From positions 128,001 through 192,000 of the IMG/VR virus record IMGVR_UViG_3300023213_000432: 64,000 nt of DNA; one strand, given 5' to 3'. Source of the DNA: a virus (taxonomy: Duplodnaviria > Caudoviricetes). Under the pieces are notes generated by a model, which searched no databases, was not told the DNA's origin, and was given only the letters and a program-made list of their open reading frames with translations. Shown one piece after another: positions 1-64,000 of this stretch. The stretch's first letter is position 1; the number at the start of each line of letters is the position of its first letter. The position numbers and the translations under genes were made by a program.

Positions 1-117
1 GCCGTCCCATTTGACTACTTCAGGATGTTCAGGGTAGGCTCGAGTTATTAGTCCATCTTTTCCAAAAGTATTGCGATTAGTATTTGTTAAATCAAAGTAA
101 ATATCAATTTTAAACAT
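1..117 (-). CDS. hypothetical protein, 5' part (runs off left edge)
   Basis: Manual translation MFKIDIYFDLTNTNRNTFGKDGLITRAYPEHPEVVKWDG, open to the window edge and co-directional with neighbouring minus-strand ORFs. Confidence 0.4.
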   Translation of the reverse strand, partial: MFKIDIYFDLTNTNRNTFGKDGLITRAYPEHPEVVKWDG

Positions 118-135
118 CCCATTAGTGAAATGTTC

Positions 136-330
136 CTATATTCTGGCTGCTTGCCAAATTAGTTGTCGTTCCCCGAAAGTGAAATTGATGTCCGCATGAA
201 GTGTTTCTAAGTAGGTATATGGTAGAGAATAATCAGGCTGATGGAATAAAAACTTAGGCGGGAGTAATCGAATGCCTGAACGATATAAGAAATAGTAGAT
301 GTTAGCTACGAGTTTCCGGAGCCATTTCAT
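136..330 (-). CDS. hypothetical protein
   Basis: 64-aa ORF tiling with adjacent minus-strand ORFs. Confidence 0.45.
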   Translation of the reverse strand: MKWLRKLVANIYYFLYRSGIRLLPPKFLFHQPDYSLPYTYLETLHADINFTFGERQLIWQAARI

Positions 331-464
331 TAAACTATACCAAATTAATCAATTGCGATGAATATATACATCATTGGAACGCCACAAACAGGACGTTCTA
401 CATTGGCAATTACGATCTGTGATTAAATAGTGGGCGCTCCTATAAAGAAAGTCCTGAAGAAACT

Positions 465-635
465 TCAATCAGGAAGTTCATCGAACATTGCATCGACTAA
501 TTGATCGAATACTTTCTTGGAATAATCTTCTATGTCAGCCTCATTCTGATCTTCTGCTGCTAACTTTTTGATTAAAGTATTTTGTTTGGTTTCCAAAATA
601 AGTTGTTGAAGTTTTTGTTTTCTAGGTTTGTTCAT
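465..635 (-). CDS. small hypothetical protein (56 aa)
   Basis: Manual translation MNKPRKQKLQQLILETKQNTLIKKLAAEDQ...ELPD; start overlaps the stop of 632..1912 (ATGA coupling). Confidence 0.45.
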   Translation of the reverse strand: MNKPRKQKLQQLILETKQNTLIKKLAAEDQNEADIEDYSKKVFDQLVDAMFDELPD

Positions 636-1912
636 TGTTCAAATTTCCTTTCAATAAGTTGGGCAATCAAAATTAATATTTCTGCAACGCCTCGCACCAT
701 CTTTGGAATAGATCTAACTTCTGTCCTTAACTCATTAAGTGGGGCTCGAACCTCTATCGGTATTGCTGGTAACTCAAGCCAACCTGTTTCATCTAATTGT
801 TTGAGTTTATCTCTTAAAGCATAGAGATTAATCAGTTCTGTGAAAAAACTTTTATAGTGATTTCGGATAGCCTGATCTTCTTTTTTGATAGCAGCTTCTA
901 GCGCTGATTTATTGGAGTGGGAAGGGGACGCTCTCATTAACTGTTTGGCTGCATTGGTTGCATCTATTATCGGTTGTAATTCCGCGGGCGGATTTTTCTT
1001 GATTGATTTTTGTTTATCGCTTTTAAGGCTTGCTAATCGTTGAGTTAAATGAATAATATAACTAGATAAAGTACTTTGAGCTTTCTCTTCTCTAAGTTTC
1101 TTGGCTCTTTCTATAACTACACTCATTCGTTTTTCTTCTCTGGCAGTCGGATCTTCAGTGCCCCTTTCCTTTTCTGTTCTCCCATACCAACTCTTTTGAC
1201 GACTTCGAGATTTAATACGATACTCTTCTCTACGAACTGGATCCTCCATAATCATTCGATAATTGTGTCGAGATGTCTCGATTAGTCTTTGATATTCGGG
1301 ACTGTTTTTGGCGAACTTTCGGAGCCATTTGATTTGGTCAAGATATTTGCTTCGAGCCCGGAGCAATTGTTCAATTTTATCTCCCGTGAAATGAAGTTTG
1401 GTATCTCCACGATCTATTGCGTCTTGATTAAGATCTTTGGCAATCTCTAATTTTTTTAAAGCGCTAACGTCAATATCGCCCACAGCGGATTGAAAACGAT
1501 CGTTAGCGTCTTCTACCATATTAGCCAAGAGTTCTCGGAATTTAACCGGATCAAATTCTTCATCAAATCCTTGTTCGGGGGACACATTCAAATATTCATT
1601 ACTCTGAATGCGCTCGTACCTGGTTTCCAAAGTATTGACGAGATCCCCCAAATTTTGCATACCTTCTTCGGAAAGGCTTTCGATACTAATTTTCAACGCT
1701 TCAACCAACTCTTTATAGCCTGATAAGAAAGTTTCAAATTGCTCAAAAAGTTCTTCATCCCGAATGTCGTATTGTTCGGCTTTTGCCAATAGTTCTTGTT
1801 GTGTGGCGGCAAAGCGAACAATCTGGTAATCCCAGTGAGCATCTGCACTAAAATTAGTAATAATTGTGCATAATTGTGCAATTTTGTCAAGTTCGTAAGT
1901 AATCGTTTGCAT
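632..1912 (-). CDS. coiled-coil hypothetical protein, related to 3926..4513
   Basis: 426-aa ORF, helical and charged; shares RQ(K/R)xWYxR...TL..L.Q.(L/I)A..K segment with 3926..4513. Confidence 0.7.
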   Translation of the reverse strand: MQTITYELDKIAQLCTIITNFSADAHWDYQIVRFAATQQELLAKAEQYDIRDEELFEQFETFLSGYKELVEALKISIESLSEEGMQNLGDLVNTLETRYERIQSNEYLNVSPEQGFDEEFDPVKFRELLANMVEDANDRFQSAVGDIDVSALKKLEIAKDLNQDAIDRGDTKLHFTGDKIEQLLRARSKYLDQIKWLRKFAKNSPEYQRLIETSRHNYRMIMEDPVRREEYRIKSRSRQKSWYGRTEKERGTEDPTAREEKRMSVVIERAKKLREEKAQSTLSSYIIHLTQRLASLKSDKQKSIKKNPPAELQPIIDATNAAKQLMRASPSHSNKSALEAAIKKEDQAIRNHYKSFFTELINLYALRDKLKQLDETGWLELPAIPIEVRAPLNELRTEVRSIPKMVRGVAEILILIAQLIERKFEQ

Positions 1913-1932
1913 TACATGTTATATCTCAAATT

Positions 1933-3045
1933 ATGGCTATTAGATTAAGTAATACAACCATTGATCAAAAATTATATGGTTATAGCATTCGACGCCTTGA
2001 TGATTGTAGCAACGCTAAAATAACTGATAAAGTAATGTGGTCGTGTTTAAATTGCGGACATGCATGGAAAACAACTATACGCAAAATTGTGTGGAAAGAA
2101 ACGGGTTGTCCCCAATGCGCCGGTAATATTAAATTATCTAATGCAATAATTGATCAAAGATTAATTAATAGAGACATTCGAAGAATTGGTGATTATGTTA
2201 ATGCTAATAGTAAGATTGAATGGCAATGTTTAAATTGTAAATATATGTGGATCACAACACCCAGAAGTGTTGTGGATCTTAAAACTGGATGTCCATTTTG
2301 TGCAGGCAATTTACGATTAACAAATCAAATAATTGATCAGAAATTAATTGGGCGGAATATCCAAAGAATTGAAAATTATAATGGCGCTCATTTAAAAATA
2401 CTTTGGAATTGCATGACTTGTAATTATGAGTGGAGCGCAACACCTGGCCACATTCTTAATGGTGGTCGTGGGTGTCCTCGATGTGCTAATAATATTCGCT
2501 TGACCAACGAAATAATAGATCAAAGATTGATTAATAGGTCAATCAAGAGGATCGGCGAATATTATAACTCCTGCACCAAAATTGACTGGCAATGTTTGAC
2601 ATGTATGCATCGCTGGAAAGCGTTGCCACCTAATGTTGTTAGTCTCGAAAAGGGATGTCCAAAATGTAGTACCATAGGTATCAATGAAGCGTTAATGATC
2701 AGTATTTTTCATCAATATAATTTAGAATTTGAACCCCATTATTCTATTAGAAATATAGATAATGTAGAGCGCAATCTTATTTTTGATACCTATTTCCCTC
2801 TAATAAAATTGGCCATTGAATATAATGGAAAACAACATTATATTCCAACAGGGTTTTTCAATAGTGATAATCCTGAAGAAGAGTTTAAAAAACAGCAAGA
2901 AAGAGATGAATATAAAAGATTATTCTGTAAGAGAAATTCAATCCAATTAATAGAAATTGATGGTAGAAAATTCTACAATGAAAGACTCAAAAAGTATCTA
3001 ATATATGATGTGGTGCCCATGATAAAGGAAATGGGTATTAAATGA
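1933..3045 (+). CDS. zinc-ribbon-repeat protein with C-terminal PD-(D/E)XK/Vsr-like nuclease domain (putative homing endonuclease)
   Basis: Four ~61-aa repeats (IDQ.L...W.C..C...W...GCP.C) followed by FDTYFPLIKLAIEYNGKQHY. Confidence 0.75.
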   Translation: MAIRLSNTTIDQKLYGYSIRRLDDCSNAKITDKVMWSCLNCGHAWKTTIRKIVWKETGCPQCAGNIKLSNAIIDQRLINRDIRRIGDYVNANSKIEWQCLNCKYMWITTPRSVVDLKTGCPFCAGNLRLTNQIIDQKLIGRNIQRIENYNGAHLKILWNCMTCNYEWSATPGHILNGGRGCPRCANNIRLTNEIIDQRLINRSIKRIGEYYNSCTKIDWQCLTCMHRWKALPPNVVSLEKGCPKCSTIGINEALMISIFHQYNLEFEPHYSIRNIDNVERNLIFDTYFPLIKLAIEYNGKQHYIPTGFFNSDNPEEEFKKQQERDEYKRLFCKRNSIQLIEIDGRKFYNERLKKYLIYDVVPMIKEMGIK

Positions 3046-3929
3046 GCATCAAACCACCATTCCCTTACTTTGGTTCAAAACGACAAGTTGCCGACACAAT
3101 TTGGCAGGGTTTGGGACAGATTTCCAACTATGTAGAACCCTTTGCAGGAAGTTTAGCGGTCTTATTGGCCAATTCATCAATTCCCAAAATCGAAACTGTT
3201 AATGACAAAAATTGCTTTGTCTCTAATTTCTGGCGAGCTGTCTCTAATAATCCCGACACTATTATTCAGTATGCTGATTACCCTATTCATGAAGATACTT
3301 TGCATGCTCGCCATCAATGGTTAGTTTCTTCTGCAACAGATGAGTTCCGCAAAAAGATGAATTCAGATCCTAACTATTATGATGCCAAAATCGCAGGATA
3401 TTGGATATGGGGTATGGGAGCCTCTATTGGTAATAATTGGCTTAACACAAAAGGATTAAAAGCTACTCCATTATTATCTTCAGCTGGTGGCGGTATTCAT
3501 GGTCTTACATACAATATTAGGGAACAATTCAATATACTTCAAAAACGATTGCGGCGGGTCAGAGTATGTTGCGGCGATTGGAAGAAAATTTTAACGCCAT
3601 CTATTACTTATTCTAATAAGGGGCTAGCATCCAAAGATATTACAGCGGTCTTTTTAGACCCACCATATATTCAACTGGGTCGCGACCAAGTCTATCAAGA
3701 GGATAATGACGTCTTCAAGAATGTAGTGAATTGGGCTATTGAGAATGGCGATAATCCTCGAATGAGAATTGCTGTTTGTGGATATGAAGGAGATCATGGC
3801 TTCCCCAATACTTGGCGAGAGTATGCTTGGAAAGCAAATGGTGGAATGGGTAATCTAGGAAACGATCGTGGCAAGGATAATGCTAATAGAGAAAAAATAT
3901 GGTTTAGTTCTAATTGTCTCGAAGTTTAA
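3042..3929 (+). CDS. DNA adenine methyltransferase (Dam/D12 class)
   Basis: Motifs FPYFGSK, YVEPFAGS (SAM-binding) and FLDPPY (catalytic). Confidence 0.85.
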   Translation: MSIKPPFPYFGSKRQVADTIWQGLGQISNYVEPFAGSLAVLLANSSIPKIETVNDKNCFVSNFWRAVSNNPDTIIQYADYPIHEDTLHARHQWLVSSATDEFRKKMNSDPNYYDAKIAGYWIWGMGASIGNNWLNTKGLKATPLLSSAGGGIHGLTYNIREQFNILQKRLRRVRVCCGDWKKILTPSITYSNKGLASKDITAVFLDPPYIQLGRDQVYQEDNDVFKNVVNWAIENGDNPRMRIAVCGYEGDHGFPNTWREYAWKANGGMGNLGNDRGKDNANREKIWFSSNCLEV

Positions 3930-4513
3930 TGTTCGTATTGAATAATTACTTCTTCTAATTTCTGACCTATGTGATCTAATGTATTGGCAATGGCTTTTTG
4001 CCCGCCCTCTTTAGTTTCTTGTTGTAGATTTACAATTTCAGCAATCATCTCTGTTAATAGGACGATGGGATTGGGGGCGCCCCACAAAAGTTGTTTAATA
4101 CTTTTTCGCAAATTATAGAGACGAGGCACTATTCTTTCAAAACTTGATAATTTGGTCGGATCAATGTTCCTACTAAGATTGGTTTTAGTATCAGCAATCT
4201 GTTGTCGAAGTTTTACAGATAATCCTTCCAATGTATTCGAGCGCATCTGTTGTTTTTTCTGCTCCCATTTCTTCTCTTCAAGTTGTTGTAGTTTTTCAGG
4301 ATCCACGCGCTCATACCATTTACGCTGACGTTCTTTCAATCCTTCGCGGTGTTTTTCCATTGCTTCAGGATTTGTTTTACGAATCTCTTGTTCAATGAGG
4401 TAGCGTTCTTTTCTTTTGGCAGGATCTTCCACCAATCCAAGATCCAATGCTTCGTTCTCAAAATCAGTAGCGAGCCTCAATAGATAATCAACGTACCCCA
4501 TAAGAACATACAA
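3926..4513 (-). CDS. hypothetical protein, related to 632..1912
   Basis: 195-aa ORF with shared RQRKWYER motif. Confidence 0.6.
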   Translation of the reverse strand: MYVLMGYVDYLLRLATDFENEALDLGLVEDPAKRKERYLIEQEIRKTNPEAMEKHREGLKERQRKWYERVDPEKLQQLEEKKWEQKKQQMRSNTLEGLSVKLRQQIADTKTNLSRNIDPTKLSSFERIVPRLYNLRKSIKQLLWGAPNPIVLLTEMIAEIVNLQQETKEGGQKAIANTLDHIGQKLEEVIIQYEH

Positions 4514-4542
4514 TTTTATTCACGAGCACCAAAGGAAGCTAT

Positions 4543-5724
4543 ATGCAAGTCATTTACTACGATGATAATATGCCATACAAATTTAGTAAAAGTCTATTTC
4601 TAGCCGGCCCTTCACTTCGCGCTGGACAAGAAGGCACTTCGTGGCGCAAAGATGCCCTTCAAATTTTACAGGACATTGGATACGACGGAATTGTATTTTG
4701 TCCTGAGACTCGCGATGGTGTTTTTGATGAAAACGTAGATCATGAGAAAATCATTGGTTGGGAAGATCAGTATCTCAATATTGCTGATGTTATTGTTTTT
4801 TGGGTGCCAAGAGATCTTTCTTTTGATAAGAATGGCACGCTTAAATTACCGGGTTTAACTACTAACGTAGAATTTGGGCGTTACGAAAATTCTGGCAAAA
4901 TCGTTTTTGGTGCTCCCGAAGATGCAGAAAAGGTTTCTTATCTAAAGCATTATGCAGAAAAATATAGCGTGCCTGTCTGTTCTACTCTCACAGAAACACT
5001 GGAAGTTGCTTTGAAAAGAATTGGTGAGGGAGCAGAACGGTCTCTCGGAGAACGTTATATTCCCCTTCATCTTTGGAATAATTCTTCCTTTCAAGACTGG
5101 TATCAATCCCAGACAAAAGCAGGTAATCGTTTAGAAACTGCTCAACTTCTTTATACTTTCCGTCCAAACCATAAAGATATATTTCTTTGGATATTGAAAG
5201 TAAATGTTTGGATCAATTCCGAGCAACGTTTTAAAAGCAACGAATTTGTCCTATCAAGAAGTGATATTAGTTCTGTTTTGATGTGGAAGCCTCACGAAGA
5301 TTTAATGCAATCCGAAATTGTTTTGGTGCGAGAGTTCCGATCTCCTGCTGTTACGGAGGACGGGTTTATCCATGAACTTCCCTCGGGTTCTTCTCGAAAA
5401 GATATGGAACCAAAGGAGAATGCTCTTCATGAAATTCAAGAAGAAACGGGAATTGTTATTGATCAAAGCCGCCTTCAATTTCATGAAGCTCGACAATTAG
5501 CTGGGACTCTTTCCGCTCATAAGTCGCATCTCTATTCTGTGAAATTAACCGAAGAAGAAATAAGTTGGCTCAAATCTCAAAAGAACGTTTCTCGAGGTGT
5601 TGAAAAAGATAGTGAAAAAACGTGGATTGAAGTGATGGAGTTGCGCGATATTTTGAAAAATGAGTTCGTGGATTGGAGCAATTTGGGAGAAATTTTGTCG
5701 GTAGTATTTGCCCTAAGAAATTAA
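4543..5724 (+). CDS. nucleoside 2-deoxyribosyltransferase-like / NUDIX hydrolase fusion
   Basis: N-terminal LFLAGP..WR..PE..WE..ADVIVFW..TTNVEFG; C-terminal NUDIX box ELPSGSSRKDMEPKENALHEIQEETG. Confidence 0.8.
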   Translation: MQVIYYDDNMPYKFSKSLFLAGPSLRAGQEGTSWRKDALQILQDIGYDGIVFCPETRDGVFDENVDHEKIIGWEDQYLNIADVIVFWVPRDLSFDKNGTLKLPGLTTNVEFGRYENSGKIVFGAPEDAEKVSYLKHYAEKYSVPVCSTLTETLEVALKRIGEGAERSLGERYIPLHLWNNSSFQDWYQSQTKAGNRLETAQLLYTFRPNHKDIFLWILKVNVWINSEQRFKSNEFVLSRSDISSVLMWKPHEDLMQSEIVLVREFRSPAVTEDGFIHELPSGSSRKDMEPKENALHEIQEETGIVIDQSRLQFHEARQLAGTLSAHKSHLYSVKLTEEEISWLKSQKNVSRGVEKDSEKTWIEVMELRDILKNEFVDWSNLGEILSVVFALRN

Positions 5725-6057
5725 ATGTTTAAATCTCAAGATTATATATATTTGGGGTATGATTCAAAAACAGATCAATTTCGATACGAAACCACTATCG
5801 TGGATGATGATTTTACTGAAATAGTTATCGCTGCCGCCTCCGCTGATGCTATAAGAGCCGTTGTACGAGCCGCTGTCTTGATCGATGTTTATTCTCGAAG
5901 AAATCTCAACGTAGCTGGTAACTTAGCGTTATTAATGCAATACGTAGAAAATAAGTTATGGATGGATATTAAACAGCAAATTGAAGAGTATCAGAAATTT
6001 GTTCCCGCATATCCAAAATACCATGACCAAGTGATGGACTATCTAATATTTATGTGA
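5725..6057 (+). CDS. dispersed paralog family protein, copy 1
   Basis: Family motifs DDDF.E, LID.YSRRNLNVAGNL, KYHDQVMDYLIF. Confidence 0.85.
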   Translation: MFKSQDYIYLGYDSKTDQFRYETTIVDDDFTEIVIAAASADAIRAVVRAAVLIDVYSRRNLNVAGNLALLMQYVENKLWMDIKQQIEEYQKFVPAYPKYHDQVMDYLIFM

Positions 6058-6287
6058 GGATCATAAACGCATTTTTCAGCATCTTGATATGCTGGACGAT
6101 GACAATCTAATTGGCACTGAAAGAAAGTTTTTATTTAAGTGTGAAGATTGTGAAATGATTGTAAGTGCATCCTTTTCTACTGAAGAAGATTTTATAAAGA
6201 TTGCTGAAAATTTATTAGATCTTACATGCCAATGTGAAGGAATTATGAAAGTTTTACGAGATTAATTATTAAAAAATTGAGGTAAAT

Positions 6288-7004
6288 ATGAAAGGCGCCA
6301 TTTACGTTTCTAAATCAGAGAACGCAAAAATTGCAGGCTCCAATCCCATTGATTGCACTTATGTTTCTATTAAACGAAGTTGCCCCGACACTTGCTCACT
6401 ACGAGATAATAAAACGTGTTATGCGGAAAATGGGCATGTGGGTTTTACCGTTCAAAAGTTAGATCATCGGGCTCGTGGATTGTCAGCATTGCAAGTAGCT
6501 AGGGCGGAAGCCAAAGCCATTGATGATGCTTATAAAGGGAAAGAATTTCCTAAAGGCAGAAATTTGCGCCTTCATGTTTCGGGAGATAGTCGCACCATTA
6601 AAGGTACTAGATTGCTTAACAAAGCTATTCAACGCTGGAAACAGCGCGGTGGCGGTAGTTGTTGGTCCTATACTCATGCTTGGAAACGGGTACCGAGAAT
6701 AGAATGGAAAGATGTCAGTATCTTGGCTTCCATCGAACGAGTAGAAGAAGCATTGGAAGCCCGAAAACAAGGATACGCTCCCGCTTTAGTAGTGCCAGAA
6801 CATATTAGTGATAAGTCCTATAAACTGCCCAATTCAGAAATCAAATGGATACCTTGCGTAGCACAAACAAGAAACATACCATGTTCTGATTGTAAATTAT
6901 GTTTTAATGCAGATAGGTTGTTTGAGGGTGGATTTGGAATTACATTTGCGGTGCATGGGGCAAGAAAAAATTCTTTGAAAAGACATTTACAGGTTCTTCA
7001 ATGA
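6288..7004 (+). CDS. Cys-rich phage protein, Gp88-like (possible Fe-S/Zn binding)
   Basis: CPDTC..CYA, LRLHVSGD, WSYTH, CSDCKLC motifs; family assignment from memory. Confidence 0.5.
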   Translation: MKGAIYVSKSENAKIAGSNPIDCTYVSIKRSCPDTCSLRDNKTCYAENGHVGFTVQKLDHRARGLSALQVARAEAKAIDDAYKGKEFPKGRNLRLHVSGDSRTIKGTRLLNKAIQRWKQRGGGSCWSYTHAWKRVPRIEWKDVSILASIERVEEALEARKQGYAPALVVPEHISDKSYKLPNSEIKWIPCVAQTRNIPCSDCKLCFNADRLFEGGFGITFAVHGARKNSLKRHLQVLQ

Positions 7005-7122
7005 GATGTATATTAATGATGATTATGTGTTCTGGATGTTATACGTTTAGTTATAGCGAGAACCGATGTGTTCGTTCAGGCTATTATGAAATGAGTGATG
7101 GCAAAATGGTTCCTATGTATCG

Positions 7123-7386
7123 ATGCACTTCAACAGGCGATATATGACTATCATTCAGTGGCAAGTTTGTATTTCTGATTGGAGTCTGGATGCCAAGCAT
7201 TATACGAAACCGATCCCAGACACTGGAAAGATTGATCATCGAACTGTTCGGGCAAAAACATTCGATACAGAACGAGAAGCTATTAAATATGCAGAGAAAT
7301 ATCTAAAAGATCGAGAAGACATTGAATGGTTAGCTAGTTTAGAGGTTAAGAAATGCACGACGGAAATAATCAAAAAATTGAAATAA
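7123..7386 (+). CDS. hypothetical protein (likely start 7144)
   Basis: ORF track; ATG at 7144 overlaps the stop of a small upstream ORF (7001..7147). Confidence 0.5.
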   Translation: MHFNRRYMTIIQWQVCISDWSLDAKHYTKPIPDTGKIDHRTVRAKTFDTEREAIKYAEKYLKDREDIEWLASLEVKKCTTEIIKKLK

Positions 7387-8735
7387 ATATAAGAACTAAA
7401 GAAGAACGAAATAGCCTACGAGAAGATATGTTTTTAGAACGTAACGGCATGCGTGGCGCTCCTAAAATGGAACTTGCGCTTAGTAATGCTCTTGATCTTC
7501 TTGACGAGAAGGACAAGAAAATCGCAGCTTCGAATTTCAAATTAGCTCATCTCGAAAGTGTATTGCGGGCAATTAGTCAGTGGGATATGATCAATCCGCC
7601 GAACCCAGATACATTGGCAGACGGCACATGGTTGCGGTCACTCATTGATGAAGCGTCCAATGTTCTCAGTGATAATGCTGATGAAATCGCCGCTTTGAAA
7701 GAAGATCTAGCCGATGATGTTGCATACGAGAGGCGCATTAGTGAGTTGTCGGATGCTCTTTTGCGAAAAACTTTGAAAGAAAAATGGAATCTTCTTTGGG
7801 GCCCGGAACTAGAAGATCTAGGAGCGGTTTTCGATCGTTTGCACGTCCGTATCGCTAAGCTCGAAGCTGATCTCAAAACAAAAGCAGATGAGATTGCAGC
7901 CCATGATGGCTTGTGTGACGCTATAGGCGCACAACCGTATCTTTTGGCGCGCATCAAGCAGCTCGAAAGTGTATTGGAAAAGGCGGACGTCATCCGTGAT
8001 TTAGTGCTCGAAGCTGCACCCTTGACGTGGGCAGTTGGCACGCAGTTCGAAGAACATGCGTATTGTTGGGAGAAAGAAATCACGAGCGCTAACGAAGCAT
8101 ATGACCAAGTCCGCGCCTTCGAGCGGAAGACTACGGAGGGGCACACAGGGAATCCTAAGGCGGTCACTAGGAAAGAACCTGAGTCTGTTCCATCACCGTA
8201 CATGGAACCCTCTCGTCCGGCAGAGGCTCCATCAGAGCCGGGCTCCCTTCGGGGAAAGAATGTGTGCCCGACATGTAGTCGCACCATCGGCAGTATCGGA
8301 CACCTTTATAGCGAATGTGAACGGGACTTCGAGCGCGCAGAGGGACAAGACGGCGAGATCAAGGCGGGGCAGCAAGAGCCCGAGTCCGTTCCACAAAGAT
8401 CCCTCTCGCCACGCAATACGCACGATTTCCTCGCACGCATCGTTTGGGACAAAAGTGAGCAGGAATGGCAGCTCTACGCTTTTCGAGATAGCGGCGATTA
8501 CGCATGGTTGTCCCCAGACGAAGATCACCAAGAAATTATATGCATATTTTCGACCAGCGCAGGACACACTTCGTACAAAAAGTTTTCGGATGCATTGAAG
8601 GCGGTGCGTGATTGGATTTTTTCAAGAGACCGATGCGTTGATCATGCAGCCGCCGGAAAAGTATCATCAGCCGATAATCGTACTAGCATTGCCGTTGAGG
8701 GTCATGGAGATGAATGGAAATATACGGGCGATTAA
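7353..8735 (+). CDS. mosaic hypothetical protein in a GC-rich segment
   Basis: 460-aa ORF, coiled-coil N-half, repeated EPESVP motif, GC well above flanks. Confidence 0.6.
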   Translation: MHDGNNQKIEINIRTKEERNSLREDMFLERNGMRGAPKMELALSNALDLLDEKDKKIAASNFKLAHLESVLRAISQWDMINPPNPDTLADGTWLRSLIDEASNVLSDNADEIAALKEDLADDVAYERRISELSDALLRKTLKEKWNLLWGPELEDLGAVFDRLHVRIAKLEADLKTKADEIAAHDGLCDAIGAQPYLLARIKQLESVLEKADVIRDLVLEAAPLTWAVGTQFEEHAYCWEKEITSANEAYDQVRAFERKTTEGHTGNPKAVTRKEPESVPSPYMEPSRPAEAPSEPGSLRGKNVCPTCSRTIGSIGHLYSECERDFERAEGQDGEIKAGQQEPESVPQRSLSPRNTHDFLARIVWDKSEQEWQLYAFRDSGDYAWLSPDEDHQEIICIFSTSAGHTSYKKFSDALKAVRDWIFSRDRCVDHAAAGKVSSADNRTSIAVEGHGDEWKYTGD

Positions 8736-8757
8736 TTTTACAGAATAAAGGTGCAAT

Positions 8758-9216
8758 ATGACAGATACATCAATTTGTGAGTATCCATTAAATACCGGTG
8801 ACGATGGATTTAGCATCGATGGAGTAATGTGTGGCCAACCAGCAACATGGATTTCGTGCATTCCATTTTCGAACACGCCCACTTGTGATGCACATAAGTG
8901 TCGATGCAGAAAACCTATTGATATACAGTCAAATAGAAATAATACAGAACCGGAAAAATCTCAACAGCTTGTCGATGCATTTTCAAAAAAGTATCCCGCG
9001 CTAGGCGAATCCATTGCGATTATTCTTCATTTTGCTCGCGAACAAACGATTGAGGAATGTGCCAAAATTTGCGACACGAAAGAGGCAGAGGAGTGCAATC
9101 TTATTAATTATCATGGATCGGTTGCGCTAGACGCTCAGGGCATAGAGCATCGGACAGCATCGAATTGTGCAGGATCTCTTGCTCGTCAAATCCGTGCGCT
9201 AAAGAATAGTAAATGA
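8758..9216 (+). CDS. hypothetical protein
   Basis: 152-aa ORF with RBS-like AAGGTG upstream, coupled to the next gene. Confidence 0.55.
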   Translation: MTDTSICEYPLNTGDDGFSIDGVMCGQPATWISCIPFSNTPTCDAHKCRCRKPIDIQSNRNNTEPEKSQQLVDAFSKKYPALGESIAIILHFAREQTIEECAKICDTKEAEECNLINYHGSVALDAQGIEHRTASNCAGSLARQIRALKNSK

Positions 9217-9452
9217 TATGGTTTGTTTATATTCTCAAATGCGCCGATAATTCTTATTATTGCGGAATTACTAATGACCTTGACAAACGTCTCAAAGCGC
9301 ATAATAATGGAACTGCCAGCAAATATACACGAGGCAGATTGCCCGTTAAATTTGTTAAAATTTGGGCAGTAACAAACAAATCTGCCGCCCTGAAATTAGA
9401 AGCCAAAATTAAAAAGTTGCCCAAGAATAAAAAACTTTCTTTTATCATCTGA
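9213..9452 (+). CDS. small GIY-YIG nuclease (UPF0213/YhbQ-like)
   Basis: FVYILKCADNSYYCGITNDLDKRLKAHNNG..SKYTRGR. Confidence 0.85.
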   Translation: MIWFVYILKCADNSYYCGITNDLDKRLKAHNNGTASKYTRGRLPVKFVKIWAVTNKSAALKLEAKIKKLPKNKKLSFII

Positions 9453-9491
9453 TATAGAGAACCTATCAACACAACCAAAAGGAAAATTAAC

Positions 9492-10172
9492 ATGAATGAC
9501 AATCTAACAGCAATTGCAGTAATTCTCGATCAATCGGGCTCTATGGGCAGCGTTTGCACCGACACTATCGGTGGCTTTAATAACTTTTTAACAGAACAGA
9601 AAAAGTTAGACGGGAAAGCCTTTCTTACATTATGCACTTTTTCCGATACTTATCAGTTGGTGCATAATTATGTTCCATTGAATGATGTTCCCGAATTAAC
9701 TACAGAAACGTATAGTCCGAGTGGATGGACAGCGCTTTTGGATGCGGTAGGAGCAACCGTAAATAGTCTCAAAAAGAAAATTGCTTCTATGCAAGAAGCA
9801 GATCAGCCAAAGAAGGTTGTTTTCGTGATTTTGACCGACGGACAAGAAAATGCGAGTGTCGAATACAAGCGTGCTCAGATCAAGAGTATGTTGGAAGAAC
9901 AACAAAGTAAGCATAATTGGCAAATAATTTTTCTTGGCGCAAATTTTGATAGTTTCGCAGAAGGGGCAAGTATTGGTGTTGCGGGTAGTAGTTTTAATTA
10001 TACCTCCAATTCCCGTGGAACTCAAAGAACTTACAGCGCCATTTCCGATTCAATCGGAGCTTATCGTTTTTCCAAATCAGCTTCTATGGATATGAATGCT
10101 TTTGCGGATTTGGACAAGGATAATCTGGCAGGAGCATCTATGATTATTCCGAAGGGCAAAGATACTAAATGA
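9492..10172 (+). CDS. von Willebrand factor A domain protein
   Basis: MIDAS motif LDQSGSM, T in GWTALLDA, ILTDGQEN. Confidence 0.85.
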   Translation: MNDNLTAIAVILDQSGSMGSVCTDTIGGFNNFLTEQKKLDGKAFLTLCTFSDTYQLVHNYVPLNDVPELTTETYSPSGWTALLDAVGATVNSLKKKIASMQEADQPKKVVFVILTDGQENASVEYKRAQIKSMLEEQQSKHNWQIIFLGANFDSFAEGASIGVAGSSFNYTSNSRGTQRTYSAISDSIGAYRFSKSASMDMNAFADLDKDNLAGASMIIPKGKDTK

Positions 10173-10615
10173 GGATTATTAAAACTGTTAATAAAGCAGT
10201 TGAAGAAACTGATAATATATTTTGTAACAAATGTGGTAAATCTTGCTATAGCGAGGTTGCTTATGGTGGATTGATTGGAGCCAAAGTGAAAGGTGGATAT
10301 TGTTCTAAATTCATCGGAGACGGCGACAATTATCAATTCGACATTTGCGAAAAATGTTTTAAAGAATATGCTGACACTTTTGTTATACCAGCAAAGGTAG
10401 GTAATTTTTATTTTCCCGAAGAAGCAGAACAAGCTCAAAAAGATGTGCAAGCTTCTCTCAATCAACTCAAAAATGCTCTTCAAGAGACGGCAGAAACCAT
10501 TAAAGATCGTTTGGGAATTAATGAGGGATTTGTTAAGTTTGACGACAGCTTGGAAAATAATAAAGAAAAAGTTAAACAGATAGTGATGGGTTGGTTGGAA
10601 AAGGACAAGAAATAA
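10169..10615 (+). CDS. hypothetical protein with Zn-finger-like Cys pairs
   Basis: FCNKCG...DICEKC; translationally coupled to the previous gene. Confidence 0.6.
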   Translation: MRIIKTVNKAVEETDNIFCNKCGKSCYSEVAYGGLIGAKVKGGYCSKFIGDGDNYQFDICEKCFKEYADTFVIPAKVGNFYFPEEAEQAQKDVQASLNQLKNALQETAETIKDRLGINEGFVKFDDSLENNKEKVKQIVMGWLEKDKK

Positions 10616-10938
10616 AAATCATGATTTCTTCTTTAATTGAAGGTATTAAATTCAATATCAAAAAATATGATTATATTTTGATTTTTCAAGCCACCACCCC
10701 GGTGATGGGTTTCGATGAGGAAAAGAAGACTCAATATAAATATGATCTGGTAATGTCAGATTTAACTTTGTATGCCAGCACTTCTCAAATGCAAATGGAA
10801 ACGGCTCTGTGTCATTGGGGGCGAGCCTATGTCAGCGAAGACGGTGTTAAAGTATTGATTGGGGTAATTCGAGATCATTTCAAGAATTTGCCAATAAAAG
10901 ATTTGGCGGATGTAACGAAGACAGTAATTAGTAATTGA
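10591..10938 (+). CDS. hypothetical protein (likely start 10621)
   Basis: ORF track; AAGGA upstream of ATG 10621. Confidence 0.55.
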   Translation: MVGKGQEIKIMISSLIEGIKFNIKKYDYILIFQATTPVMGFDEEKKTQYKYDLVMSDLTLYASTSQMQMETALCHWGRAYVSEDGVKVLIGVIRDHFKNLPIKDLADVTKTVISN

Positions 10939-11018
10939 CAAGTGGTGAAGTGTGGATATGAAAGGTGTGGGTCTAGTACTAGTCCCCGGTAGTTTTAGTT
11001 AGAAGAACATCGTCAATT

Positions 11019-11038
11019 ATTGCTCAGTTCGCTGAGAC
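11019..11038 (+). repeat. dispersed hairpin motif copy 1
   Basis: ATTG-CTCAG-TTCG-CTGAG-AC. Confidence 0.85.
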
Positions 11039-11113
11039 TCTGCTGGACTTGGGTATTCTATGATACAGTAGAATTTTTTTATTGGGGGTGGGTACTATTA
11101 TAGATCGCGTAAT

Positions 11114-11452
11114 ATGTTTCGATCTTGCAGTATTACATCCAGATCTAACATACCTGTAATTAGTCAAGAGAGACCGAATTATGAGTATGAAGTTACTATC
11201 GTGGATGATGATTTTTTTGAAACCAAAACTGTTTTTGCCAACGTCGCTACTGAGGCAGCCGCCATCGCATTGATCGATATTTACTCTCAAAAAAATCTCA
11301 ACGTAGCTGGCAATCTAGCGTTGTTGATGCGATATGTAGAACATAATTTTCCAGCGTTAGATATTAACTTGCAAATCAGGGCATACCAAAATAATATTCC
11401 TGAATATTCAAAATACCATGATCAAGTAATGGGTTATCTGGTGTTTTTATGA
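11114..11452 (+). CDS. dispersed paralog family protein, copy 2
   Basis: Family motifs present; divergent N-terminus. Confidence 0.85.
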   Translation: MFRSCSITSRSNIPVISQERPNYEYEVTIVDDDFFETKTVFANVATEAAAIALIDIYSQKNLNVAGNLALLMRYVEHNFPALDINLQIRAYQNNIPEYSKYHDQVMGYLVFL

Positions 11453-11476
11453 AAGTTATTAGATATTAGTAAAAAA

Positions 11477-11806
11477 ATGTTTCGATCTTTTAATTATAAA
11501 TACTTTGGATATAACGGTGAAAAACTTCATCGATATCAAGTTATCATTGTGGATGATGATTTTATTGAAACTGCCACCGTGTTTGCCGTCGCTCCCGGAA
11601 GCATCGCCACTGAAGCCGCTGCCCTGATCGATATTTATTCTCGAAGAAATCTTAATGTGGCTAGTAACTTGGCACTGTTGATGCAATATACAGAACATGT
11701 ATGTCCATGGATAGATATTAAGTGGCAAATCGAGTGTTATCAAAAAGAAATTCCTGAATACCAGAAATACCACGATCAAATAATGGATTATTTAATATTT
11801 TTGTGA
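11477..11806 (+). CDS. dispersed paralog family protein, copy 3
   Basis: Family motifs; tandem with copy 2. Confidence 0.85.
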   Translation: MFRSFNYKYFGYNGEKLHRYQVIIVDDDFIETATVFAVAPGSIATEAAALIDIYSRRNLNVASNLALLMQYTEHVCPWIDIKWQIECYQKEIPEYQKYHDQIMDYLIFL

Positions 11807-11879
11807 AGCGCGATATGGCAAACAAGCCTTGACAGTTTTCTTGTTGGGTGTTATATAGATGTTCATGAGGGCAAGATAA

Positions 11880-12269
11880 ATGCCGTTTGATAACAATTTT
11901 TATTATCCACATTATGATCCTAGAGTTCGTGTTTCTAGTTTCGCTGATAACCAAGATGTAGATCTTATTGTTGGGAAAATGCTCCGGCAATTGTTACCAT
12001 TTGACGGTCAGCAATTAAATGATAAAACAGTTCTAGCCATGCAAAGTATTGTTGAGCAGTCGGTTTATGACATTTCTCGTCTTGGTGGAAACGGTGATTA
12101 CGTTCGTGGCGTTGCTGATAAACTATCTTTTAACGGACGTCCAATAAGTTATTGGCTTTCATATCTTGGTGTTGATATTCGGCGTGTTTATAACTCTCCA
12201 ATCCAAGAATCCCCAGAGGATACTTATTGCTTGAAGTGCGATAAGGAGTGTCCTTGCGAGTGTAAGTAA
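11880..12269 (+). CDS. hypothetical protein
   Basis: 129-aa ORF, C-terminal CLKC..CPC; TTGACA at 11829 and TATATA at 11852 upstream. Confidence 0.6.
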   Translation: MPFDNNFYYPHYDPRVRVSSFADNQDVDLIVGKMLRQLLPFDGQQLNDKTVLAMQSIVEQSVYDISRLGGNGDYVRGVADKLSFNGRPISYWLSYLGVDIRRVYNSPIQESPEDTYCLKCDKECPCECK

Positions 12270-12326
12270 AGAAAAATTAAATTGTCTCAAATTATTTTAG
12301 AATAACATCATTTAAGGGAAATTGAA

Positions 12327-13823
12327 ATGAGTTTAACCATCGAAGTTTTACCATCCAATAAAATATTTTCTGAGTTAGAAAACAATACTACCAGTTTCTT
12401 CCATCTATTATCAGAACTTGTTGATAACTCAATTGCTGCTATGGTGGATGGGTTATGCAGCATCTCTATAGAGATTGTTGCAGATTGGTCGAGCAAAAAG
12501 AAATTTTATGAGACAGGACAAATTATTGTTCATGATGATGCTGGCGGTATCTCTAGATCGGAAATCGGACAAGCTATTTCACCAGCAGCAAACGCTTGTA
12601 AAAACCCAAATTCTCTTAATAGGCATGGTATAGGCGGTAAAATAACTATTATGTCTGTAGGCACTAAATTAGACGAGAAATCGGGATTTTTAACAGGAGT
12701 TGAAATTACCACAAAAACAAAGTCGGACGACCAGATTACCAAAATTGATCAGATTGGATTTGGAAAAATCCCTTACTCTACTATCAATGATAATAACATT
12801 TTTCCTAAAGGACATGGAACAAGAATTACAATCAAAAATTTAAAACCGATCGTTTATTGTAGAAAATCGGATTATACACAAATCATAATTCCATTATTGG
12901 GACATAGGTATCAACTTTATTTGAATGGCTCCTTAAACAAGAAGGTAAAAATAACCCTCAAACTATTGGATATGGATAGTAACCCAATTGTAAATGCGAA
13001 GGGCAATCTCCAAGTATTCGAAATTGTTCCGATAACACCGGTTTTTCAAGGCGGCTCACCTATTTTAGATACGGTTTTGCACCCTAACAAAGACAACAAA
13101 AAAGGTTGGAGAGCACATATGAGATTTGGGTGGAGTCCAAGCAAAGAGGCATTGGCCGAAATTGGAACTGATAAAGATCAATGTAGATTATTTGTCAAAA
13201 AGAATTCTCCATATTATATCGACAATCGAAAAATAGATCTTATTACGAATGGTGTGGTAATTTGTCAGGTTGGATATGATTGGTTATCACCATTTAAAGG
13301 AGAAGAAACCATTGAAAGAGATTGGCGCGGTAACAGCCCAAGGCTAATTATTACTCTTGAAAATGGTTTCCAAACCACCATCACAAAAGATGCTTTCGTT
13401 GATGATGATAATTTAAAAACACTCAAGAAAATAGTTCTTGAGCGTATTAAGAAATATGCCAATACTGATAAAAGTAGGATAAAAGAAAGCGAAGAAGAGA
13501 CAAAGAATAGAGTAGAGGCTATGTTGTTGGAGACCTGTGAAAATGTTAAAAGAGAGCCCACCATCGGAAGTTATGGGCTTAGGGCTGATTTTTCACTAAA
13601 AAAGAAAGGGGCACCTCAAATCTGGGAATGTAAAATACAACAAGCTAGCGTTTCAGATGTAATACAACTAGTAGGATATCTAAAGCTTGATGGCTGTTTA
13701 AATGGCAAATTGATAGCGCCAGATTTTAGCGACAATGCCAGAAACCTTGTGAAAGATTGCTCAGACATTTTCGGAGTAAACGTAGAATTAACTTCCTATA
13801 AAGATCTCGGACTTCAACTATAA
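12327..13823 (+). CDS. GHKL (MORC/Hsp90-like) ATPase fused to a C-terminal restriction-endonuclease-like domain
   Basis: ELVDNS (N box), HDDAGGI, RHGIGGK, HGTRITI; C-terminal ADF...IWECK...Q..GY. Confidence 0.75.
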   Translation: MSLTIEVLPSNKIFSELENNTTSFFHLLSELVDNSIAAMVDGLCSISIEIVADWSSKKKFYETGQIIVHDDAGGISRSEIGQAISPAANACKNPNSLNRHGIGGKITIMSVGTKLDEKSGFLTGVEITTKTKSDDQITKIDQIGFGKIPYSTINDNNIFPKGHGTRITIKNLKPIVYCRKSDYTQIIIPLLGHRYQLYLNGSLNKKVKITLKLLDMDSNPIVNAKGNLQVFEIVPITPVFQGGSPILDTVLHPNKDNKKGWRAHMRFGWSPSKEALAEIGTDKDQCRLFVKKNSPYYIDNRKIDLITNGVVICQVGYDWLSPFKGEETIERDWRGNSPRLIITLENGFQTTITKDAFVDDDNLKTLKKIVLERIKKYANTDKSRIKESEEETKNRVEAMLLETCENVKREPTIGSYGLRADFSLKKKGAPQIWECKIQQASVSDVIQLVGYLKLDGCLNGKLIAPDFSDNARNLVKDCSDIFGVNVELTSYKDLGLQL

Positions 13824-13827
13824 TAAA

Positions 13828-15708
13828 ATGAAATTTTATCATCTTCTTTTCTTCTTCCTCACCAGTTGCGGAGCCCTCACCCTCTTCTCTCCCGTTCCTG
13901 CTCCCATCCAGCCTCGCCCTATCCAATATCTTTCGGGCTCCTCTTTTCATCCCGAAATTACCAATGGGCTTTCTAACGAAGACCGCGGCACTTACTATCA
14001 CTTTGATGAAGGGATTCAGTGGCTTCCCACTGATGTTATGCTTTCATTGAAACGTCCCTCTTCTAACGTGTTTAAGGTAATGGATGAATTACTGTTAGCT
14101 AAGCCAGAACGTTTTGGTCTTCTCCCCAATTACATTGATGTGCTTTATCCTAACCAACTTAATCCACAAGCGGACATCCCTTTAGGAATTACTATTTCCA
14201 CCAACACCGATTATGTTCCTATGTCCGGAATATCATGCAGCTCATGTCATACTACCATTATTTCTAATTCCGAAGGACATTTCTTCTTAGTTGATGGGGC
14301 TCCTTCTCGTTTTGCGGTAGATCGTTTCGTGGCGGAAATGGTCAAATCTTTGGCGGCTACTTTGGCTAATCCAGTAGAATTTGAAGCCTTTTATGAGCGC
14401 TTTAAAGCTCGTCTTCATTTTGGAATGGGGGAAAGTTATGATCGATTAATATTGCTCAGTTCGCTGAGACTCAAAGATCATCCTGACCTTAAGGCTCTAG
14501 CTCCAGTAGTAGAAAAAGCCTTTAATACCAATGATTGTCAAGAATTGCAAACCAAACTTTCTACTATTTCTAATCCCATTACCTATCGTTTTCAGCGTTT
14601 TACAACCCTTGATTCTGCCTATCCAACTTATGCTATGCTTGGCAATCAACAGGGAATGTATTTCTATTTGGTCAAGCGTTTCATCTTCTTGTTGGAACAA
14701 ACGAAATATGGAACGGCTGACAAAGATTCTTTGGTGGCAGAAAGTGGATTGGGGCGAGCTAACCCATGGAGTGTAGCAAAGAAACTCATCTCCGATAAAT
14801 ATTTCCATCTCAAAAACGCAGTCCATGTAGAAGGTGGGCCAGTAAGCACTCCCTATATGTGGGATTATGATCGCCAAACTTGGGTCTTTTGGAGCGGAAC
14901 CACTAACTCTATGCTGGAACGCAATTTGGCTCAATGCACTACTCTTTTGACCGATTTTAATGAGAAAACTTACGAGACCACCTGCTCCGTCAAGAAACTT
15001 CAGGACATTTCTTATTATGCTCAAAAAATTCAAGCTCCCAAGTGGCCCGAAGCAATTTTAGGCAGCATCGATACCGATAAAGCTAATAAGGGCAAAATCA
15101 TCTTTCAGGATAAATGTTTAAATTGCCATGATCCCAAAGCTTCTTATACTCTCACCGGAACCGCTTCTTATACCTATATAAGTGTTGGAACTGATCCTAA
15201 CTATATTCAAGGACAACTGGAATTAATTAATAAGAAAGATATTTTTACTGGTATGATTGCACCATGGATTAATCATGTAAAGGAAGTAGCCGCCCTTCAA
15301 ATAGAAGGTTTAATTTATATAGATTTGTTAAATTATGAGAATGGAAGATTGCCAGCTACATGGCGCAGTCCAGAGTTGAATCGAATCGAAGCGAAACCAC
15401 TTGCTGGTGTCTGGGCTACTGCACCTTATCTTCATAATGGAAGCGTGCCCACTATTTGGGATTTATTGCAACCAGTGGATCAGCGCCCCCATCGATTTCA
15501 TATTGGCGGGTTTGTTTATGATACCAAAAAGCTTGGATATATTGGAGATGAGAATTTGCCGGATGGATTTGAGTTCGAGGTAAATTGTTTGCATTGTCAA
15601 GGGAATAGCAATCAAGGACATGAATTTGGTACCGAGCTAAGTTCGGAAGATAAATGGAACTTGATTGAATTTCTCAAGTCCTATAATAATGAGACAACAT
15701 TTAAATGA
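13828..15708 (+). CDS. di-heme cytochrome c lipoprotein (RoxA / cytochrome c peroxidase-like)
   Basis: Lipobox LTSCG; heme motifs CSSCH and CLNCH; KPLAGVWATAPYLHNGSVPT signature. Confidence 0.8.
   Translation: MKFYHLLFFFLTSCGALTLFSPVPAPIQPRPIQYLSGSSFHPEITNGLSNEDRGTYYHFDEGIQWLPTDVMLSLKRPSSNVFKVMDELLLAKPERFGLLPNYIDVLYPNQLNPQADIPLGITISTNTDYVPMSGISCSSCHTTIISNSEGHFFLVDGAPSRFAVDRFVAEMVKSLAATLANPVEFEAFYERFKARLHFGMGESYDRLILLSSLRLKDHPDLKALAPVVEKAFNTNDCQELQTKLSTISNPITYRFQRFTTLDSAYPTYAMLGNQQGMYFYLVKRFIFLLEQTKYGTADKDSLVAESGLGRANPWSVAKKLISDKYFHLKNAVHVEGGPVSTPYMWDYDRQTWVFWSGTTNSMLERNLAQCTTLLTDFNEKTYETTCSVKKLQDISYYAQKIQAPKWPEAILGSIDTDKANKGKIIFQDKCLNCHDPKASYTLTGTASYTYISVGTDPNYIQGQLELINKKDIFTGMIAPWINHVKEVAALQIEGLIYIDLLNYENGRLPATWRSPELNRIEAKPLAGVWATAPYLHNGSVPTIWDLLQPVDQRPHRFHIGGFVYDTKKLGYIGDENLPDGFEFEVNCLHCQGNSNQGHEFGTELSSEDKWNLIEFLKSYNNETTFK
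14451..14470 (+). repeat. dispersed hairpin motif copy 2 (inside CDS)
   Basis: 23 nt (TATTGCTCAGTTCGCTGAGACTC) identical to copy 1. Confidence 0.85.
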
Positions 15709-15926
15709 ATTTCTGCGATTTTTGTCCTTGTGAATCTTGTAAGTTTGGAGACAAACATCTCTCGCACGCCCAAACAGATGATGGTAAATGGATCTGCGAC
15801 GTATGCTGGCGTTATGAAATTTGTATGGAAACCAAGATGGCATTACTTGGAAAACATGATGGGCCTTGTGATAATTTGGATTGTGAGCACCGACCTAAAT
15901 TGATAACAGAATGGAAAAAATTATGA
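15705..15926 (+). CDS. small Cys-rich hypothetical protein
   Basis: CDFCPCESC, CDVC, CDNLDCEH. Confidence 0.6.
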   Translation: MNFCDFCPCESCKFGDKHLSHAQTDDGKWICDVCWRYEICMETKMALLGKHDGPCDNLDCEHRPKLITEWKKL

Positions 15927-16129
15927 TTAAATCATCGAAACAGATTACTCCAGAAATAATTGAATCTTATATTGCTGAAATGGAATTAGAAGTGAAACGT
16001 AGAAAAAAATTGAGTTCTTCTTGGAAAAAAGGTAAACCGCCTATGATTTTCGATGGCAATGACTTAGCTATTAATACTTATGAAGAAATGATTAGAGTTC
16101 TTAAGACGCTGATTGATAATAAGACATGA
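15911..16129 (+). CDS. hypothetical protein
   Basis: ORF track; tiles with neighbours. Confidence 0.5.
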   Translation: MEKIMIKSSKQITPEIIESYIAEMELEVKRRKKLSSSWKKGKPPMIFDGNDLAINTYEEMIRVLKTLIDNKT

Positions 16130-16147
16130 AGCGATTTAGGAATTGGA

Positions 16148-16585
16148 ATGTTTGATATTGAACAAATCATCGATAAATTAAATATCGCTAAAGAGGATAC
16201 TCCTGAGCAAAGAGAAGCAAAAATTGAAGCCGTCCTTGGCGTTTCTATTGAGAAGATGAGGCAAGCCTTGGAAAAGAAAATCCAAGAGCAAGCTGATAAG
16301 TTAGTGCCTGATTTGATTAATGTGGCGCCATATGGAGATTATGGCAACCTAATAGAAGACAGTGATAAAATTATTGGGTTTCTCAAAGAAGAGGCGTCCC
16401 AAGCTAAAAACTGGAAAATTACTGCCATTACTCTAGATGGAGGGGAACGTCTTGGAGAAAGTGATGGTTTCGGATTTAGTTTTGTCAATACTGCGGTAGA
16501 TGAAGGAGATCTTTTATACGGACGTGTATTTGTGGGAGGCGGCGGGGAAATTAGACATGTGATGGTATATGTGGATGATATATAA
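16148..16585 (+). CDS. hypothetical protein
   Basis: 145-aa ORF with AGGA upstream. Confidence 0.6.
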   Translation: MFDIEQIIDKLNIAKEDTPEQREAKIEAVLGVSIEKMRQALEKKIQEQADKLVPDLINVAPYGDYGNLIEDSDKIIGFLKEEASQAKNWKITAITLDGGERLGESDGFGFSFVNTAVDEGDLLYGRVFVGGGGEIRHVMVYVDDI

Positions 16586-16588
16586 GAT

Positions 16589-16867
16589 TTGGAAGGAAGA
16601 TTCATGAAATTTATCGAGTTAAAGTTCGAACGACATCCACTGGGCATAGACGGTGTTCAAGCACGCGTGACGTTTGCCAATGGCTATGGCGCCTCCGTCA
16701 TTAAGTACCCGTATTCATATGGTGCCGAAGAAGGGTTGTATGAACTCGCGGTTTTCGGCAAGGACGGACAACTTACCTACGACACGCCGATCACTGATGA
16801 CGTGATTGGGTATCTCACGCCGGAAGAAGTTGAGGAACTTCTCGATCGAATCGAGGACTTATCATGA
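16589..16867 (+). CDS. conserved phage hypothetical protein (likely start 16603)
   Basis: FANGYGASVI..YSYG...GLYELAV pattern recalled from phage proteins. Confidence 0.6.
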   Translation: MEGRFMKFIELKFERHPLGIDGVQARVTFANGYGASVIKYPYSYGAEEGLYELAVFGKDGQLTYDTPITDDVIGYLTPEEVEELLDRIEDLS

Positions 16868-17901
16868 AATCTATTCATTATTTAGTGCTTGGCTTATTGT
16901 TGCTGATTGGGTGTCCCGGAGAAGTTGTTAATCCTGATGGCGGTAGCTTGGGCGATGCTATGGATGTAGTAGATGCGGGAATGGAAGCAGATGCATCTGG
17001 AGATAGTCAGGTGAAAGATGTGATAAGTGAAGGGGACGGAGGATTGAATTTTGATTTCTGGTCTTGTGGCAACGAGCCCATTTCATATCACGATGGCCCG
17101 GTCATGGTTGAACCAATTAAAATTTTTGTATTATGGTATGGCAATTGGATTAATAACAATAAAACGGTGCCAATTGTCGAACAATTTATCATTGACCTTA
17201 ATGGAAGTCCGTGGTTTAGCACCACTTCTACCTACTATGAAACTCTTCCTATAGATATGATTGCTCCTGCTCAGGGCGTTATGGGACGTGCCTATGCTAC
17301 CAACAATTTGATTTTAACCAAAAGTGTTTTTATTAGCAGCGCCACTCATGGAAACAATCTTTCAATGTCAGATGTGTTCGCTATTGTTACAGATGCAATT
17401 AATGACCAATCTGTTCCAAATGATCCTACAGCGGCGTATTTAGTTTTGACTAGTTCTGATATTAACCAATATGATGGATTTGAGAGCGCCTGTCAAGCAT
17501 ATTGTGGTTTTCATAACCATAAAATTTACAACGCTGTAGATGTCAAATTTGCATGGATTGGAGATCCTGCTCGTTGCTTAGATGTATGTTCAGCAAAATC
17601 CAAATATGACCTTTATGGTATTTCTCATTCGCCGAACTTTGATTGGAGTGCAGACGCTATGGTTTCTGTGATTGCGCATGAACTGACAGAAATAATTACA
17701 GACTATGCTTACGATACAGCTCCAGCATGGACAGATAGATATGGATGGGAAAATGCAGATAAAGGCGCATGGACATTTGGACAAGTCTATAAAACTGATA
17801 GCGGATCAGTTGCTAATGTTCATTTAGGTGATCGAGATTATCTACTTCAACAGAATTGGACATTGTTTGATGGCGGGCAAGGATGTGCATTGCATCCATA
17901 G
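16864..17901 (+). CDS. phosphate-induced protein 1 / EXORDIUM-like domain lipoprotein
   Basis: Lipobox LLIGC; ISYHDGPVM, LWYGNW, YCGFH, VIAHELTE, ENADK.AW.FG, YLLQQNW. Confidence 0.75.
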   Translation: MKSIHYLVLGLLLLIGCPGEVVNPDGGSLGDAMDVVDAGMEADASGDSQVKDVISEGDGGLNFDFWSCGNEPISYHDGPVMVEPIKIFVLWYGNWINNNKTVPIVEQFIIDLNGSPWFSTTSTYYETLPIDMIAPAQGVMGRAYATNNLILTKSVFISSATHGNNLSMSDVFAIVTDAINDQSVPNDPTAAYLVLTSSDINQYDGFESACQAYCGFHNHKIYNAVDVKFAWIGDPARCLDVCSAKSKYDLYGISHSPNFDWSADAMVSVIAHELTEIITDYAYDTAPAWTDRYGWENADKGAWTFGQVYKTDSGSVANVHLGDRDYLLQQNWTLFDGGQGCALHP

Positions 17902-17975
17902 AATTATGCAAATGAACAAATGCACGTCGTATCCAAATGAAGAATTCTGATATTGGCATATCATTTTTAGCCCAA

Positions 17976-19115
17976 TTACAATTCAATACAACAAGGAACA
18001 ACATTATTTATAATATGTTTTTGATTATTATCAAATCTATCTAATCCGTTATAATGGTATATACTATGGTTATTTTTATACCTTTTAACGATATTGGAAT
18101 TAATTGCAGGTTTTCCGCAATACCAACAATCTAATTGCGAGAGCATGTAAAATTGTTCTACAGTTAAATCTCCATCATTGTATCCAACAGATATAAATAT
18201 ACGATTAGCTAACGTTATTAATGGATGCCGCTTTCTAATCGGACAATATGGACATCGTTGGCCGCAAGATCTAGTTGCGCCTTCTTTGAGATGCCCTAAA
18301 CCCTTAATGCAGGGGCTGCCACAATCACATATGCAATTTACCCATGTTTTCTTGTTTTTCCTAAAAGTAGAAAGCACTGTCAAACTGCCATATTTATTTG
18401 AAACATCGTTAATATTAGGTGATATCTTTGTTGGAATGGTAATACCTTGATTTTCAGCGTATTGTAATAATTGGGCAGTTTTAGGACATGCATTAGATTT
18501 CTTTTTACAAAAATTATTTACTTGAATAATCCATTGAATAAATTCTTCCTGACTTTTTTCAGCTTTTGCTCGATTGCAATTAATGCAGGCAGATACAACG
18601 TTATCTAAATTATGTGGCTTGAAACTATTTATCCTATCTAAACCATTGTATATAAACATTCCATTTTCGATGGAGAATTGAGATGATGTCTCAGCGCTTG
18701 GGGTTGAAAATGAATTCCATTTATTGGAAGGTGATTTACCACAGTAAAAACAATTTTGTTGAGATAGTAGATAAAACATCTCAAAAGTTAAATTTCCGTC
18801 TTGATAATTTGTTCTGAAAATTGTTTTAGCGGATGTAATAATAGGATCTTGTTTTCTACTGGTGCTGAATTGGCACCCGCGCCCGCAAGAACCAATTCTT
18901 GCAAGTTTCCAATCCCCGAGGCGCACAATTTTATCAATACCGCATGCACACCGAATCTTAATTGCACTTATTTTATGTCCTCTGTTGTCATAAAGAATAT
19001 GTTCTGTCTCTACGATTTCGCAGCTTTTGTATTTTTCTCCAACAGAACCCAATAATTCCATATTCAATGATATATCACATATTAAAGGCATAAAACAACA
19101 TATTATCAACAACAA
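17976..19115 (-). CDS. double-HNH homing endonuclease-like protein, frameshifted near 3' end (likely start 19061)
   Basis: Two CxYCG..YNGLDR..N..NVV.xC units; the second continues in another frame as CNWAKNDMPISEFFIWI. Confidence 0.75.
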   Translation of the reverse strand: MLLIICCFMPLICDISLNMELLGSVGEKYKSCEIVETEHILYDNRGHKISAIKIRCACGIDKIVRLGDWKLARIGSCGRGCQFSTSRKQDPIITSAKTIFRTNYQDGNLTFEMFYLLSQQNCFYCGKSPSNKWNSFSTPSAETSSQFSIENGMFIYNGLDRINSFKPHNLDNVVSACINCNRAKAEKSQEEFIQWIIQVNNFCKKKSNACPKTAQLLQYAENQGITIPTKISPNINDVSNKYGSLTVLSTFRKNKKTWVNCICDCGSPCIKGLGHLKEGATRSCGQRCPYCPIRKRHPLITLANRIFISVGYNDGDLTVEQFYMLSQLDCWYCGKPAINSNIVKRYKNNHSIYHYNGLDRFDNNQKHIINNVVPCCIEL

Positions 19116-19188
19116 GGGAGTTTAGTTCATTTAGAAGAACGCGACAATAGCATTGTCGATGTGCTGGGAGCGTAGCCCAGAACTTCCA
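19116..19188 (+). tRNA. tRNA-Ala (anticodon AGC), atypical loops
   Basis: Acceptor GGGAGTT/AACTTCC with G3:U70 and A73; D stem GTTC/GAAC; anticodon stem CGACA/TGTCG with loop ATAGCAT; T stem CTGGG/CCCAG. Confidence 0.7.
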
Positions 19189-19248
19189 CTAACTCGCGCT
19201 TATCTCACTTGTTGAGGTAAGTAGATCGAGTAAAAATTATGGCAATTG

Positions 19249-19268
19249 ATTGCTCGGTACGCCGAGAC
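19249..19268 (+). repeat. dispersed hairpin motif copy 3
   Basis: ATTG-CTCGG-TACG-CCGAG-AC. Confidence 0.85.
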
Positions 19269-19339
19269 CGCCACTAGTAGAACACAGACTGGTGGCACTG
19301 CCGAACACTTGATATAGTTGTACTATAGAGAGGAAACTA

Positions 19340-19618
19340 ATGCAACAACTTAGAATTATCATGGAAGCCAACGAGAACGGACTATTGACTGCTGCAAATA
19401 CTAACGTCTATTTGGATGATGAGCGGATTGGACTTATTCAAGACATCAAAATTCATGCAGATGTTTTCAAATCATCTCCTCAAGTAGAAATTACCTTTCC
19501 TATAATTTTACCGGATAATCACCCCTTAAACGATCAGGTAGCTTATTATACTGGAGCACTTTCTGTTTTTCCCAATGTTTTGGTAATGGTTAAAGCGAAT
19601 GAAGATATTCGCCCATAG
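19340..19618 (+). CDS. hypothetical protein
   Basis: 92-aa ORF, GAGG RBS. Confidence 0.6.
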   Translation: MQQLRIIMEANENGLLTAANTNVYLDDERIGLIQDIKIHADVFKSSPQVEITFPIILPDNHPLNDQVAYYTGALSVFPNVLVMVKANEDIRP

Positions 19619-19708
19619 GAATGTATGAATTAGTGAATCGACATTTCCATGCAGATTATTGCCGAGTAGGGAAGCATCCACAGAAATGCAATCATGCACT
19701 AGAATTAT

Positions 19709-19728
19709 ATTGCTCAGTATGCTGAGGC
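19709..19728 (+). repeat. dispersed hairpin motif copy 4
   Basis: ATTG-CTCAG-TATG-CTGAG-GC. Confidence 0.8.
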
Positions 19729-19769
19729 GTGCCTCCTGAGTAAATATAGCAACACGGAAGACAATAAAG

Positions 19770-20105
19770 ATGTTTAAATCCTATAGCTGGAAATATCTGG
19801 ATTATGACTCAAAAACAGATCAATGGCGATACGAAATCACTATCATGGATGTTGATTTTACTGAACCCGTTGCCGCCTCGGCCATCACAGCTGACTGGAC
19901 CATCAACGACATCGCCGACGCCCTGATCGATATTTACTCTCGAAGAAATCTCAATGTGGCTGGCAATTTAGTATTGTTTATGCAATATGTAGAAAATAAA
20001 TGGCCATGGCGAGATATTAAACGGCAAATTAAATGGTATCAGAAATACGTTCCCGGATATCAAAAATATCATGATCAAGTAATGGACTATCTAATATTTA
20101 TGTGA
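19770..20105 (+). CDS. dispersed paralog family protein, copy 4
   Basis: Family motifs. Confidence 0.85.
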   Translation: MFKSYSWKYLDYDSKTDQWRYEITIMDVDFTEPVAASAITADWTINDIADALIDIYSRRNLNVAGNLVLFMQYVENKWPWRDIKRQIKWYQKYVPGYQKYHDQVMDYLIFM

Positions 20106-20117
20106 TAAAGAAGAAAA

Positions 20118-20465
20118 ATGTTTAGATTTTATGATTGGAAATGTTTTGAATCTATTTATGAAACAGAAAAATCGCAATATGAAATTACTATCGTGGATGA
20201 TGATTTTATTGAAATCGAAATGATCAGCGTGGGCTTAAGAGGCAATGGTTCTCTCACCGATATCATCGCCACTTTTCACGCTATAATCAATACTTATTCT
20301 CGAAGAAATCTCAATGTAGCTGGAAACCTAGTTTTGTTGATGCAGTTTATAGAACATAAATGGCCATCTATGGATATTAAATGGCAAATTGAGATTTGCC
20401 AGCAATTCATTTCAGAGTATCGGGAATACCATGATCAAGTAATGGATTATTTAATATTTTGGTGA
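20118..20465 (+). CDS. dispersed paralog family protein, copy 5
   Basis: Family motifs; tandem with copy 4. Confidence 0.85.
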   Translation: MFRFYDWKCFESIYETEKSQYEITIVDDDFIEIEMISVGLRGNGSLTDIIATFHAIINTYSRRNLNVAGNLVLLMQFIEHKWPSMDIKWQIEICQQFISEYREYHDQVMDYLIFW

Positions 20466-20479
20466 TAAAGAAGAAAAAG

Positions 20480-20521
20480 ATGTTTAAATCCTATAGCTGG
20501 AAATATCTGAGTTATACTTAA
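20480..20521 (+). pseudogene. 5' fragment of a paralog family gene
   Basis: ATGTTTAAATCCTATAGCTGGAAATATCTG is identical to the first 30 nt of copy 4, then stops after 13 codons. Confidence 0.8.
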
Positions 20522-20543
20522 AAAACGTTCAGCCTCTATACAA

Positions 20544-21143
20544 ATGATGGAAAGAAAGACTCTTAATCTTGGCGGGATCGTTGATTATGATCCTAATTTT
20601 TTGTCTCAAGAAGTAGCTGATGGACTGTTTGTTGCCTTACTTAAAGCTGTAAATTGGGAGCAGCATTACTATACAAACTACAAAACGGGCGCCAAACTTC
20701 CAGTTCCGCGCCACACAGCTTGGTATGCTGATAGTCCCAAAATGGCATATTCTTATTCCGGGATCACTGAAAAAGTTCAGCCATGGCTTCCATCTCTTCT
20801 CGATCTTAGATCCCAGATAGAAAACATTACAGGAGCTACCTACAATAGTGTTCTTCTTAACTTATATCGTAATGGTCGAGACAGTGTTGGGATGCACGCT
20901 GACAATGAAAAGGAATTGGGTATTGATGCTAATATTGCTTCGGTATCATTGGGCGTTACTCGTCTTTTCCAAATGCGCCAAATAGATGGTGCTGATTATG
21001 AACAATATCTTCTAACCCATGGCTCTTTATTAATCATGAGCGGCACCACTCAACATCATTTTAAACATAGTGTTCCCAAAGATCCAAACGTTACCGAACC
21101 ACGGATTAATCTAACATTTAGAAAGTTCTTAAATGACTCCTAA
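20544..21143 (+). CDS. alkB: AlkB-family 2OG-Fe(II) dioxygenase (ALKBH2/3-like)
   Basis: PRHTAWY, NSVLLNLYRNGRDSVGMHADNE, HSVPK..RINLTFR. Confidence 0.88.
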   Translation: MMERKTLNLGGIVDYDPNFLSQEVADGLFVALLKAVNWEQHYYTNYKTGAKLPVPRHTAWYADSPKMAYSYSGITEKVQPWLPSLLDLRSQIENITGATYNSVLLNLYRNGRDSVGMHADNEKELGIDANIASVSLGVTRLFQMRQIDGADYEQYLLTHGSLLIMSGTTQHHFKHSVPKDPNVTEPRINLTFRKFLNDS

Positions 21144-21576
21144 TCAACTCTATCAACGCACACCCATTCATACCGAAACCTTTCTCAGTATCCTCAAAGC
21201 TAATTGGCACCACTACAATCATATTCCTGAAATTCATGGCGATCTTCCTCCGGCTGATCCCAACAAAAAAATAGAGGTTCGCTACTACAAAGACTTTCAT
21301 TTCGATATGCGTCGCTATTGGGCATTAGCCTCGGTTTGGTTCGAGGGTAAGCCAGTAATGGTTATTCAAAATGCAGGACGAGAAGGCGATGATCATTCCA
21401 AACGTTTTATTACCGACAAGGGTCAATATCAGCTGATGATTGAATATTTAGCTACCCTTCAAAAATCGGACGAATTTATTTCTGAACCAGATTTAGTTTC
21501 TCCTAATGAAGAAGTTAAAAATCTAACCAGTTTTTATGGCAATGAGTTGGATGGAATATTTGATTATCATCGCTAA
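21133..21576 (+). CDS. hypothetical protein
   Basis: 147-aa ORF overlapping the previous stop. Confidence 0.6.
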   Translation: MTPNQLYQRTPIHTETFLSILKANWHHYNHIPEIHGDLPPADPNKKIEVRYYKDFHFDMRRYWALASVWFEGKPVMVIQNAGREGDDHSKRFITDKGQYQLMIEYLATLQKSDEFISEPDLVSPNEEVKNLTSFYGNELDGIFDYHR

Positions 21577-21637
21577 ATTGAGTTATGTCATTTTGGCACC
21601 CAAGACTTTCAACAAATTATAATTGAAGGAAAAATAG

Positions 21638-22087
21638 ATGGCTTCCGCAAAACACGCTAATAAATTGCTCAACACATATTTGGAGAACCAAGATTATGAG
21701 GAATCTTGGGCTCTAATCCGATCCGTCATTCAAAATGATAACGACATCAATGCCAAATATGATCTATTGTGTCTCTTGATGAATGGCAACACTATGGAAC
21801 TTATCATAGACAATTTGCAAAGGCAGCTATGTCATATTTATCTTTCCGATAAGAACATCGAAGCCTATCTTGACAAGGCAGTTCAATTTAATCCTTTGTT
21901 GGGATATGTGAGCATTGAAGCTAGATCCCGGCGCGACATGAAAAATGAAAGCTCTTTGTGTATTGGTATTCCCGTTACTCGAAAGAGTGATATTGATAAG
22001 CAATGTGAGGAGGCGGAGCGGATTATGACTACTGTGAAGGAAGTCTTAACTATGATGTTGGTAGAAAGTAGAACAATTCCTGTATGA
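21638..22087 (+). CDS. hypothetical protein
   Basis: 149-aa ORF, GAAGG RBS. Confidence 0.6.
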   Translation: MASAKHANKLLNTYLENQDYEESWALIRSVIQNDNDINAKYDLLCLLMNGNTMELIIDNLQRQLCHIYLSDKNIEAYLDKAVQFNPLLGYVSIEARSRRDMKNESSLCIGIPVTRKSDIDKQCEEAERIMTTVKEVLTMMLVESRTIPV

Positions 22088-22245
22088 TTATTAAACGAAA
22101 TTTATTGCTCCGTGCCAAACCAGAAAATCTTAAAAGATTGGCAAAATGGCTTGGAATTGAGGATAAGGAACTAACCCATCAACAATTGGTTCATTTTGTT
22201 GATAAGAAGATTAATAAAGGACAGTATTTCTTTGACATATGTTGA
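22084..22245 (+). CDS. small hypothetical protein (53 aa)
   Basis: Manual translation MIIKRNLLLRAKPENLKRLAKWLG...; ATGA coupling. Confidence 0.45.
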   Translation: MIIKRNLLLRAKPENLKRLAKWLGIEDKELTHQQLVHFVDKKINKGQYFFDIC

Positions 22246-23310
22246 TTAGTCTAATCCGAGGGCTTTCATTTTTTTTCTTAATGTACCAATCGTCGTCCCT
22301 AGCAATTTGGCCATTTCTTTACAGTTAGATGTTTTCGACATTTCTTTTAACACTTCTTTGTTTGGCAAAAATACTCTTTGTTTTTTTGAAACCTGTTCAT
22401 ATAATCCATTTAATTTTAATCTCTTGGTAATGGCGTCTGCACTTATTCCAGTAATTTGAGAAACTCGCCTAATATTGCTTTTATTAATCATATTTACTAA
22501 ATCAACATTGGACGGCCAAGTAATGATGGTTCCTTTACGTGGTTTGAAATATTCGCCTCTACCACTTTGGTATTTTGGGTTCGTATTGACATATGCTATA
22601 ATGTCATCAGATATTTTCTTTTTGCGTGGCAAAAAAAGAGTCGCTTCTGGGTAATAGCACCATTTCAAAAATTTTTGACATTCTGTTCCAGAAATCGTCA
22701 CAGTATATTGATCATGTTTCGGAATAATCATTCCACCGCCATTTTTAAGGGTTGTTATTTTCATTTTCTTGACAGATTTTGTGTAAAAATTACTTCTAAA
22801 CCCCAGTCTTTGTAAGCAAAGCGCTATGCTTACGATGAAATTTTTGCTGGCACCAACAATATAACAGGAGGGGTATTTGTTTCTATTACGCTTATATAAT
22901 CCTAACGATCCATCTCCGTCAATGCACCCTCGAATAAAATCTGGTAAATATTGTTCTGGGACATTTGGAAATTCAATAGTAAGAGTTTTGTTAATGATGC
23001 ACCCTTTTGATATTAACCATTCTGATATGCGTTTATCACATAATCGTAATCTGAAATATTCAGGTCGATTTTTAGATGTTGATTGCACAGATAATTGTGG
23101 GCTTATCACGTCTCTAATTTTTTCTAACCAATCTTTATCGCACGAATTAATTTGGTTTGCTATACTGACACCATTTTTAAAAACACAACCATCTGTAAAA
23201 TAAACACCAAGCAAGTAATATGAAATAGCGTCTTCATTAAAGAATGCCGAATAGTTATGAGAATACTTTTGTCGATAAGATTTTTTGATATGTTCCATAT
23301 AAAGATGCAT
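22246..23310 (-). CDS. LAGLIDADG homing endonuclease with C-terminal HTH repeats
   Basis: YLLGVYFTDG and FIRGCIDGDG motifs. Confidence 0.85.
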   Translation of the reverse strand: MHLYMEHIKKSYRQKYSHNYSAFFNEDAISYYLLGVYFTDGCVFKNGVSIANQINSCDKDWLEKIRDVISPQLSVQSTSKNRPEYFRLRLCDKRISEWLISKGCIINKTLTIEFPNVPEQYLPDFIRGCIDGDGSLGLYKRNRNKYPSCYIVGASKNFIVSIALCLQRLGFRSNFYTKSVKKMKITTLKNGGGMIIPKHDQYTVTISGTECQKFLKWCYYPEATLFLPRKKKISDDIIAYVNTNPKYQSGRGEYFKPRKGTIITWPSNVDLVNMINKSNIRRVSQITGISADAITKRLKLNGLYEQVSKKQRVFLPNKEVLKEMSKTSNCKEMAKLLGTTIGTLRKKMKALGLD

Positions 23311-23321
23311 ATCTATGCATA

Positions 23322-23885
23322 ATGTGGATGGAAAAATACGCGATTTTGTTTAAAAAAATTGCTCAATTTGAGGCATTAGCCAAAAATTATGCTGACAATT
23401 TTCGTGTCTGGGGCCCTTATTCTAAATCTAATGGAAGACAAATAGTTGTTGTTATTGATCAGAACGGAAATCGTCGGACTGTCAGTTATCCAAAATGGCT
23501 CTTAGAATGTCATCTTGGCAAACCTTTAGGGGACTTAACAGTAGATCATTTGGATTTTGACTTTACTAACAATGATATTAATAATTTACGCGTAATAGAT
23601 CGGGCAACTCACTCCGCCGATGACAGTCGAAGGGTTCGGCTCATTAAATTAAAATGTGCTTGGTGCAAAAAAGAATTCGAGCGTTCTCCTCGCCTTTTAC
23701 GAGACAAATCCAAAAAAGGCAAACGTGGTGGATTTTGTTCTCGCTCCTGTGCGGCTAAATATAGTCGTGCCCTTCAACTCGGCAAAATTGACAAACTTCC
23801 CGTCCAGCCCTACGTGGAAAGCGAATATTATCGAAGAAAAAATGTTCAAGCTTTCCTCGATTATTTGATCGCCAAATACGCTTAA
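23322..23885 (+). CDS. HNH endonuclease with Zn-binding tail
   Basis: TVDHLDFDFTNNDINNL..H; CAWC..FCSRSC. Confidence 0.8.
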   Translation: MWMEKYAILFKKIAQFEALAKNYADNFRVWGPYSKSNGRQIVVVIDQNGNRRTVSYPKWLLECHLGKPLGDLTVDHLDFDFTNNDINNLRVIDRATHSADDSRRVRLIKLKCAWCKKEFERSPRLLRDKSKKGKRGGFCSRSCAAKYSRALQLGKIDKLPVQPYVESEYYRRKNVQAFLDYLIAKYA

Positions 23886-23899
23886 TTTTCTTTTGTCCC

Positions 23900-23927
23900 T
23901 TGACATCTTTATTCAAAGACTTATACT
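23900..23927 (+). promoter_or_regulatory. sigma70-like promoter
   Basis: TTGACA-N16-TATACT upstream of 23981. Confidence 0.55.
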
Positions 23928-23980
23928 TCAAACTTAATTCGAGGCAATTACGTCTCACAATCCAAACGGAGTTCAATTAA

Positions 23981-24304
23981 ATGACAACTATTAATACGTC
24001 AAACGACAATAATACCAATGATAACAACGACATTCAGAACATGATCCAAACGGCTCAAAAAGTCTGGGATGCCACCAACGAAATCGTCAGCAACATGGAT
24101 GACAAGGATCATATTTCCCTTCAAGTTCTAGCTAGCAAAGTTAGCAAAGCAGTTTCTATGGAGCCCAAGACGGTTTTTGGTTTTGTGGATCATTTCGTCC
24201 GCAATTCTACCACGGCTTTTATTTCCCCCGGTAAGTCCGGCGGTGTTCGTAAAGGTGCAAGACCAGTTAAGGTGGTTAAGCCCGCTAAGAAATCCACGAA
24301 GTAA
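23981..24304 (+). CDS. small protein with Lys-rich tail, possible nucleoid/DNA-binding protein
   Basis: C-terminal GGVRKGARPVKVVKPAKKSTK; GGAG RBS. Confidence 0.55.
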   Translation: MTTINTSNDNNTNDNNDIQNMIQTAQKVWDATNEIVSNMDDKDHISLQVLASKVSKAVSMEPKTVFGFVDHFVRNSTTAFISPGKSGGVRKGARPVKVVKPAKKSTK

Positions 24305-24329
24305 ATCTTAACTCTTCGATATAGAGTTT

Positions 24330-24486
24330 GAAGCAGTTTAACAAGCCCCTTACGGGGAAGGTTTTCTGAGGATTTTTCCTTTCTCTCACGAGAGAATAAA
24401 GTCCTTGTTTTTCTATGAACAATTCCTCAAAAGGAGAATTCAATTCTTCCCACGGCTAAAGTCGTGGTCTCTTCGAACCATTTTTC
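24330..24486 (+). mobile_element. internally deleted IsrB/IscB-type IS200/IS605 remnant
   Basis: GAAGCAGTTTAACAAG-hairpin-TTTTCTGAGGA matches the omega-RNA 3' part near 39510-39560; TTCAATTCTTCCCACGGCTAAAGTCGTGG..GAACCATTTTTC|ATGA matches the element end at 40565-40616. Confidence 0.75.
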
Positions 24487-24813
24487 ATGAGTAATCGAGA
24501 AATTCTGTCCAAACTTCTTAAGAATTGGGCGCAGGATCATGATGTTAATTATAAAATTGCTGATCCTGATCCCACAGAAGAGGGCTTAAAAAAGACTGGC
24601 GGTTATCTAACTTGGGTTATTCGAAATGGACATATCAATCTGGATTTAGTGTCTCTTTTGGATAGGTTAGAAATTTTTCTAATTAATCGAGAAAAACACG
24701 CTTCTACAGCCGGATTGTTTTGCCAGAAATGTGGAACTTATTGTCCTTTGTCTGCGCCTAATCAGGAAGATGGTGGTTTTGTCTGTTATTCTTGCCGACA
24801 TCGACCTTACTAA
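24487..24813 (+). CDS. hypothetical protein with C-terminal Zn ribbon
   Basis: CQKC...CYSC. Confidence 0.6.
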   Translation: MSNREILSKLLKNWAQDHDVNYKIADPDPTEEGLKKTGGYLTWVIRNGHINLDLVSLLDRLEIFLINREKHASTAGLFCQKCGTYCPLSAPNQEDGGFVCYSCRHRPY

Positions 24814-25255
24814 TTTTACCTCTTTTGCACTTGTCAAACACATGAAAATTCTCAAACAGCGCTATAGAACTGACTGTGTTCCTACCTGTATTGCCATGAT
24901 TACCGATGTTTCTCATCGGAAAGCCATGGAGGCTACTCACCCATTTCATTTCAAAGGTATGGATTGGCGCACTGATGATCATGAAGCTGTCCATGCTTTG
25001 AAGAGGTTAGGCTGGAGAGCCAAAACCAGTTTGATCACTTTGCTCACCAAAATTAAACGCCCTGCTTTGATTATGGTGGAAGGCAAAGTTAGTTTTCGAA
25101 TAAGTGGAACGCTTTTTGATAGTGAAGACCATTGTTTTGCTTGGAATCCGAAGACTCGAGAACTAATTGATCCGTCCTTTGGAATAGGGATAGATCGAAG
25201 ATCCTTTCGGGCGTTCAAAGGGCAAGTAGCTATTGAGATTAGTCCTCGCCATTAA
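24731..25255 (+). CDS. peptidase C39-like cysteine protease (likely start 24842)
   Basis: Q....DCVPTCIAM and later H.FAW. Confidence 0.6.
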   Translation: MELIVLCLRLIRKMVVLSVILADIDLTNFTSFALVKHMKILKQRYRTDCVPTCIAMITDVSHRKAMEATHPFHFKGMDWRTDDHEAVHALKRLGWRAKTSLITLLTKIKRPALIMVEGKVSFRISGTLFDSEDHCFAWNPKTRELIDPSFGIGIDRRSFRAFKGQVAIEISPRH

Positions 25256-25282
25256 AAAATTTTTTGTTTTCTGGTCGAAAGT

Positions 25283-25846
25283 TTGGCTAAACTATTACTC
25301 AAATTCCATCAAGATATAGTGGTTGAAAAATTAGAAGTCGAGAAGAGATATTTAGTAGAGTTGCCATCTTCTTGGAGAGACTTAGCATCTATGTTTGATG
25401 GCTTGGTGGATGTAAAAAGGATTAAGCAGATTTATCTTCGTCCTGATAGTAGCGGAATATCTTCAAGAATAAGAAAAACAGTCCAAGGTTTGTTGGGCAA
25501 GATTCAAATCGTATATCATGCCAATCAAAAAGAATTCGTGGAAGCTGGAGTGCATAAAGAAACGGAACACCAAATTTCCAAAGAAGAATATGAAAAAGCA
25601 CTAGAAAAAAGGCATCCCGATAAAGTAGTGATTGAAAAGACACGTTTTGTCTTTAATTATCATGATCAGTGTTTTGAACTAGATTTATTCAAAGGAGCAT
25701 TGGGCGGATTGGCGATTTTGGAGCTGGAGTTATCCGATCAAAATCAGAAAGTAGAATTGCCGCCTTTCTTGAAGGTAATTGAAGAAATAACAGAGGATCG
25801 CAGATTTAGTAACTTTCAATTAGCCACTAAGGAGCTGCACAAATGA
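25283..25846 (+). CDS. CYTH domain (triphosphate tunnel metalloenzyme) protein
   Basis: EVEKRYLV, EKTRF, FELDLF, LAILELE. Confidence 0.85.
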   Translation: MAKLLLKFHQDIVVEKLEVEKRYLVELPSSWRDLASMFDGLVDVKRIKQIYLRPDSSGISSRIRKTVQGLLGKIQIVYHANQKEFVEAGVHKETEHQISKEEYEKALEKRHPDKVVIEKTRFVFNYHDQCFELDLFKGALGGLAILELELSDQNQKVELPPFLKVIEEITEDRRFSNFQLATKELHK

Positions 25847-25911
25847 ATTGTCGTCCAAAAGAAGTCAAGCGCCCGGTCAAGGGTTGCCAATAATCCAATA
25901 TAAAGACTATT

Positions 25912-25939
25912 GTCAATTACCAATGACTAAAGTCCTTGG
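25912..25939 (+). mobile_element. solo IS200/IS605 end remnant
   Basis: GTCAATTACCAATGACTAAAGTCCTTGG resembles the IsrB left end GTCAATAACCCATGACTAAAGTCATGGG. Confidence 0.55.
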
Positions 25940-26027
25940 AAACTGAACCGGTCAAGGATCGGCTCCCGCTGGAAACGGGCTGGTACCCGTCATAGGGTAT
26001 GGGATGCAAGCTCTCCGGTTTCCGCCA
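25938..26027 (+). tRNA. tRNA-Ser (GGA)
   Basis: Acceptor GGAAACT/GGTTTCC, G73, encoded CCA, loop CTGGAAA, long variable arm TACCC/GGGTA; T loop TGCAAGC. Confidence 0.8.
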
Positions 26028-26042
26028 ACGTTGCACTTTAAG

Positions 26043-26088
26043 GTCAATTACCCATGATTAAAATTATGGGCTTCCTTGCTTAGAGATC
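26043..26088 (+). mobile_element. 46-bp miniature IS200/IS605 derivative (single hairpin)
   Basis: GTCAATTACCCATGATTAAAATTATGGGCTTC fused to CTTGCTTAGAGATC|ATGA. Confidence 0.65.
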
Positions 26089-26178
26089 ATGATCTTTCAA
26101 TAATTTCGCATTACATCAAATATAATATTCGAGAGGTGCCCCACTAAACTAATATTCCCTCTAACTATTTACTTTGAT

Positions 26179-26523
26179 GTGGAGATCGCTATGGGCACGC
26201 CAAAATTGAAAGACCCAAATTTTTCGTTCGATGAGGAAGAACTTGATGTCCCGCTTGACATTCAAGATATTATTACCGTGTGTCGAGAATATAGCAAATT
26301 AGGATGGCATCTTCAGCGCCAAATAGAGGCAATATTAGAATTTGGAAATGTGGAAGAAGCTATTAAAATGGGACAGGTTAAAAAAGAAGCTCTGCCCCAC
26401 ATTAAGGAGTTTTTAATGGTAATATCTAATACGCACTATTTCGGTGATGCTGCTTATCAGGCTCATGATTGTATTTTTTTGATCGAACGATATCAGGATA
26501 ACCAAATATCAAGCCTCAACTAA
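26179..26523 (+). CDS. hypothetical protein
   Basis: ORF abutting the next gene. Confidence 0.55.
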   Translation: MEIAMGTPKLKDPNFSFDEEELDVPLDIQDIITVCREYSKLGWHLQRQIEAILEFGNVEEAIKMGQVKKEALPHIKEFLMVISNTHYFGDAAYQAHDCIFLIERYQDNQISSLN

Positions 26524-27027
26524 ATGATTTTTATTTACATTCTTCTTACTTTTGCCTCTGCTTTTTTTCTAACTACTTTGTTTGGGTATTTGGCGCATTG
26601 GATTATGCATAAACGTTGGTCTGGAAGGTTATATCAAGCCCATTATACACATCACCAAGTCTTATATCCTCCTGAGGATATGTATTCCGATAAATATCGA
26701 GAAGCTGGGATTGATGATAGCGGCAAATTATTTATTTTGCTTTTCCTTCCTATTATTCTGGTCATTTTGGCGTTTGGGTGGTTCAAAGTGATACCTCTAT
26801 GGGCAGCTATTCTAACAGTGATAGAGATGGGATTGATTGGATATTTGCATGATTTTTGGCACGAAAAGTTTCATTTATCTAATACTTGGTGGAAGAAATT
26901 TAAGTGGTTTCAACATCTAACTCAACTTCATTATATACATCATATTGAAACTTCAAAAAATCTGGGGATATTTAATTTTTGGTGGGATAGAGTGTTTAAA
27001 AGTTATCACGGAAAATTTGATGAGTAA
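26524..27027 (+). CDS. fatty acid hydroxylase / sterol desaturase family membrane protein
   Basis: His boxes HWIMH, HYTHH, HDFWH, HYIHH plus transmembrane helices. Confidence 0.8.
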   Translation: MIFIYILLTFASAFFLTTLFGYLAHWIMHKRWSGRLYQAHYTHHQVLYPPEDMYSDKYREAGIDDSGKLFILLFLPIILVILAFGWFKVIPLWAAILTVIEMGLIGYLHDFWHEKFHLSNTWWKKFKWFQHLTQLHYIHHIETSKNLGIFNFWWDRVFKSYHGKFDE

Positions 27028-27039
27028 GGAGTATAAGTA

Positions 27040-27387
27040 ATGGCAACGTTAATCCTCGCAGACCTATGCATCAATTGCGGAGCGTGTTTTGGCCCTGAAG
27101 TATGTCCTAACGATGCAATTACGGATGGCTCTGATGTTGGAATAGATGCCTTCTATATTCACCCAAACAAATGTGATGAGTGTGTGGGGTTTTATTCTTT
27201 TGCTAATTGCCAAACTTATTGTCCCGTAGAAGGCTGTATCATTCCCGATCCCAACATCGTTGAAGACGAAGATACTCTTATTCAACGAGCTTTGTCTTTA
27301 CATCCCAATAATGAAGAACTGAAAACCCGATTTGATAGTGGCGACTTTCCATCTTTGAAACGCAAACTCCCCATCGTTAAAAATTAA
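27040..27387 (+). CDS. YfhL-type 4Fe-4S dicluster ferredoxin
   Basis: CINCGAC..CP and CDEC..C...CP motifs. Confidence 0.85.
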   Translation: MATLILADLCINCGACFGPEVCPNDAITDGSDVGIDAFYIHPNKCDECVGFYSFANCQTYCPVEGCIIPDPNIVEDEDTLIQRALSLHPNNEELKTRFDSGDFPSLKRKLPIVKN

Positions 27388-28413
27388 TTACTGTGGCGTC
27401 CAAGCATTGGTCGATGAATTGAATAACCAAGTATCGTTGTAATCTTCATCATCTTTGATTCCGCCGAACAATACCGTTCGAGCCGAAAAGACATCATATG
27501 CCATTTGAGCATAGGCTCTTCGCAGAGGCACAGTTCCTGATGGAAGAATTTGCGTCCAAGTATTATTTGTAGGATTGAATACCCAAGTTTCTGCGTTATA
27601 TCCTTGGGCAGTGATTCCTCCAAACAGAATGAATAAGTTATTCCCGCTATCATACACCATGTTTGCCCCATATCTTCCGCTGGGCACCGAACTCGATAAC
27701 CCCAAATTGACACCAAGCCAAAAAGTTCCGTCAAACTGCCAAGTATCTGTCAAAAGTTCCGTTGGACCAGCACCGCCAAAAAGCAAAGTGATCGATGGGC
27801 TGCTAGCTTGAGCATGGTGCAATCTTTTGCTAGGAGCATTGGGTGGGTTCAACAAAGTCCAAGTGTTATTAGAGTGAGTCCAAGCCCACGTGCCAGCAGT
27901 ATAAGTGTTATTGGTTTGTCCGCCAAATAAGATCGCCTTCCCTATTCCAGACTGGTAAGATAGTTTAGCTGACTTTCGACTAACAGGATTAACAATAGCT
28001 CCTGTTCCATTATTAACCAGGCTCCAAGTTCCAGTAAAAGACCAAGTGTCTTGCAATGGATTTAGTTCAGCATTAGCTCCACCGAACAAAATGAGACTAG
28101 TTCCATCAAAAGACATAGAGCCATCGAACCTTCCCGATGGACCAACAATTTCATTTAATAGCACCCAGACAGAACCGTTCCAAAACCAACTGTCATTCAA
28201 AACACCATCGTTGGTGTTGTTTGTGGTTTTTCCTCCGAAAAGAACTGTTCCGATTCCCGGAAGATAGTCCATCATCCCTTGCCAACGAGGCGGAGGAGAA
28301 AAACTAAGTCCAATTCCGGGGAAAAGATCTAACCCAGATCCACTTGGGCCACCACCGGGAGGTGCGGGCGAATAAATTCCGGGTGGGAAGGTGAAGAAAA
28401 AAAGAAACATCAC
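27388..28413 (-). CDS. Kelch/galactose-oxidase-type beta-propeller protein
   Basis: Repeated LFGG...DTW.W..W and PSxR units. Confidence 0.85.
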   Translation of the reverse strand: MMFLFFFTFPPGIYSPAPPGGGPSGSGLDLFPGIGLSFSPPPRWQGMMDYLPGIGTVLFGGKTTNNTNDGVLNDSWFWNGSVWVLLNEIVGPSGRFDGSMSFDGTSLILFGGANAELNPLQDTWSFTGTWSLVNNGTGAIVNPVSRKSAKLSYQSGIGKAILFGGQTNNTYTAGTWAWTHSNNTWTLLNPPNAPSKRLHHAQASSPSITLLFGGAGPTELLTDTWQFDGTFWLGVNLGLSSSVPSGRYGANMVYDSGNNLFILFGGITAQGYNAETWVFNPTNNTWTQILPSGTVPLRRAYAQMAYDVFSARTVLFGGIKDDEDYNDTWLFNSSTNAWTPQ

Positions 28414-28425
28414 CCTACCTAAAAA

Positions 28426-30324
28426 TTAGACACAGTCATAACCAGTTATAGTTACTGATTCAAGGGTTCCAGAAGCGCCCGCGGCTGCAAATTCTAAGGT
28501 CATGGCAGTTGCAGCGGAACCGACAATATTAAGACCGCTGATATTAAGGCTGCGAACGTCATTAGAGATAGCCGATAAATACTGGCTCCATAGAATAGTT
28601 CCGGTTCCTGTTACGCCATCACGCAAATTAACTAAAGTAGCAGCGTTGGTAGCAGTACCCGCAAAGCTAGCAGAAACGCTAGTGCAGACATGTCTAACAC
28701 CTGCCGCTCCTGCTGCCTTGGTTGCAGTCGCTTGAGTAGCCGCAGATGGTGTGCTAACTACTGTCCAGTTACCAGGTAACACAGTAAGTTCTGCGCCAGT
28801 GGAACTGAAAGCTGATAAATTAGCCGCTGCACCCGATCGAGCCCGATCCATATTGGTGCCATTGAATAACGCTGGATTTTCTGCCACGATATTAACCGCC
28901 GGCATAGCATCGGCAGTAGCAGAACGTTCAATGTAGTAGAGTTGTGATGCCGGATCATAAAGAGCTTCTTCTTCAATGCCGATACCATCTGGTAAGAAAC
29001 CGTTAGTGCCGGGGCCCAGTACCGAATGTTGATCCCATTCAACTGTCGAGTTTTGAGCGTGTGAAAATTGAGTTGCAATTTGGAGTGGAACAGTTGTAGA
29101 ACCAACAGTATAGGTTGCTGATACATAGTTGGTTTCTGGATTGGATCCAACTCGATCAAGAATAACTTTCTGTCCGGGAATTAGGGTAGTTGGCGCGCTA
29201 TTAAGCGTAAGAGTGGTGCTATTAGCAGCCAAAGGATTATTGGAAATAGTTCCGCTTCCCTTACCTTTAGCATTAACGTTACGGGCTCTATCGAATTGGA
29301 AACCAGAAAGCACGCTTCCATTTGCTAATGGGTTGCCATTCCATTCGTATTCAGCCGCAATTGCAGTACCGTTGCCAGAAGCACCATCAAGTTCGCCACC
29401 TGCGGAACGTTCTAATTCGGCTAAGTTGGCATTTGTGTTAAACAAATAAGTCATTGATGCTGACAAACCAGTCAAAGCAATGTTATTACCTGCACCAGCA
29501 TCGCGAGCAACGTTATAGTGAAACCAGCTAAGTGTTTCGTTGCCCGTATGGTTAGCTTTAAAGACGGCGGTAATTGAAGTGCCGCTTGGAACTGCACTGA
29601 CGAAAATGTTTTCTGGATTGGTTCCACCCACCGCGACATAATCACCAATTTTTATGTTTGTCGTGGATGTAACAGTAATAGTTTGGGGCGAGTTGCCGCC
29701 GGTGATAGCGCCTTGATTGATAGTTGTGCTAAAAGGTATTGCAAATTGAGAGCTACCAGCGGTAAGACCCGAGGCTGGCTGACCGTCAAACGCCGTTGAA
29801 CGTTGGCGATCATAGCCCCCTGAGTTAATACCGTTGAGATTAGAACACGGATTAAGAATAGCTGTTGGGCCCGATACATCTAATTGAAATGCCGTGCCAC
29901 TAGGGACTTGGTTATCAGCATTACGACCTTGCGTTGTGCCAACAACATTTACACCGTCTCCAATCTTGATTGGAATTGGGTTATTATTAGCAAGAACCGC
30001 ATTACCTTGCGATAATTGAACGGGAATAGGATTATTTGCTGCTAATACTGAACCACTTTGGGATAATTGACTTGGAATGGGATTGCTAGCAGATAACACT
30101 GCGTTGCTTTGAGATAGCTGAGCCGGAATAGGATTATTAGCTGCTAAAACTGCGTTGCTTTGGGACAATTGAGCTGGAAGTGGATTGGTCGCTGTAATAT
30201 CACCACCATCCGTATCCAAAGATCCAATACGAACCTTGATTACTGGAATTTTATACGCACCAATGTCCTCGGTTGCGATATTATCACCACCAGCTCCTGG
30301 ATTAATCCTTGTATTATCACTCAT
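28426..30324 (-). CDS. probable virion structural (tail/fibre-associated) protein
   Basis: 632 aa, A/G/T/N-rich; N-terminus MSDNTRINPGAGGDNIATEDIG recalled from phage structural proteins. Confidence 0.55.
   Translation of the reverse strand: MSDNTRINPGAGGDNIATEDIGAYKIPVIKVRIGSLDTDGGDITATNPLPAQLSQSNAVLAANNPIPAQLSQSNAVLSASNPIPSQLSQSGSVLAANNPIPVQLSQGNAVLANNNPIPIKIGDGVNVVGTTQGRNADNQVPSGTAFQLDVSGPTAILNPCSNLNGINSGGYDRQRSTAFDGQPASGLTAGSSQFAIPFSTTINQGAITGGNSPQTITVTSTTNIKIGDYVAVGGTNPENIFVSAVPSGTSITAVFKANHTGNETLSWFHYNVARDAGAGNNIALTGLSASMTYLFNTNANLAELERSAGGELDGASGNGTAIAAEYEWNGNPLANGSVLSGFQFDRARNVNAKGKGSGTISNNPLAANSTTLTLNSAPTTLIPGQKVILDRVGSNPETNYVSATYTVGSTTVPLQIATQFSHAQNSTVEWDQHSVLGPGTNGFLPDGIGIEEEALYDPASQLYYIERSATADAMPAVNIVAENPALFNGTNMDRARSGAAANLSAFSSTGAELTVLPGNWTVVSTPSAATQATATKAAGAAGVRHVCTSVSASFAGTATNAATLVNLRDGVTGTGTILWSQYLSAISNDVRSLNISGLNIVGSAATAMTLEFAAAGASGTLESVTITGYDCV
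29971..30186 (-). repeat. four 51-bp tandem repeats encoding NP(I/L)PxQLSQxxxVLxxx
   Basis: Repeat visible in DNA and in aa 47-118 of 28426..30324. Confidence 0.85.
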
Positions 30325-30390
30325 AATCTGTCCTTCTTGTTAGCAATTGTTTGAATTTTGCCCATATGGCAAAATGCGAATTTATGCCGA

Positions 30391-30699
30391 TTACTTAAGT
30401 CTCCCGCCCATCTGCCGATATACAAACATGGTAGTTCCATATGGCTCTTCTTGCTTTTTCCAGTAAGGCTTAACTGCCTTTTTAGCTTTTTCCCAAATGT
30501 GCTTATCCAGAACAGCAGGTGGAGGATTTAGTGGATTATCCCAATCTTTACTCATTTTGGCAAGATAAGCCCGATCTTCTTCATTCAGCCATGTTAGTTC
30601 ATCTGCTTTAACACTTTGAGGTTCATGTTGAGAATAGTGATATTCTGACACTTTAATTAGAAACTTTTCTGCCAATTTGAATATTTTTTCAAAACTCAT
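30391..30699 (-). CDS. hypothetical protein
   Basis: 102-aa ORF. Confidence 0.6.
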   Translation of the reverse strand: MSFEKIFKLAEKFLIKVSEYHYSQHEPQSVKADELTWLNEEDRAYLAKMSKDWDNPLNPPPAVLDKHIWEKAKKAVKPYWKKQEEPYGTTMFVYRQMGGRLK

Positions 30700-30715
30700 A
30701 ATTTGATGCCCAACT

Positions 30716-31036
30716 ATGGATAGTCAATTAACCTACACGTATCGCTTAAAATCTAAGGGAAGAGATTATTACGATGTTTATTCCTTTGGAGCCAGAGTCG
30801 TGCCTTGGGATGTCCCTAAAAATCTGTTAGATGTTCATATTGCTCATTATTCGGGAGATGGTACGAAATTAGCGATTACTAATTTTTGGGTTGATATTAC
30901 TGAGGACTTAACTATCCAATGGTTGCCTTATCGAAGAGTTGCGACTGATAGTGGCTATAATTATGATACCACCAACATTCCATCTGATGTCAAAGAATTC
31001 GCAGAGAGGATAGTCAAAAATTTAGCATTCTGGTGA
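30716..31036 (+). CDS. hypothetical protein
   Basis: 106-aa ORF ending IVKNLAFW. Confidence 0.6.
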   Translation: MDSQLTYTYRLKSKGRDYYDVYSFGARVVPWDVPKNLLDVHIAHYSGDGTKLAITNFWVDITEDLTIQWLPYRRVATDSGYNYDTTNIPSDVKEFAERIVKNLAFW

Positions 31037-31040
31037 AAAT

Positions 31041-31640
31041 ATGAAACAATTTATAATAGGGTCAGACGAAGTAGGTTATGGAAGTTATGCGGGGCCGATT
31101 GTTGTCTGTGCCATCAAAGCTTCTTTCGATTGGAAAATTGAAGGACTACGAGATAGCAAAAAACTTTCTCCCAAAAAACGAGAAGTTATATGTGAAAAAC
31201 TTAATGCTCTTATTGTCAATCAAGAAATCAAATTTGCTTTAGCTCAACGAGACAATCTTCATATCGATCGAGTAGGAATTGCAGTCGCTTTGAAGGAATG
31301 TTATGTGGAGTGTTTCCGTCAGCTTTATGATAAGCAGTCTTCTATTATTGTGGATGGCAATTTAAAGTTTAGTGGATTGGGAATTGATGATTACGACATC
31401 AAAAGTATAATTAAAGCAGACGATAGTGTTCCTATGGTGATGGCAGCCTCTTGTTGGGCCAAGGTATATCGTGATGCGTTATTAGTAAAACTTCATGAGC
31501 AATACCCTATCTATGATTGGAAGTCGAATAAGGGGTATGGCACTCCCAAGCACAAAGCAGCCTTAGAACAATATGGAGTCTCACCGTTTCACAGAATGAG
31601 CTACGCACCTATGAAAAATATGAAGCATGTTCAAAATTAA
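31041..31640 (+). CDS. rnhB: ribonuclease HII
   Basis: GSDEVGYG..GP, DSKKL, IVDG, IKAD..V.AAS..AKV.RD, NKGYGT..H. Confidence 0.92.
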   Translation: MKQFIIGSDEVGYGSYAGPIVVCAIKASFDWKIEGLRDSKKLSPKKREVICEKLNALIVNQEIKFALAQRDNLHIDRVGIAVALKECYVECFRQLYDKQSSIIVDGNLKFSGLGIDDYDIKSIIKADDSVPMVMAASCWAKVYRDALLVKLHEQYPIYDWKSNKGYGTPKHKAALEQYGVSPFHRMSYAPMKNMKHVQN

Positions 31641-32028
31641 ACAACTCAAAAATTTTACTAGTAAAGAAATCGCTCAAGTAAGCCGCCTTACTAACTATGC
31701 GGAAGATGGTGGCGGTAGTTATATGCTTCAAACTCAAATTAAAAAAAGAAAAGAGCGCCCAATTACTTGTGCAGTTCTTTATTATCGATGTGAGAAAATT
31801 ATTGGCTGGGCTACTGTAGAAAAAAATTGTGGCGATGTTTTGTATTGTGTTTTTGTGGCACCCGTATATCGTCGCAAAGGAATCGGTAGTAAGTTGCTTA
31901 AAAAGGCTAAAGAAATTGCCAAAATTCGGTTTCCTTTAGCATATTCGTCACCTATAGCGTGGCCGTGGGATGATAGGGGAAGAACTTTTTATGTTAAGAC
32001 TTTCAAGGATAAAATTGAATTTTGTTAG
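31627..32028 (+). CDS. GNAT family acetyltransferase
   Basis: VFVAPVYRRKGIGSKLL acetyl-CoA motif A. Confidence 0.8.
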   Translation: MFKIKQLKNFTSKEIAQVSRLTNYAEDGGGSYMLQTQIKKRKERPITCAVLYYRCEKIIGWATVEKNCGDVLYCVFVAPVYRRKGIGSKLLKKAKEIAKIRFPLAYSSPIAWPWDDRGRTFYVKTFKDKIEFC

Positions 32029-32038
32029 GAAATAATAG

Positions 32039-32317
32039 ATGTTGAATAAAATAAGAAATCGAAAGTCTATTCGCAAACCATGTCCTTGCGGCGGATTATG
32101 TGAATGTCATCTGCCTATCCAAGAAAATTGGACGCCATGGCTATTTGCTTTGATACCTTTTGCGGTGCTAATACTTGTATCTTGGTGGGTTAGTACTCTT
32201 CCATCAGCGCCACATTATATCGAAGTTAACGGACAAATGTGTCAAATCCAATTCAAACAAACCGGAATTACTAGTACTGGCATGCCAGTAGGACACGATA
32301 TAGCGGTGTGTAGATGA
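32039..32317 (+). CDS. small membrane protein
   Basis: Single hydrophobic helix, Cys cluster. Confidence 0.5.
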   Translation: MLNKIRNRKSIRKPCPCGGLCECHLPIQENWTPWLFALIPFAVLILVSWWVSTLPSAPHYIEVNGQMCQIQFKQTGITSTGMPVGHDIAVCR

Positions 32318-33073
32318 TTAAATGAATTTGCGTCGCTTGAGAAACTTTCTGACCGCACCATGCGTGCAATTAAGTTGGCGAGCAACCTTAACTACACCAA
32401 TCTTATTGATCATTTCTAATAGTTCTTTAGGTTCTGGCCAAGAAATTTTCTTTTTAGGTCGCGGATCATATTGAATGTCGGTTAAATGAGACCATGTCCT
32501 TCCTTGTAGAATGGCATAAATAGCATTAATTTTCATATCGAAATGATCCGCTATTTCTTGACGTCTCATTCCGCTTTGCGCTAATTTGACAATCTCTAAA
32601 ACCTGTTCTTCAGTTAGTTTAGCCATTTTGTGTTTTGATCCGGCATCAAAACTACTCGAAGTGCGTATATTGGTTCCTTTTAACCATGGTATGTGTCCCG
32701 CTTTGAATTCTGTTGCTGGAGAAAAATGTTTACCCTTTCTAGCTTTTGAAAGTTTCCTTTTGGTTTCCTCAGTCATGGGCGACTTGTTTCCGCCCGTCCT
32801 GATATTATAGCCTTTGATTGGGTTTCTCGTGTCCAATAAACCAATCCAGAATTCTTCAGCAATATCCACTTCTTTCTGAGTTTGCCATGTTTCTATTGGC
32901 GTAAAGGAGAAGTTAATGATTTGATATTTTTTGAGAGCCCGACTGACAATCAGAGGTGGATTTTTCATCCGAGCATCGCTTTTGTGGCGTTTCCAGCGAT
33001 TCTTTAAATTTTCGGTTTGTCCAACGTATCGTTTGCCGTTGAGTGTATTTCGGATGACGTAGATATAATGCAT
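32318..33073 (-). CDS. GIY-YIG homing endonuclease with NUMOD3/HTH domains
   Basis: HYIYVIRN..RYVGQT..R; MTEETKRKLSKARKGK; KLTEEQVLEI. Confidence 0.85.
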   Translation of the reverse strand: MHYIYVIRNTLNGKRYVGQTENLKNRWKRHKSDARMKNPPLIVSRALKKYQIINFSFTPIETWQTQKEVDIAEEFWIGLLDTRNPIKGYNIRTGGNKSPMTEETKRKLSKARKGKHFSPATEFKAGHIPWLKGTNIRTSSSFDAGSKHKMAKLTEEQVLEIVKLAQSGMRRQEIADHFDMKINAIYAILQGRTWSHLTDIQYDPRPKKKISWPEPKELLEMINKIGVVKVARQLNCTHGAVRKFLKRRKFI

Positions 33074-33110
33074 ATCTACTATATATCATTACACCAATGG
33101 TTTCAACGAA

Positions 33111-34046
33111 TTACAACTGTGTCCAGTTGTTTCCGTCCCATTGCCAAGTATCAGACAACGGATTTGTGAGGTCATTTCCGCCCATTAAGATAACTTTACC
33201 CGATCCATTAGGATCCATACTCAACTGGGCTCCGACGCGACCTGATGGGCTATTGGTTGGGGACTTTTTAGTCCAGTTGGTTCCGTCGAATATCCAAGTT
33301 TCAGGCGGACGAAGACCGAAATTATCTCGACCCCCAAACAAAACGAAGCTTTTATTGACGGTGTCATAGGTCATAGCACATTCTGCGCGAACTGATGGAG
33401 ATGTGGTTGGAGAAAGCTGTGTCCATTGATTGGTAGCATCAATTTTCCAAGTATCATTCAAGAAACTGTTGCTGTTAGATCCCCCAAACATTAAAACATA
33501 GTTTAGCTGTCCGCCACCGGAAATGCCGCCCGCTATCATATGGTTGATGCGAACTGATGGTGATGTAGTTGGAGAAAGTTGTGTCCAAACAGATCCGTTC
33601 CAATTCCAAGTATCATTCAAGAAATTGAGTATATTGCTTCCACCGAACATAATGGTTCCAGTAGCGGGGCTGTATGCCAATTCATGTTTGAAGCGTCCGA
33701 AAGGCGAACCAGAGAAAGCGCCACCCACTCTTGACCAAACGGATCCGTTCCAAGTCCATGTATCCGATAAAACTCCTGCAGTTTCACTTTGTCCCCGACC
33801 TCCAAACAAAACAATGTTAGTGCCGTCAAAAGACATACCGAAATCGAGACGAAGCGGAAGAGGCCCGTTAGGATCGATTTGAGAAGTTGAGACTTGTGTC
33901 CAATCAGTTCCAGACCATGTGTAGGTCATATTCAAATAGTTAGCTTCACCCGGATAATTACCGGTATTCAATAACATAACTATACCGGTTTGACCTTTGT
34001 TGGTCATCGAAGAGTGGCTACATGCTAGTGGGCTATGTGCGGGCAT
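33111..34046 (-). CDS. Kelch-type beta-propeller protein (paralog of 27388..28413)
   Basis: Repeated FGG..DTW.W.G..W.QL.P..SPS.R. Confidence 0.85.
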   Translation of the reverse strand: MPAHSPLACSHSSMTNKGQTGIVMLLNTGNYPGEANYLNMTYTWSGTDWTQVSTSQIDPNGPLPLRLDFGMSFDGTNIVLFGGRGQSETAGVLSDTWTWNGSVWSRVGGAFSGSPFGRFKHELAYSPATGTIMFGGSNILNFLNDTWNWNGSVWTQLSPTTSPSVRINHMIAGGISGGGQLNYVLMFGGSNSNSFLNDTWKIDATNQWTQLSPTTSPSVRAECAMTYDTVNKSFVLFGGRDNFGLRPPETWIFDGTNWTKKSPTNSPSGRVGAQLSMDPNGSGKVILMGGNDLTNPLSDTWQWDGNNWTQL

Positions 34047-34149
34047 TGAGTTTCTCCAAAAAAAGTGGGGACTATCGTAATCCTATACTTAATAATTGAT
34101 AGATTTTAGATAGCTAAAATTAGGGATAAGATGATATTTTACAAAGTGC

Positions 34150-34225
34150 GCGTCAGTAGTTCAATTGGTAGAATATCGCGCTTCCAACGCGAGGGTTGTG
34201 GGATCGTGCCCCACTTGACGCTCCA
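34150..34225 (+). tRNA. tRNA-Gly (TCC)
   Basis: Acceptor GCGTCAG/TTGACGC, U73, CCA; anticodon stem TCGCG/CGCGA with loop CTTCCAA; T loop ATCGTGC. Confidence 0.88.
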
Positions 34226-34230
34226 ATTCA

Positions 34231-34298
34231 GCGAGCATAATTCAGGAGTAGAATCCCGGTGACGGATAACGTTGGTGCAAATCCAACTGCTCGCTCTA
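34231..34298 (+). ncRNA. tRNA-like RNA lacking an anticodon loop
   Basis: Acceptor GCGAGCA/TGCTCGC, D stem ATTC/GAAT and T stem GTTGG/CCAAC all pair fully, but the anticodon arm is CCG-GTGA-CGG. Confidence 0.7.
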
Positions 34299-34301
34299 AT
34301 G

Positions 34302-35024
34302 TTACCTTCGATACCACTCGCTTTTGACTTCTGCTTTTTTCTCTGGGCTAACTTTCCATCCAAATATTTGCTGAATATTACCTGATTGACGAACAATCAT
34401 GTATCCGCCCGGTGTCATACTGAATGGAACACTTAGCAATTGCAAGTAATCAAACGGAGCGTCCGTGGCTTGGGCTTGCGGATTAAACCATGTTGGCAAA
34501 ACGAAGTTAGAAACTAATACCAGAGTGCCGTCACCTAAATCAATAGTATAGGAATTTGCTTCCACTGGATCGCACAATTCCAGCGCGTATTCAGTGTAAG
34601 TTTGCCCATCAGCAGCTACCACTCCTGGCCCGTCTGCCCAAAAGTTAACATAATAATCGCCAACCATTTCGCATATTTCGTGGCTCAATACAGACGAAAC
34701 GCTGATGTTTTGTGGGTTAGTAGAATCATAGAGAACAACTCCTCCATTATCTAAAACTGGTTGAGCAAAAATGAAGCCATCTACCACATCATTATCTTCG
34801 GAATGATATCCTAATGCTCCCGCTTGAGTAGTATTGTCTAAGATGCTAACAATCCATGCGCCCGCTGGAATCAAAGTTTGATCTGCGTAAAATGTAATGG
34901 TGCCAGATTGTTGATTCCACGCCGGAAGCACATGCGAAGTAAGTTGAATTTGCACCGCTTGACACATAGAGTTTGCTTGATCATCGGAAATTAAAGTTGA
35001 TTGGTTGATAACAGCGATAAGCAT
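34302..35024 (-). CDS. zincin-like metallopeptidase domain protein
   Basis: ALGYH..., SHEICEMVGD, E.CDPVE. Confidence 0.65.
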   Translation of the reverse strand: MLIAVINQSTLISDDQANSMCQAVQIQLTSHVLPAWNQQSGTITFYADQTLIPAGAWIVSILDNTTQAGALGYHSEDNDVVDGFIFAQPVLDNGGVVLYDSTNPQNISVSSVLSHEICEMVGDYYVNFWADGPGVVAADGQTYTEYALELCDPVEANSYTIDLGDGTLVLVSNFVLPTWFNPQAQATDAPFDYLQLLSVPFSMTPGGYMIVRQSGNIQQIFGWKVSPEKKAEVKSEWYRR

Positions 35025-35070
35025 ATTTGTCTCCTATTCTCGTTGAATATAAAAAAATATGCGCAGGCTC

Positions 35071-35099
35071 TTGACAATTTTTATATTGAAGGTTAGTTT
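35071..35099 (+). promoter_or_regulatory. sigma70-like promoter
   Basis: TTGACA-N17-TAGTTT upstream of tsf. Confidence 0.5.
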
Positions 35100-35102
35100 G
35101 AA

Positions 35103-35993
35103 GTGAGAAAAATCATGAATAATTCCGATCTGATTAGAAAATTAAGATATTTGACAGCTGCGGGGATGAAGGATTGTGCCGATGCTTTAAAAGAAGCAGA
35201 TGATAATCTTCAAAAAGCCATCGATATTCTCAAAATTAAAGGGAAAAATATCGCCTCTGAACGAGAAGATAAGGCGGCGTCTGAAGGAAAAATTAAAGTT
35301 TTATCAAAAGATGATACTTTAATCGTTATGGTAGAATGCAATTGTCAAACTGATTTCACCGCTCGAAGTCCCGAATTTGATGGTTTTGTTACATATGTTG
35401 CTCGGAAATTATTCGAGAGAATTGAAAAGAATGAAGTTTTTACCGTGGAAGATGTGGAAGAAAGACGACAAGAATTAATAATATCTACCAAAGAAAATAT
35501 TGTGGTGCGTCGGTGGTGGACAGAACAAGCCTTTGCCGATAATGCTGGTGTTTTCCGTTATGTTCATAATAATGGAAAAATTGGCGTTCTTTTAACTTTG
35601 TTAGCTCCTTCGGAAACAGTAGAGAATAGCAAAGAATTTGAGCATCTAGGAGATGATTTGGCCATGCAGATAGCGGGCATGAATCCATTGGTGATTTCTC
35701 GTGACCATTTAGAGCCAGCAACCGTGGAACGACAAAAGGATATTTTTGAAAGCCAACTAATGGAGATGAAAAAGCCGCCAGCTGCTTGGGCTAAGATTAT
35801 TGATGGAAAAATGAATAAATGGTATTCTGAAGTCTGTTTGTTGGATCAAGAAAGCGTTGTGACTTCAAAAACCTCAATTCAACAAGTTATAGATAAAGTA
35901 AATAAAGATATTAAAGTTGTTAATTTCATCCGCGCAGTTGTCGGGGAAGAAATTGATCAAAAAGAAAGCAACTTATCAAACGAAGTTGCTTAA
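35103..35993 (+). CDS. tsf: translation elongation factor Ts
   Basis: LR..T.AGM.DC..AL.E....L.KA...L..KG; ECNCQTDFTAR; YVH..GKIGV; LAMQIA.MNP; LLDQ. Confidence 0.92.
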   Translation: MRKIMNNSDLIRKLRYLTAAGMKDCADALKEADDNLQKAIDILKIKGKNIASEREDKAASEGKIKVLSKDDTLIVMVECNCQTDFTARSPEFDGFVTYVARKLFERIEKNEVFTVEDVEERRQELIISTKENIVVRRWWTEQAFADNAGVFRYVHNNGKIGVLLTLLAPSETVENSKEFEHLGDDLAMQIAGMNPLVISRDHLEPATVERQKDIFESQLMEMKKPPAAWAKIIDGKMNKWYSEVCLLDQESVVTSKTSIQQVIDKVNKDIKVVNFIRAVVGEEIDQKESNLSNEVA

Positions 35994-35998
35994 ACGTT

Positions 35999-36301
35999 AT
36001 GAAAGGAAAAAATAAAATGAATACTGAACAATTAATTAATAAACTTACCAAAGCTATTTCCTTCCAATTTAAGGAAGATAAAACGGCGCCCGGACTTACC
36101 ATTGCAGCTCTTAAAAAGGGATATTATTGTAGTGTGGTGCGCTATAATGGAGCCTTTGCCAAGGATAAGATTGTCTTTTGCCATGCCAAAGGAAAGACCA
36201 TGGATGAGGCGCTCAAAGTGGTAGCCGCCCAATTTTTGAAATCTTCGGTGAAAAAGAATCCTGTTAAAGAATTAAACGATTTGGTCAAGACATCCAAGTA
36301 A
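35999..36301 (+). CDS. hypothetical protein (likely start 36017)
   Basis: AAGGA RBS before ATG 36017. Confidence 0.6.
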   Translation: MKGKNKMNTEQLINKLTKAISFQFKEDKTAPGLTIAALKKGYYCSVVRYNGAFAKDKIVFCHAKGKTMDEALKVVAAQFLKSSVKKNPVKELNDLVKTSK

Positions 36302-36317
36302 TCTTATTTTCATAAAA

Positions 36318-36650
36318 ATGTTTAAATTCTTTGAATGGAAATATCTAGGTTATGATCCAAAAACAGATCAGTATCGATCCGAAATCACTATCGTGGATGA
36401 TGATTTTACCGAAACCCTCGTCGCCGCCTCCCCAATCGGCGGCGAAGCCGTTGTTCCACCCGCCACCACCGCCTTAATCGATATTTATTCTCGAAGAAAT
36501 CTCAATGTGGCTGGTAATCTCGTGTTGTTGATGCAAGATATAGAAAGTAAATGGCTAGACATTAAACTACAAATCGAATATTATCAAAAATATATTCCTG
36601 AATATTCAAAATATCACGATCAAGTAATGGGTTATCTAATATTCACATGA
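36318..36650 (+). CDS. dispersed paralog family protein, copy 6
   Basis: Family motifs. Confidence 0.85.
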   Translation: MFKFFEWKYLGYDPKTDQYRSEITIVDDDFTETLVAASPIGGEAVVPPATTALIDIYSRRNLNVAGNLVLLMQDIESKWLDIKLQIEYYQKYIPEYSKYHDQVMGYLIFT

Positions 36651-37162
36651 GTCTGCAAGATAAAAAACGCCTCAAGCGGATTAAAAATGACGTCATTGAG
36701 CGAGATGGAATGATTTGTTGCTACTGCGATACTGTATTGACACTCGAAACATTAACACTTGATCATATCGTTCCTGATAGCAAACGAGGAACTTTCAATT
36801 CCACTAATTTGACAGTTTCTTGTAAAACCTGCAATAATAATCGCGGGAACAAGCCATTCTTTGAATATTGTAAAAAATTCAAATTTTCCGAAGATAAAAT
36901 TAATAAGTATAAGCGACTGTATTTTAATAACCTTAAAATCAAAGTATTGAATATTGCTAAGGAAGAATGTTTAAAGAGTGATTGTGCCATTCCTAAAAAA
37001 TTGATTAATAAAGCTTGCCAGATTTTGAAAATCAAACCTATCTCGTTTGCAAATTATGAGAAGGAATACCCATTGAATATTGATTTTTCCACTTCATGTC
37101 GGAGACGGGAAATTAAATTTTGTTTTGAGCAATTAATAAGGATTATAGAAGTGGATACGTAG
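36647..37162 (+). CDS. HNH endonuclease (McrA-like)
   Basis: RDG..CCYC..TLDHIVP..NL..SCKTCNNNRG. Confidence 0.85.
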   Translation: MSLQDKKRLKRIKNDVIERDGMICCYCDTVLTLETLTLDHIVPDSKRGTFNSTNLTVSCKTCNNNRGNKPFFEYCKKFKFSEDKINKYKRLYFNNLKIKVLNIAKEECLKSDCAIPKKLINKACQILKIKPISFANYEKEYPLNIDFSTSCRRREIKFCFEQLIRIIEVDT

Positions 37163-37170
37163 GAGAGAAA

Positions 37171-37714
37171 ATGGATATTAAACCTTTAAGAGATCATGTT
37201 GTCGTAGTGAACTACCTTTGCCTAAGGGCAAAAGCTTCGCGTTTCATTGACCTAATACTACTAGCGCCTCACCGCGTTTTTGTTTAATGTCCGACTATAT
37301 TCCGTAACCAGACAGGTTTTCATTACGCTATTATGACTTGGTTTTCGTCAATCTTAGCTTAATGTTATATATCACCATATGCGTACTTTTGTTAAAATAT
37401 TTTTGAGAAAACGCATTCATCTCTCGCCTAAAGGCGAGAGTCTTCTGCTATCAATCATGATAAAAGATGCTGCCCCCGATAAAATAGCGGGAGGATTATT
37501 ATATAAGCCCGATATTGTGGAGGAAGAATTTATTACCGGAACTGTGGTGGCTATTGGTTCTGGTAAAATTGCTGCAGACGGTTCTACCGTTCATTTGGAA
37601 ATATCCATTGGTGACAAGATTGTTTTCAATAGACATGCACCAGTTAAATTGAAAATCAAAGATCAAGACTATTTAGTTCTGCGCGAAGATCAGGTATTGT
37701 GCATTTTGCCATGA
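37171..37714 (+). pseudogene. groES: co-chaperonin GroES interrupted after codon 12
   Basis: AGGAG-ATG MDIKPLRDHVVV (37171-37206), then a 250-bp insertion, then (M)IKDAAPDKIAGGLL..GTVVAIGSG..GDKIVF..LRE..VL; excision restores the frame. Confidence 0.85.
37207..37456 (-). mobile_element. non-autonomous TnpB-type IS200/IS605 element (nuclease gene deleted, both ends kept)
   Basis: Minus strand: TCAT|GATTGATAGCAGAAGACTCTCGCCTTTAGGCGAGAGATGAATGCGT ... GAAGCTTTTGCCCTTAGGCAAAGGTAGTTCAC; left end resembles 63263-63306. Confidence 0.8.
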
Positions 37715-37726
37715 TATAGTTAAGTA

Positions 37727-38677
37727 ATGGAGTTTAGTATGGATTATACATTAGATGTTGTTAGTTCTCATCCTGAGCATCAGGGTAAGACCTTTCGCAA
37801 ATACATAGTAGAGGGTATTGAAACTGTGGGAGTCGCCTATGATGAAAAATTTGAAATTCGTTTTACCAATCATACTTGGCAAAAAGTGCAAGTTAAGATC
37901 ACTTTGGATGGAATCGATGTTTTAACAGGAGAGTTAGCTACTATTGAGCCTACCAAGGATATGTGGGTGGTGCAACCTTATGGAATTTTATCGATTAAAG
38001 CTTGGCCGGAAACAGATCAAGGCGGGGCAGGTTTTGTTTTTACTCATGCCGGTAATAGTGTCGCCGTTCATACTCAAAGCGATTTGACGCATCGAGGAAT
38101 TATTGCAGCTGCGGTTTATGTAGAAGGACATATGGAACCGTTGAAGTTGAACCCTTGGGTACCCTTGGGTACTTCGCCTTATGTGTTGTATACTGGGAAT
38201 AAAATTACTTGGGTTGTTCCTAACACTTGGGTTGTTCCTAACACTTGGACATATTCTAACACTTCGACGTATCCTAACACTTTTACTATTCAAGCGCAAA
38301 ATGCTGCAAGTCTTGCATTTGGTGGTTATGGTGGTGGGGGCAATTGTTCTGCCTCTTTTTCTTGCACTGCGAATGTTCCCAATCCAACTAGCACGCAGGA
38401 TCAACAAAGCTTACCAGCGGTAGGTGCTGGACAATACACTGCGCAACAAATTACTTATTCTGCTGGATTAGTCAAACCAATGTTTTCTCAGATTATTCGA
38501 GTGAGATACCTTTGGTGGTCAGATTTGGCTAACAAGCTGGTTAATCCAACGGCAACCTCATCGCATCCATCAGGATTTCCTTCGGATACCAACGAACGAA
38601 TTAATCTTGGAGCTACTCCTATAATTGGTGAGTCTGATATGGTTACACTTTATTCTCAACCTTTTACTCGTTTTTGA
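37727..38677 (+). CDS. hypothetical protein with low-complexity middle region
   Basis: 316-aa ORF; TGATATAGT 6 nt before the ATG. Confidence 0.65.
   Translation: MEFSMDYTLDVVSSHPEHQGKTFRKYIVEGIETVGVAYDEKFEIRFTNHTWQKVQVKITLDGIDVLTGELATIEPTKDMWVVQPYGILSIKAWPETDQGGAGFVFTHAGNSVAVHTQSDLTHRGIIAAAVYVEGHMEPLKLNPWVPLGTSPYVLYTGNKITWVVPNTWVVPNTWTYSNTSTYPNTFTIQAQNAASLAFGGYGGGGNCSASFSCTANVPNPTSTQDQQSLPAVGAGQYTAQQITYSAGLVKPMFSQIIRVRYLWWSDLANKLVNPTATSSHPSGFPSDTNERINLGATPIIGESDMVTLYSQPFTRF
38210..38281 (+). repeat. four 18-bp tandem repeats (xxxxxxxxxxCTAACACT)
   Basis: Encodes WVVPNT WVVPNT WTYSNT STYPNT. Confidence 0.85.
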
Positions 38678-38705
38678 TTAATTATTTAACAAAGGAATTT
38701 TATTT

Positions 38706-38960
38706 ATGAAAAACTCAGCCACCCAAGCCAAGTTTCCATTCGAAGAAGTAGATCATGTTTTCGGAGCCCTTTTCACCGCATTTCATGTAGAAGAAAGAGA
38801 AGACCCGCACTCCCAGTTTCTGGCGCTTTGGGTGCTTTTCTTGCAATGTGCAGGATGGACAGAAGATGAATATTGGGCAGCGGTAGATGAATTGAACGAC
38901 GAAGAAGCATTAGATGACGAAGAGACATTAGAGACAAACGATAAATCAAAACAGAATTAA
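38706..38960 (+). CDS. small acidic hypothetical protein
   Basis: AAGGA RBS; 84 aa. Confidence 0.6.
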   Translation: MKNSATQAKFPFEEVDHVFGALFTAFHVEEREDPHSQFLALWVLFLQCAGWTEDEYWAAVDELNDEEALDDEETLETNDKSKQN

Positions 38961-38973
38961 ACACAATAGAACG

Positions 38974-39267
38974 ATGCCAATGATGCCAGAAAAGACTATA
39001 GTTTATCTTGTGATAGAAGAAGATCATGATCATATTGATGGTCATTGCCATCATGAAATTATTGGCGGCTTTTTTACTCAGGAAGAGGCGCTGGCGAAAT
39101 GTGCTGAGATGGAGCAAAAACAAAAAGCACGACATGCTTTGACTAATAAATTAAGGCAAGCTAAGAATAGTTTTGATGAAGAAACGAATCGTTTTTTCCT
39201 GTGCCAACTGAAGAGCGAACAGATTGTTATTTCAATTTTGCCACTCAATCTTGTCAATAACCCATGA
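38974..39267 (+). CDS. hypothetical protein; last codons supplied by the IsrB element
   Basis: Reads into GTCAAT at 39253; reconstructed empty site ends ..PLNL-M-I-stop. Confidence 0.55.
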   Translation: MPMMPEKTIVYLVIEEDHDHIDGHCHHEIIGGFFTQEEALAKCAEMEQKQKARHALTNKLRQAKNSFDEETNRFFLCQLKSEQIVISILPLNLVNNP

Positions 39268-39570
39268 CTAAAGTCATGGGCTTGTGCGAAGGATCCTAGT
39301 CAGATTCTTTTGATCAAGACTAAAATATTGTACTAGACAAAGAGAGAAGAAAGGTTATTTAACCAAACAATATTTCAAATAGGCAAATCAGGATCGTTAT
39401 GACGAGACTGGAAAAGATATGCTACTGGATGTTTCGCTAGTCTGTAGCCGCATTTCCGCAAGGAGATGCCAATACCTTATCGATAATTGTAAGGTATTCG
39501 CTGTGTTTTGCTTATGTCGAAGCGAGTTGAACAAGGCACGTAAGTGCAATTTTTGAGGAAATAATAGAAA
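39253..39570 (+). ncRNA. omega-RNA scaffold (guide would be the upstream flank)
   Basis: ~320-nt non-coding, hairpin-rich leader between the element end and isrB, as in OMEGA loci. Confidence 0.7.
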
Positions 39571-40612
39571 TTGGTTCCCGTTATCGATAACCACAAACAA
39601 CCATTAATGCCTTGCTCTGAAAAGAGAGCACGGAGACTTATGGAGAAAGGCAGCGCTATCTCATATTGGCAGAAAGGTATCTTCTGTGTCCGTCTAACCA
39701 GAGAACCTTTTAACCGAAAGACACAACCCATTGCTCTTGGCATTGATCCAGGAAGTAAAAGAGAAGGATATACTATTGCTACTAGAAAGGCAGTAGTTCT
39801 CAATATCACAACTAATACTACAGATTGGGTCAAAGATCATATTGATACTCGAAGACAACTACGAAGAACAAGAAGAACTCGTAAAACCCCCTATCGTTCT
39901 TGTCGAGAAAATAGAGCTACTTTGAGGAAAGATCGAGTTCCTCCTTCCACCAAAGCTAGGTGGAATGCTAAATTGCGAATGGTTAAATTTCTTCTGAAAA
40001 TTATTCCTATTACCATTATCAATGTAGAAGATATTGCCGCTGCCACTAAGAAAGGGCAGGCAAAGTGGAATCTTTCTTTCTCTCCTTTAGAAGTGGGAAA
40101 GGTTTGGTTCTATCAAGAAATAGAAAACCTTGGAGTTCAGCTTCTCAAAACCCAAGGACATCAAACTCAAGAAAAACGAGATCAACGAGGCTTTCAAAAA
40201 TCATATTCCAAGCTTAATTATTCTTGGAATGCTCATAACGTAGATAGCCATGTTCTTGCGGAGATAGCGATGGAAACAGAAATCCTTCCATATTATGGAT
40301 TGTGGAAAGTGGAGTTTTTAGAGTTTCATCGAAGACAACTTCATGTTCAGAATCCAATCAAGAATAATGTTAGAAAACAATATGGCACAACTATTTCTAT
40401 AGGAATGTCAAGAGGATCTGTTGTAAGATATAAAAACAAGTTTTATTATCTTGGTGGAAGTAGCAAAGGTAAAGTTTCAATTCATAGTATTATTACAGGA
40501 AAAAGAGTTAAACAATCCGTCAAAAAGAGAGATATTGACGTCTTATATACACAGAATAGGAGAGTTCAATTCCTCCCACGATTAAAATCGTGGGTCTTCT
40601 TGAACCATTTTC
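39253..40612 (+). mobile_element. IS200/IS605-family OMEGA element carrying isrB
   Basis: Left end GTCAATAACCCATGACTAAAGTCATGGGCTTG; right end CCCACGATTAAAATCGTGGG..CCATTTTC|ATGA; no tnpA. Confidence 0.85.
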
Positions 40613-40647
40613 ATGATTTGAAAAATAAGGATCATATGTATGTCTAA
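39571..40647 (+). CDS. isrB: IsrB RNA-guided nickase (IscB-like, no HNH domain)
   Basis: PLMP motif, RuvC-I GIDPG, Arg-rich bridge helix, RuvC-II VEDI, RuvC-III HNVDS; 358 aa, no HNH or Zn-finger insert. Confidence 0.82.
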   Translation: MVPVIDNHKQPLMPCSEKRARRLMEKGSAISYWQKGIFCVRLTREPFNRKTQPIALGIDPGSKREGYTIATRKAVVLNITTNTTDWVKDHIDTRRQLRRTRRTRKTPYRSCRENRATLRKDRVPPSTKARWNAKLRMVKFLLKIIPITIINVEDIAAATKKGQAKWNLSFSPLEVGKVWFYQEIENLGVQLLKTQGHQTQEKRDQRGFQKSYSKLNYSWNAHNVDSHVLAEIAMETEILPYYGLWKVEFLEFHRRQLHVQNPIKNNVRKQYGTTISIGMSRGSVVRYKNKFYYLGGSSKGKVSIHSIITGKRVKQSVKKRDIDVLYTQNRRVQFLPRLKSWVFLNHFHDLKNKDHMYV

Positions 40648-40870
40648 CTGGATTGATAGTATTAAACAAGACGGATCTTTTTGTTCTCTCATCACTTCTA
40701 CTGGTGGGGCTTGCATCTATCGACTCAGCGATCGAAAGTGGAAATGGGAGGCTCGTTCCAATGCTGTTACCTTTGTGGATGACAATAGTGGTTGCGGTGT
40801 TTGTTTGCTTAAAGATGATGCTAAGCAAGAAGCAGAGGAATGGTTGAGAGCGCACGGAGAAACTTTATGA
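40640..40870 (+). CDS. hypothetical protein
   Basis: 76-aa ORF. Confidence 0.5.
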   Translation: MSNWIDSIKQDGSFCSLITSTGGACIYRLSDRKWKWEARSNAVTFVDDNSGCGVCLLKDDAKQEAEEWLRAHGETL

Positions 40871-41091
40871 TCAAAAAGACTAAGAAATATATTCTGACTA
40901 TTGAGTTCGATACCAAGAAAGCTTGTGAATATTTTATGGAATACCTATGTGAGGCTGGCGAACAGGATTATTGGAAGAGCATGGAGTATGTCGAAGAAAA
41001 GGATACTAGCGACGGTATCACCGCGATCGATTTTGATTATGACTTTAAGAAGGGCAAGATAAAGACTGTTAGTGGAAGACTAGATAAATGA
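40840..41091 (+). CDS. hypothetical protein
   Basis: GGAG RBS before the internal ATG; coupled to the helicase. Confidence 0.55.
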   Translation: MVESARRNFMIKKTKKYILTIEFDTKKACEYFMEYLCEAGEQDYWKSMEYVEEKDTSDGITAIDFDYDFKKGKIKTVSGRLDK

Positions 41092-42581
41092 CCTCCAAGT
41101 TTCCTCCCAAGAAACCTGAGCAATATATTTTTAAACCTGCTCCGAAACACGAGTGGAACAAATGGCAGCAAGCCATCTTTAAAAATGTCAGTAGCGGGAC
41201 TGGACATACCATTATTGAAGCTTATGCTGGTTCTGGGAAAACGACGACGATTATTGAAAGTTTTCGATACATCCCTAGAGGCAAAAAGTCTATCGCACTC
41301 GCATTTAATAAAATTATTCAAGAGGAACTTCAAGCTCGCGCTCCCAACTTTATAGAAAAAAGAACATTTCATTCCATCGGGCTTCAATGTTTGAAACAAC
41401 GGTTCGGAAACATAGAGATCGATGATAACAAAGCGTTTAATATTGTCAAATCAATTTTAGATACGAATACTAATAATGATTTAATTGTCAATCTGTGTGA
41501 TGCTATTGCGTTTTGCAAATACGGATTGTTGGATACGCCAAGTCAAATTGATGATTTGATTGATCGGTTTGGAATTGATGTTTGTGATTTGCCGCGCTCA
41601 AGTTTTATCGAATTAGTTATTAAGGCATTGGGGGAGTGCAAAAGACAAACCAATATAGTTGATTTTAATGATATGTGTTATCTTCCATTCGTCCTTAATC
41701 TTCCATTAGGAAGATTTCATTTAGTTTTTATCGATGAATACCAAGATCTTAACAAAAGTCAGCTGATAATGGCAAAAAAAATGTGTGACCCTAATGGTGG
41801 AAGGATTATTGCGACCGGAGATGCAAATCAAGCGCTTTATTCATGGCGACTATCTGACACATCTGTGATGGATGAAATTAGAAAACAACCCACCACCAAG
41901 ATTCTTACACTTCCTGTTTCTTATCGTTGTCCTAAAAAGATAATCGCCTTAGCTCAACATTGGGTGCCAGACATTACTTGTCCCGATACTGCCATTGAGG
42001 GTGAAGTGCATGACATTTCTCTTAATTCTCTCTACGATAAAGCGACGCCCGGTTGTTTTATTTTGAGTCGTACTAATGCTCCTCTGATCAAGATTTGCAT
42101 GAATTTTATCAGGCTTGAAATTAAAGCTAATATTCGTGGAAGGGATGTTGGAAAATCTCTTACCTATCTCATTCGCAAATCTAAAAAAAAGAAGATGGAT
42201 GCTTTTCTTAAATGGTTAGAAGATTGGAAAAATGAGGAAGCTGATAAACTTCAAAAAAAGAATATCAATCCCGAAAATATTCTTGATCGATATGAATGTT
42301 TAGTTAATATTTGTGAAGAATGCAAAACATTGGATGAAGTAGTCAAAAAAGTGGAAGAGTTGTTCAACGATACCGATGAGAAGAATATCGTGATTATGAG
42401 CACAGTGCATAAGGCGAAAGGACTTGAAAGAGATGATGTTTTTGTGCTTCGATGGACTTTTCGGGAATGGTTGGATGAGAGTTTGCAGTTTGTAGAAAAG
42501 CCTAATGAAGAAATTAATATAGCATATGTCGCCGGATCGAGGACGTGCAAAAGGCTTTTTTTAGTCAATAAGTTCATCTAA
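41088..42581 (+). CDS. UvrD/Rep-like superfamily 1 helicase
   Basis: AYAGSGKTT, FIDEYQD, TGD..QALY.WR, SYRCP, STVHKAKGLE, YVA.SR. Confidence 0.9.
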   Translation: MTSKFPPKKPEQYIFKPAPKHEWNKWQQAIFKNVSSGTGHTIIEAYAGSGKTTTIIESFRYIPRGKKSIALAFNKIIQEELQARAPNFIEKRTFHSIGLQCLKQRFGNIEIDDNKAFNIVKSILDTNTNNDLIVNLCDAIAFCKYGLLDTPSQIDDLIDRFGIDVCDLPRSSFIELVIKALGECKRQTNIVDFNDMCYLPFVLNLPLGRFHLVFIDEYQDLNKSQLIMAKKMCDPNGGRIIATGDANQALYSWRLSDTSVMDEIRKQPTTKILTLPVSYRCPKKIIALAQHWVPDITCPDTAIEGEVHDISLNSLYDKATPGCFILSRTNAPLIKICMNFIRLEIKANIRGRDVGKSLTYLIRKSKKKKMDAFLKWLEDWKNEEADKLQKKNINPENILDRYECLVNICEECKTLDEVVKKVEELFNDTDEKNIVIMSTVHKAKGLERDDVFVLRWTFREWLDESLQFVEKPNEEINIAYVAGSRTCKRLFLVNKFI

Positions 42582-42624
42582 TTAGTCGCCCAATAAAATC
42601 GCATCTTGACGATAAGAACCAAGC

Positions 42625-43920
42625 ATGCTATTACTTCTGCTTTTCAATCCATCGGCTACTGTTTTCAATCCTATTTCACCTCTGCCGGGGCCGGAACCGC
42701 TTCCTCCTAGCGGACCTCGGTTTAGAATGGTGGGACGAGACGAAAACTCTAGTCCCACTCACTTTCGAAGCTGGGTAGTTAATGGTCAGCCCGATTTCCC
42801 CGCCGCTCTTTACGGTGGATTGAAATCCGGCATCAATCCTTTACTAGATGTCAAAGCTTATGAAATTTTCGATCCTACTAGTCCATTTGATTTTAGCCTG
42901 CCAGATGTTCTAAATTGGAACACGACCAAACGGGTGCTTCCTGCTGTTATTTCCAATTCTCAACTTGCCATTATGGATGGTTATGTTTGGTTATTCGGTT
43001 CTCAAAACTCTGCCAAGATTTGGCGAGCCCCTCTTAATAATCCCGCGGATTGGACGGATACTGGGGCTACTTTACCTAAAAACATTTCCGATAGTCAGCT
43101 AGCCGTAATCGATGGCTATGTTTGGCTATTTGGAGGTTTAACGGATGGATACACTGGGAGCGAAACTGATGAAATATTTTCTGCGCCCATTTCCAATCCA
43201 TTATCTTGGACTAATCGAGGTCATGCTCTACCCAAACCACTGTCCGCTTCTCAATTGGTGATCGTGGATGGTTACATGTATATGTTGGGCGGAAGATTGA
43301 ATTCAGGCCCCTATGATGGAATTTGGCAAGCCCCGATTACTAATCCACTAATTTGGACGGATACCGGAAAAAAACTTCCCAACAAGGTGTTCAATTCTCA
43401 AGTATGCATCACTCGTTCTGATGGATATGTTGAACTTCTGGGCGGACAACTTGATGGATATCACTTCACTGATCTTATTTATTATGCTTCCGTTTTCAAT
43501 CCAACTTCTTGGGCTGTTGCTGGAAGATTACCAGCTCAATGTGCGGGCGGACAATTTGCCCAAATAGCCGGTAAGGGATATCTCTTCACGCCTGCCAATA
43601 TTGGCGCTTCTAACACTCGTATTTTTCGGTGTGATTTCGGAACTAATCCTTTTGCTTGGGTGGATGTAGTTAATACTATTCCGGGTGAAATTTCTCAATC
43701 CCAAATAGCGATAATCGATGATAGATTATTTTTATTTGGAGGTTCGGGCAGTAGTGTGATTTTTGCTAGTGACCAAATCATCAAATATCAATTTGCCTCA
43801 CCAGCCGCTTTACAGTATGGATTTATTACTCGCACTCAAGTTTTGGGTATTGGTAATGCTAACAATTTGTTCAAAGTGCTAAGCATGCAACCTTGGAAAA
43901 CCGGATATTTAGATTTTTGA
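42625..43920 (+). CDS. Kelch-like beta-propeller repeat protein
   Basis: Repeats SQL.(I/V).DGY..LFGG...I..API.NP..W...G..LP; N-terminus MLLLLLFNP. Confidence 0.7.
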   Translation: MLLLLLFNPSATVFNPISPLPGPEPLPPSGPRFRMVGRDENSSPTHFRSWVVNGQPDFPAALYGGLKSGINPLLDVKAYEIFDPTSPFDFSLPDVLNWNTTKRVLPAVISNSQLAIMDGYVWLFGSQNSAKIWRAPLNNPADWTDTGATLPKNISDSQLAVIDGYVWLFGGLTDGYTGSETDEIFSAPISNPLSWTNRGHALPKPLSASQLVIVDGYMYMLGGRLNSGPYDGIWQAPITNPLIWTDTGKKLPNKVFNSQVCITRSDGYVELLGGQLDGYHFTDLIYYASVFNPTSWAVAGRLPAQCAGGQFAQIAGKGYLFTPANIGASNTRIFRCDFGTNPFAWVDVVNTIPGEISQSQIAIIDDRLFLFGGSGSSVIFASDQIIKYQFASPAALQYGFITRTQVLGIGNANNLFKVLSMQPWKTGYLDF

Positions 43921-43962
43921 TTTGAACTTGACAATTGTATTTTAATAATTAGGATTAGTAGA

Positions 43963-45183
43963 GTCAATCACCACCAACACAAGGTTGATGGCTTGCCGCT
44001 AACATTACTGTTGCGGCATATGGCTCATTGACCAGAGCCTGCTCCTTGTCTATCAAGGAGAGAAGTTCGCAAGCATTTTGCTTGCTCTGCTTTTCAAGCA
44101 GATAATTGTTTCGGATGTTGATAGCAGCGTTGAGATCTGCATTACTTTTAAATCCACACTTACCACAATTAAACAGAGATCTGTCCCGATTAACTTTCTC
44201 GGTATGTCCACAGTTAGAACATTTTTGGGAAGTATAGCGAGCATCTACTTTAACTATTTGCTTCCCAAGCTCTTCTGCTTTATATACCAAAAATTGTTCT
44301 AATTGGTAGAACGTCCAATTAGCAAGCCAACCGTTTAATACTTTTCCTTTCCTATGTTTTCTGATCCCTGTTAAATCTTCCAAAACGAACACATCATATG
44401 GCAAACTAACTAACCATTTGCTGATGATATGATTAATATTACGGCTGAACCGCATTTCTCGTCCGGAACGCTTTTTGAGAAGCCGTTTCGCAGAGCGAGT
44501 GCCTTTTGCCATAAGTTGTCTTTTCACAAAAAGAAACTTGCGTTTCTGCTTTCTGATCTCCCATGCATTATATTGTTGTCCGTCCGACAACGAGACGACA
44601 TTATATAATCCACGATCCACTCCAATAACTTTGTCTGATTGTTTAGTTGTCGGAGTAGAAGAGGTAAAAGTTAGGTTAGCCTTGAAGCAATTCTGTTGCT
44701 TGTTGAAGCCAATAGTAGCGGACTGAAACTTCCAACCACTGTATTTCTTAAAATAAGAAGGAATGCTAATAAGTTGGCGGATTCGTTTTCCGCTCCAAGA
44801 GAAGGAAAGAAGATTGCCCCGAAGAGAAACGGTATTCTTATTGTAGCGAATAGCGGAGTAGGGTTTTTTGATAGGCTTGAATTTAAACTTAACAGCTTTA
44901 ACCGCTTCCAAAGCCTGATCTCGAACGCTTTGAATAACACAGGATGGAATGTTAGGGAACTCTTGGCGGAGTTAACGAGTTTGGAAAGCCCATTCTACGT
45001 GTCGATTGAAGATATCGGAGCAAGTTTTTAGGTAATCGAGGAAGCCGGCGGGAACTTCAATTTTGATGGGCAGAGTTCGTTGCATTCAAAACATATATGT
45101 CATTATTGATAGATGTTGAAAGAAAAAGAAAGGGGCAGCTATTCTCATAGCACAGGACTATGGATTTCGTTGCCTAAGAGATC
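43963..45183 (-). mobile_element. IS200/IS605-family TnpB element (no tnpA)
   Basis: Right end CAAGCCATCAACCTTGTGTTGGTGGTGATTGAC; left end TCAT|GATCTCTTAGGCAACG with hairpin CATAG/CTATG. Confidence 0.8.
43964..45085 (-). pseudogene. tnpB: TnpB with an in-frame TAA at codon 38
   Basis: MQRTLPIKIEVP..FQTR*LRQEFP.. in frame with ORF 43964..44911, which has GVDRG, VLEDL, CSNCG..CGKC and ADLNAAINI. Confidence 0.85.
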
Positions 45184-45564
45184 ATGAAAGACCAAAAACA
45201 AGACCCAATAGTTTGTTATCTTGTAGTTAGAGAAAGTTTAGGAATGACTATGGGAAAAATGGCGGTTCAATGCTGCCATGGCATTCAATATGTATTGGAA
45301 GGATATTATGGTTGGAAATATACTGGACTTGGAACTAAAAGCGTCGAATTGGTGGATGACTGGATAAAGAGCGGACACCGTAAAGTAGTTCTTAAAGCTG
45401 ATGAAAAAGAATGGAAGCAATTAGAAGAATTGTCAGAAGATCATAAAGTGGTAATAGATGCTGGCCTTACTCAACTGGAACCCGGAACATCAACGGTGAT
45501 CGCATTTTTTCCGATGCGAAAGAGTCAATGTCCTAAAATTATCAAAAGATTGCAAGTATTATGA
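45184..45564 (+). CDS. pth2: peptidyl-tRNA hydrolase, Pth2 family
   Basis: LGMTMGKMAVQCCHG, RKVVLK, VIDAGLTQLEPGTSTV. Confidence 0.88.
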   Translation: MKDQKQDPIVCYLVVRESLGMTMGKMAVQCCHGIQYVLEGYYGWKYTGLGTKSVELVDDWIKSGHRKVVLKADEKEWKQLEELSEDHKVVIDAGLTQLEPGTSTVIAFFPMRKSQCPKIIKRLQVL

Positions 45565-46316
45565 ATAATGATAGTTTGGGCGACCGTATGAAGTGTTTTG
45601 AGGATGCTTACAGAATTAAATTACCTATTCGTATGCCTGTAATATTGAGAGTCGATGGTTGTCATTTTCACTCTTACACTAAAGGATGTCAGCGCCCATT
45701 CGATGAGAAACTCATTGACTGCATGAATGATACCGCTATCTATTTGTGTAAAAACATCCAGGGGGCGCAACTTGCATATGTTCAATCCGATGAAATTTCT
45801 ATCTTATTGAACAACTACAAAACATTAGAAACACAATCTTGGTTTGAAAATAATCTTCAAAAAATGGCCAGCGTTTCTGCTTCAATGGCTGGAGCGATTT
45901 TTACAGCTAATTCTACTAAGATTTTTGGAGAAATCAGAATGGCAACGTTTGATGCTCGTGTTTTTGTTTTGCCCAAAGAAGAAGTCTGTAATTATCTACT
46001 TTGGCGGCAATTAGATAGTTCCCGCAACTCTGTTCAAATGGTAGCCCGCTCTCATTTTTCTCATAAACAATGTGAAAACAAAAACTGTTCTCAACTTCAA
46101 GAGAAACTTTTTCAAGAGAAAGGTATTAATTGGAATGATCTTCCTACGTGGCAGAAACGAGGACGGTGTGTTGTTAAGAAAAACAAAATGAAAGAAAGTG
46201 TTAATACCCAAACAGGAGAAAAAATAATTGCAGAACGTTCCGAATGGGTTATTGATAATAATATTCCGCTCTTTAATCAATCCCGTGAGTATGTGGAAAA
46301 ATATGTCTGTTTTTGA
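45561..46316 (+). CDS. thg1: tRNA(His) guanylyltransferase Thg1
   Basis: LGDRMK.FE, ILRVDG..FH, YVQSDEISI, FDARVF, WRQ.D..RNS. Confidence 0.92.
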   Translation: MNNDSLGDRMKCFEDAYRIKLPIRMPVILRVDGCHFHSYTKGCQRPFDEKLIDCMNDTAIYLCKNIQGAQLAYVQSDEISILLNNYKTLETQSWFENNLQKMASVSASMAGAIFTANSTKIFGEIRMATFDARVFVLPKEEVCNYLLWRQLDSSRNSVQMVARSHFSHKQCENKNCSQLQEKLFQEKGINWNDLPTWQKRGRCVVKKNKMKESVNTQTGEKIIAERSEWVIDNNIPLFNQSREYVEKYVCF

Positions 46317-46392
46317 GAAATCTGTCAAAGATCTGGGATATAGGGACAAGTAAAAGAAAAAATGAACTCTAACCCTCTAACCAAAGGAACTC

Positions 46393-46875
46393 ATGATATT
46401 ATCAAAACTTACTGCTTGGGTATTAGCTGCAGCATTGGTGGCGTCAGGAAATACCACTCCAATGCCTCCCAAATTAGCCCACGGTATCAGCACGATGAGC
46501 TTATCGTTCCCAATTTTCGGTGGGACTGATGGAGCGCAACAAACCGCTGCATTATTGGTGATTTTTGCATGGGGCGAAAGCGGTTATCAAAATCATTTAG
46601 TAGCGGATGATACTTATGGCAAGAAATCGTATGGCGCTTTTATGATCCAAGATTGTGGGCCATATTCTTGTCTGGAGATCATTTCTGATACACAGAAGAG
46701 TTCTTATATGAGCATCGTTTGGCTCGCTAGATCCATGAAATATTGTCCCGAATATCCATTCTGGTTCAGTATATATGCTAGTGGCGGATGTAATAATAGT
46801 GCTGGTAGATTTATCTCCAAAGATCGTTTGCAAAAAGCAAATAATCTAATCAAGATAGTAAAAATAGAAGACTAA
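46393..46875 (+). CDS. secreted lysozyme/transglycosylase-like protein
   Basis: Signal peptide; AWGESGY and SYGAFMI resemble lytic transglycosylase motifs. Confidence 0.45.
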   Translation: MILSKLTAWVLAAALVASGNTTPMPPKLAHGISTMSLSFPIFGGTDGAQQTAALLVIFAWGESGYQNHLVADDTYGKKSYGAFMIQDCGPYSCLEIISDTQKSSYMSIVWLARSMKYCPEYPFWFSIYASGGCNNSAGRFISKDRLQKANNLIKIVKIED

Positions 46876-46885
46876 AATAGTCAAT

Positions 46886-46905
46886 ATTGCTCAGTGCGCT
46901 GAGAC
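46886..46905 (+). repeat. dispersed hairpin motif copy 5
   Basis: ATTG-CTCAG-TGCG-CTGAG-AC. Confidence 0.85.
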
Positions 46906-46920
46906 GAAATAAGAGATTTA

Positions 46921-47538
46921 ATGCAAGTTATTATTAATGGAATTCAGTCCGATACTGGTCAATCTATTACCGAAGAAACTTTTAATCGTTGCAATACTTT
47001 TGCGGAAGAATCTGTTGATAGTAATGCGGATCGATATGCGCGGCGCAATCAGTTTAATATTGAAAAAATAAAACTCGATATTCGAACCGGCAAGTTGGGA
47101 GAAGAATTAGTTTATAATATATTAGTCAAACAATTCCCCAATTTAACCAAACCAGATCATACAATTTACTCCAAAAAAGACAAGTCGTGGGCGCCTGATT
47201 TAAGCGATCCTGGTAGCGGAATTGTTATTGGAGTCAAGAGTCAAGAGATCAAATCGGAATTAGCTTATGGAAGATCTTGGGTCTTCCAATATCGAGCCGG
47301 CAAAAATTATGATAGCGACAAGGGTATCTTCGGAGAAAAAGATGACAAACATTATGTGGCGTTTGTTTCTATTAATTCTACCAAAAGAATCGGCGAACTG
47401 CGTGGTGTGGTGAAAGTAAATTGGTTGCATGAAAATAAGTTGTTTAAACCAATGAAGTTGCAACATTTGCAGAATAACAAAATGGCTGTTTATTATGAAG
47501 ATTTGGCTAAGTATGGAAAAGCTTTGTTTCAGCTATGA
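46921..47538 (+). CDS. PD-(D/E)XK-like hypothetical nuclease
   Basis: GKLGEELV..PDL....IGVKSQ pattern. Confidence 0.5.
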   Translation: MQVIINGIQSDTGQSITEETFNRCNTFAEESVDSNADRYARRNQFNIEKIKLDIRTGKLGEELVYNILVKQFPNLTKPDHTIYSKKDKSWAPDLSDPGSGIVIGVKSQEIKSELAYGRSWVFQYRAGKNYDSDKGIFGEKDDKHYVAFVSINSTKRIGELRGVVKVNWLHENKLFKPMKLQHLQNNKMAVYYEDLAKYGKALFQL

Positions 47539-48365
47539 TCAAAAGCCCCTTTCGATATCCCGGTTCTAAAAATAAAATGATTGTCCCAATAATGGAACAT
47601 CTAATTCCATTAATAGAAAAATATAAAGTATATTGCGAGCCGTTTATTGGAGGGGGCTCTATTTTGTTAGAGATCGCAGAAAAATATCCCAAATTAGAAC
47701 TTTTTGCCAATGATCGCGACGATTGGTGTTCAAGTTTTTGGCAAGTAATGTCTGATCCTGATACCACCAATCTAAATAGATTGCTCCAACTATTGGATAC
47801 TCAACCTACCATCGAACATTTCTATCAACTTCGCGAAACTCCATCAAATGATGTAATGGATTGTGCTTACCGTGCACTGTATTATAACCGCTGTTGTTTT
47901 AGTGGGATTGTGATGAAGGATGATAAAGGGATGGTCAAATCCAATCCCATTGGGGGCAAAAATCAAAAATCCAAATGGAAAGTTGACTGTCGCTATAATG
48001 CCAAAAAGTTAAAGGAAAAAGTCATCAAATGTCATCAATTATTAGCTGGAAGAACAACAGTGGAATGCAAGGACTTTTCGGAATATGATATGTTAATCAA
48101 ATCAGATTATCCTGCCTATTGCGATCCTCCATATGTGATTAAAGGCGGAATGCTTTATTCTGAAAATATGTCACTGATAGAACATAAGCAGTTAGCTAAT
48201 GTTCTGAACAAACGAAATAATTGGATTTTGTCATATGATGATTGCGATGAAGTTAGAGAAATGTATAAAAATAATCAGATAACTACTATTAGGGCCGCAT
48301 ATACAATAAATGGCAAGAAAGAAATGTGGAAAAATAATAACGAATTGATTATTGAACCGATATGA
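47535..48365 (+). CDS. DNA adenine methyltransferase (Dam/D12 class)
   Basis: PFRYPGSK, EPFIGGGS, YCDPPY, ILSYDD. Confidence 0.9.
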   Translation: MIKSPFRYPGSKNKMIVPIMEHLIPLIEKYKVYCEPFIGGGSILLEIAEKYPKLELFANDRDDWCSSFWQVMSDPDTTNLNRLLQLLDTQPTIEHFYQLRETPSNDVMDCAYRALYYNRCCFSGIVMKDDKGMVKSNPIGGKNQKSKWKVDCRYNAKKLKEKVIKCHQLLAGRTTVECKDFSEYDMLIKSDYPAYCDPPYVIKGGMLYSENMSLIEHKQLANVLNKRNNWILSYDDCDEVREMYKNNQITTIRAAYTINGKKEMWKNNNELIIEPI

Positions 48366-49522
48366 AAAAAGAAAGGAAAAAGTTAAGCAATGAAGAGCTT
48401 TTAGAAAATATTAAACTTTATCTAAAAGTAAATAAGCCGGGCTCGTCTTGTTTAGGTGTTGAAAGACGAGCGGTTTATATAATTTACGCCACAATTAAAT
48501 GTGAAAACGGCCACATTTGGACAACAAAATTTTCTCATATAAAATCGGGGCATTGGTGCGCAGCATGTTTGGGTATTGCAAAGAAAAGTCTAACAGATGT
48601 TCAAATATTTCTAGATCATAATTATAGTGGTTATGTTTGTATAAGTGATGATTATTTTAATACACATATCGACCTCAACATAAAGTGCAATAAAGGGCAT
48701 TCATTCAAAATTAGTTATAAACATTTAGTCCAAAATTCAGTTGCAGGTAAATGTCCAATTTGTCACCATAAAAGAAGAAGACGATTGAGTATTGGGCATA
48801 TCCAGAACTATCTAGACACTAATCATTGTGGTTCCAAATGCATAAAAATGTATCACAAAATCAATAATATAAAAACATATCTGTTAATAGATTGTGGTAA
48901 TGGACACCAATTTGGAATTAGATCGGATGCTCTATTTTTAGGGACATGGTGTCAAAAATGTAGAAAGATTAAAAGCAAAAACGAAATTATTGCGATAATA
49001 ACTGAAAGATGTTCAGAGTCCAAGTTGTTGGATGAAAATTACGTTAATGATAGATACCTGATGTCAATTTACTGTGGTAATGGTCATCAATGGAAAATTA
49101 ATGCTAATAATTTAAAAGATGGACATTGGTGTCCTAAGTGTAGTGAAAGTTTTGGCGAAACTATAACTCGTAAGTATTTTGAAGAAATTTTTGGATTTCA
49201 GTTTCCAAAGGTAAGACCAAATTGGCTCAAAAATCCTATCACTGGATATAATTTAGAACTTGATGGATATTGTGCTGAATTAAATATAGCCTTCGAATAC
49301 CAAGGAGATCAGCATTTTAAAAAAATACCCTTCTTTAAAATGACTGATGAGAGACTTATCTTGTCTCAGCAAAGAGATCAATTTAAAAGGAATTTATGTC
49401 AAAAAATGAACATATCTCTCATTGAGGTGCCACAATTAACTTATTATTTTAGAAAAGACGATCTATATAGGCTTATAATTGATGCTTGTTTGAAGTTGAA
49501 TATTTCGCCAAAGAATACATAA
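48362..49522 (+). CDS. zinc-ribbon-repeat protein with C-terminal PD-(D/E)XK nuclease (putative homing endonuclease)
   Basis: Repeats C.NGH.(W/F).....G.WC..C; LELDGY..IAFEYQGDQHF. Confidence 0.8.
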   Translation: MKKERKKLSNEELLENIKLYLKVNKPGSSCLGVERRAVYIIYATIKCENGHIWTTKFSHIKSGHWCAACLGIAKKSLTDVQIFLDHNYSGYVCISDDYFNTHIDLNIKCNKGHSFKISYKHLVQNSVAGKCPICHHKRRRRLSIGHIQNYLDTNHCGSKCIKMYHKINNIKTYLLIDCGNGHQFGIRSDALFLGTWCQKCRKIKSKNEIIAIITERCSESKLLDENYVNDRYLMSIYCGNGHQWKINANNLKDGHWCPKCSESFGETITRKYFEEIFGFQFPKVRPNWLKNPITGYNLELDGYCAELNIAFEYQGDQHFKKIPFFKMTDERLILSQQRDQFKRNLCQKMNISLIEVPQLTYYFRKDDLYRLIIDACLKLNISPKNT

Positions 49523-49541
49523 TTAAATTTGTTGTAGAAAT

Positions 49542-49871
49542 TTGAAGGAGCACGTAATGAAGTATTTGTTAATGTTATGTATGCTATTAAGTTTGACAAG
49601 TTGTGTGGTAGTTGGCCCCGCTGATGTTTACACAGATGAGTGTGTAGTTTTTCATGATGATCTTGGAGAGCGAGAAGTTTGTGGAGTTCGTTATTATCGA
49701 ACTCCCAAAGGCGATCTCTATTATTATGATGAGCGCTTCTCTATTTGGGTCGGCCCGAGAGGGTTTTATCGGGGCGGGATTTATTATTTTGGAATCCATC
49801 CGGGCTATCGCGAATATTACGGCCCTAACTGGTATTATCCTCACGGCTATTTCCGCTACAGAATTCGATGA
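49542..49871 (+). CDS. small lipoprotein-like hypothetical protein
   Basis: Lipobox LTSC; Tyr/Gly-rich tail. Confidence 0.55.
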   Translation: MKEHVMKYLLMLCMLLSLTSCVVVGPADVYTDECVVFHDDLGEREVCGVRYYRTPKGDLYYYDERFSIWVGPRGFYRGGIYYFGIHPGYREYYGPNWYYPHGYFRYRIR

Positions 49872-50164
49872 TCTTGATCTATATTCTTGCCATTTTTGGA
49901 CTTAATTTTGCTATTCGTCAAACAAGCGGGCCTTATGGAAGCATTGCTTGGCTTCGCAATAAGTTAATGTCCAATAGGCATTTAGGCGTCCTTTTTTACC
50001 AACTCTTAGAATGCTCGTTTTGTAGTGGGTTTTGGTGTGGAATTGTGATATGCCTGCTCCAAGGAGAAATACATATTAATCAACTTATTGTGTGGGGTTT
50101 GGCAGGCGCAACTATCAGTCTTATCTTAGATGCAACATTGACCAAATTGTGGTACGAAAAATGA
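49868..50164 (+). CDS. small membrane protein (DUF1360-like)
   Basis: GP....LR..LLEC.FC.GFW plus TM helices. Confidence 0.55.
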   Translation: MILIYILAIFGLNFAIRQTSGPYGSIAWLRNKLMSNRHLGVLFYQLLECSFCSGFWCGIVICLLQGEIHINQLIVWGLAGATISLILDATLTKLWYEK

Positions 50165-50769
50165 TCCAACAGTTTTGGGATAGGTGTTCTCTTTGTCCGG
50201 TATGTCATAACCGCCGAGTTCTTAGGGCTTCTGTTGGCCCGGATCGTTTCTTTCGAGACACTTCTTTTCAAAAAGAAGATAATGTTTTTCGGATCAAAAC
50301 CTATTATAAATGGAAAGATTTGAGATATTGTATTCATTTTGATATTGATTGTTTGACCAACACATTTACCGCTTCCTTTGAGGATCAATCAGATCAGTCA
50401 ATGGATGCCGCTATGAGTTTGGAAGATGAGAAATTATTCAAGAGAGTAGATTATGCTCGACCTTATTTTTGGATTGATGGAAATTGTCATCATTGCGAAA
50501 GAACAGCCATTCATACTACCGATATCATTCTTGATATGAGAACTATGCAACTAATACATAATGATATTGGAATCGAAAGAGAACTTATTTATGTTATGAA
50601 TCAATATGAAATAATTTTGCGCCCGCTTCAAAAGGAAATGGATATTGGCAAGCTAATAGACGGTGGTATAAAAATGAGCCAATACTTAACATGTCCTTTA
50701 GTAGATATCGATTTTTCTAATCCCGAACAAGCATTAAAGCGAGTAGAAACTTTATTAGTGTTTGGATGA
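50092..50769 (+). CDS. hypothetical protein (likely start 50161)
   Basis: CPVC..CHHC; ends RVETLLVFG. Confidence 0.6.
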   Translation: MGFGRRNYQSYLRCNIDQIVVRKMIQQFWDRCSLCPVCHNRRVLRASVGPDRFFRDTSFQKEDNVFRIKTYYKWKDLRYCIHFDIDCLTNTFTASFEDQSDQSMDAAMSLEDEKLFKRVDYARPYFWIDGNCHHCERTAIHTTDIILDMRTMQLIHNDIGIERELIYVMNQYEIILRPLQKEMDIGKLIDGGIKMSQYLTCPLVDIDFSNPEQALKRVETLLVFG

Positions 50770-50772
50770 GAT

Positions 50773-51105
50773 ATGTTTCGATCCTTTGACTGGAAATATC
50801 TGGATTATGATCCAACAACAAATCAATCTCGATACGAAATTATTTTTGTAGATGATGATTTTATCGAGACCACAATCGCTGCCTCCATTGCAGACTATGT
50901 CGTTGTCACCGTTTCCATCGCCCTAATCGATATTTACTCTCGAAGAAATCTCAATGTAGCTGGTAATCTAGTTTTGCTGATGCAATATATAGAAAATAAA
51001 CGGTCATGGGCAGATATTAAATGGCAAATCGAGGAATACCAAAAATGCATTCCAGAATATCAAAAATACCATGATCAAGTAATGGACTATCTAGTATTCA
51101 TGTGA
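50773..51105 (+). CDS. dispersed paralog family protein, copy 7
   Basis: Family motifs. Confidence 0.85.
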   Translation: MFRSFDWKYLDYDPTTNQSRYEIIFVDDDFIETTIAASIADYVVVTVSIALIDIYSRRNLNVAGNLVLLMQYIENKRSWADIKWQIEEYQKCIPEYQKYHDQVMDYLVFM

Positions 51106-51117
51106 GAAAGAAGTAAA

Positions 51118-51453
51118 ATGTTTCAATCTTTTGATTGGAGATATCTGGGTTATAATCTAAAAACAAATCAATCTCAATACGAAACTACTTTCGTAGATGA
51201 TGATTTTATCGAAACAGTCGTCGTTTCCTTCATCAGCACCATCAATGACGGATCTTCCCTCGCCGCTGTTCTGATTGATATTTACTCTCAAAGAAATCTC
51301 AATGTAGCGGGCAATCTTGTGTTGTTAATGCAATATATAGAAAATAAATGGCCATGGATAGATATTAAGTGGCAAATCGAGCGTTATCAAAAAGAAGTTC
51401 CTGAATACCAGAAATACCACGATCAAGTAATGGATTATCTAATATTCATGTAG
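51118..51453 (+). CDS. dispersed paralog family protein, copy 8
   Basis: Family motifs; tandem with copy 7. Confidence 0.85.
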   Translation: MFQSFDWRYLGYNLKTNQSQYETTFVDDDFIETVVVSFISTINDGSSLAAVLIDIYSQRNLNVAGNLVLLMQYIENKWPWIDIKWQIERYQKEVPEYQKYHDQVMDYLIFM

Positions 51454-51463
51454 AAGTTGTTAT

Positions 51464-51483
51464 ATTGCTCGGTACGCCGAGAC
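51464..51483 (+). repeat. dispersed hairpin motif copy 6
   Basis: ATTG-CTCGG-TACG-CCGAG-AC, identical to copy 3. Confidence 0.85.
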
Positions 51484-51505
51484 GGTTAAAACAGAGGTTG
51501 ATAAA

Positions 51506-52153
51506 ATGGCACTTAAAATTGTTGCAATATCTGATACGCATTCTTATCATCGCAAGATTAGCGTGCCTGATGGTGATGTTCTAGTTTTTGCGGGCGACAT
51601 AACGTGGAAAGGTGAATTAGATATTATTGCTGATTTTGTCAATTGGCTTCGAGAATTACCCCACAAACATAAGTGCGTGATATTTGGCAACCATGAATTA
51701 GGATTTCAACATGGTTTTAAACGGATTCCTGCTATCAATATGATCAAAGAGGCGGGAGCACATTATCTTGAGGATAGCGGGGTTGAAATTGAAGGGAAAC
51801 TTTTTTGGGGTAGCCCATGGCAGCCATGGTTTCACGATTGGGAATGGAATTTACCACGAGGAGAAAAATTGGCCAAAAGATGGGCTATGATACCTAAGGA
51901 AACTAACGTTTTGTTGTGCCATGGCCCTCCATTCGGCATTGGTAGTTTGGACTTGCTAGATTCTGGCGAGAGGGTTGGTTGTGAAGAGCTGACTAAAAGA
52001 ATAAAAACTCTTCCAGAATTGGAATTATTTGTGTGCGGTCATATTCATTCGGGATACTCTAAGCACATAGAAAATAATGTTACTTTTGTGAATGCTGCTA
52101 GTTGCGACGAACAGTATAATCCAATTAATCCTCCGATTATTGTGGATTTATGA
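51506..52153 (+). CDS. calcineurin-like metallophosphoesterase
   Basis: ISDTH, FAGD, IFGNHE, LCHGPP, CGHIH. Confidence 0.9.
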   Translation: MALKIVAISDTHSYHRKISVPDGDVLVFAGDITWKGELDIIADFVNWLRELPHKHKCVIFGNHELGFQHGFKRIPAINMIKEAGAHYLEDSGVEIEGKLFWGSPWQPWFHDWEWNLPRGEKLAKRWAMIPKETNVLLCHGPPFGIGSLDLLDSGERVGCEELTKRIKTLPELELFVCGHIHSGYSKHIENNVTFVNAASCDEQYNPINPPIIVDL

Positions 52154-52273
52154 TTTCCAATTTTGACCAGATTTGATGGCACCAATAGTGCTCTAACTAA
52201 CATTGTATATTTTGGCTATTTCTTTTTGTGTTAGATCATTATTTAATGAACCGATTGTGATTGAGGTATAAGA

Positions 52274-52621
52274 ATGAAGAAGAAAAATTATTTTATTGTA
52301 ATCAGCAAGGACATCGATGATTTCGACCCGTCAACCCTCATGCCTAATCCAATTATTGTATTAGGGGCAACTAATATGGAAGCCAAATATTTCAATGATC
52401 TGTCAGGTGAAATTTCAATTGAGGTAAATGGAGATGAAGTGTTCTTTTCTTGCAGCGGCAAAATGCATCATCAGATTGCTGGGCTTCAAAAGCAAATTGC
52501 TAAAAAAGAAAAACAATTTGCACAGCATATCAGAAGCATGAAATTGGCTCTTGGAGTTATGAAAGAGGGACTAAAAGTCGCTCGCAAAGCCATCAAGAAA
52601 AACAAAAGCAATGAACTATAA
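52274..52621 (+). CDS. hypothetical protein
   Basis: GAGG RBS; 115 aa. Confidence 0.6.
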   Translation: MKKKNYFIVISKDIDDFDPSTLMPNPIIVLGATNMEAKYFNDLSGEISIEVNGDEVFFSCSGKMHHQIAGLQKQIAKKEKQFAQHIRSMKLALGVMKEGLKVARKAIKKNKSNEL

Positions 52622-52799
52622 AGAATTAGCAAGAAAATGGTTGATTGAACACGAGCATTATGAACACGAACATTCTTTCAACGATGATTTAGAAAGCCTT
52701 TTGACATTAATTACTACGGCAGTTGATCATTATTTTGATACTTATGAAGAAATAGCGCCGACGGAATGCAAGAATTGTAAGTGTGGAAGGTTTAAATGA
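52611..52799 (+). CDS. hypothetical protein
   Basis: Coupled small ORF. Confidence 0.5.
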   Translation: MNYKELARKWLIEHEHYEHEHSFNDDLESLLTLITTAVDHYFDTYEEIAPTECKNCKCGRFK

Positions 52800-53158
52800 T
52801 TAAATTCAAATTATTCAGTGAATACGGCAGATCCTTCAAGGAATACTTGCCAAAGAAGTGCAAAAGATTGCCATCTCCTTTCACCCTGAAACATATCAAG
52901 CCGGGGATGTTCAATAAAACGGTGATGAAAAGATTACAATCCGCTAAAGAAAACGGTATGAAAATCGCTGTTCGGAAGTATGCTGGTTATAACCTTGTCG
53001 GCATTTTAGTAATCAACGAAGAAGATCAAAAAGAACAAAAGAAGGAACTCACTAGCCTCAAAAGAAAATATACTCGGTTGCTGAAAGATGAGAAGGTGAT
53101 AGAGTTTTTGAACATCAAAGCTAAATTGTTTATATTGACTAACGGGGCGGATTTATAA
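52796..53158 (+). CDS. hypothetical protein
   Basis: Coupled ORF. Confidence 0.55.
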   Translation: MIKFKLFSEYGRSFKEYLPKKCKRLPSPFTLKHIKPGMFNKTVMKRLQSAKENGMKIAVRKYAGYNLVGILVINEEDQKEQKKELTSLKRKYTRLLKDEKVIEFLNIKAKLFILTNGADL

Positions 53159-53635
53159 GTGATTTTAGCCATCACCGGTCATAGACCCTCGAAATTAGGT
53201 GGATTTTCTCTCCCCAATCCAACCTATCTCAAAGTTTGTCAAGCCTTGGATGCCAAGTTCCGAGAACTGAAGCCAGAAAAGATTATTGTAGGAATGTCAC
53301 AGGGGATCGATCAATATGCAGCTTTTGTGGCTCATAAACTTGGAATACCATTCATTGCCGCTGTTCCATTTGTGGGACAAGAAAAGATTTGGCCCGCCGC
53401 CGCGCAAAAGACCTATCACCAACTCTTGAAGTTAGCATCGAAACAAGTGATTGTGAGTGAGGGCGGATATTCAATAGAAAAGATGATGATTAGGAATGAA
53501 TGGATGGTAGATCAGGCTGATATGATTTTAGCTTGTTTTGATAAAACTACCAAAAATGGTGGAACATATAATTGTATCCAATATGTCATTAAAAAAAGCA
53601 AACCAATTATCTTTATAGATCCCAAAGAACTTTAA
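53159..53635 (+). CDS. SLOG family protein (YpsA/DUF1273-like)
   Basis: AITGHRP.KLGG, GMSQGID, RNEWMVD, GGT.NC. Confidence 0.85.
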   Translation: MILAITGHRPSKLGGFSLPNPTYLKVCQALDAKFRELKPEKIIVGMSQGIDQYAAFVAHKLGIPFIAAVPFVGQEKIWPAAAQKTYHQLLKLASKQVIVSEGGYSIEKMMIRNEWMVDQADMILACFDKTTKNGGTYNCIQYVIKKSKPIIFIDPKEL

Positions 53636-53638
53636 TAA

Positions 53639-54883
53639 ATGGAAAAAATAATGATAACTTATAAACCTAACGATTTTCGAACATATACTAAACAAGATGT
53701 AGAAAAACTTCGAGGCTCTTTTCAAATAGAATACACTGTTGCCAAAATGGGCGCCGAAAGATTATGGTGGCTTTTTAATAATCGTCCATACATCAAAGCA
53801 CTTGGGGCACTAACTGGCAATCAAGCTATGCAAATGGTCAAAGCAGGATTGGAAGCTATCTATTTGAGTGGTTGGCAAGTAGCCGCCGATAATAATACTT
53901 ATGGTGGCATGTATCCAGATCAATCTATTTATCCTGTCAACAGTGTTCCTAATGTGGTCAAGAAAGTTAATAATACTTTATTTCGAGCAGATCAAATTGA
54001 ACATGTTGAAGGCGGTGTCAAACGACATTGGTTAGCCCCGATTATAGCTGATGCTGAAGCTGGTTTTGGTGGATGCTTGAATTCTTTTGAATTAGCCAAG
54101 AACATGATTGAGGCAGGGGCAGCCGGCATTCATTATGAGGATCAGTTGTCGAGTGAAAAGAAATGTGGGCATTTGTCGGGCAAAGTATTGATTCCAACAT
54201 CTTCCTTCATTAAACATCTTATTGCCGCCCGATTAGCAGCAGATGTTTGTGGCACTAAAACGGTATTAGTTGCTCGAACAGATGCGGATAGTGCCCAGTT
54301 TATTACTTCGGATGCGGATGAATATGACGCTCCCTTTATTGATAAGGAAAAGCGAAGTAAAGATGGCTTCTATAAGGTGATAGGCGATCCAATAGATCGT
54401 TGCGTTGCTCGTGGTTTAGCTTATGCTCCTTATGCGGATATGTTATGGATGGAGACGAGCACGCCTTCATTGGAACAAGCTCAAAAATTTGCTGAAGGTA
54501 TCCATGCTAAATATCCTGACAAACTTCTTGCCTATAATAATTCGCCGTCTTTCAATTGGAAAAAACATCTTTCCAATAAGGAAATTGCAACATTCCAAGA
54601 CGAATTGGGCAAATTAGGCTATAAGTTTCAATTTATTACGTTAGCAGGCTTCCATGCACTCAATACCAGTATGTTTGAGTTAGCAGCCGGATATAAAGAG
54701 CATGGGATGAGTGCTTATGTAGAGTTGCAAGAGAAAGAGCTTGGATTGCAGGAGCTAGGATTTAGCGCAGTGAAACATCAAAGAGAAATTGGAACCGGAT
54801 ATTTCGACATGGTTCGCCAAGTGATCGATGGTAATTCAGAAATGTCAGCGTTAGAACATTCGACGGAAAAGAAACAATTTTGA
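53639..54883 (+). CDS. aceA: isocitrate lyase
   Basis: [64 protein letters not shown]. Confidence 0.95.
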
Positions 54884-54895
54884 GGAGATTAAATT

Positions 54896-55177
54896 ATGGA
54901 AGAGATCGTAAAATTGATTATTGATTGTACAAAGTTGGGTAACATAGTAGATAGCGAAAGACTTTCCATTGAGAGATCTGAAAAAGAAGGAAAGGAAATG
55001 TTTAAGGTTAAGATAAGTTATTTTGAAATCTGCAATGTAAGTTTGTATCAGGCGCTTTTGGAATTGAAAAGTAAGTTAGTATCTGAAATACAAGACAGAA
55101 TACAAATGACTTTGCGAGACGCAACTGATAAACTTAATACTTATTCTAAAATGTTGGAAGAAGCGGGTTGTCAATAA
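54896..55177 (+). CDS. hypothetical protein
   Basis: GAGGAG RBS. Confidence 0.6.
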   Translation: MEEIVKLIIDCTKLGNIVDSERLSIERSEKEGKEMFKVKISYFEICNVSLYQALLELKSKLVSEIQDRIQMTLRDATDKLNTYSKMLEEAGCQ

Positions 55178-55194
55178 GATGATATAAACAACGC

Positions 55195-55269
55195 GGCACG
55201 GTAGCCCAATTGGCAGGAGGCGGAATATTCAAAGTATTCACAGTGTCAGTTCGAATCTGATCCGTGCTA
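55195..55269 (+). tRNA. tRNA-Leu (CAA), short variable loop
   Basis: Acceptor GGCACGG/CCGTGCT, A73; stem GAATA/TATTC with loop TTCAAAG; T arm GTCAG-TTCGAAT-CTGAT; no encoded CCA. Confidence 0.8.
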
Positions 55270-55274
55270 CGAAT

Positions 55275-55354
55275 GGTGTTGTGTCGTAATGCGGCCGAGC
55301 AACGTTTAGATCGTTGTGCCCGAAGGCGTGTAGGTTCGAGTTCTACCAGTACCA
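55275..55354 (+). tRNA. tRNA-Leu (TAG)
   Basis: Acceptor GGTGTTG/CAGTACC, A73; stem CAACG/CGTTG with loop TTTAGAT; variable arm GCC-CGAA-GGC. Confidence 0.78.
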
Positions 55355-55360
55355 GTAAGA

Positions 55361-56371
55361 TTAATTCACAAAATAGAAAAATTGTATTGGATTGCCACCC
55401 TTTTTATCATAATCTTCTATTAGTCGTTTTTCTCTTTTGAGAATGCCTCTTTTGTATAGTCGTTCTATAAATTTGACACTATATTGTTCAGTCATTATTG
55501 ATAAATTGTTTGCAGCAAATATAGTGTTTAATGGTAATAACAATTCTTTTGCTGGCGTTGGGCCAAATTTTTGCAGAACTTTGAGTGTTAATATTTCTTT
55601 CGCAGAGGGATGCATTCTATTTTTGAAATTAGCATCTGCCAACGGCGGCACATCAGTATAAAATCTGGCTTCTGTTTTTCTCCAAATCTCTGATTTTCTT
55701 GCCATACTTTCTGGGAAAACATTATCAATCTCTTGGAGTAGTTTTCTTGCTGCGCTATCACATGCAACGATACGTAATTTTTCATGACCATCTTTGGCTA
55801 TACCCAAATGTAGAAGGCTGAAATGTTCATTATATCGTTTAGACAACATAGTAGCCAAAAACTCAACATCTTCTGGTAAAAACCCTTCGGTGCATAATCG
55901 AAGATAAAAACGATATTTGGATGCACGTGTTTTGATGTGCCCATCATCAGCAAACCAAACTGCTAATGTTAACGGAGTTAATTCAATATTTCTTGGTACC
56001 ATTTTAATGATCTTGTCTTGCCATGGTTTATACCAAATATCATAGTAATATGTGAATACAGGAAAACGACGTGTTTTTATGCTTGCCATTTCATAAATTT
56101 TATTGTTGATTAATTTTCCATTGATAGTTGGTGCAGGACAACCTCTATGGTAAATGTCTGCGGTTATATATTCATGAAATATTTCATGTTGCCATAGTAG
56201 ATAGTTAATATCTTCAGCGCTTCTTTCAATAGAAAGGCTCGCGTTAGATCGTGAATTTTCCCTTCCAGCCAAGGAACCATCCCCCAACAATAATCCAGTC
56301 ATTATTTCATGTTGAATGCCTGTTAATGGATGTTTCAGGGTATTAATTTCTTCTGCTGTTAATCTTGCCAC
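55361..56371 (-). CDS. LAGLIDADG homing endonuclease
   Basis: GLLLGDGSL and LAVWFADDG. Confidence 0.85.
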   Translation of the reverse strand: MARLTAEEINTLKHPLTGIQHEIMTGLLLGDGSLAGRENSRSNASLSIERSAEDINYLLWQHEIFHEYITADIYHRGCPAPTINGKLINNKIYEMASIKTRRFPVFTYYYDIWYKPWQDKIIKMVPRNIELTPLTLAVWFADDGHIKTRASKYRFYLRLCTEGFLPEDVEFLATMLSKRYNEHFSLLHLGIAKDGHEKLRIVACDSAARKLLQEIDNVFPESMARKSEIWRKTEARFYTDVPPLADANFKNRMHPSAKEILTLKVLQKFGPTPAKELLLPLNTIFAANNLSIMTEQYSVKFIERLYKRGILKREKRLIEDYDKKGGNPIQFFYFVN

Positions 56372-56399
56372 ATTCAGTTATATATCAGCTTTTCAGCAG

Positions 56400-56837
56400 T
56401 TATTTTGCATAATTGGCAATTAGCCGATCATTAATCTCAAATGAAGATTTTTTCTTTTTGGGCTCGCTGACTTCAATGCTTGGATAGTGTTTTTTGACAG
56501 CTCGCCTTACTGCCTCTTGAAGTTCACCTAATGTTCCTGAATACCATAAAGGTTTGTTCTTATGTTGGTGAGACCGCGCAATAGCATTTCTAGCTTGGTT
56601 TGCATCATTAATCGGGTAGTGATCAGCATCATCAAGCACCTTAGGACTTTCTGCCGGAAATACCACTTTCCCCCTTTGCCTTACTTTTGCTTTAGGGTCG
56701 AGTTTTCTCTTCCTTTTATCAGCCGTTTTTTCCAATTCTTCAGCGGCAGACTTTTCAAAATCAGCGACGCGCAGCAAAAGTTGATTAACTTGGGACATCA
56801 GAAACTCCGTTTGGGGACGATATATGAAATATGCCAT
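56400..56837 (-). CDS. hypothetical protein
   Basis: DHYPINDANQARNAIAR motif; basic. Confidence 0.6.
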   Translation of the reverse strand: MAYFIYRPQTEFLMSQVNQLLLRVADFEKSAAEELEKTADKRKRKLDPKAKVRQRGKVVFPAESPKVLDDADHYPINDANQARNAIARSHQHKNKPLWYSGTLGELQEAVRRAVKKHYPSIEVSEPKKKKSSFEINDRLIANYAK

Positions 56838-56907
56838 TCAATTGGCATAGTTAGACAAATATGGTGATGTAAATAGGCATTCAAATCGCCTTGGAATCGC
56901 CACTTCT

Positions 56908-56977
56908 GCCCCACGTGCCGGATGCACAGCAGTGTTTTCTAAACACAGCCCGCTCCGTTCAACTCGGAGGTGGGGTG
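56908..56977 (+). tRNA. degenerate tRNA, anticodon TCT (Arg) or CTA depending on register
   Basis: Acceptor GCCCCAC/GTGGGGT, T arm CTCCG-TTCAACT-CGGAG; anticodon arm GTGTTTTCTAAACAC; imperfect D arm. Confidence 0.55.
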
Positions 56978-56986
56978 CTAAACTTT

Positions 56987-57060
56987 TTTCGCGTAGTTCA
57001 ATGGATTAGAACATCGGTCTACGGAACCGAAAGTTGCAGGTTCAAGTCCTGCCGCGAAAA
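56987..57060 (+). tRNA. tRNA-Arg (ACG)
   Basis: Acceptor TTTCGCG/CGCGAAA; stem TCGGT/ACCGA with loop CTACGGA; canonical D and T arms. Confidence 0.88.
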
Positions 57061-57100
57061 CTAATCAACCCAACCCTTTCCCCTTGAAAGAAACATCATT

Positions 57101-57445
57101 ATGAACAAGAAAATTCGACGCGTCGTCATTGAAAGTCCCTATGCCGGAAATATTGAAAAAAACCTTCGCTATCTCCGAGCCTGCATGCGAGATTGTCTCT
57201 TGAAAAATGAGGCGCCTTTTGCTAGCCATGGCCTATACACAATGCCGGGAGTTCTTCGAGACGAAGTTCCCGAAGAGCGAATGCATGGAATTATTGCCGG
57301 ATTTGCTTGGAGAGAAATTAGCGATGCCACCATTGTTTATACTGACCTTGAAATTTCCAAAGGAATGGAATATGGTATTGCCCATGCCAAAGAATTGGGA
57401 CATCTCATCGAATATAGAGCATTAGGTGGGGAATGGAGCAAATGA
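57101..57445 (+). CDS. deoxyribosyltransferase-like fold phage protein
   Basis: VVIESPYAG..EAPFASH..Y.DL.IS.GM..GI. Confidence 0.6.
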   Translation: MNKKIRRVVIESPYAGNIEKNLRYLRACMRDCLLKNEAPFASHGLYTMPGVLRDEVPEERMHGIIAGFAWREISDATIVYTDLEISKGMEYGIAHAKELGHLIEYRALGGEWSK

Positions 57446-57596
57446 AGAAAACAAAGCGAAAGCGAAAACGACATTCTTGCTGCAATTCTCCTCAACCTCT
57501 ATATTATTCTTCGTGGAAAGATGAAGATGGTAGATGTGTTAATTGTGGTAAACCACTAAAGTATGGAGATAAATTATTGAAACGAGAAAATTATAA

Positions 57597-57884
57597 ATGA
57601 CCGCTAAAGTAGTAAATATTAATTCTGGCGAGCCCTTCGATGTCTATGTTGGGCGTCCGCCAAAATTTGGAAATACTTTTACTCATCTCCAGCATCTTGG
57701 AGGCAATCTCATCATAGTGGATACCCGAGAAGAAGCTGTTGCTCGTTATGAAGAATGGATTCGTTCTCAACCCGAACTTATGCTTGCCGCTAAACAAGAA
57801 CTCAAAAATAAAGTTCTTGCTTGTCACTGTCATCCACTTGCGTATCATGCCGATGTTCTTTTACGCATCGCCAACGAAGAATAA
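57597..57884 (+). CDS. DUF4326 family protein
   Basis: DVYVGRP.KFGN.F, L..KVLACHCHP..HADVL. Confidence 0.8.
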   Translation: MTAKVVNINSGEPFDVYVGRPPKFGNTFTHLQHLGGNLIIVDTREEAVARYEEWIRSQPELMLAAKQELKNKVLACHCHPLAYHADVLLRIANEE

Positions 57885-57887
57885 TTA

Positions 57888-58193
57888 ATGAGACCTACCT
57901 TTATTACTCAAGAACATATTATACGCTGGAACGAATTGATGCAACAAGATCCTCTGTTCCCGCCTGCTCTTTTTAAATCCTCCATCATTTTGGAAGTTTG
58001 TTATGCTGGACTTTATCTTCAAGAAGAACTTCATAAACTTCAATGTCCTGAAGAATTAATTACTCGAATTCAGTGGCATGGCGGAAAATTGTCTTTTGGT
58101 CGAGATCCATGGGAGATTCATCTTCAACTCTTGAATGACTATAAAGACAATCAGCTAACTTTTGAGGACGATCCCGATCTTCCGCTCAATTGA
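57888..58193 (+). CDS. hypothetical protein
   Basis: 101-aa ORF. Confidence 0.55.
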   Translation: MRPTFITQEHIIRWNELMQQDPLFPPALFKSSIILEVCYAGLYLQEELHKLQCPEELITRIQWHGGKLSFGRDPWEIHLQLLNDYKDNQLTFEDDPDLPLN

Positions 58194-58215
58194 ACAACAT
58201 TTATTTCTTAAAATA

Positions 58216-58244
58216 TTGACCAATTAATCATTCGTATTTATATT
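58216..58244 (+). promoter_or_regulatory. sigma70-like promoter
   Basis: TTGACC-N17-TATATT upstream of the AAA gene. Confidence 0.5.
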
Positions 58245-58264
58245 TTGCTCCCAATGGAATTATT

Positions 58265-59398
58265 ATGACTCAACCCAATCACAAAAACATGACTGTTTCC
58301 GATTTCAATTTGGTTAAACTAAACACCAAACAATTATCGGAACATATTGCAGCCACTATTCAAGGCGGCGGAAACATCGCCATTTTTGGCAAGCGTGGCA
58401 CCGGCAAAACAGAAATTTCTAAACAAGAGATTAAAAACGCTGGGCTTCAAGAAGTTTATATTAACCTCTCAGTTTTGGAAAGAACAGATTTAGCCGGATT
58501 TCCTCGGGTGTTATGTGCTGATCAGACAGAGAAATACGTGGAATATTTGCTTCCCCAGTTTTACAAGCCATTAATTGAGGGCAATAAAGAAGCGGTAGTT
58601 GTTTTTGATGAAGTAGATAAAGCTGATCCTAGCATTTGGGCACCCTTGTTAGAATTTACTCAATTCAAAAGTATTAATCAGCGATCTCTTCCCAATCTCA
58701 AATCTATTATTATGACGGGCAACTTAATTTCCGAAGGCGGCTCTCGTCCTAGTTTGCCACTATTGGATCGCAGTGAAAAATATTTAGTGGAAGCGGATGC
58801 TACTCTTTGGTTAGATTGGGCTGCCAAAGTTGGGCATATTCACCCTGCCATTCGAGCTTATATTTCTGACAATAATTTGGATTTGCATGGTGTTGCTGAC
58901 CCGGAAGATCGTTATGCCGATCCTTCTCCTCGTGGTTGGACAAATGCTTCCAAGATCTTGCAAAAAGGTGAAGAACAGGGCTGGAATACTGCTCTTCTTA
59001 AGCAAAAAGTTCATGGATGTGTTGGAAAAGCTGCTGGTATTAAATATGACATTTACTATGAGCATTATCAACAACTCTTGCCGATGATTGATGATTTGTT
59101 TCGAGGAAAGGACATTTTGGATCAGTATGAGAAAATGGAACCATCTAAAAAGATGGTGGCTTGTATGATTGCTTGCACTCGACTAGCTAATCAATTAGAT
59201 CTTGCTACGCCAGAGCAACCGCCGCCTACCATTTCCATCATTGGAAAGTTTTTACAACATGTTTCTTATGAAAATGCTTATATTGCGATTCGGGGCTCCA
59301 TTCAATTAGAACGATTTATTAAGTTCAAATTAGATATTCATCCAGATTGGAAAGAACATGTTAAGGAGCTTAAAGATCGAATCAAAGTTAGAATTTGA
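58265..59398 (+). CDS. MoxR-like AAA+ ATPase
   Basis: GKRGTGKT, VFDEVDKA, TGN, LLDR, PSPRGW. Confidence 0.85.
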   Translation: MTQPNHKNMTVSDFNLVKLNTKQLSEHIAATIQGGGNIAIFGKRGTGKTEISKQEIKNAGLQEVYINLSVLERTDLAGFPRVLCADQTEKYVEYLLPQFYKPLIEGNKEAVVVFDEVDKADPSIWAPLLEFTQFKSINQRSLPNLKSIIMTGNLISEGGSRPSLPLLDRSEKYLVEADATLWLDWAAKVGHIHPAIRAYISDNNLDLHGVADPEDRYADPSPRGWTNASKILQKGEEQGWNTALLKQKVHGCVGKAAGIKYDIYYEHYQQLLPMIDDLFRGKDILDQYEKMEPSKKMVACMIACTRLANQLDLATPEQPPPTISIIGKFLQHVSYENAYIAIRGSIQLERFIKFKLDIHPDWKEHVKELKDRIKVRI

Positions 59399-59401
59399 AA
59401 A

Positions 59402-59692
59402 ATGTTTCGATCTTATAGTTTGAAACCTCTAGATTACGGATACGAAATCACCATCGTGGATGATGATTTTACTGAATCTGCCTTCGCCATGAACGTGCCC
59501 TCCGTCACTGCCCTGATTAATATTTACTCTCGAAGAAATCTTAATGTGTCTGGCAATTTAGCTTTACTAATACGATATGGAGAATATAAACACTCATGGG
59601 ATATAAAAAGGCAAATTAAATGGTTTCAAGCATATGTTCCTGAATACCAGAAATACCATGATCAAGTAATAGACTATCTAATATTTTTGTGA
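59402..59692 (+). CDS. dispersed paralog family protein, copy 9 (shortest)
   Basis: Family motifs. Confidence 0.85.
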   Translation: MFRSYSLKPLDYGYEITIVDDDFTESAFAMNVPSVTALINIYSRRNLNVSGNLALLIRYGEYKHSWDIKRQIKWFQAYVPEYQKYHDQVIDYLIFL

Positions 59693-59773
59693 AGATTGTT
59701 ATATTAATTAAAAAGAAAGGAAAGGGCAAAATCCTACTGCAAACAAGAGCACAGGTCTTTTTGCCTATGAATC

Positions 59774-61315
59774 ATGAAATTTTCTCGTGTAATTGGAAAA
59801 ATTGATCCCAAGCTGATAGAACAAGCTGAAAGAAAATTATCAGAAGTGTTTTTGGAATTAGGAACACGATATGACAATATGGTAGTAGGAAGCGGATTAG
59901 GAGGAGATCCATTTGTCTTCACCCTTCTCTATCCAGTGCAACACATAGCTACTCTTAATATTCCAACTGCCGCCACTGATGGTATTAGATATTATTGGAA
60001 TCCCAAGTTCGTTATTAAACGTTCTAAAATTGGTTTGCGAATTGTTTCGGCTCACGAAGCTTTTCATGCCAACTACATGCATCCCCAAAGACGAGGTTCT
60101 CGATTGCCCAAATTGTGGAATATCGCCATTGATTATATTGTTAATGGAATTATCATGGAAGATTTACAATTCCGTGAGCCGAAAACCAAATTAAATCCCG
60201 AGGACACTTTCATCAAGCATTTGGGAAGATTTATGACTTTGACCCAATATGCGGAATACATCAAGGATCCTTTTGCTAAGATCAAAGGGTTCGATGATTT
60301 GGTTCCTGCAGAGAACGAAAATGGAGTCGAATTACCAGCGCCCGGAGAGGATCGAGAATTAACGCCTCAAGAAACCCGAGAACTAGAAAGAAGAGAAAAA
60401 TCGGTCAAATTTTATTTCGCGGATCCCAACTTAAGCGAGGAGATGAAAAAACCAGAACGAATTTACGATCACCTTTATAATTTGTTGCCCAAGTGTCCCA
60501 AGTGTGGTCAAGTAGGTATTTATCCTAATCCCAACAAGAACAAAAATAAAGCCGATCATAAAGATCACGACCATAAAGATAATAAAAAATGTGATCATGA
60601 AGGGGGTATTGATATTTTTGGATTGGGCGGTTCCACCATGGATGAACACATGGATACCGAAGAAAGCGAGGAAAAGTTAGCTAAACGATTATCTGATGCT
60701 ATGGAAACTTCCAAAAAGATGGCTGGTAAAATTCCCGCAGCTTTGGAAGAAGAGTTGGGAAAATTAATTGCTCCCAAGATCGCTTGGAAAGATGTGATTC
60801 GTGGAAGGATATTAAAATCTAGGGCTGGTAATGAACGTAATGATTGGACGCGATTTCGAACTCGTCCCATGTTTTTTGGTTTATTGGTACCTAAAAGAAA
60901 AGGTTATGTAGCTAGATTTGGTTGTTTGTTAGATACAAGCGGATCGATGAGCAAGGATGATTTAGTTTTTGGGATATCTCAACTTCAAGGACTAGATGAA
61001 AGAAATGAAGGCATTATTGTTCCTGCTGATGCTCAGTGTTATTGGGATCGAGCCACCAAGATTAGAGCTTGTAATGCGGAAGAGTTGAGTAAAGTAAAGA
61101 TAGTAGGAAAAGGTGGTACAATGTTCGGAAACTTTTTCTCTGATTATGAAAAACAAATTGGGCGAGTAGATTTTCTAATTTGTATAACCGACGGATTTTT
61201 GATGGATACCGATATTGCGGCGATGGTGCAACCTAAAGTGCCAGTGTATTGGATTTTGACCAGTAATTCTACTTTCAAGGCGCCCTTTGGAAAAGTATTT
61301 CAGTTAAGGGATTGA
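59774..61315 (+). CDS. putative metallopeptidase / VWA-like domain protein (DUF2201-like), MoxR partner
   Basis: TAATDG, AHEAFH, WNIAID, LDTSGSM, GGT.F, ITDG. Confidence 0.85.
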   Translation: MKFSRVIGKIDPKLIEQAERKLSEVFLELGTRYDNMVVGSGLGGDPFVFTLLYPVQHIATLNIPTAATDGIRYYWNPKFVIKRSKIGLRIVSAHEAFHANYMHPQRRGSRLPKLWNIAIDYIVNGIIMEDLQFREPKTKLNPEDTFIKHLGRFMTLTQYAEYIKDPFAKIKGFDDLVPAENENGVELPAPGEDRELTPQETRELERREKSVKFYFADPNLSEEMKKPERIYDHLYNLLPKCPKCGQVGIYPNPNKNKNKADHKDHDHKDNKKCDHEGGIDIFGLGGSTMDEHMDTEESEEKLAKRLSDAMETSKKMAGKIPAALEEELGKLIAPKIAWKDVIRGRILKSRAGNERNDWTRFRTRPMFFGLLVPKRKGYVARFGCLLDTSGSMSKDDLVFGISQLQGLDERNEGIIVPADAQCYWDRATKIRACNAEELSKVKIVGKGGTMFGNFFSDYEKQIGRVDFLICITDGFLMDTDIAAMVQPKVPVYWILTSNSTFKAPFGKVFQLRD

Positions 61316-61316
61316 T

Positions 61317-61505
61317 ATGTTGCAGGGAATAATAAATGCTATCGCGAGTTTTGAAAGAGAAACTGGAACTAAGCCAGCTGGATTAGTTTTGACTAAACAT
61401 CAATTTGATTGTTTACTGTCTGAACTGGTCTCAAAATGTGTTAAGTTTGAGAGCGGAAGCGATCCATATTGCGGTATTGTTTTGTATGGAACAAGGATCG
61501 AGTAG
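61317..61505 (+). CDS. hypothetical protein
   Basis: Small ORF abutting the previous stop. Confidence 0.5.
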   Translation: MLQGIINAIASFERETGTKPAGLVLTKHQFDCLLSELVSKCVKFESGSDPYCGIVLYGTRIE

Positions 61506-61591
61506 ATTAACGAAAATACTAATGAACTTTGAGAAAGAAAAAATAATTTATCAATTGTGTTCCAAATATACCAATAATATATCATTTTAAT

Positions 61592-62506
61592 ATGGTTAAG
61601 TTTTCCAATGAATTTTTGCTTCCTCATGTCCTAACAAATATTCAACATCAAGTTTTAGTAGGATCACTATTGGGTGATGGATCATTAGAATTGCCTGGCA
61701 AATTTCCACGAATGAAGATTGGTCGTCAAATCAAAGATCATTTGTATTTGGAATGGGAATATAGTCTTTTTCAAGATTTATGCAAGAGTGGCATCAAAAC
61801 AATATGTCGATATGATAGCAGATACAATAAAGCATATAAGCATGTATATTTTCAGACACGAGCGGTGCCGGCATTTTTGAATTATTATCACCAATGGTAT
61901 CCTAATGGAAAAAAGACAGTCCCCAAAGATTTGAAATTAACGTCCCTTATATTGGCAGTATGGTTTGCCGACGATGGCTGTATTATTCGCAAAAATAATC
62001 ATTTAACACTCAAAATAGCGACAGACGGATTTGGATTTGAAGGCGCCAATAGATTATCCCAAAAATTAGAGCAAAGATATAGTTGCAAATTTCCAATCTA
62101 TCAAAAACAAAAAAATAAAGATTTGTGGTTTATAAAAACATCAACGCGTGCCGCCCAACCATTTATTAAAGATATCGCTCCACATATTGAGCAGATGGGC
62201 ATGAGCAGGAAATCTGACTTATGGAAGAGTTTTGATCTCAACACAATTCCTATCGCTGGCAGAATGCCTAATAAGGAAGCAGAAAAACAATTATACAAAG
62301 CAATTTTAAAACTACAGGATTTTTCAGTCAATAAATTAGTTAGTTTAGCAGACCAATATGATATTAATACATTACGCTCATATTTAAATGATTTTATTAA
62401 AGACGGCTATTTAATTAGATATGAAGGTTCAGAAAAATGGAATTTATATCATTACAAAATGACTAATACGGGAAAAAATTTTTTCCGAGAGGTAGCTAGA
62501 AAATGA
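61592..62506 (+). CDS. LAGLIDADG homing endonuclease (paralog of 55361..56371)
   Basis: GSLLGDGSL and LAVWFADDG. Confidence 0.85.
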   Translation: MVKFSNEFLLPHVLTNIQHQVLVGSLLGDGSLELPGKFPRMKIGRQIKDHLYLEWEYSLFQDLCKSGIKTICRYDSRYNKAYKHVYFQTRAVPAFLNYYHQWYPNGKKTVPKDLKLTSLILAVWFADDGCIIRKNNHLTLKIATDGFGFEGANRLSQKLEQRYSCKFPIYQKQKNKDLWFIKTSTRAAQPFIKDIAPHIEQMGMSRKSDLWKSFDLNTIPIAGRMPNKEAEKQLYKAILKLQDFSVNKLVSLADQYDINTLRSYLNDFIKDGYLIRYEGSEKWNLYHYKMTNTGKNFFREVARK

Positions 62507-62583
62507 GTTTGATAGGATTAGTGGCGCTATCGATAGTGTTAGTGGTTGGACTATATGGAAATATGTTAAAGGATAAAGAATAA

Positions 62584-62922
62584 ATGTTTCGATCTTACGA
62601 TTATAAATATCTTGGATTTAACAATAAAACAGATCAATGGCGATATGAAATTACTATCATGGATGACAACTTTACTGAAACTGCTGTTGCCGCCGCCGTC
62701 GCGGACGTTGGCGACAATGACGCTACGCGCATCGCCGCTGTCCTTATCGATATTTATTCTCGAAGAAATCTCAATGTGGCCGGTAATCTAGTTCTGCTGA
62801 TGCAATATATAGAAAATAAATGGTCACGTGATATTAAAAGGCAAATTGAATTGTATCAGGAACATATTATAGAATATCAGAAATATCATGATCAGGTAAT
62901 GGGTTACTTGGTATTTATATGA
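62584..62922 (+). CDS. dispersed paralog family protein, copy 10
   Basis: Family motifs. Confidence 0.85.
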   Translation: MFRSYDYKYLGFNNKTDQWRYEITIMDDNFTETAVAAAVADVGDNDATRIAAVLIDIYSRRNLNVAGNLVLLMQYIENKWSRDIKRQIELYQEHIIEYQKYHDQVMGYLVFI

Positions 62923-62929
62923 GGACAAA

Positions 62930-63253
62930 ATGATTATCATTACGGAAAAAGCAGTCGCCAAATTAAAAGAATTTTCTAAAAGTGAAGGAATTGGGCACTT
63001 GTGTGTCCGATTGAAGGTAGTATCTGGCGGCTGTGCCGGACTGAGTAGAGATATGTTCTTCGAAGATTTCGTTGATGAGACGGATGAAGTAATGGAGATA
63101 GATGGTATCAAAATCATCGTTGATCCCATTTCTTATCAGTTTTTAGAAAATACTTCTATCGATTATCAAGAAACTCAGTTTCAAAGTGGGTTTAGGTTTT
63201 CTGCCCCTGAAACCAAGATGAGTTGTGGGTGCGGAAAGAGTTTTTCGGTGTAA
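62930..63253 (+). CDS. A-type Fe-S carrier protein (IscA/ErpA/HesB family)
   Basis: GGCAGL, IDY, CGCGKSF. Confidence 0.92.
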   Translation: MIIITEKAVAKLKEFSKSEGIGHLCVRLKVVSGGCAGLSRDMFFEDFVDETDEVMEIDGIKIIVDPISYQFLENTSIDYQETQFQSGFRFSAPETKMSCGCGKSFSV

Positions 63254-63262
63254 TTTTATCCT

Positions 63263-64000
63263 GATAATATCAGAAAATTCTCGTCTTAAGTAACATATGA
63301 ATGCGTCTTTTAGAAAAGACATAGAAAAATAATCTCATTACAAAAACTTTACATAACGCAAGATATAATTATACGTGATGCAAAAAGCCTTCAAATTCCG
63401 TTTCTATCCAACCGAAGCTCAGAAAGACTTCCTCTCTCAACAATTCGGAGCGGTTCGTTTCATCTATAATTTCTTCCTTGCTCATCGAAAAGACGAATAT
63501 CTCAATAATAAGAAAAGTTTAACTTATTACGATGATGCTAAGGGTTTAACCGAACTCAAATCCAAAAATGGCTATGAATGGCTTTACGATATTAACAGTC
63601 AAACGTTGCAAGCATCTCTTCGTAATTTAGAAGTAGCTTATACTAGCTTTTTCAAAAAGCGAACCAAATTCCCTCGCTTTCATTCTAAAAAGAATAGACA
63701 ATCCATTAAAATACCGCAAAACTTCAAGATCGAAAACAACCGGCTCTTTATTCCCAAACTCAAGGATGGAATCAAAATTAACCAACATCAACCACTCGCT
63801 GGTAAAATAACTTGCTGTTTTATCTCTAAAACACCATCCGATAAATATTATGTTTCTATCTTATGCGAGACGGATACCGTTCAGTTAAAAAAGAACGATA
63901 ACGTCATCGGTATTGATTTGGGTAGCAAATATCTAGTAGTTTCTTCCGATAAAAACAAGATAGACAATCCCAAGTTCTATCGTAAATTAGAAAAGAAACT
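63263..64000 (+). mobile_element. IS200/IS605-family TnpB element, left part
   Basis: TCCT|GATAATATCAGAAAATTCTCG..ATGAATGCGT resembles the left end of the groES insertion; tnpB follows. Confidence 0.65.
63378..64000 (+). CDS. tnpB: TnpB RNA-guided nuclease, 5' part (runs off right edge)
   Basis: Manual translation MQKAFKFRFYPT..QFGAVRFIYN..EWL..NSQTLQ..FPRF..IGIDLG, open to the edge. Confidence 0.9.
   Translation, partial: MQKAFKFRFYPTEAQKDFLSQQFGAVRFIYNFFLAHRKDEYLNNKKSLTYYDDAKGLTELKSKNGYEWLYDINSQTLQASLRNLEVAYTSFFKKRTKFPRFHSKKNRQSIKIPQNFKIENNRLFIPKLKDGIKINQHQPLAGKITCCFISKTPSDKYYVSILCETDTVQLKKNDNVIGIDLGSKYLVVSSDKNKIDNPKFYRKLEKK

What the first reader, a model, noticed from the sequence alone, without database searches (positions are those of the whole stretch)
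24330..45187. One target motif (ATGA/TCAT) shared by IsrB, TnpB and miniature elements, often at start codons
Seen: five element ends are followed directly by ATGA (24487, 26089, 37457, 40613, 45184), and the opposite ends share GT(C/G)AA..hairpin..GCTT. IsrB and TnpB use these ends in opposite orientation. Two junctions are true start codons (ORF 24487, pth2). Established: IS200/IS605 elements insert next to a fixed short motif that equals the nuclease TAM; NTGA is recalled for a characterised IsrB. Inference: one TnpA family, absent from this window, mobilises both nuclease types, and the target biases insertions to gene starts and ATGA stop-start overlaps.
Basis: partly seen in the sequence, partly recalled or inferred. 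Interest (0 to 1): 0.72.

Follow-up and report, generated by a model that had tools for sequence, protein, structure and literature searches.

The report
IsrB/TnpB transposons sharing ATGA target
A giant phage genome carries many small IS200/IS605-type jumping elements, some encoding the RNA-guided nucleases IsrB or TnpB and many encoding nothing, and all sit just before the four bases ATGA; this matches what was published for the cyanobacterium Microcystis in 2016, so it is a clear new example and not a new system.

Summary
All five in-window element ends are followed directly by ATGA. In the 198.6-kb phage record, 19 complete elements have flanks ATGA (16), GTGA (2) and GTAA (1); chance for 16 of 19 is about 6e-32.

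The elements fall into four end-families: IsrB, two TnpB types and gene-less miniatures. All have an IS608-like layout, and isrB and tnpB point in opposite directions relative to the ends.

An intact Y1 TnpA with an overlapping TnpB lies 82 kb upstream of the window. A related phage has a TnpA+TnpB element with the same two end types and an ATGA flank.

ATGA is target, not element:
- Removing the 250-bp insert restores the GroES frame.
- The ATG starts pth2 and 8-10 other genes.
- Three ATGA stop/start overlaps are restored.

The start-codon association equals the base rate among harmless ATGA sites (p=0.36). About 55% of this phage's genes begin with ATGA.

Shared ends, the N|ATGA target, opposite gene orientation and one Y1 transposase were published for Microcystis ISC1-1_MA/IS605B-1_MA (PMC4810608). 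Earlier notes of this scan describe IsrB and TnpB elements at phage start codons on other DNA.

Possibly undescribed: isrB has no stop codon of its own and borrows the target's TGA. Verdict: a new member of a known kind.

The parts
24330..24486 (-). 5'-truncated remnant of the IsrB-family element. It keeps the 3' tail of the omegaRNA region, an internal stretch and the TAM-side end with its hairpin. The GTCAAT end is missing.
   Evidence: blastn to the 3' parts of the IsrB-less minis at genome 73647-73746, 99596-99697 and 76194-76392; end alignment.
24487..24490 (+). Flanking ATGA. Its ATG starts the ORF at 24487-24813 (108 aa, no Pfam family).
25912..25940 (-). Isolated 29-bp GTCAAT-end fragment of the B-type miniature family.
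   Evidence: 100% match to genome 34387-34415 and to the B-family left ends.
26043..26088 (-). 46-bp solo-hairpin element: GTCAAT terminus, one hairpin and a ..AGAGATC terminus. It is followed by ATGA at 26089-26092, which is not a gene start here.
37171..37206 (+). First 12 codons of the GroES (Cpn10) gene (MDIKPLRDHVVV), cut off from the rest by the insert.
   Evidence: the Pfam Cpn10 match of the downstream piece begins at profile position 12.
37207..37456 (-). 250-bp gene-less miniature of the family of the 63375 TnpB, inserted inside GroES. The GTGAAC end is at 37207 and the TAM-side end at 37456.
   Evidence: [quoted passage not shown]
37457..37714 (+). Remainder of GroES. It starts with the flanking ATGA (codons Met13-Ile14) and is in frame with 37171-37206 once the insert is removed.
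   Evidence: an uninterrupted 95-aa homologue, P0123, fits this spacing.
39233..39252 (+). Predicted guide segment of the IsrB omegaRNA (flank 5' of the element).
   Evidence: Inference from the known IscB/IsrB omegaRNA layout (10.1101/2023.03.14.532601; PMC9581776); coordinates.
39253..39545 (+). omegaRNA (HEARO-type) scaffold. It begins exactly at the element's first base.
   Evidence: Rfam RF02033, 23.1 bits, E=0.01, full model 1-211, below the gathering score of 83. Consensus fold of 10 copies gives 72 pairs, 20 with compensatory changes, and GUCAAU pairs with GUUGAAC.
39253..40612 (-). Complete IsrB element (1360 bp). It is one of four full copies in the record.
   Evidence: Four-copy alignment: similarity starts at GTCAAT and stops after ATGA; coordinates.
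39571..40647 (+). isrB ORF (TTG start). It has PLMP and the RuvC motifs GIDPG, NVEDI and HNVDSH, and no HNH. A 1-nt deletion near the end makes it read 35 nt into the flank.
   Evidence: PF14239, 132 bits; DtIsrB structure 8DMB, E=7e-32.
40613..40616 (+). Flanking ATGA, the predicted 3' TAM of IsrB. It is not a gene start at this site (ATG ATT TGA).
43963..45183 (-). Complete TnpB-only element (1221 bp), with the GTCAAT end at 43963 and the ..AGAGATC end at 45183.
43964..44911 (-). tnpB ORF (315 aa) with RuvC motifs GVDRG, VLEDL and NADLNAA and a CxxC..CxxC zinc finger. Its TGA stop lies inside the terminal ATTGAC.
   Evidence: PF07282, 87 bits; 35% identical paralogue at genome 100332-101273.
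45184..45564 (+). pth2 gene. Its ATG is the flanking ATGA (TCAT is the predicted 5' TAM of the TnpB on the other strand).
   Evidence: PF01981. Relative L003 has the Kelch gene followed directly by pth2, with no TnpB between them.
63263..64000 (+). Left part of a fourth-family TnpB element, which runs to about 573 bp beyond the window end. Its left-end hairpin is decayed and the flank at 63259-63262 is TCCT, not TCAT.

Best explanation
The region holds ordinary non-autonomous IS200/IS605-superfamily elements living in a jumbo phage genome. There are IsrB elements (the ISC1 type), TnpB-only elements (the IS605B type) and gene-less derivatives (PATE-like miniatures and solo-hairpin scars).

A Y1 (HUH) TnpA excises the top strand, which here is the minus strand for 18 of 19 copies. 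It cuts 3' of the flanking TCAT, about 18-19 nt before the left-end hairpin, and after ..TTGAC/..TTCAC, 8 nt past the right-end hairpin. It reinserts the circle 3' of another TCAT without target duplication. On the plus strand this reads GTCAAT..element..|ATGA.

The same tetranucleotide is the target-adjacent motif (TAM) of both nucleases. For IsrB, the omegaRNA starts at the GTCAAT end, the guide is the upstream flank and the TAM is 3' ATGA. For TnpB, the omegaRNA runs out through the GTCAAT end on the other strand and the TAM is 5' TCAT. Either nuclease can therefore recognise the empty donor joint and have the element copied back.

ATGA contains ATG and TGA, and about 55% of this phage's genes start with ATGA. 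The insertions that survive selection therefore sit mostly at gene starts and stop/start overlaps.

Shown here: the anatomy, the copy catalogue, TnpA presence, ATGA being flank, and omegaRNA structure conservation. Inferred: which TnpA acts, nuclease activity and TAM, and homing.
For: - Nuclease genes: Pfam identifies IsrB and two TnpBs. The catalytic motifs are intact.
- Copy catalogue: 4 full IsrB copies, 3 IsrB-less minis that keep the omegaRNA, 4 TnpBs and 1 TnpA in the record.
- Boundaries: similarity among copies starts at GTCAAT and stops right after ATGA.
- End layout: flank | 16-19 nt (18-19 in most families) | 4 nt | 8-bp hairpin. This matches IS608, with its cleavage site 19 nt from the hairpin foot and a 4-nt guide tetranucleotide beside the foot (PMC3201880).
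- The TnpA element has TTAC with AAAG, exactly the IS608 pair. The last flank base tracks the last base of the guide tetranucleotide: T with A in families A, C and D; C with G in family B and the TnpA element.
- ATGA is flank: GroES is restored in frame, pth2 and other genes keep their start codons, and three ATGA overlaps are restored.
- omegaRNA: the HEARO hit starts at base 1 of the element, and 20 covarying pairs occur across 10 copies.
- Other phages: the same ends are followed by ATGA or GTGA, and one carries a TnpA+TnpB element with these ends.
- Literature: N|ATGA with shared ends for ISC1-1_MA and IS605B-1_MA, supported by empty sites (PMC4810608); IsrB TAM NTGA (PMC9581776); one TnpA serving TnpB, IscB and PATE families with TAM equal to target (10.1101/2023.03.14.532601); a host IsrB element seen to jump into cyanophage Mic1 at ATGA (PMC11237433).
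Against: - No nucleotide-level empty site for any copy of this phage was found.
- The phage's own TnpA element has a TTAC flank and a CCAACGAC hairpin, not CCCACGAT, so trans-mobilisation by it is not shown.
- Copies differ by 6-19%, so the insertions are old and some are decayed: the 24330 remnant, the 63375 TnpB left end, and the frameshifted window isrB.
- The second flank base (C) is not explained by the simple IS608 pairing rule. Two ends break the last-base covariation: the solo element at 26043 (a possible G.T wobble) and one copy in another phage.
- For the GroES insert, similarity among the three family copies runs 6-7 nt past the proposed boundary (TTTATC), so that boundary is less certain.
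Confidence: 0.85

Rival explanations
1. ATGA is the last four bases of the elements, not a target motif. Its constancy would then be trivial, and the true target would be unknown.
For: Alignments alone cannot separate a conserved flank from a conserved terminus. TC|ATGA forms the palindrome TCATGA at most junctions.
Against: - Removing ATGA with the insert would put a TAA stop into GroES.
- pth2 and 8-10 other genes would lose their start codons.
- Flanks vary (GTGA, GTAA) while the neighbouring terminus is kept.
- Empty sites in Microcystis place ATGA outside homologous elements (PMC4810608).
Confidence: 0.03
2. The elements were or are moved by a host-encoded TnpA during infection, or they are now immobile fossils kept only by nuclease-driven homing between co-infecting phages. 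On this reading the phage TnpA serves only its own TTAC-flanked element.
For: - The phage TnpA element differs in flank (TTAC), guide tetranucleotide (AAAG) and hairpin sequence.
- Copies are 6-19% diverged.
- Related phages G002 and G004 carry IsrB/IscB genes but no TnpA.
- A host IsrB element has been seen to jump into a cyanophage (PMC11237433).
Against: - A conserved 20-mer of this omegaRNA lineage matches 4 viral contigs and none of 185,579 bacterial species genomes. IsrB relatives were found in viral contigs but not in genome contigs. A host source is therefore not visible.
- Family B uses TTAC and TCAC flanks with the same hairpin type as the TCAT families.
- Phage G003 has a TnpA inside an element with these very ends.
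Confidence: 0.3
3. The elements actively target translation start sites, for example single-stranded DNA exposed at highly transcribed gene starts, and do not simply target ATGA.
For: 9-11 of 19 insertions sit on a predicted start codon, against 11% of all plus-strand ATGA sites (p=8e-5).
Against: - Among ATGA sites that do not break a gene, 52% are start codons; 9 of 15 observed gives p=0.36.
- Three or four copies lie inside ORFs, including GroES, and five are intergenic or in gene tails.
Confidence: 0.08

Closest known systems
ISC1-1_MA (IscB1 = IsrB) and IS605B-1_MA (TnpB-only) of Microcystis aeruginosa NIES-843 (Kapitonov, Makarova & Koonin 2016, PMC4810608)
   Same: - 5'-GTCA terminus.
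- Insertion at N|ATGA without target duplication.
- IsrB and TnpB elements share a terminus and the target.
- tnpB lies antisense relative to iscB.
[quoted passage not shown]
   Different: - Here the elements reside in a jumbo phage, not a bacterial chromosome.
- The TAM-side terminus ends ..TTTTC or ..GATC, not ..CG.
- Four end-families plus solo-hairpin scars coexist.
- Sequence relatedness to the Microcystis copies was not tested.
ISGst1-5 of Geobacillus stearothermophilus (Meers et al. 2023, bioRxiv 10.1101/2023.03.14.532601)
   Same: - One TnpA serves several TnpB and IscB families and PATEs.
- The IscB omegaRNA lies at the right end, with its guide outside the element.
- The TAM equals the transposase target; the GstIscB TAM is TTCAT.
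- The nuclease cuts the donor joint so that the element is retained.
   Different: - That system was tested experimentally; here everything is inferred from sequence.
- The nuclease here is IsrB, a nickase without HNH, not IscB.
- The setting is a phage.
IS608 of Helicobacter pylori (PMC3201880)
   Same: - Y1 HUH TnpA with overlapping tnpB.
- Cleavage site 19 nt 5' of the left hairpin.
- Right cleavage site a few nt 3' of the right hairpin.
- A 4-nt guide tetranucleotide at the hairpin foot. The phage's TnpA element even has the IS608 pair TTAC/AAAG.
   Different: - Most copies here use TCAT.
- The right cleavage site is ..TGAC, 8 nt from the hairpin, where IS608 has TCAA at 10 nt.
Desulfovirgula thermocuniculi IsrB with omegaRNA (PDB 8DMB; PMC9581776)
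   Same: - PLMP-RuvC-bridge helix architecture without HNH (E=7e-32 over residues 2-281).
- A roughly 300-nt omegaRNA upstream of the gene.
- TAM NTGA; ATGA was cleaved in vitro.
   Different: About 35% identical or less. The C-terminal TAM-interacting domain could not be aligned, so R323 and Q326 equivalents are unverified.
Host IsrB element insertion into cyanophage Mic1 gp49 (PMC11237433)
   Same: An IsrB element, with about 207 bp upstream and 59 bp downstream, landed in a phage genome at ATGA.
   Different: That was a single, gene-disrupting laboratory event. Here there are at least 19 long-resident copies, mostly at gene boundaries.

Membership tests
IS200/IS605 superfamily (Y1-transposase, single-strand 'peel and paste' elements) | A Y1 HUH transposase (TnpA, PF01797) is available in the genome. 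| tested here: met
   141 bits at genome 45433-45786(-). The 131-aa ORF has HVH and a C-terminal YIENQ tyrosine, and overlaps a 364-aa TnpB. It lies outside the window.
IS200/IS605 superfamily (Y1-transposase, single-strand 'peel and paste' elements) | Subterminal imperfect hairpins at both ends and no terminal inverted repeats. | tested here: met
   8-bp hairpins lie 8 nt inside the GTCAAT end and 16-19 nt inside the other end (18-19 in most families). The two ends are not inverted repeats of each other.
IS200/IS605 superfamily (Y1-transposase, single-strand 'peel and paste' elements) | Insertion next to a fixed 4-5 nt motif flanking the left end, with no target-site duplication. | tested here: met
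   19 complete copies have flanks ATGA (16), GTGA (2) and GTAA (1). The left and right flanks are unrelated to each other.
IS200/IS605 superfamily (Y1-transposase, single-strand 'peel and paste' elements) | Precise excision restores the empty site (empty-site alleles). | tested here: inconclusive
   Only indirect support. The GroES frame, start codons and three ATGA overlaps are restored in silico. Relative L003 lacks the TnpB before pth2 but is too diverged to show the junction. No empty allele was found in metagenome contigs.
IS200/IS605 superfamily (Y1-transposase, single-strand 'peel and paste' elements) | Strand-specific insertion, seen as an orientation bias. | tested here: met
   18 of 19 copies share one orientation (p=7e-4 against the ATGA strand distribution; p=0.013 against non-disruptive sites). 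Co-orientation with genes is an alternative cause.
IsrB (ISC1) OMEGA nickase elements | RRXRR/PLMP N-terminus, a split RuvC with D/E/D, and no HNH insert. | tested here: met
   PF14239, 132 bits, and no HNH family reported. Motifs GIDPG, NVEDI and HNVDSH are present, and 8DMB matches at E=7e-32.
IsrB (ISC1) OMEGA nickase elements | A structured omegaRNA (HEARO) directly upstream, starting at the element end. | tested here: met
   RF02033 aligns over the full model from base 1 of the element, but at only 23 bits against a gathering score of 83. The consensus fold has 20 pairs with compensatory changes.
IsrB (ISC1) OMEGA nickase elements | RNA-guided nicking that depends on a 3' NTGA TAM. | not testable with these tools
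   Inferred only from the ATGA flank and PMC9581776. The TAM-reading residues could not be aligned.
TnpB (IS605B-type) elements | TnpB with a RuvC triad and zinc finger, with its 3' end and omegaRNA at the right end. | tested here: met
   PF07282, 87 bits. Motifs GVDRG, VLEDL and NADLNAA and CxxC..CxxC are present. The stop codon lies inside the terminal ATTGAC. The omegaRNA itself was not modelled.

The most novel reading that the evidence does not exclude
This phage-borne IsrB lineage may be built for seamless insertion into tightly packed phage operons.
- isrB carries no stop codon of its own. It ends on the TGA (or a junction-spanning TAA) of the target, as seen in I65, I111 and I114 and in two other phages (L004, L005).
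- Ribosomes finishing IsrB would therefore sit on the ATG of the displaced downstream gene and could restart it.
- The GTCAATAACCCATGACTAAA terminus closes all three reading frames within 20 nt, so the upstream gene is ended cleanly.

On this reading the NTGA/TCAT target is favoured because it coincides with start codons and ATGA overlaps. The lineage would circulate among jumbo phages rather than their hosts.
Probability: 0.3. Interest if true: 0.6.

Novelty: new member of a known kind. Interest (0 to 1): 0.36.

Why it matters
The finding adds no new principle. Shared ends, the N|ATGA target, opposite nuclease orientation and a common Y1 transposase were described in 2016, and the equality of TAM and target was shown experimentally in 2023.

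Its value is as a compact natural test bed. One phage record holds an autonomous IS605, four IsrB copies, three further TnpBs, guide-RNA-only miniatures and solo-hairpin scars. These make up 5.8% of the sequence in 19 complete copies.

Related copies occur in several other large phage contigs, and none was detected in bacterial reference genomes by the limited searches run. The record could serve to test:
- trans-mobilisation of several end-families by one TnpA;
- IsrB acting in trans on orphan omegaRNAs;
- RNA-guided homing between co-infecting phages;
- whether a target that doubles as stop and start codon makes insertions translationally neutral.

Tried and rejected
- Sequencing runs: none was listed for window 36000-45300, so no read-level excision joints or expression data could be obtained.
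- Exact-protein look-ups for pth2 and ORF 24487 found nothing on record.
- megablast of 12 kb against GenBank phages found no match.
- Empty-site patterns for the GroES and IsrB sites found no match in metagenome contigs.
- IsrB relatives and the omegaRNA 20-mer found nothing in genome contigs. These searches detect only close or exact matches.
- Alignment of the IsrB C-terminal TAM-interacting domain to DtIsrB failed with a single sequence, with the C-terminal piece alone and with a 20-sequence profile. R323 and Q326 equivalents are therefore unknown.
- Rfam found nothing in 25800-26150. The 102-nt GC-rich stretch at 25941-26042 folds no better than shuffled sequence (z=-0.04).
- IStron or group-I-intron reading of the GroES insert: rejected. 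No Rfam intron match was found at gathering thresholds, and the insert is a TnpB-family miniature in antisense orientation.
- Loss of a Shine-Dalgarno site as a cost of insertion: not pursued. Only 44% of predicted genes have even a 4-nt Shine-Dalgarno-like match, against 21% of random sites.
- The Weinberg 2009 HEARO paper and Altae-Tran 2021 are not held.
- One search was a mis-specified local pattern search of no value.

Full report
**Setting**

The window is bases 128001-192000 of a 198,652-bp IMG/VR virus record that CheckV rates 46% complete, so it is a jumbo phage. The protein collection lists its proteins on a 327-kb contig. Genome coordinates below equal window coordinates plus 128000.

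**Observation**

Pfam identifies an IsrB (RRXRR, 132 bits; window 39571-40647, +), a short TnpB (43964-44911, -) and the start of another TnpB (63375-, +). Reading the five named junctions shows element ends at 24486, 26088, 37456, 40612 and 45183, each followed by ATGA.

A self-comparison of the whole record gives 19 complete elements with both termini, in four end-families:
- **Family A (IsrB type).** Four full copies of about 1360 bp, three 450-460-bp miniatures that keep the omegaRNA but not isrB, and three 46-47-bp solo-hairpin forms.
- **Family B.** Three 350-360-bp miniatures and one solo form.
- **Family C.** Two TnpB elements and two roughly 400-bp miniatures.
- **Family D.** One 250-bp miniature, plus a decayed TnpB element and a third copy.

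On the plus strand every complete copy starts GTCAAT (GTGAAC in family D). The base before it varies. Every copy ends ..TC or ..TTTT(C/A).

The next four bases are ATGA in 16 copies, GTGA in 2 and GTAA in 1. Chance for 16 of 19 is about 6e-32.

Related ends in other phage contigs are followed by ATGA in 13 cases and GTGA in 2. One 354-kb contig holds eight such copies with unrelated flanks.

**Is ATGA flank or terminus?**

No nucleotide-level empty site could be obtained. Four indirect lines agree that ATGA is flank:
1. The 250-bp insert at 37207-37456 splits a Cpn10/GroES gene. The 12 codons MDIKPLRDHVVV (37171-37206) join in frame to MIKDAAPDKIAGG.. (37457-). The Pfam match of the downstream piece starts at profile position 12. 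If ATGA left with the insert, a TAA stop would follow.
2. The uninterrupted homologue P0123 has 13 residues between RD and KIAGG. The ATGA-retaining join gives 12; a join that removes 9 more bases gives 9.
3. In a reconstructed 'empty' genome, the flank ATG is the predicted start codon at 9-11 of 19 sites, pth2 included. The classic ATGA stop/start overlap is restored at three sites.
4. For the homologous Microcystis elements, cross-strain empty sites place ATGA outside the element (PMC4810608).

One caveat concerns family D. Similarity among its three copies continues 6-7 nt (TTTATC) beyond the boundary, so that boundary is less secure.

**Architecture and transposase**

Read on the transposase top strand, each left end has this order: flank tetranucleotide, then 16-19 nt (18-19 in most families), then 4 nt, then an 8-bp hairpin. 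The right end is a hairpin followed by 8 nt ending ..TGAC or ..TCAC. This is the IS608 plan: a cleavage site 19 nt before the hairpin, read by a 4-nt guide sequence at the hairpin foot (PMC3201880).

An intact TnpA (131 aa, with HVH and a YIENQ tyrosine) overlapping a 364-aa TnpB lies at genome 44.3-45.9 kb. Its left end carries TTAC with AAAG, the IS608 pair.

Across families, the last flank base follows the last base of the foot tetranucleotide:

| Family | Foot tetranucleotide | Flank (top strand) |
|---|---|---|
| A | GAGA or AAGA | TCAT |
| C | GATA | TCAT |
| D | AAGA | TCAT |
| B | GAAG | TCAC or TTAC |
| TnpA element | AAAG | TTAC |

There are two exceptions, one of which could be a G.T wobble. 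The second flank base is not explained by this rule, so I treat the covariation as suggestive only.

In a complete 188-kb phage (G003), a TnpA+TnpB element has a GTCAAC..hairpin..GCTT terminus on one side. On the other side it has an A-type hairpin end followed by ATGA, and that ATG starts a 201-aa ORF. A Y1 transposase that uses exactly these ends therefore exists in this phage group. Whether the G000 TnpA moves families A-D remains an inference.

**Nucleases and guide RNAs**

The IsrB has PLMP and the RuvC motifs, lacks HNH, and matches the DtIsrB structure 8DMB at E=7e-32.

Rfam HEARO aligns over its whole model, starting at the element's first base. The score is only 23 bits, below the gathering score. 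A consensus fold of ten copies, including the three IsrB-less miniatures and three from other phages, has 72 pairs, 20 of them with compensatory changes. The terminal GUCAAU pairs with GUUGAAC near the 3' end. The transposon terminus is therefore also the closing helix of the guide RNA.

Following the published layout (10.1101/2023.03.14.532601; PMC9581776), the window copy's guide would be 39233-39252 and its TAM the ATGA at 40613. The 43964 TnpB has an intact triad and zinc finger. Its TAM would be TCAT on the minus strand.

**Start codons**

Against all plus-strand ATGA sites, of which 11% are predicted gene starts, 9 of 19 is a clear excess (p=8e-5). However, 155 of 279 predicted plus-strand genes begin with ATGA. 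Among ATGA sites that break no gene, 52% are therefore start codons, and 9 of 15 observed is unremarkable (p=0.36). The gene calls come from a crude longest-ORF caller, so these numbers are approximate.

The association thus follows from the motif plus purifying selection. Three or four copies do sit inside ORFs.

Orientation is biased: 18 of 19 copies point the same way (p=7e-4 against the ATGA strand distribution; p=0.013 against non-disruptive sites). This fits strand-specific insertion. It also fits the need for read-through transcription from the upstream gene.

**A detail that may be undescribed**

isrB has no stop codon inside its element:
- In copies I65 and I111, and in two other phages (L004, L005), the stop is the TGA of the flanking ATGA.
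- In I114 it is a TAA that spans the junction.
- The window copy has a 1-nt deletion and reads 35 nt further into the flank.

The GTCAATAACCCATGACTAAA terminus has a stop in each frame within 20 nt. ORF 38974-39267 ends on one of them. PMC4810608 contains neither 'start codon' nor 'stop codon'. Whether the overlap gives translational coupling is untested.

**Comparison with what is known**

The interpretation reproduces Kapitonov et al. 2016 for Microcystis ISC1-1_MA and IS605B-1_MA: a GTCA terminus, the N|ATGA target, a shared end, antisense tnpB, and the same or related Y1 transposase. It also reproduces Meers et al. 2023 for Geobacillus: one TnpA, TnpB plus IscB plus PATE families, and TAM equal to target. 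A host IsrB element has been seen to enter cyanophage Mic1 at ATGA.

Earlier notes of this scan report the same features in other windows of this genome. They also report IsrB or TnpB elements at phage start codons in other genomes. I re-derived the in-genome points independently before reading those notes.

**Verdict**

This is a new member of a known kind, in a phage setting with unusually many copies.

Noticed in passing
whole record (reconstructed without the elements): About 55% (155 of 279) of predicted plus-strand genes start with ATGA, far above base composition. The gene caller was crude (first ATG of the longest ORFs).
   Followed up: partly
window 37171-37714: The phage GroES/Cpn10 gene is interrupted after codon 12. 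The called product (P0122, 111 aa) replaces the first beta-strand with 26 element-encoded residues. It is unknown whether it still functions.
   Followed up: partly
genome 53781-53827, 54750-54795, 122088-122133; window 26043-26088: 46-47-bp elements made of one hairpin with both termini. They are most simply scars of recombination between the two near-identical subterminal hairpins.
   Followed up: partly
window 25941-26042: A 102-nt GC-rich stretch lies between a B-family end fragment and the solo element. It has no Rfam match and no fold signal (z=-0.04). Its origin is unknown.
   Followed up: yes
window 22246-23310(-) and 55361-56371(-): Two LAGLIDADG homing-endonuclease genes (PF14528, PF03161), so the phage also carries protein-guided homing elements.
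   Followed up: no
window 27388-28413(-), 33111-34046(-), 42625-43920(+): Three Kelch-repeat beta-propeller proteins.
   Followed up: no
window 5715-6061, 11186-11808, 19758-20526, 36292-36651, 50773-51466, 59401-59714, 62547-62949: A repeated family of genes of about 110 aa, seen as self-blast hits. Other readers noted a hypervariable segment in it.
   Followed up: no
L004-L006, L032 (viral contigs) against genome contigs: A conserved 20-mer of this omegaRNA lineage occurs in 4 viral contigs and in none of 185,579 bacterial species genomes. Close IsrB homologues sit on contigs of 100-470 kb.
   Followed up: partly
G001 (354-kb phage contig), loci L010, L013-L016, L018, L020, L021: Another jumbo phage has at least 8 gene-less copies with the same end type, all followed by ATGA. 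It has one TnpA and no IsrB.
   Followed up: partly
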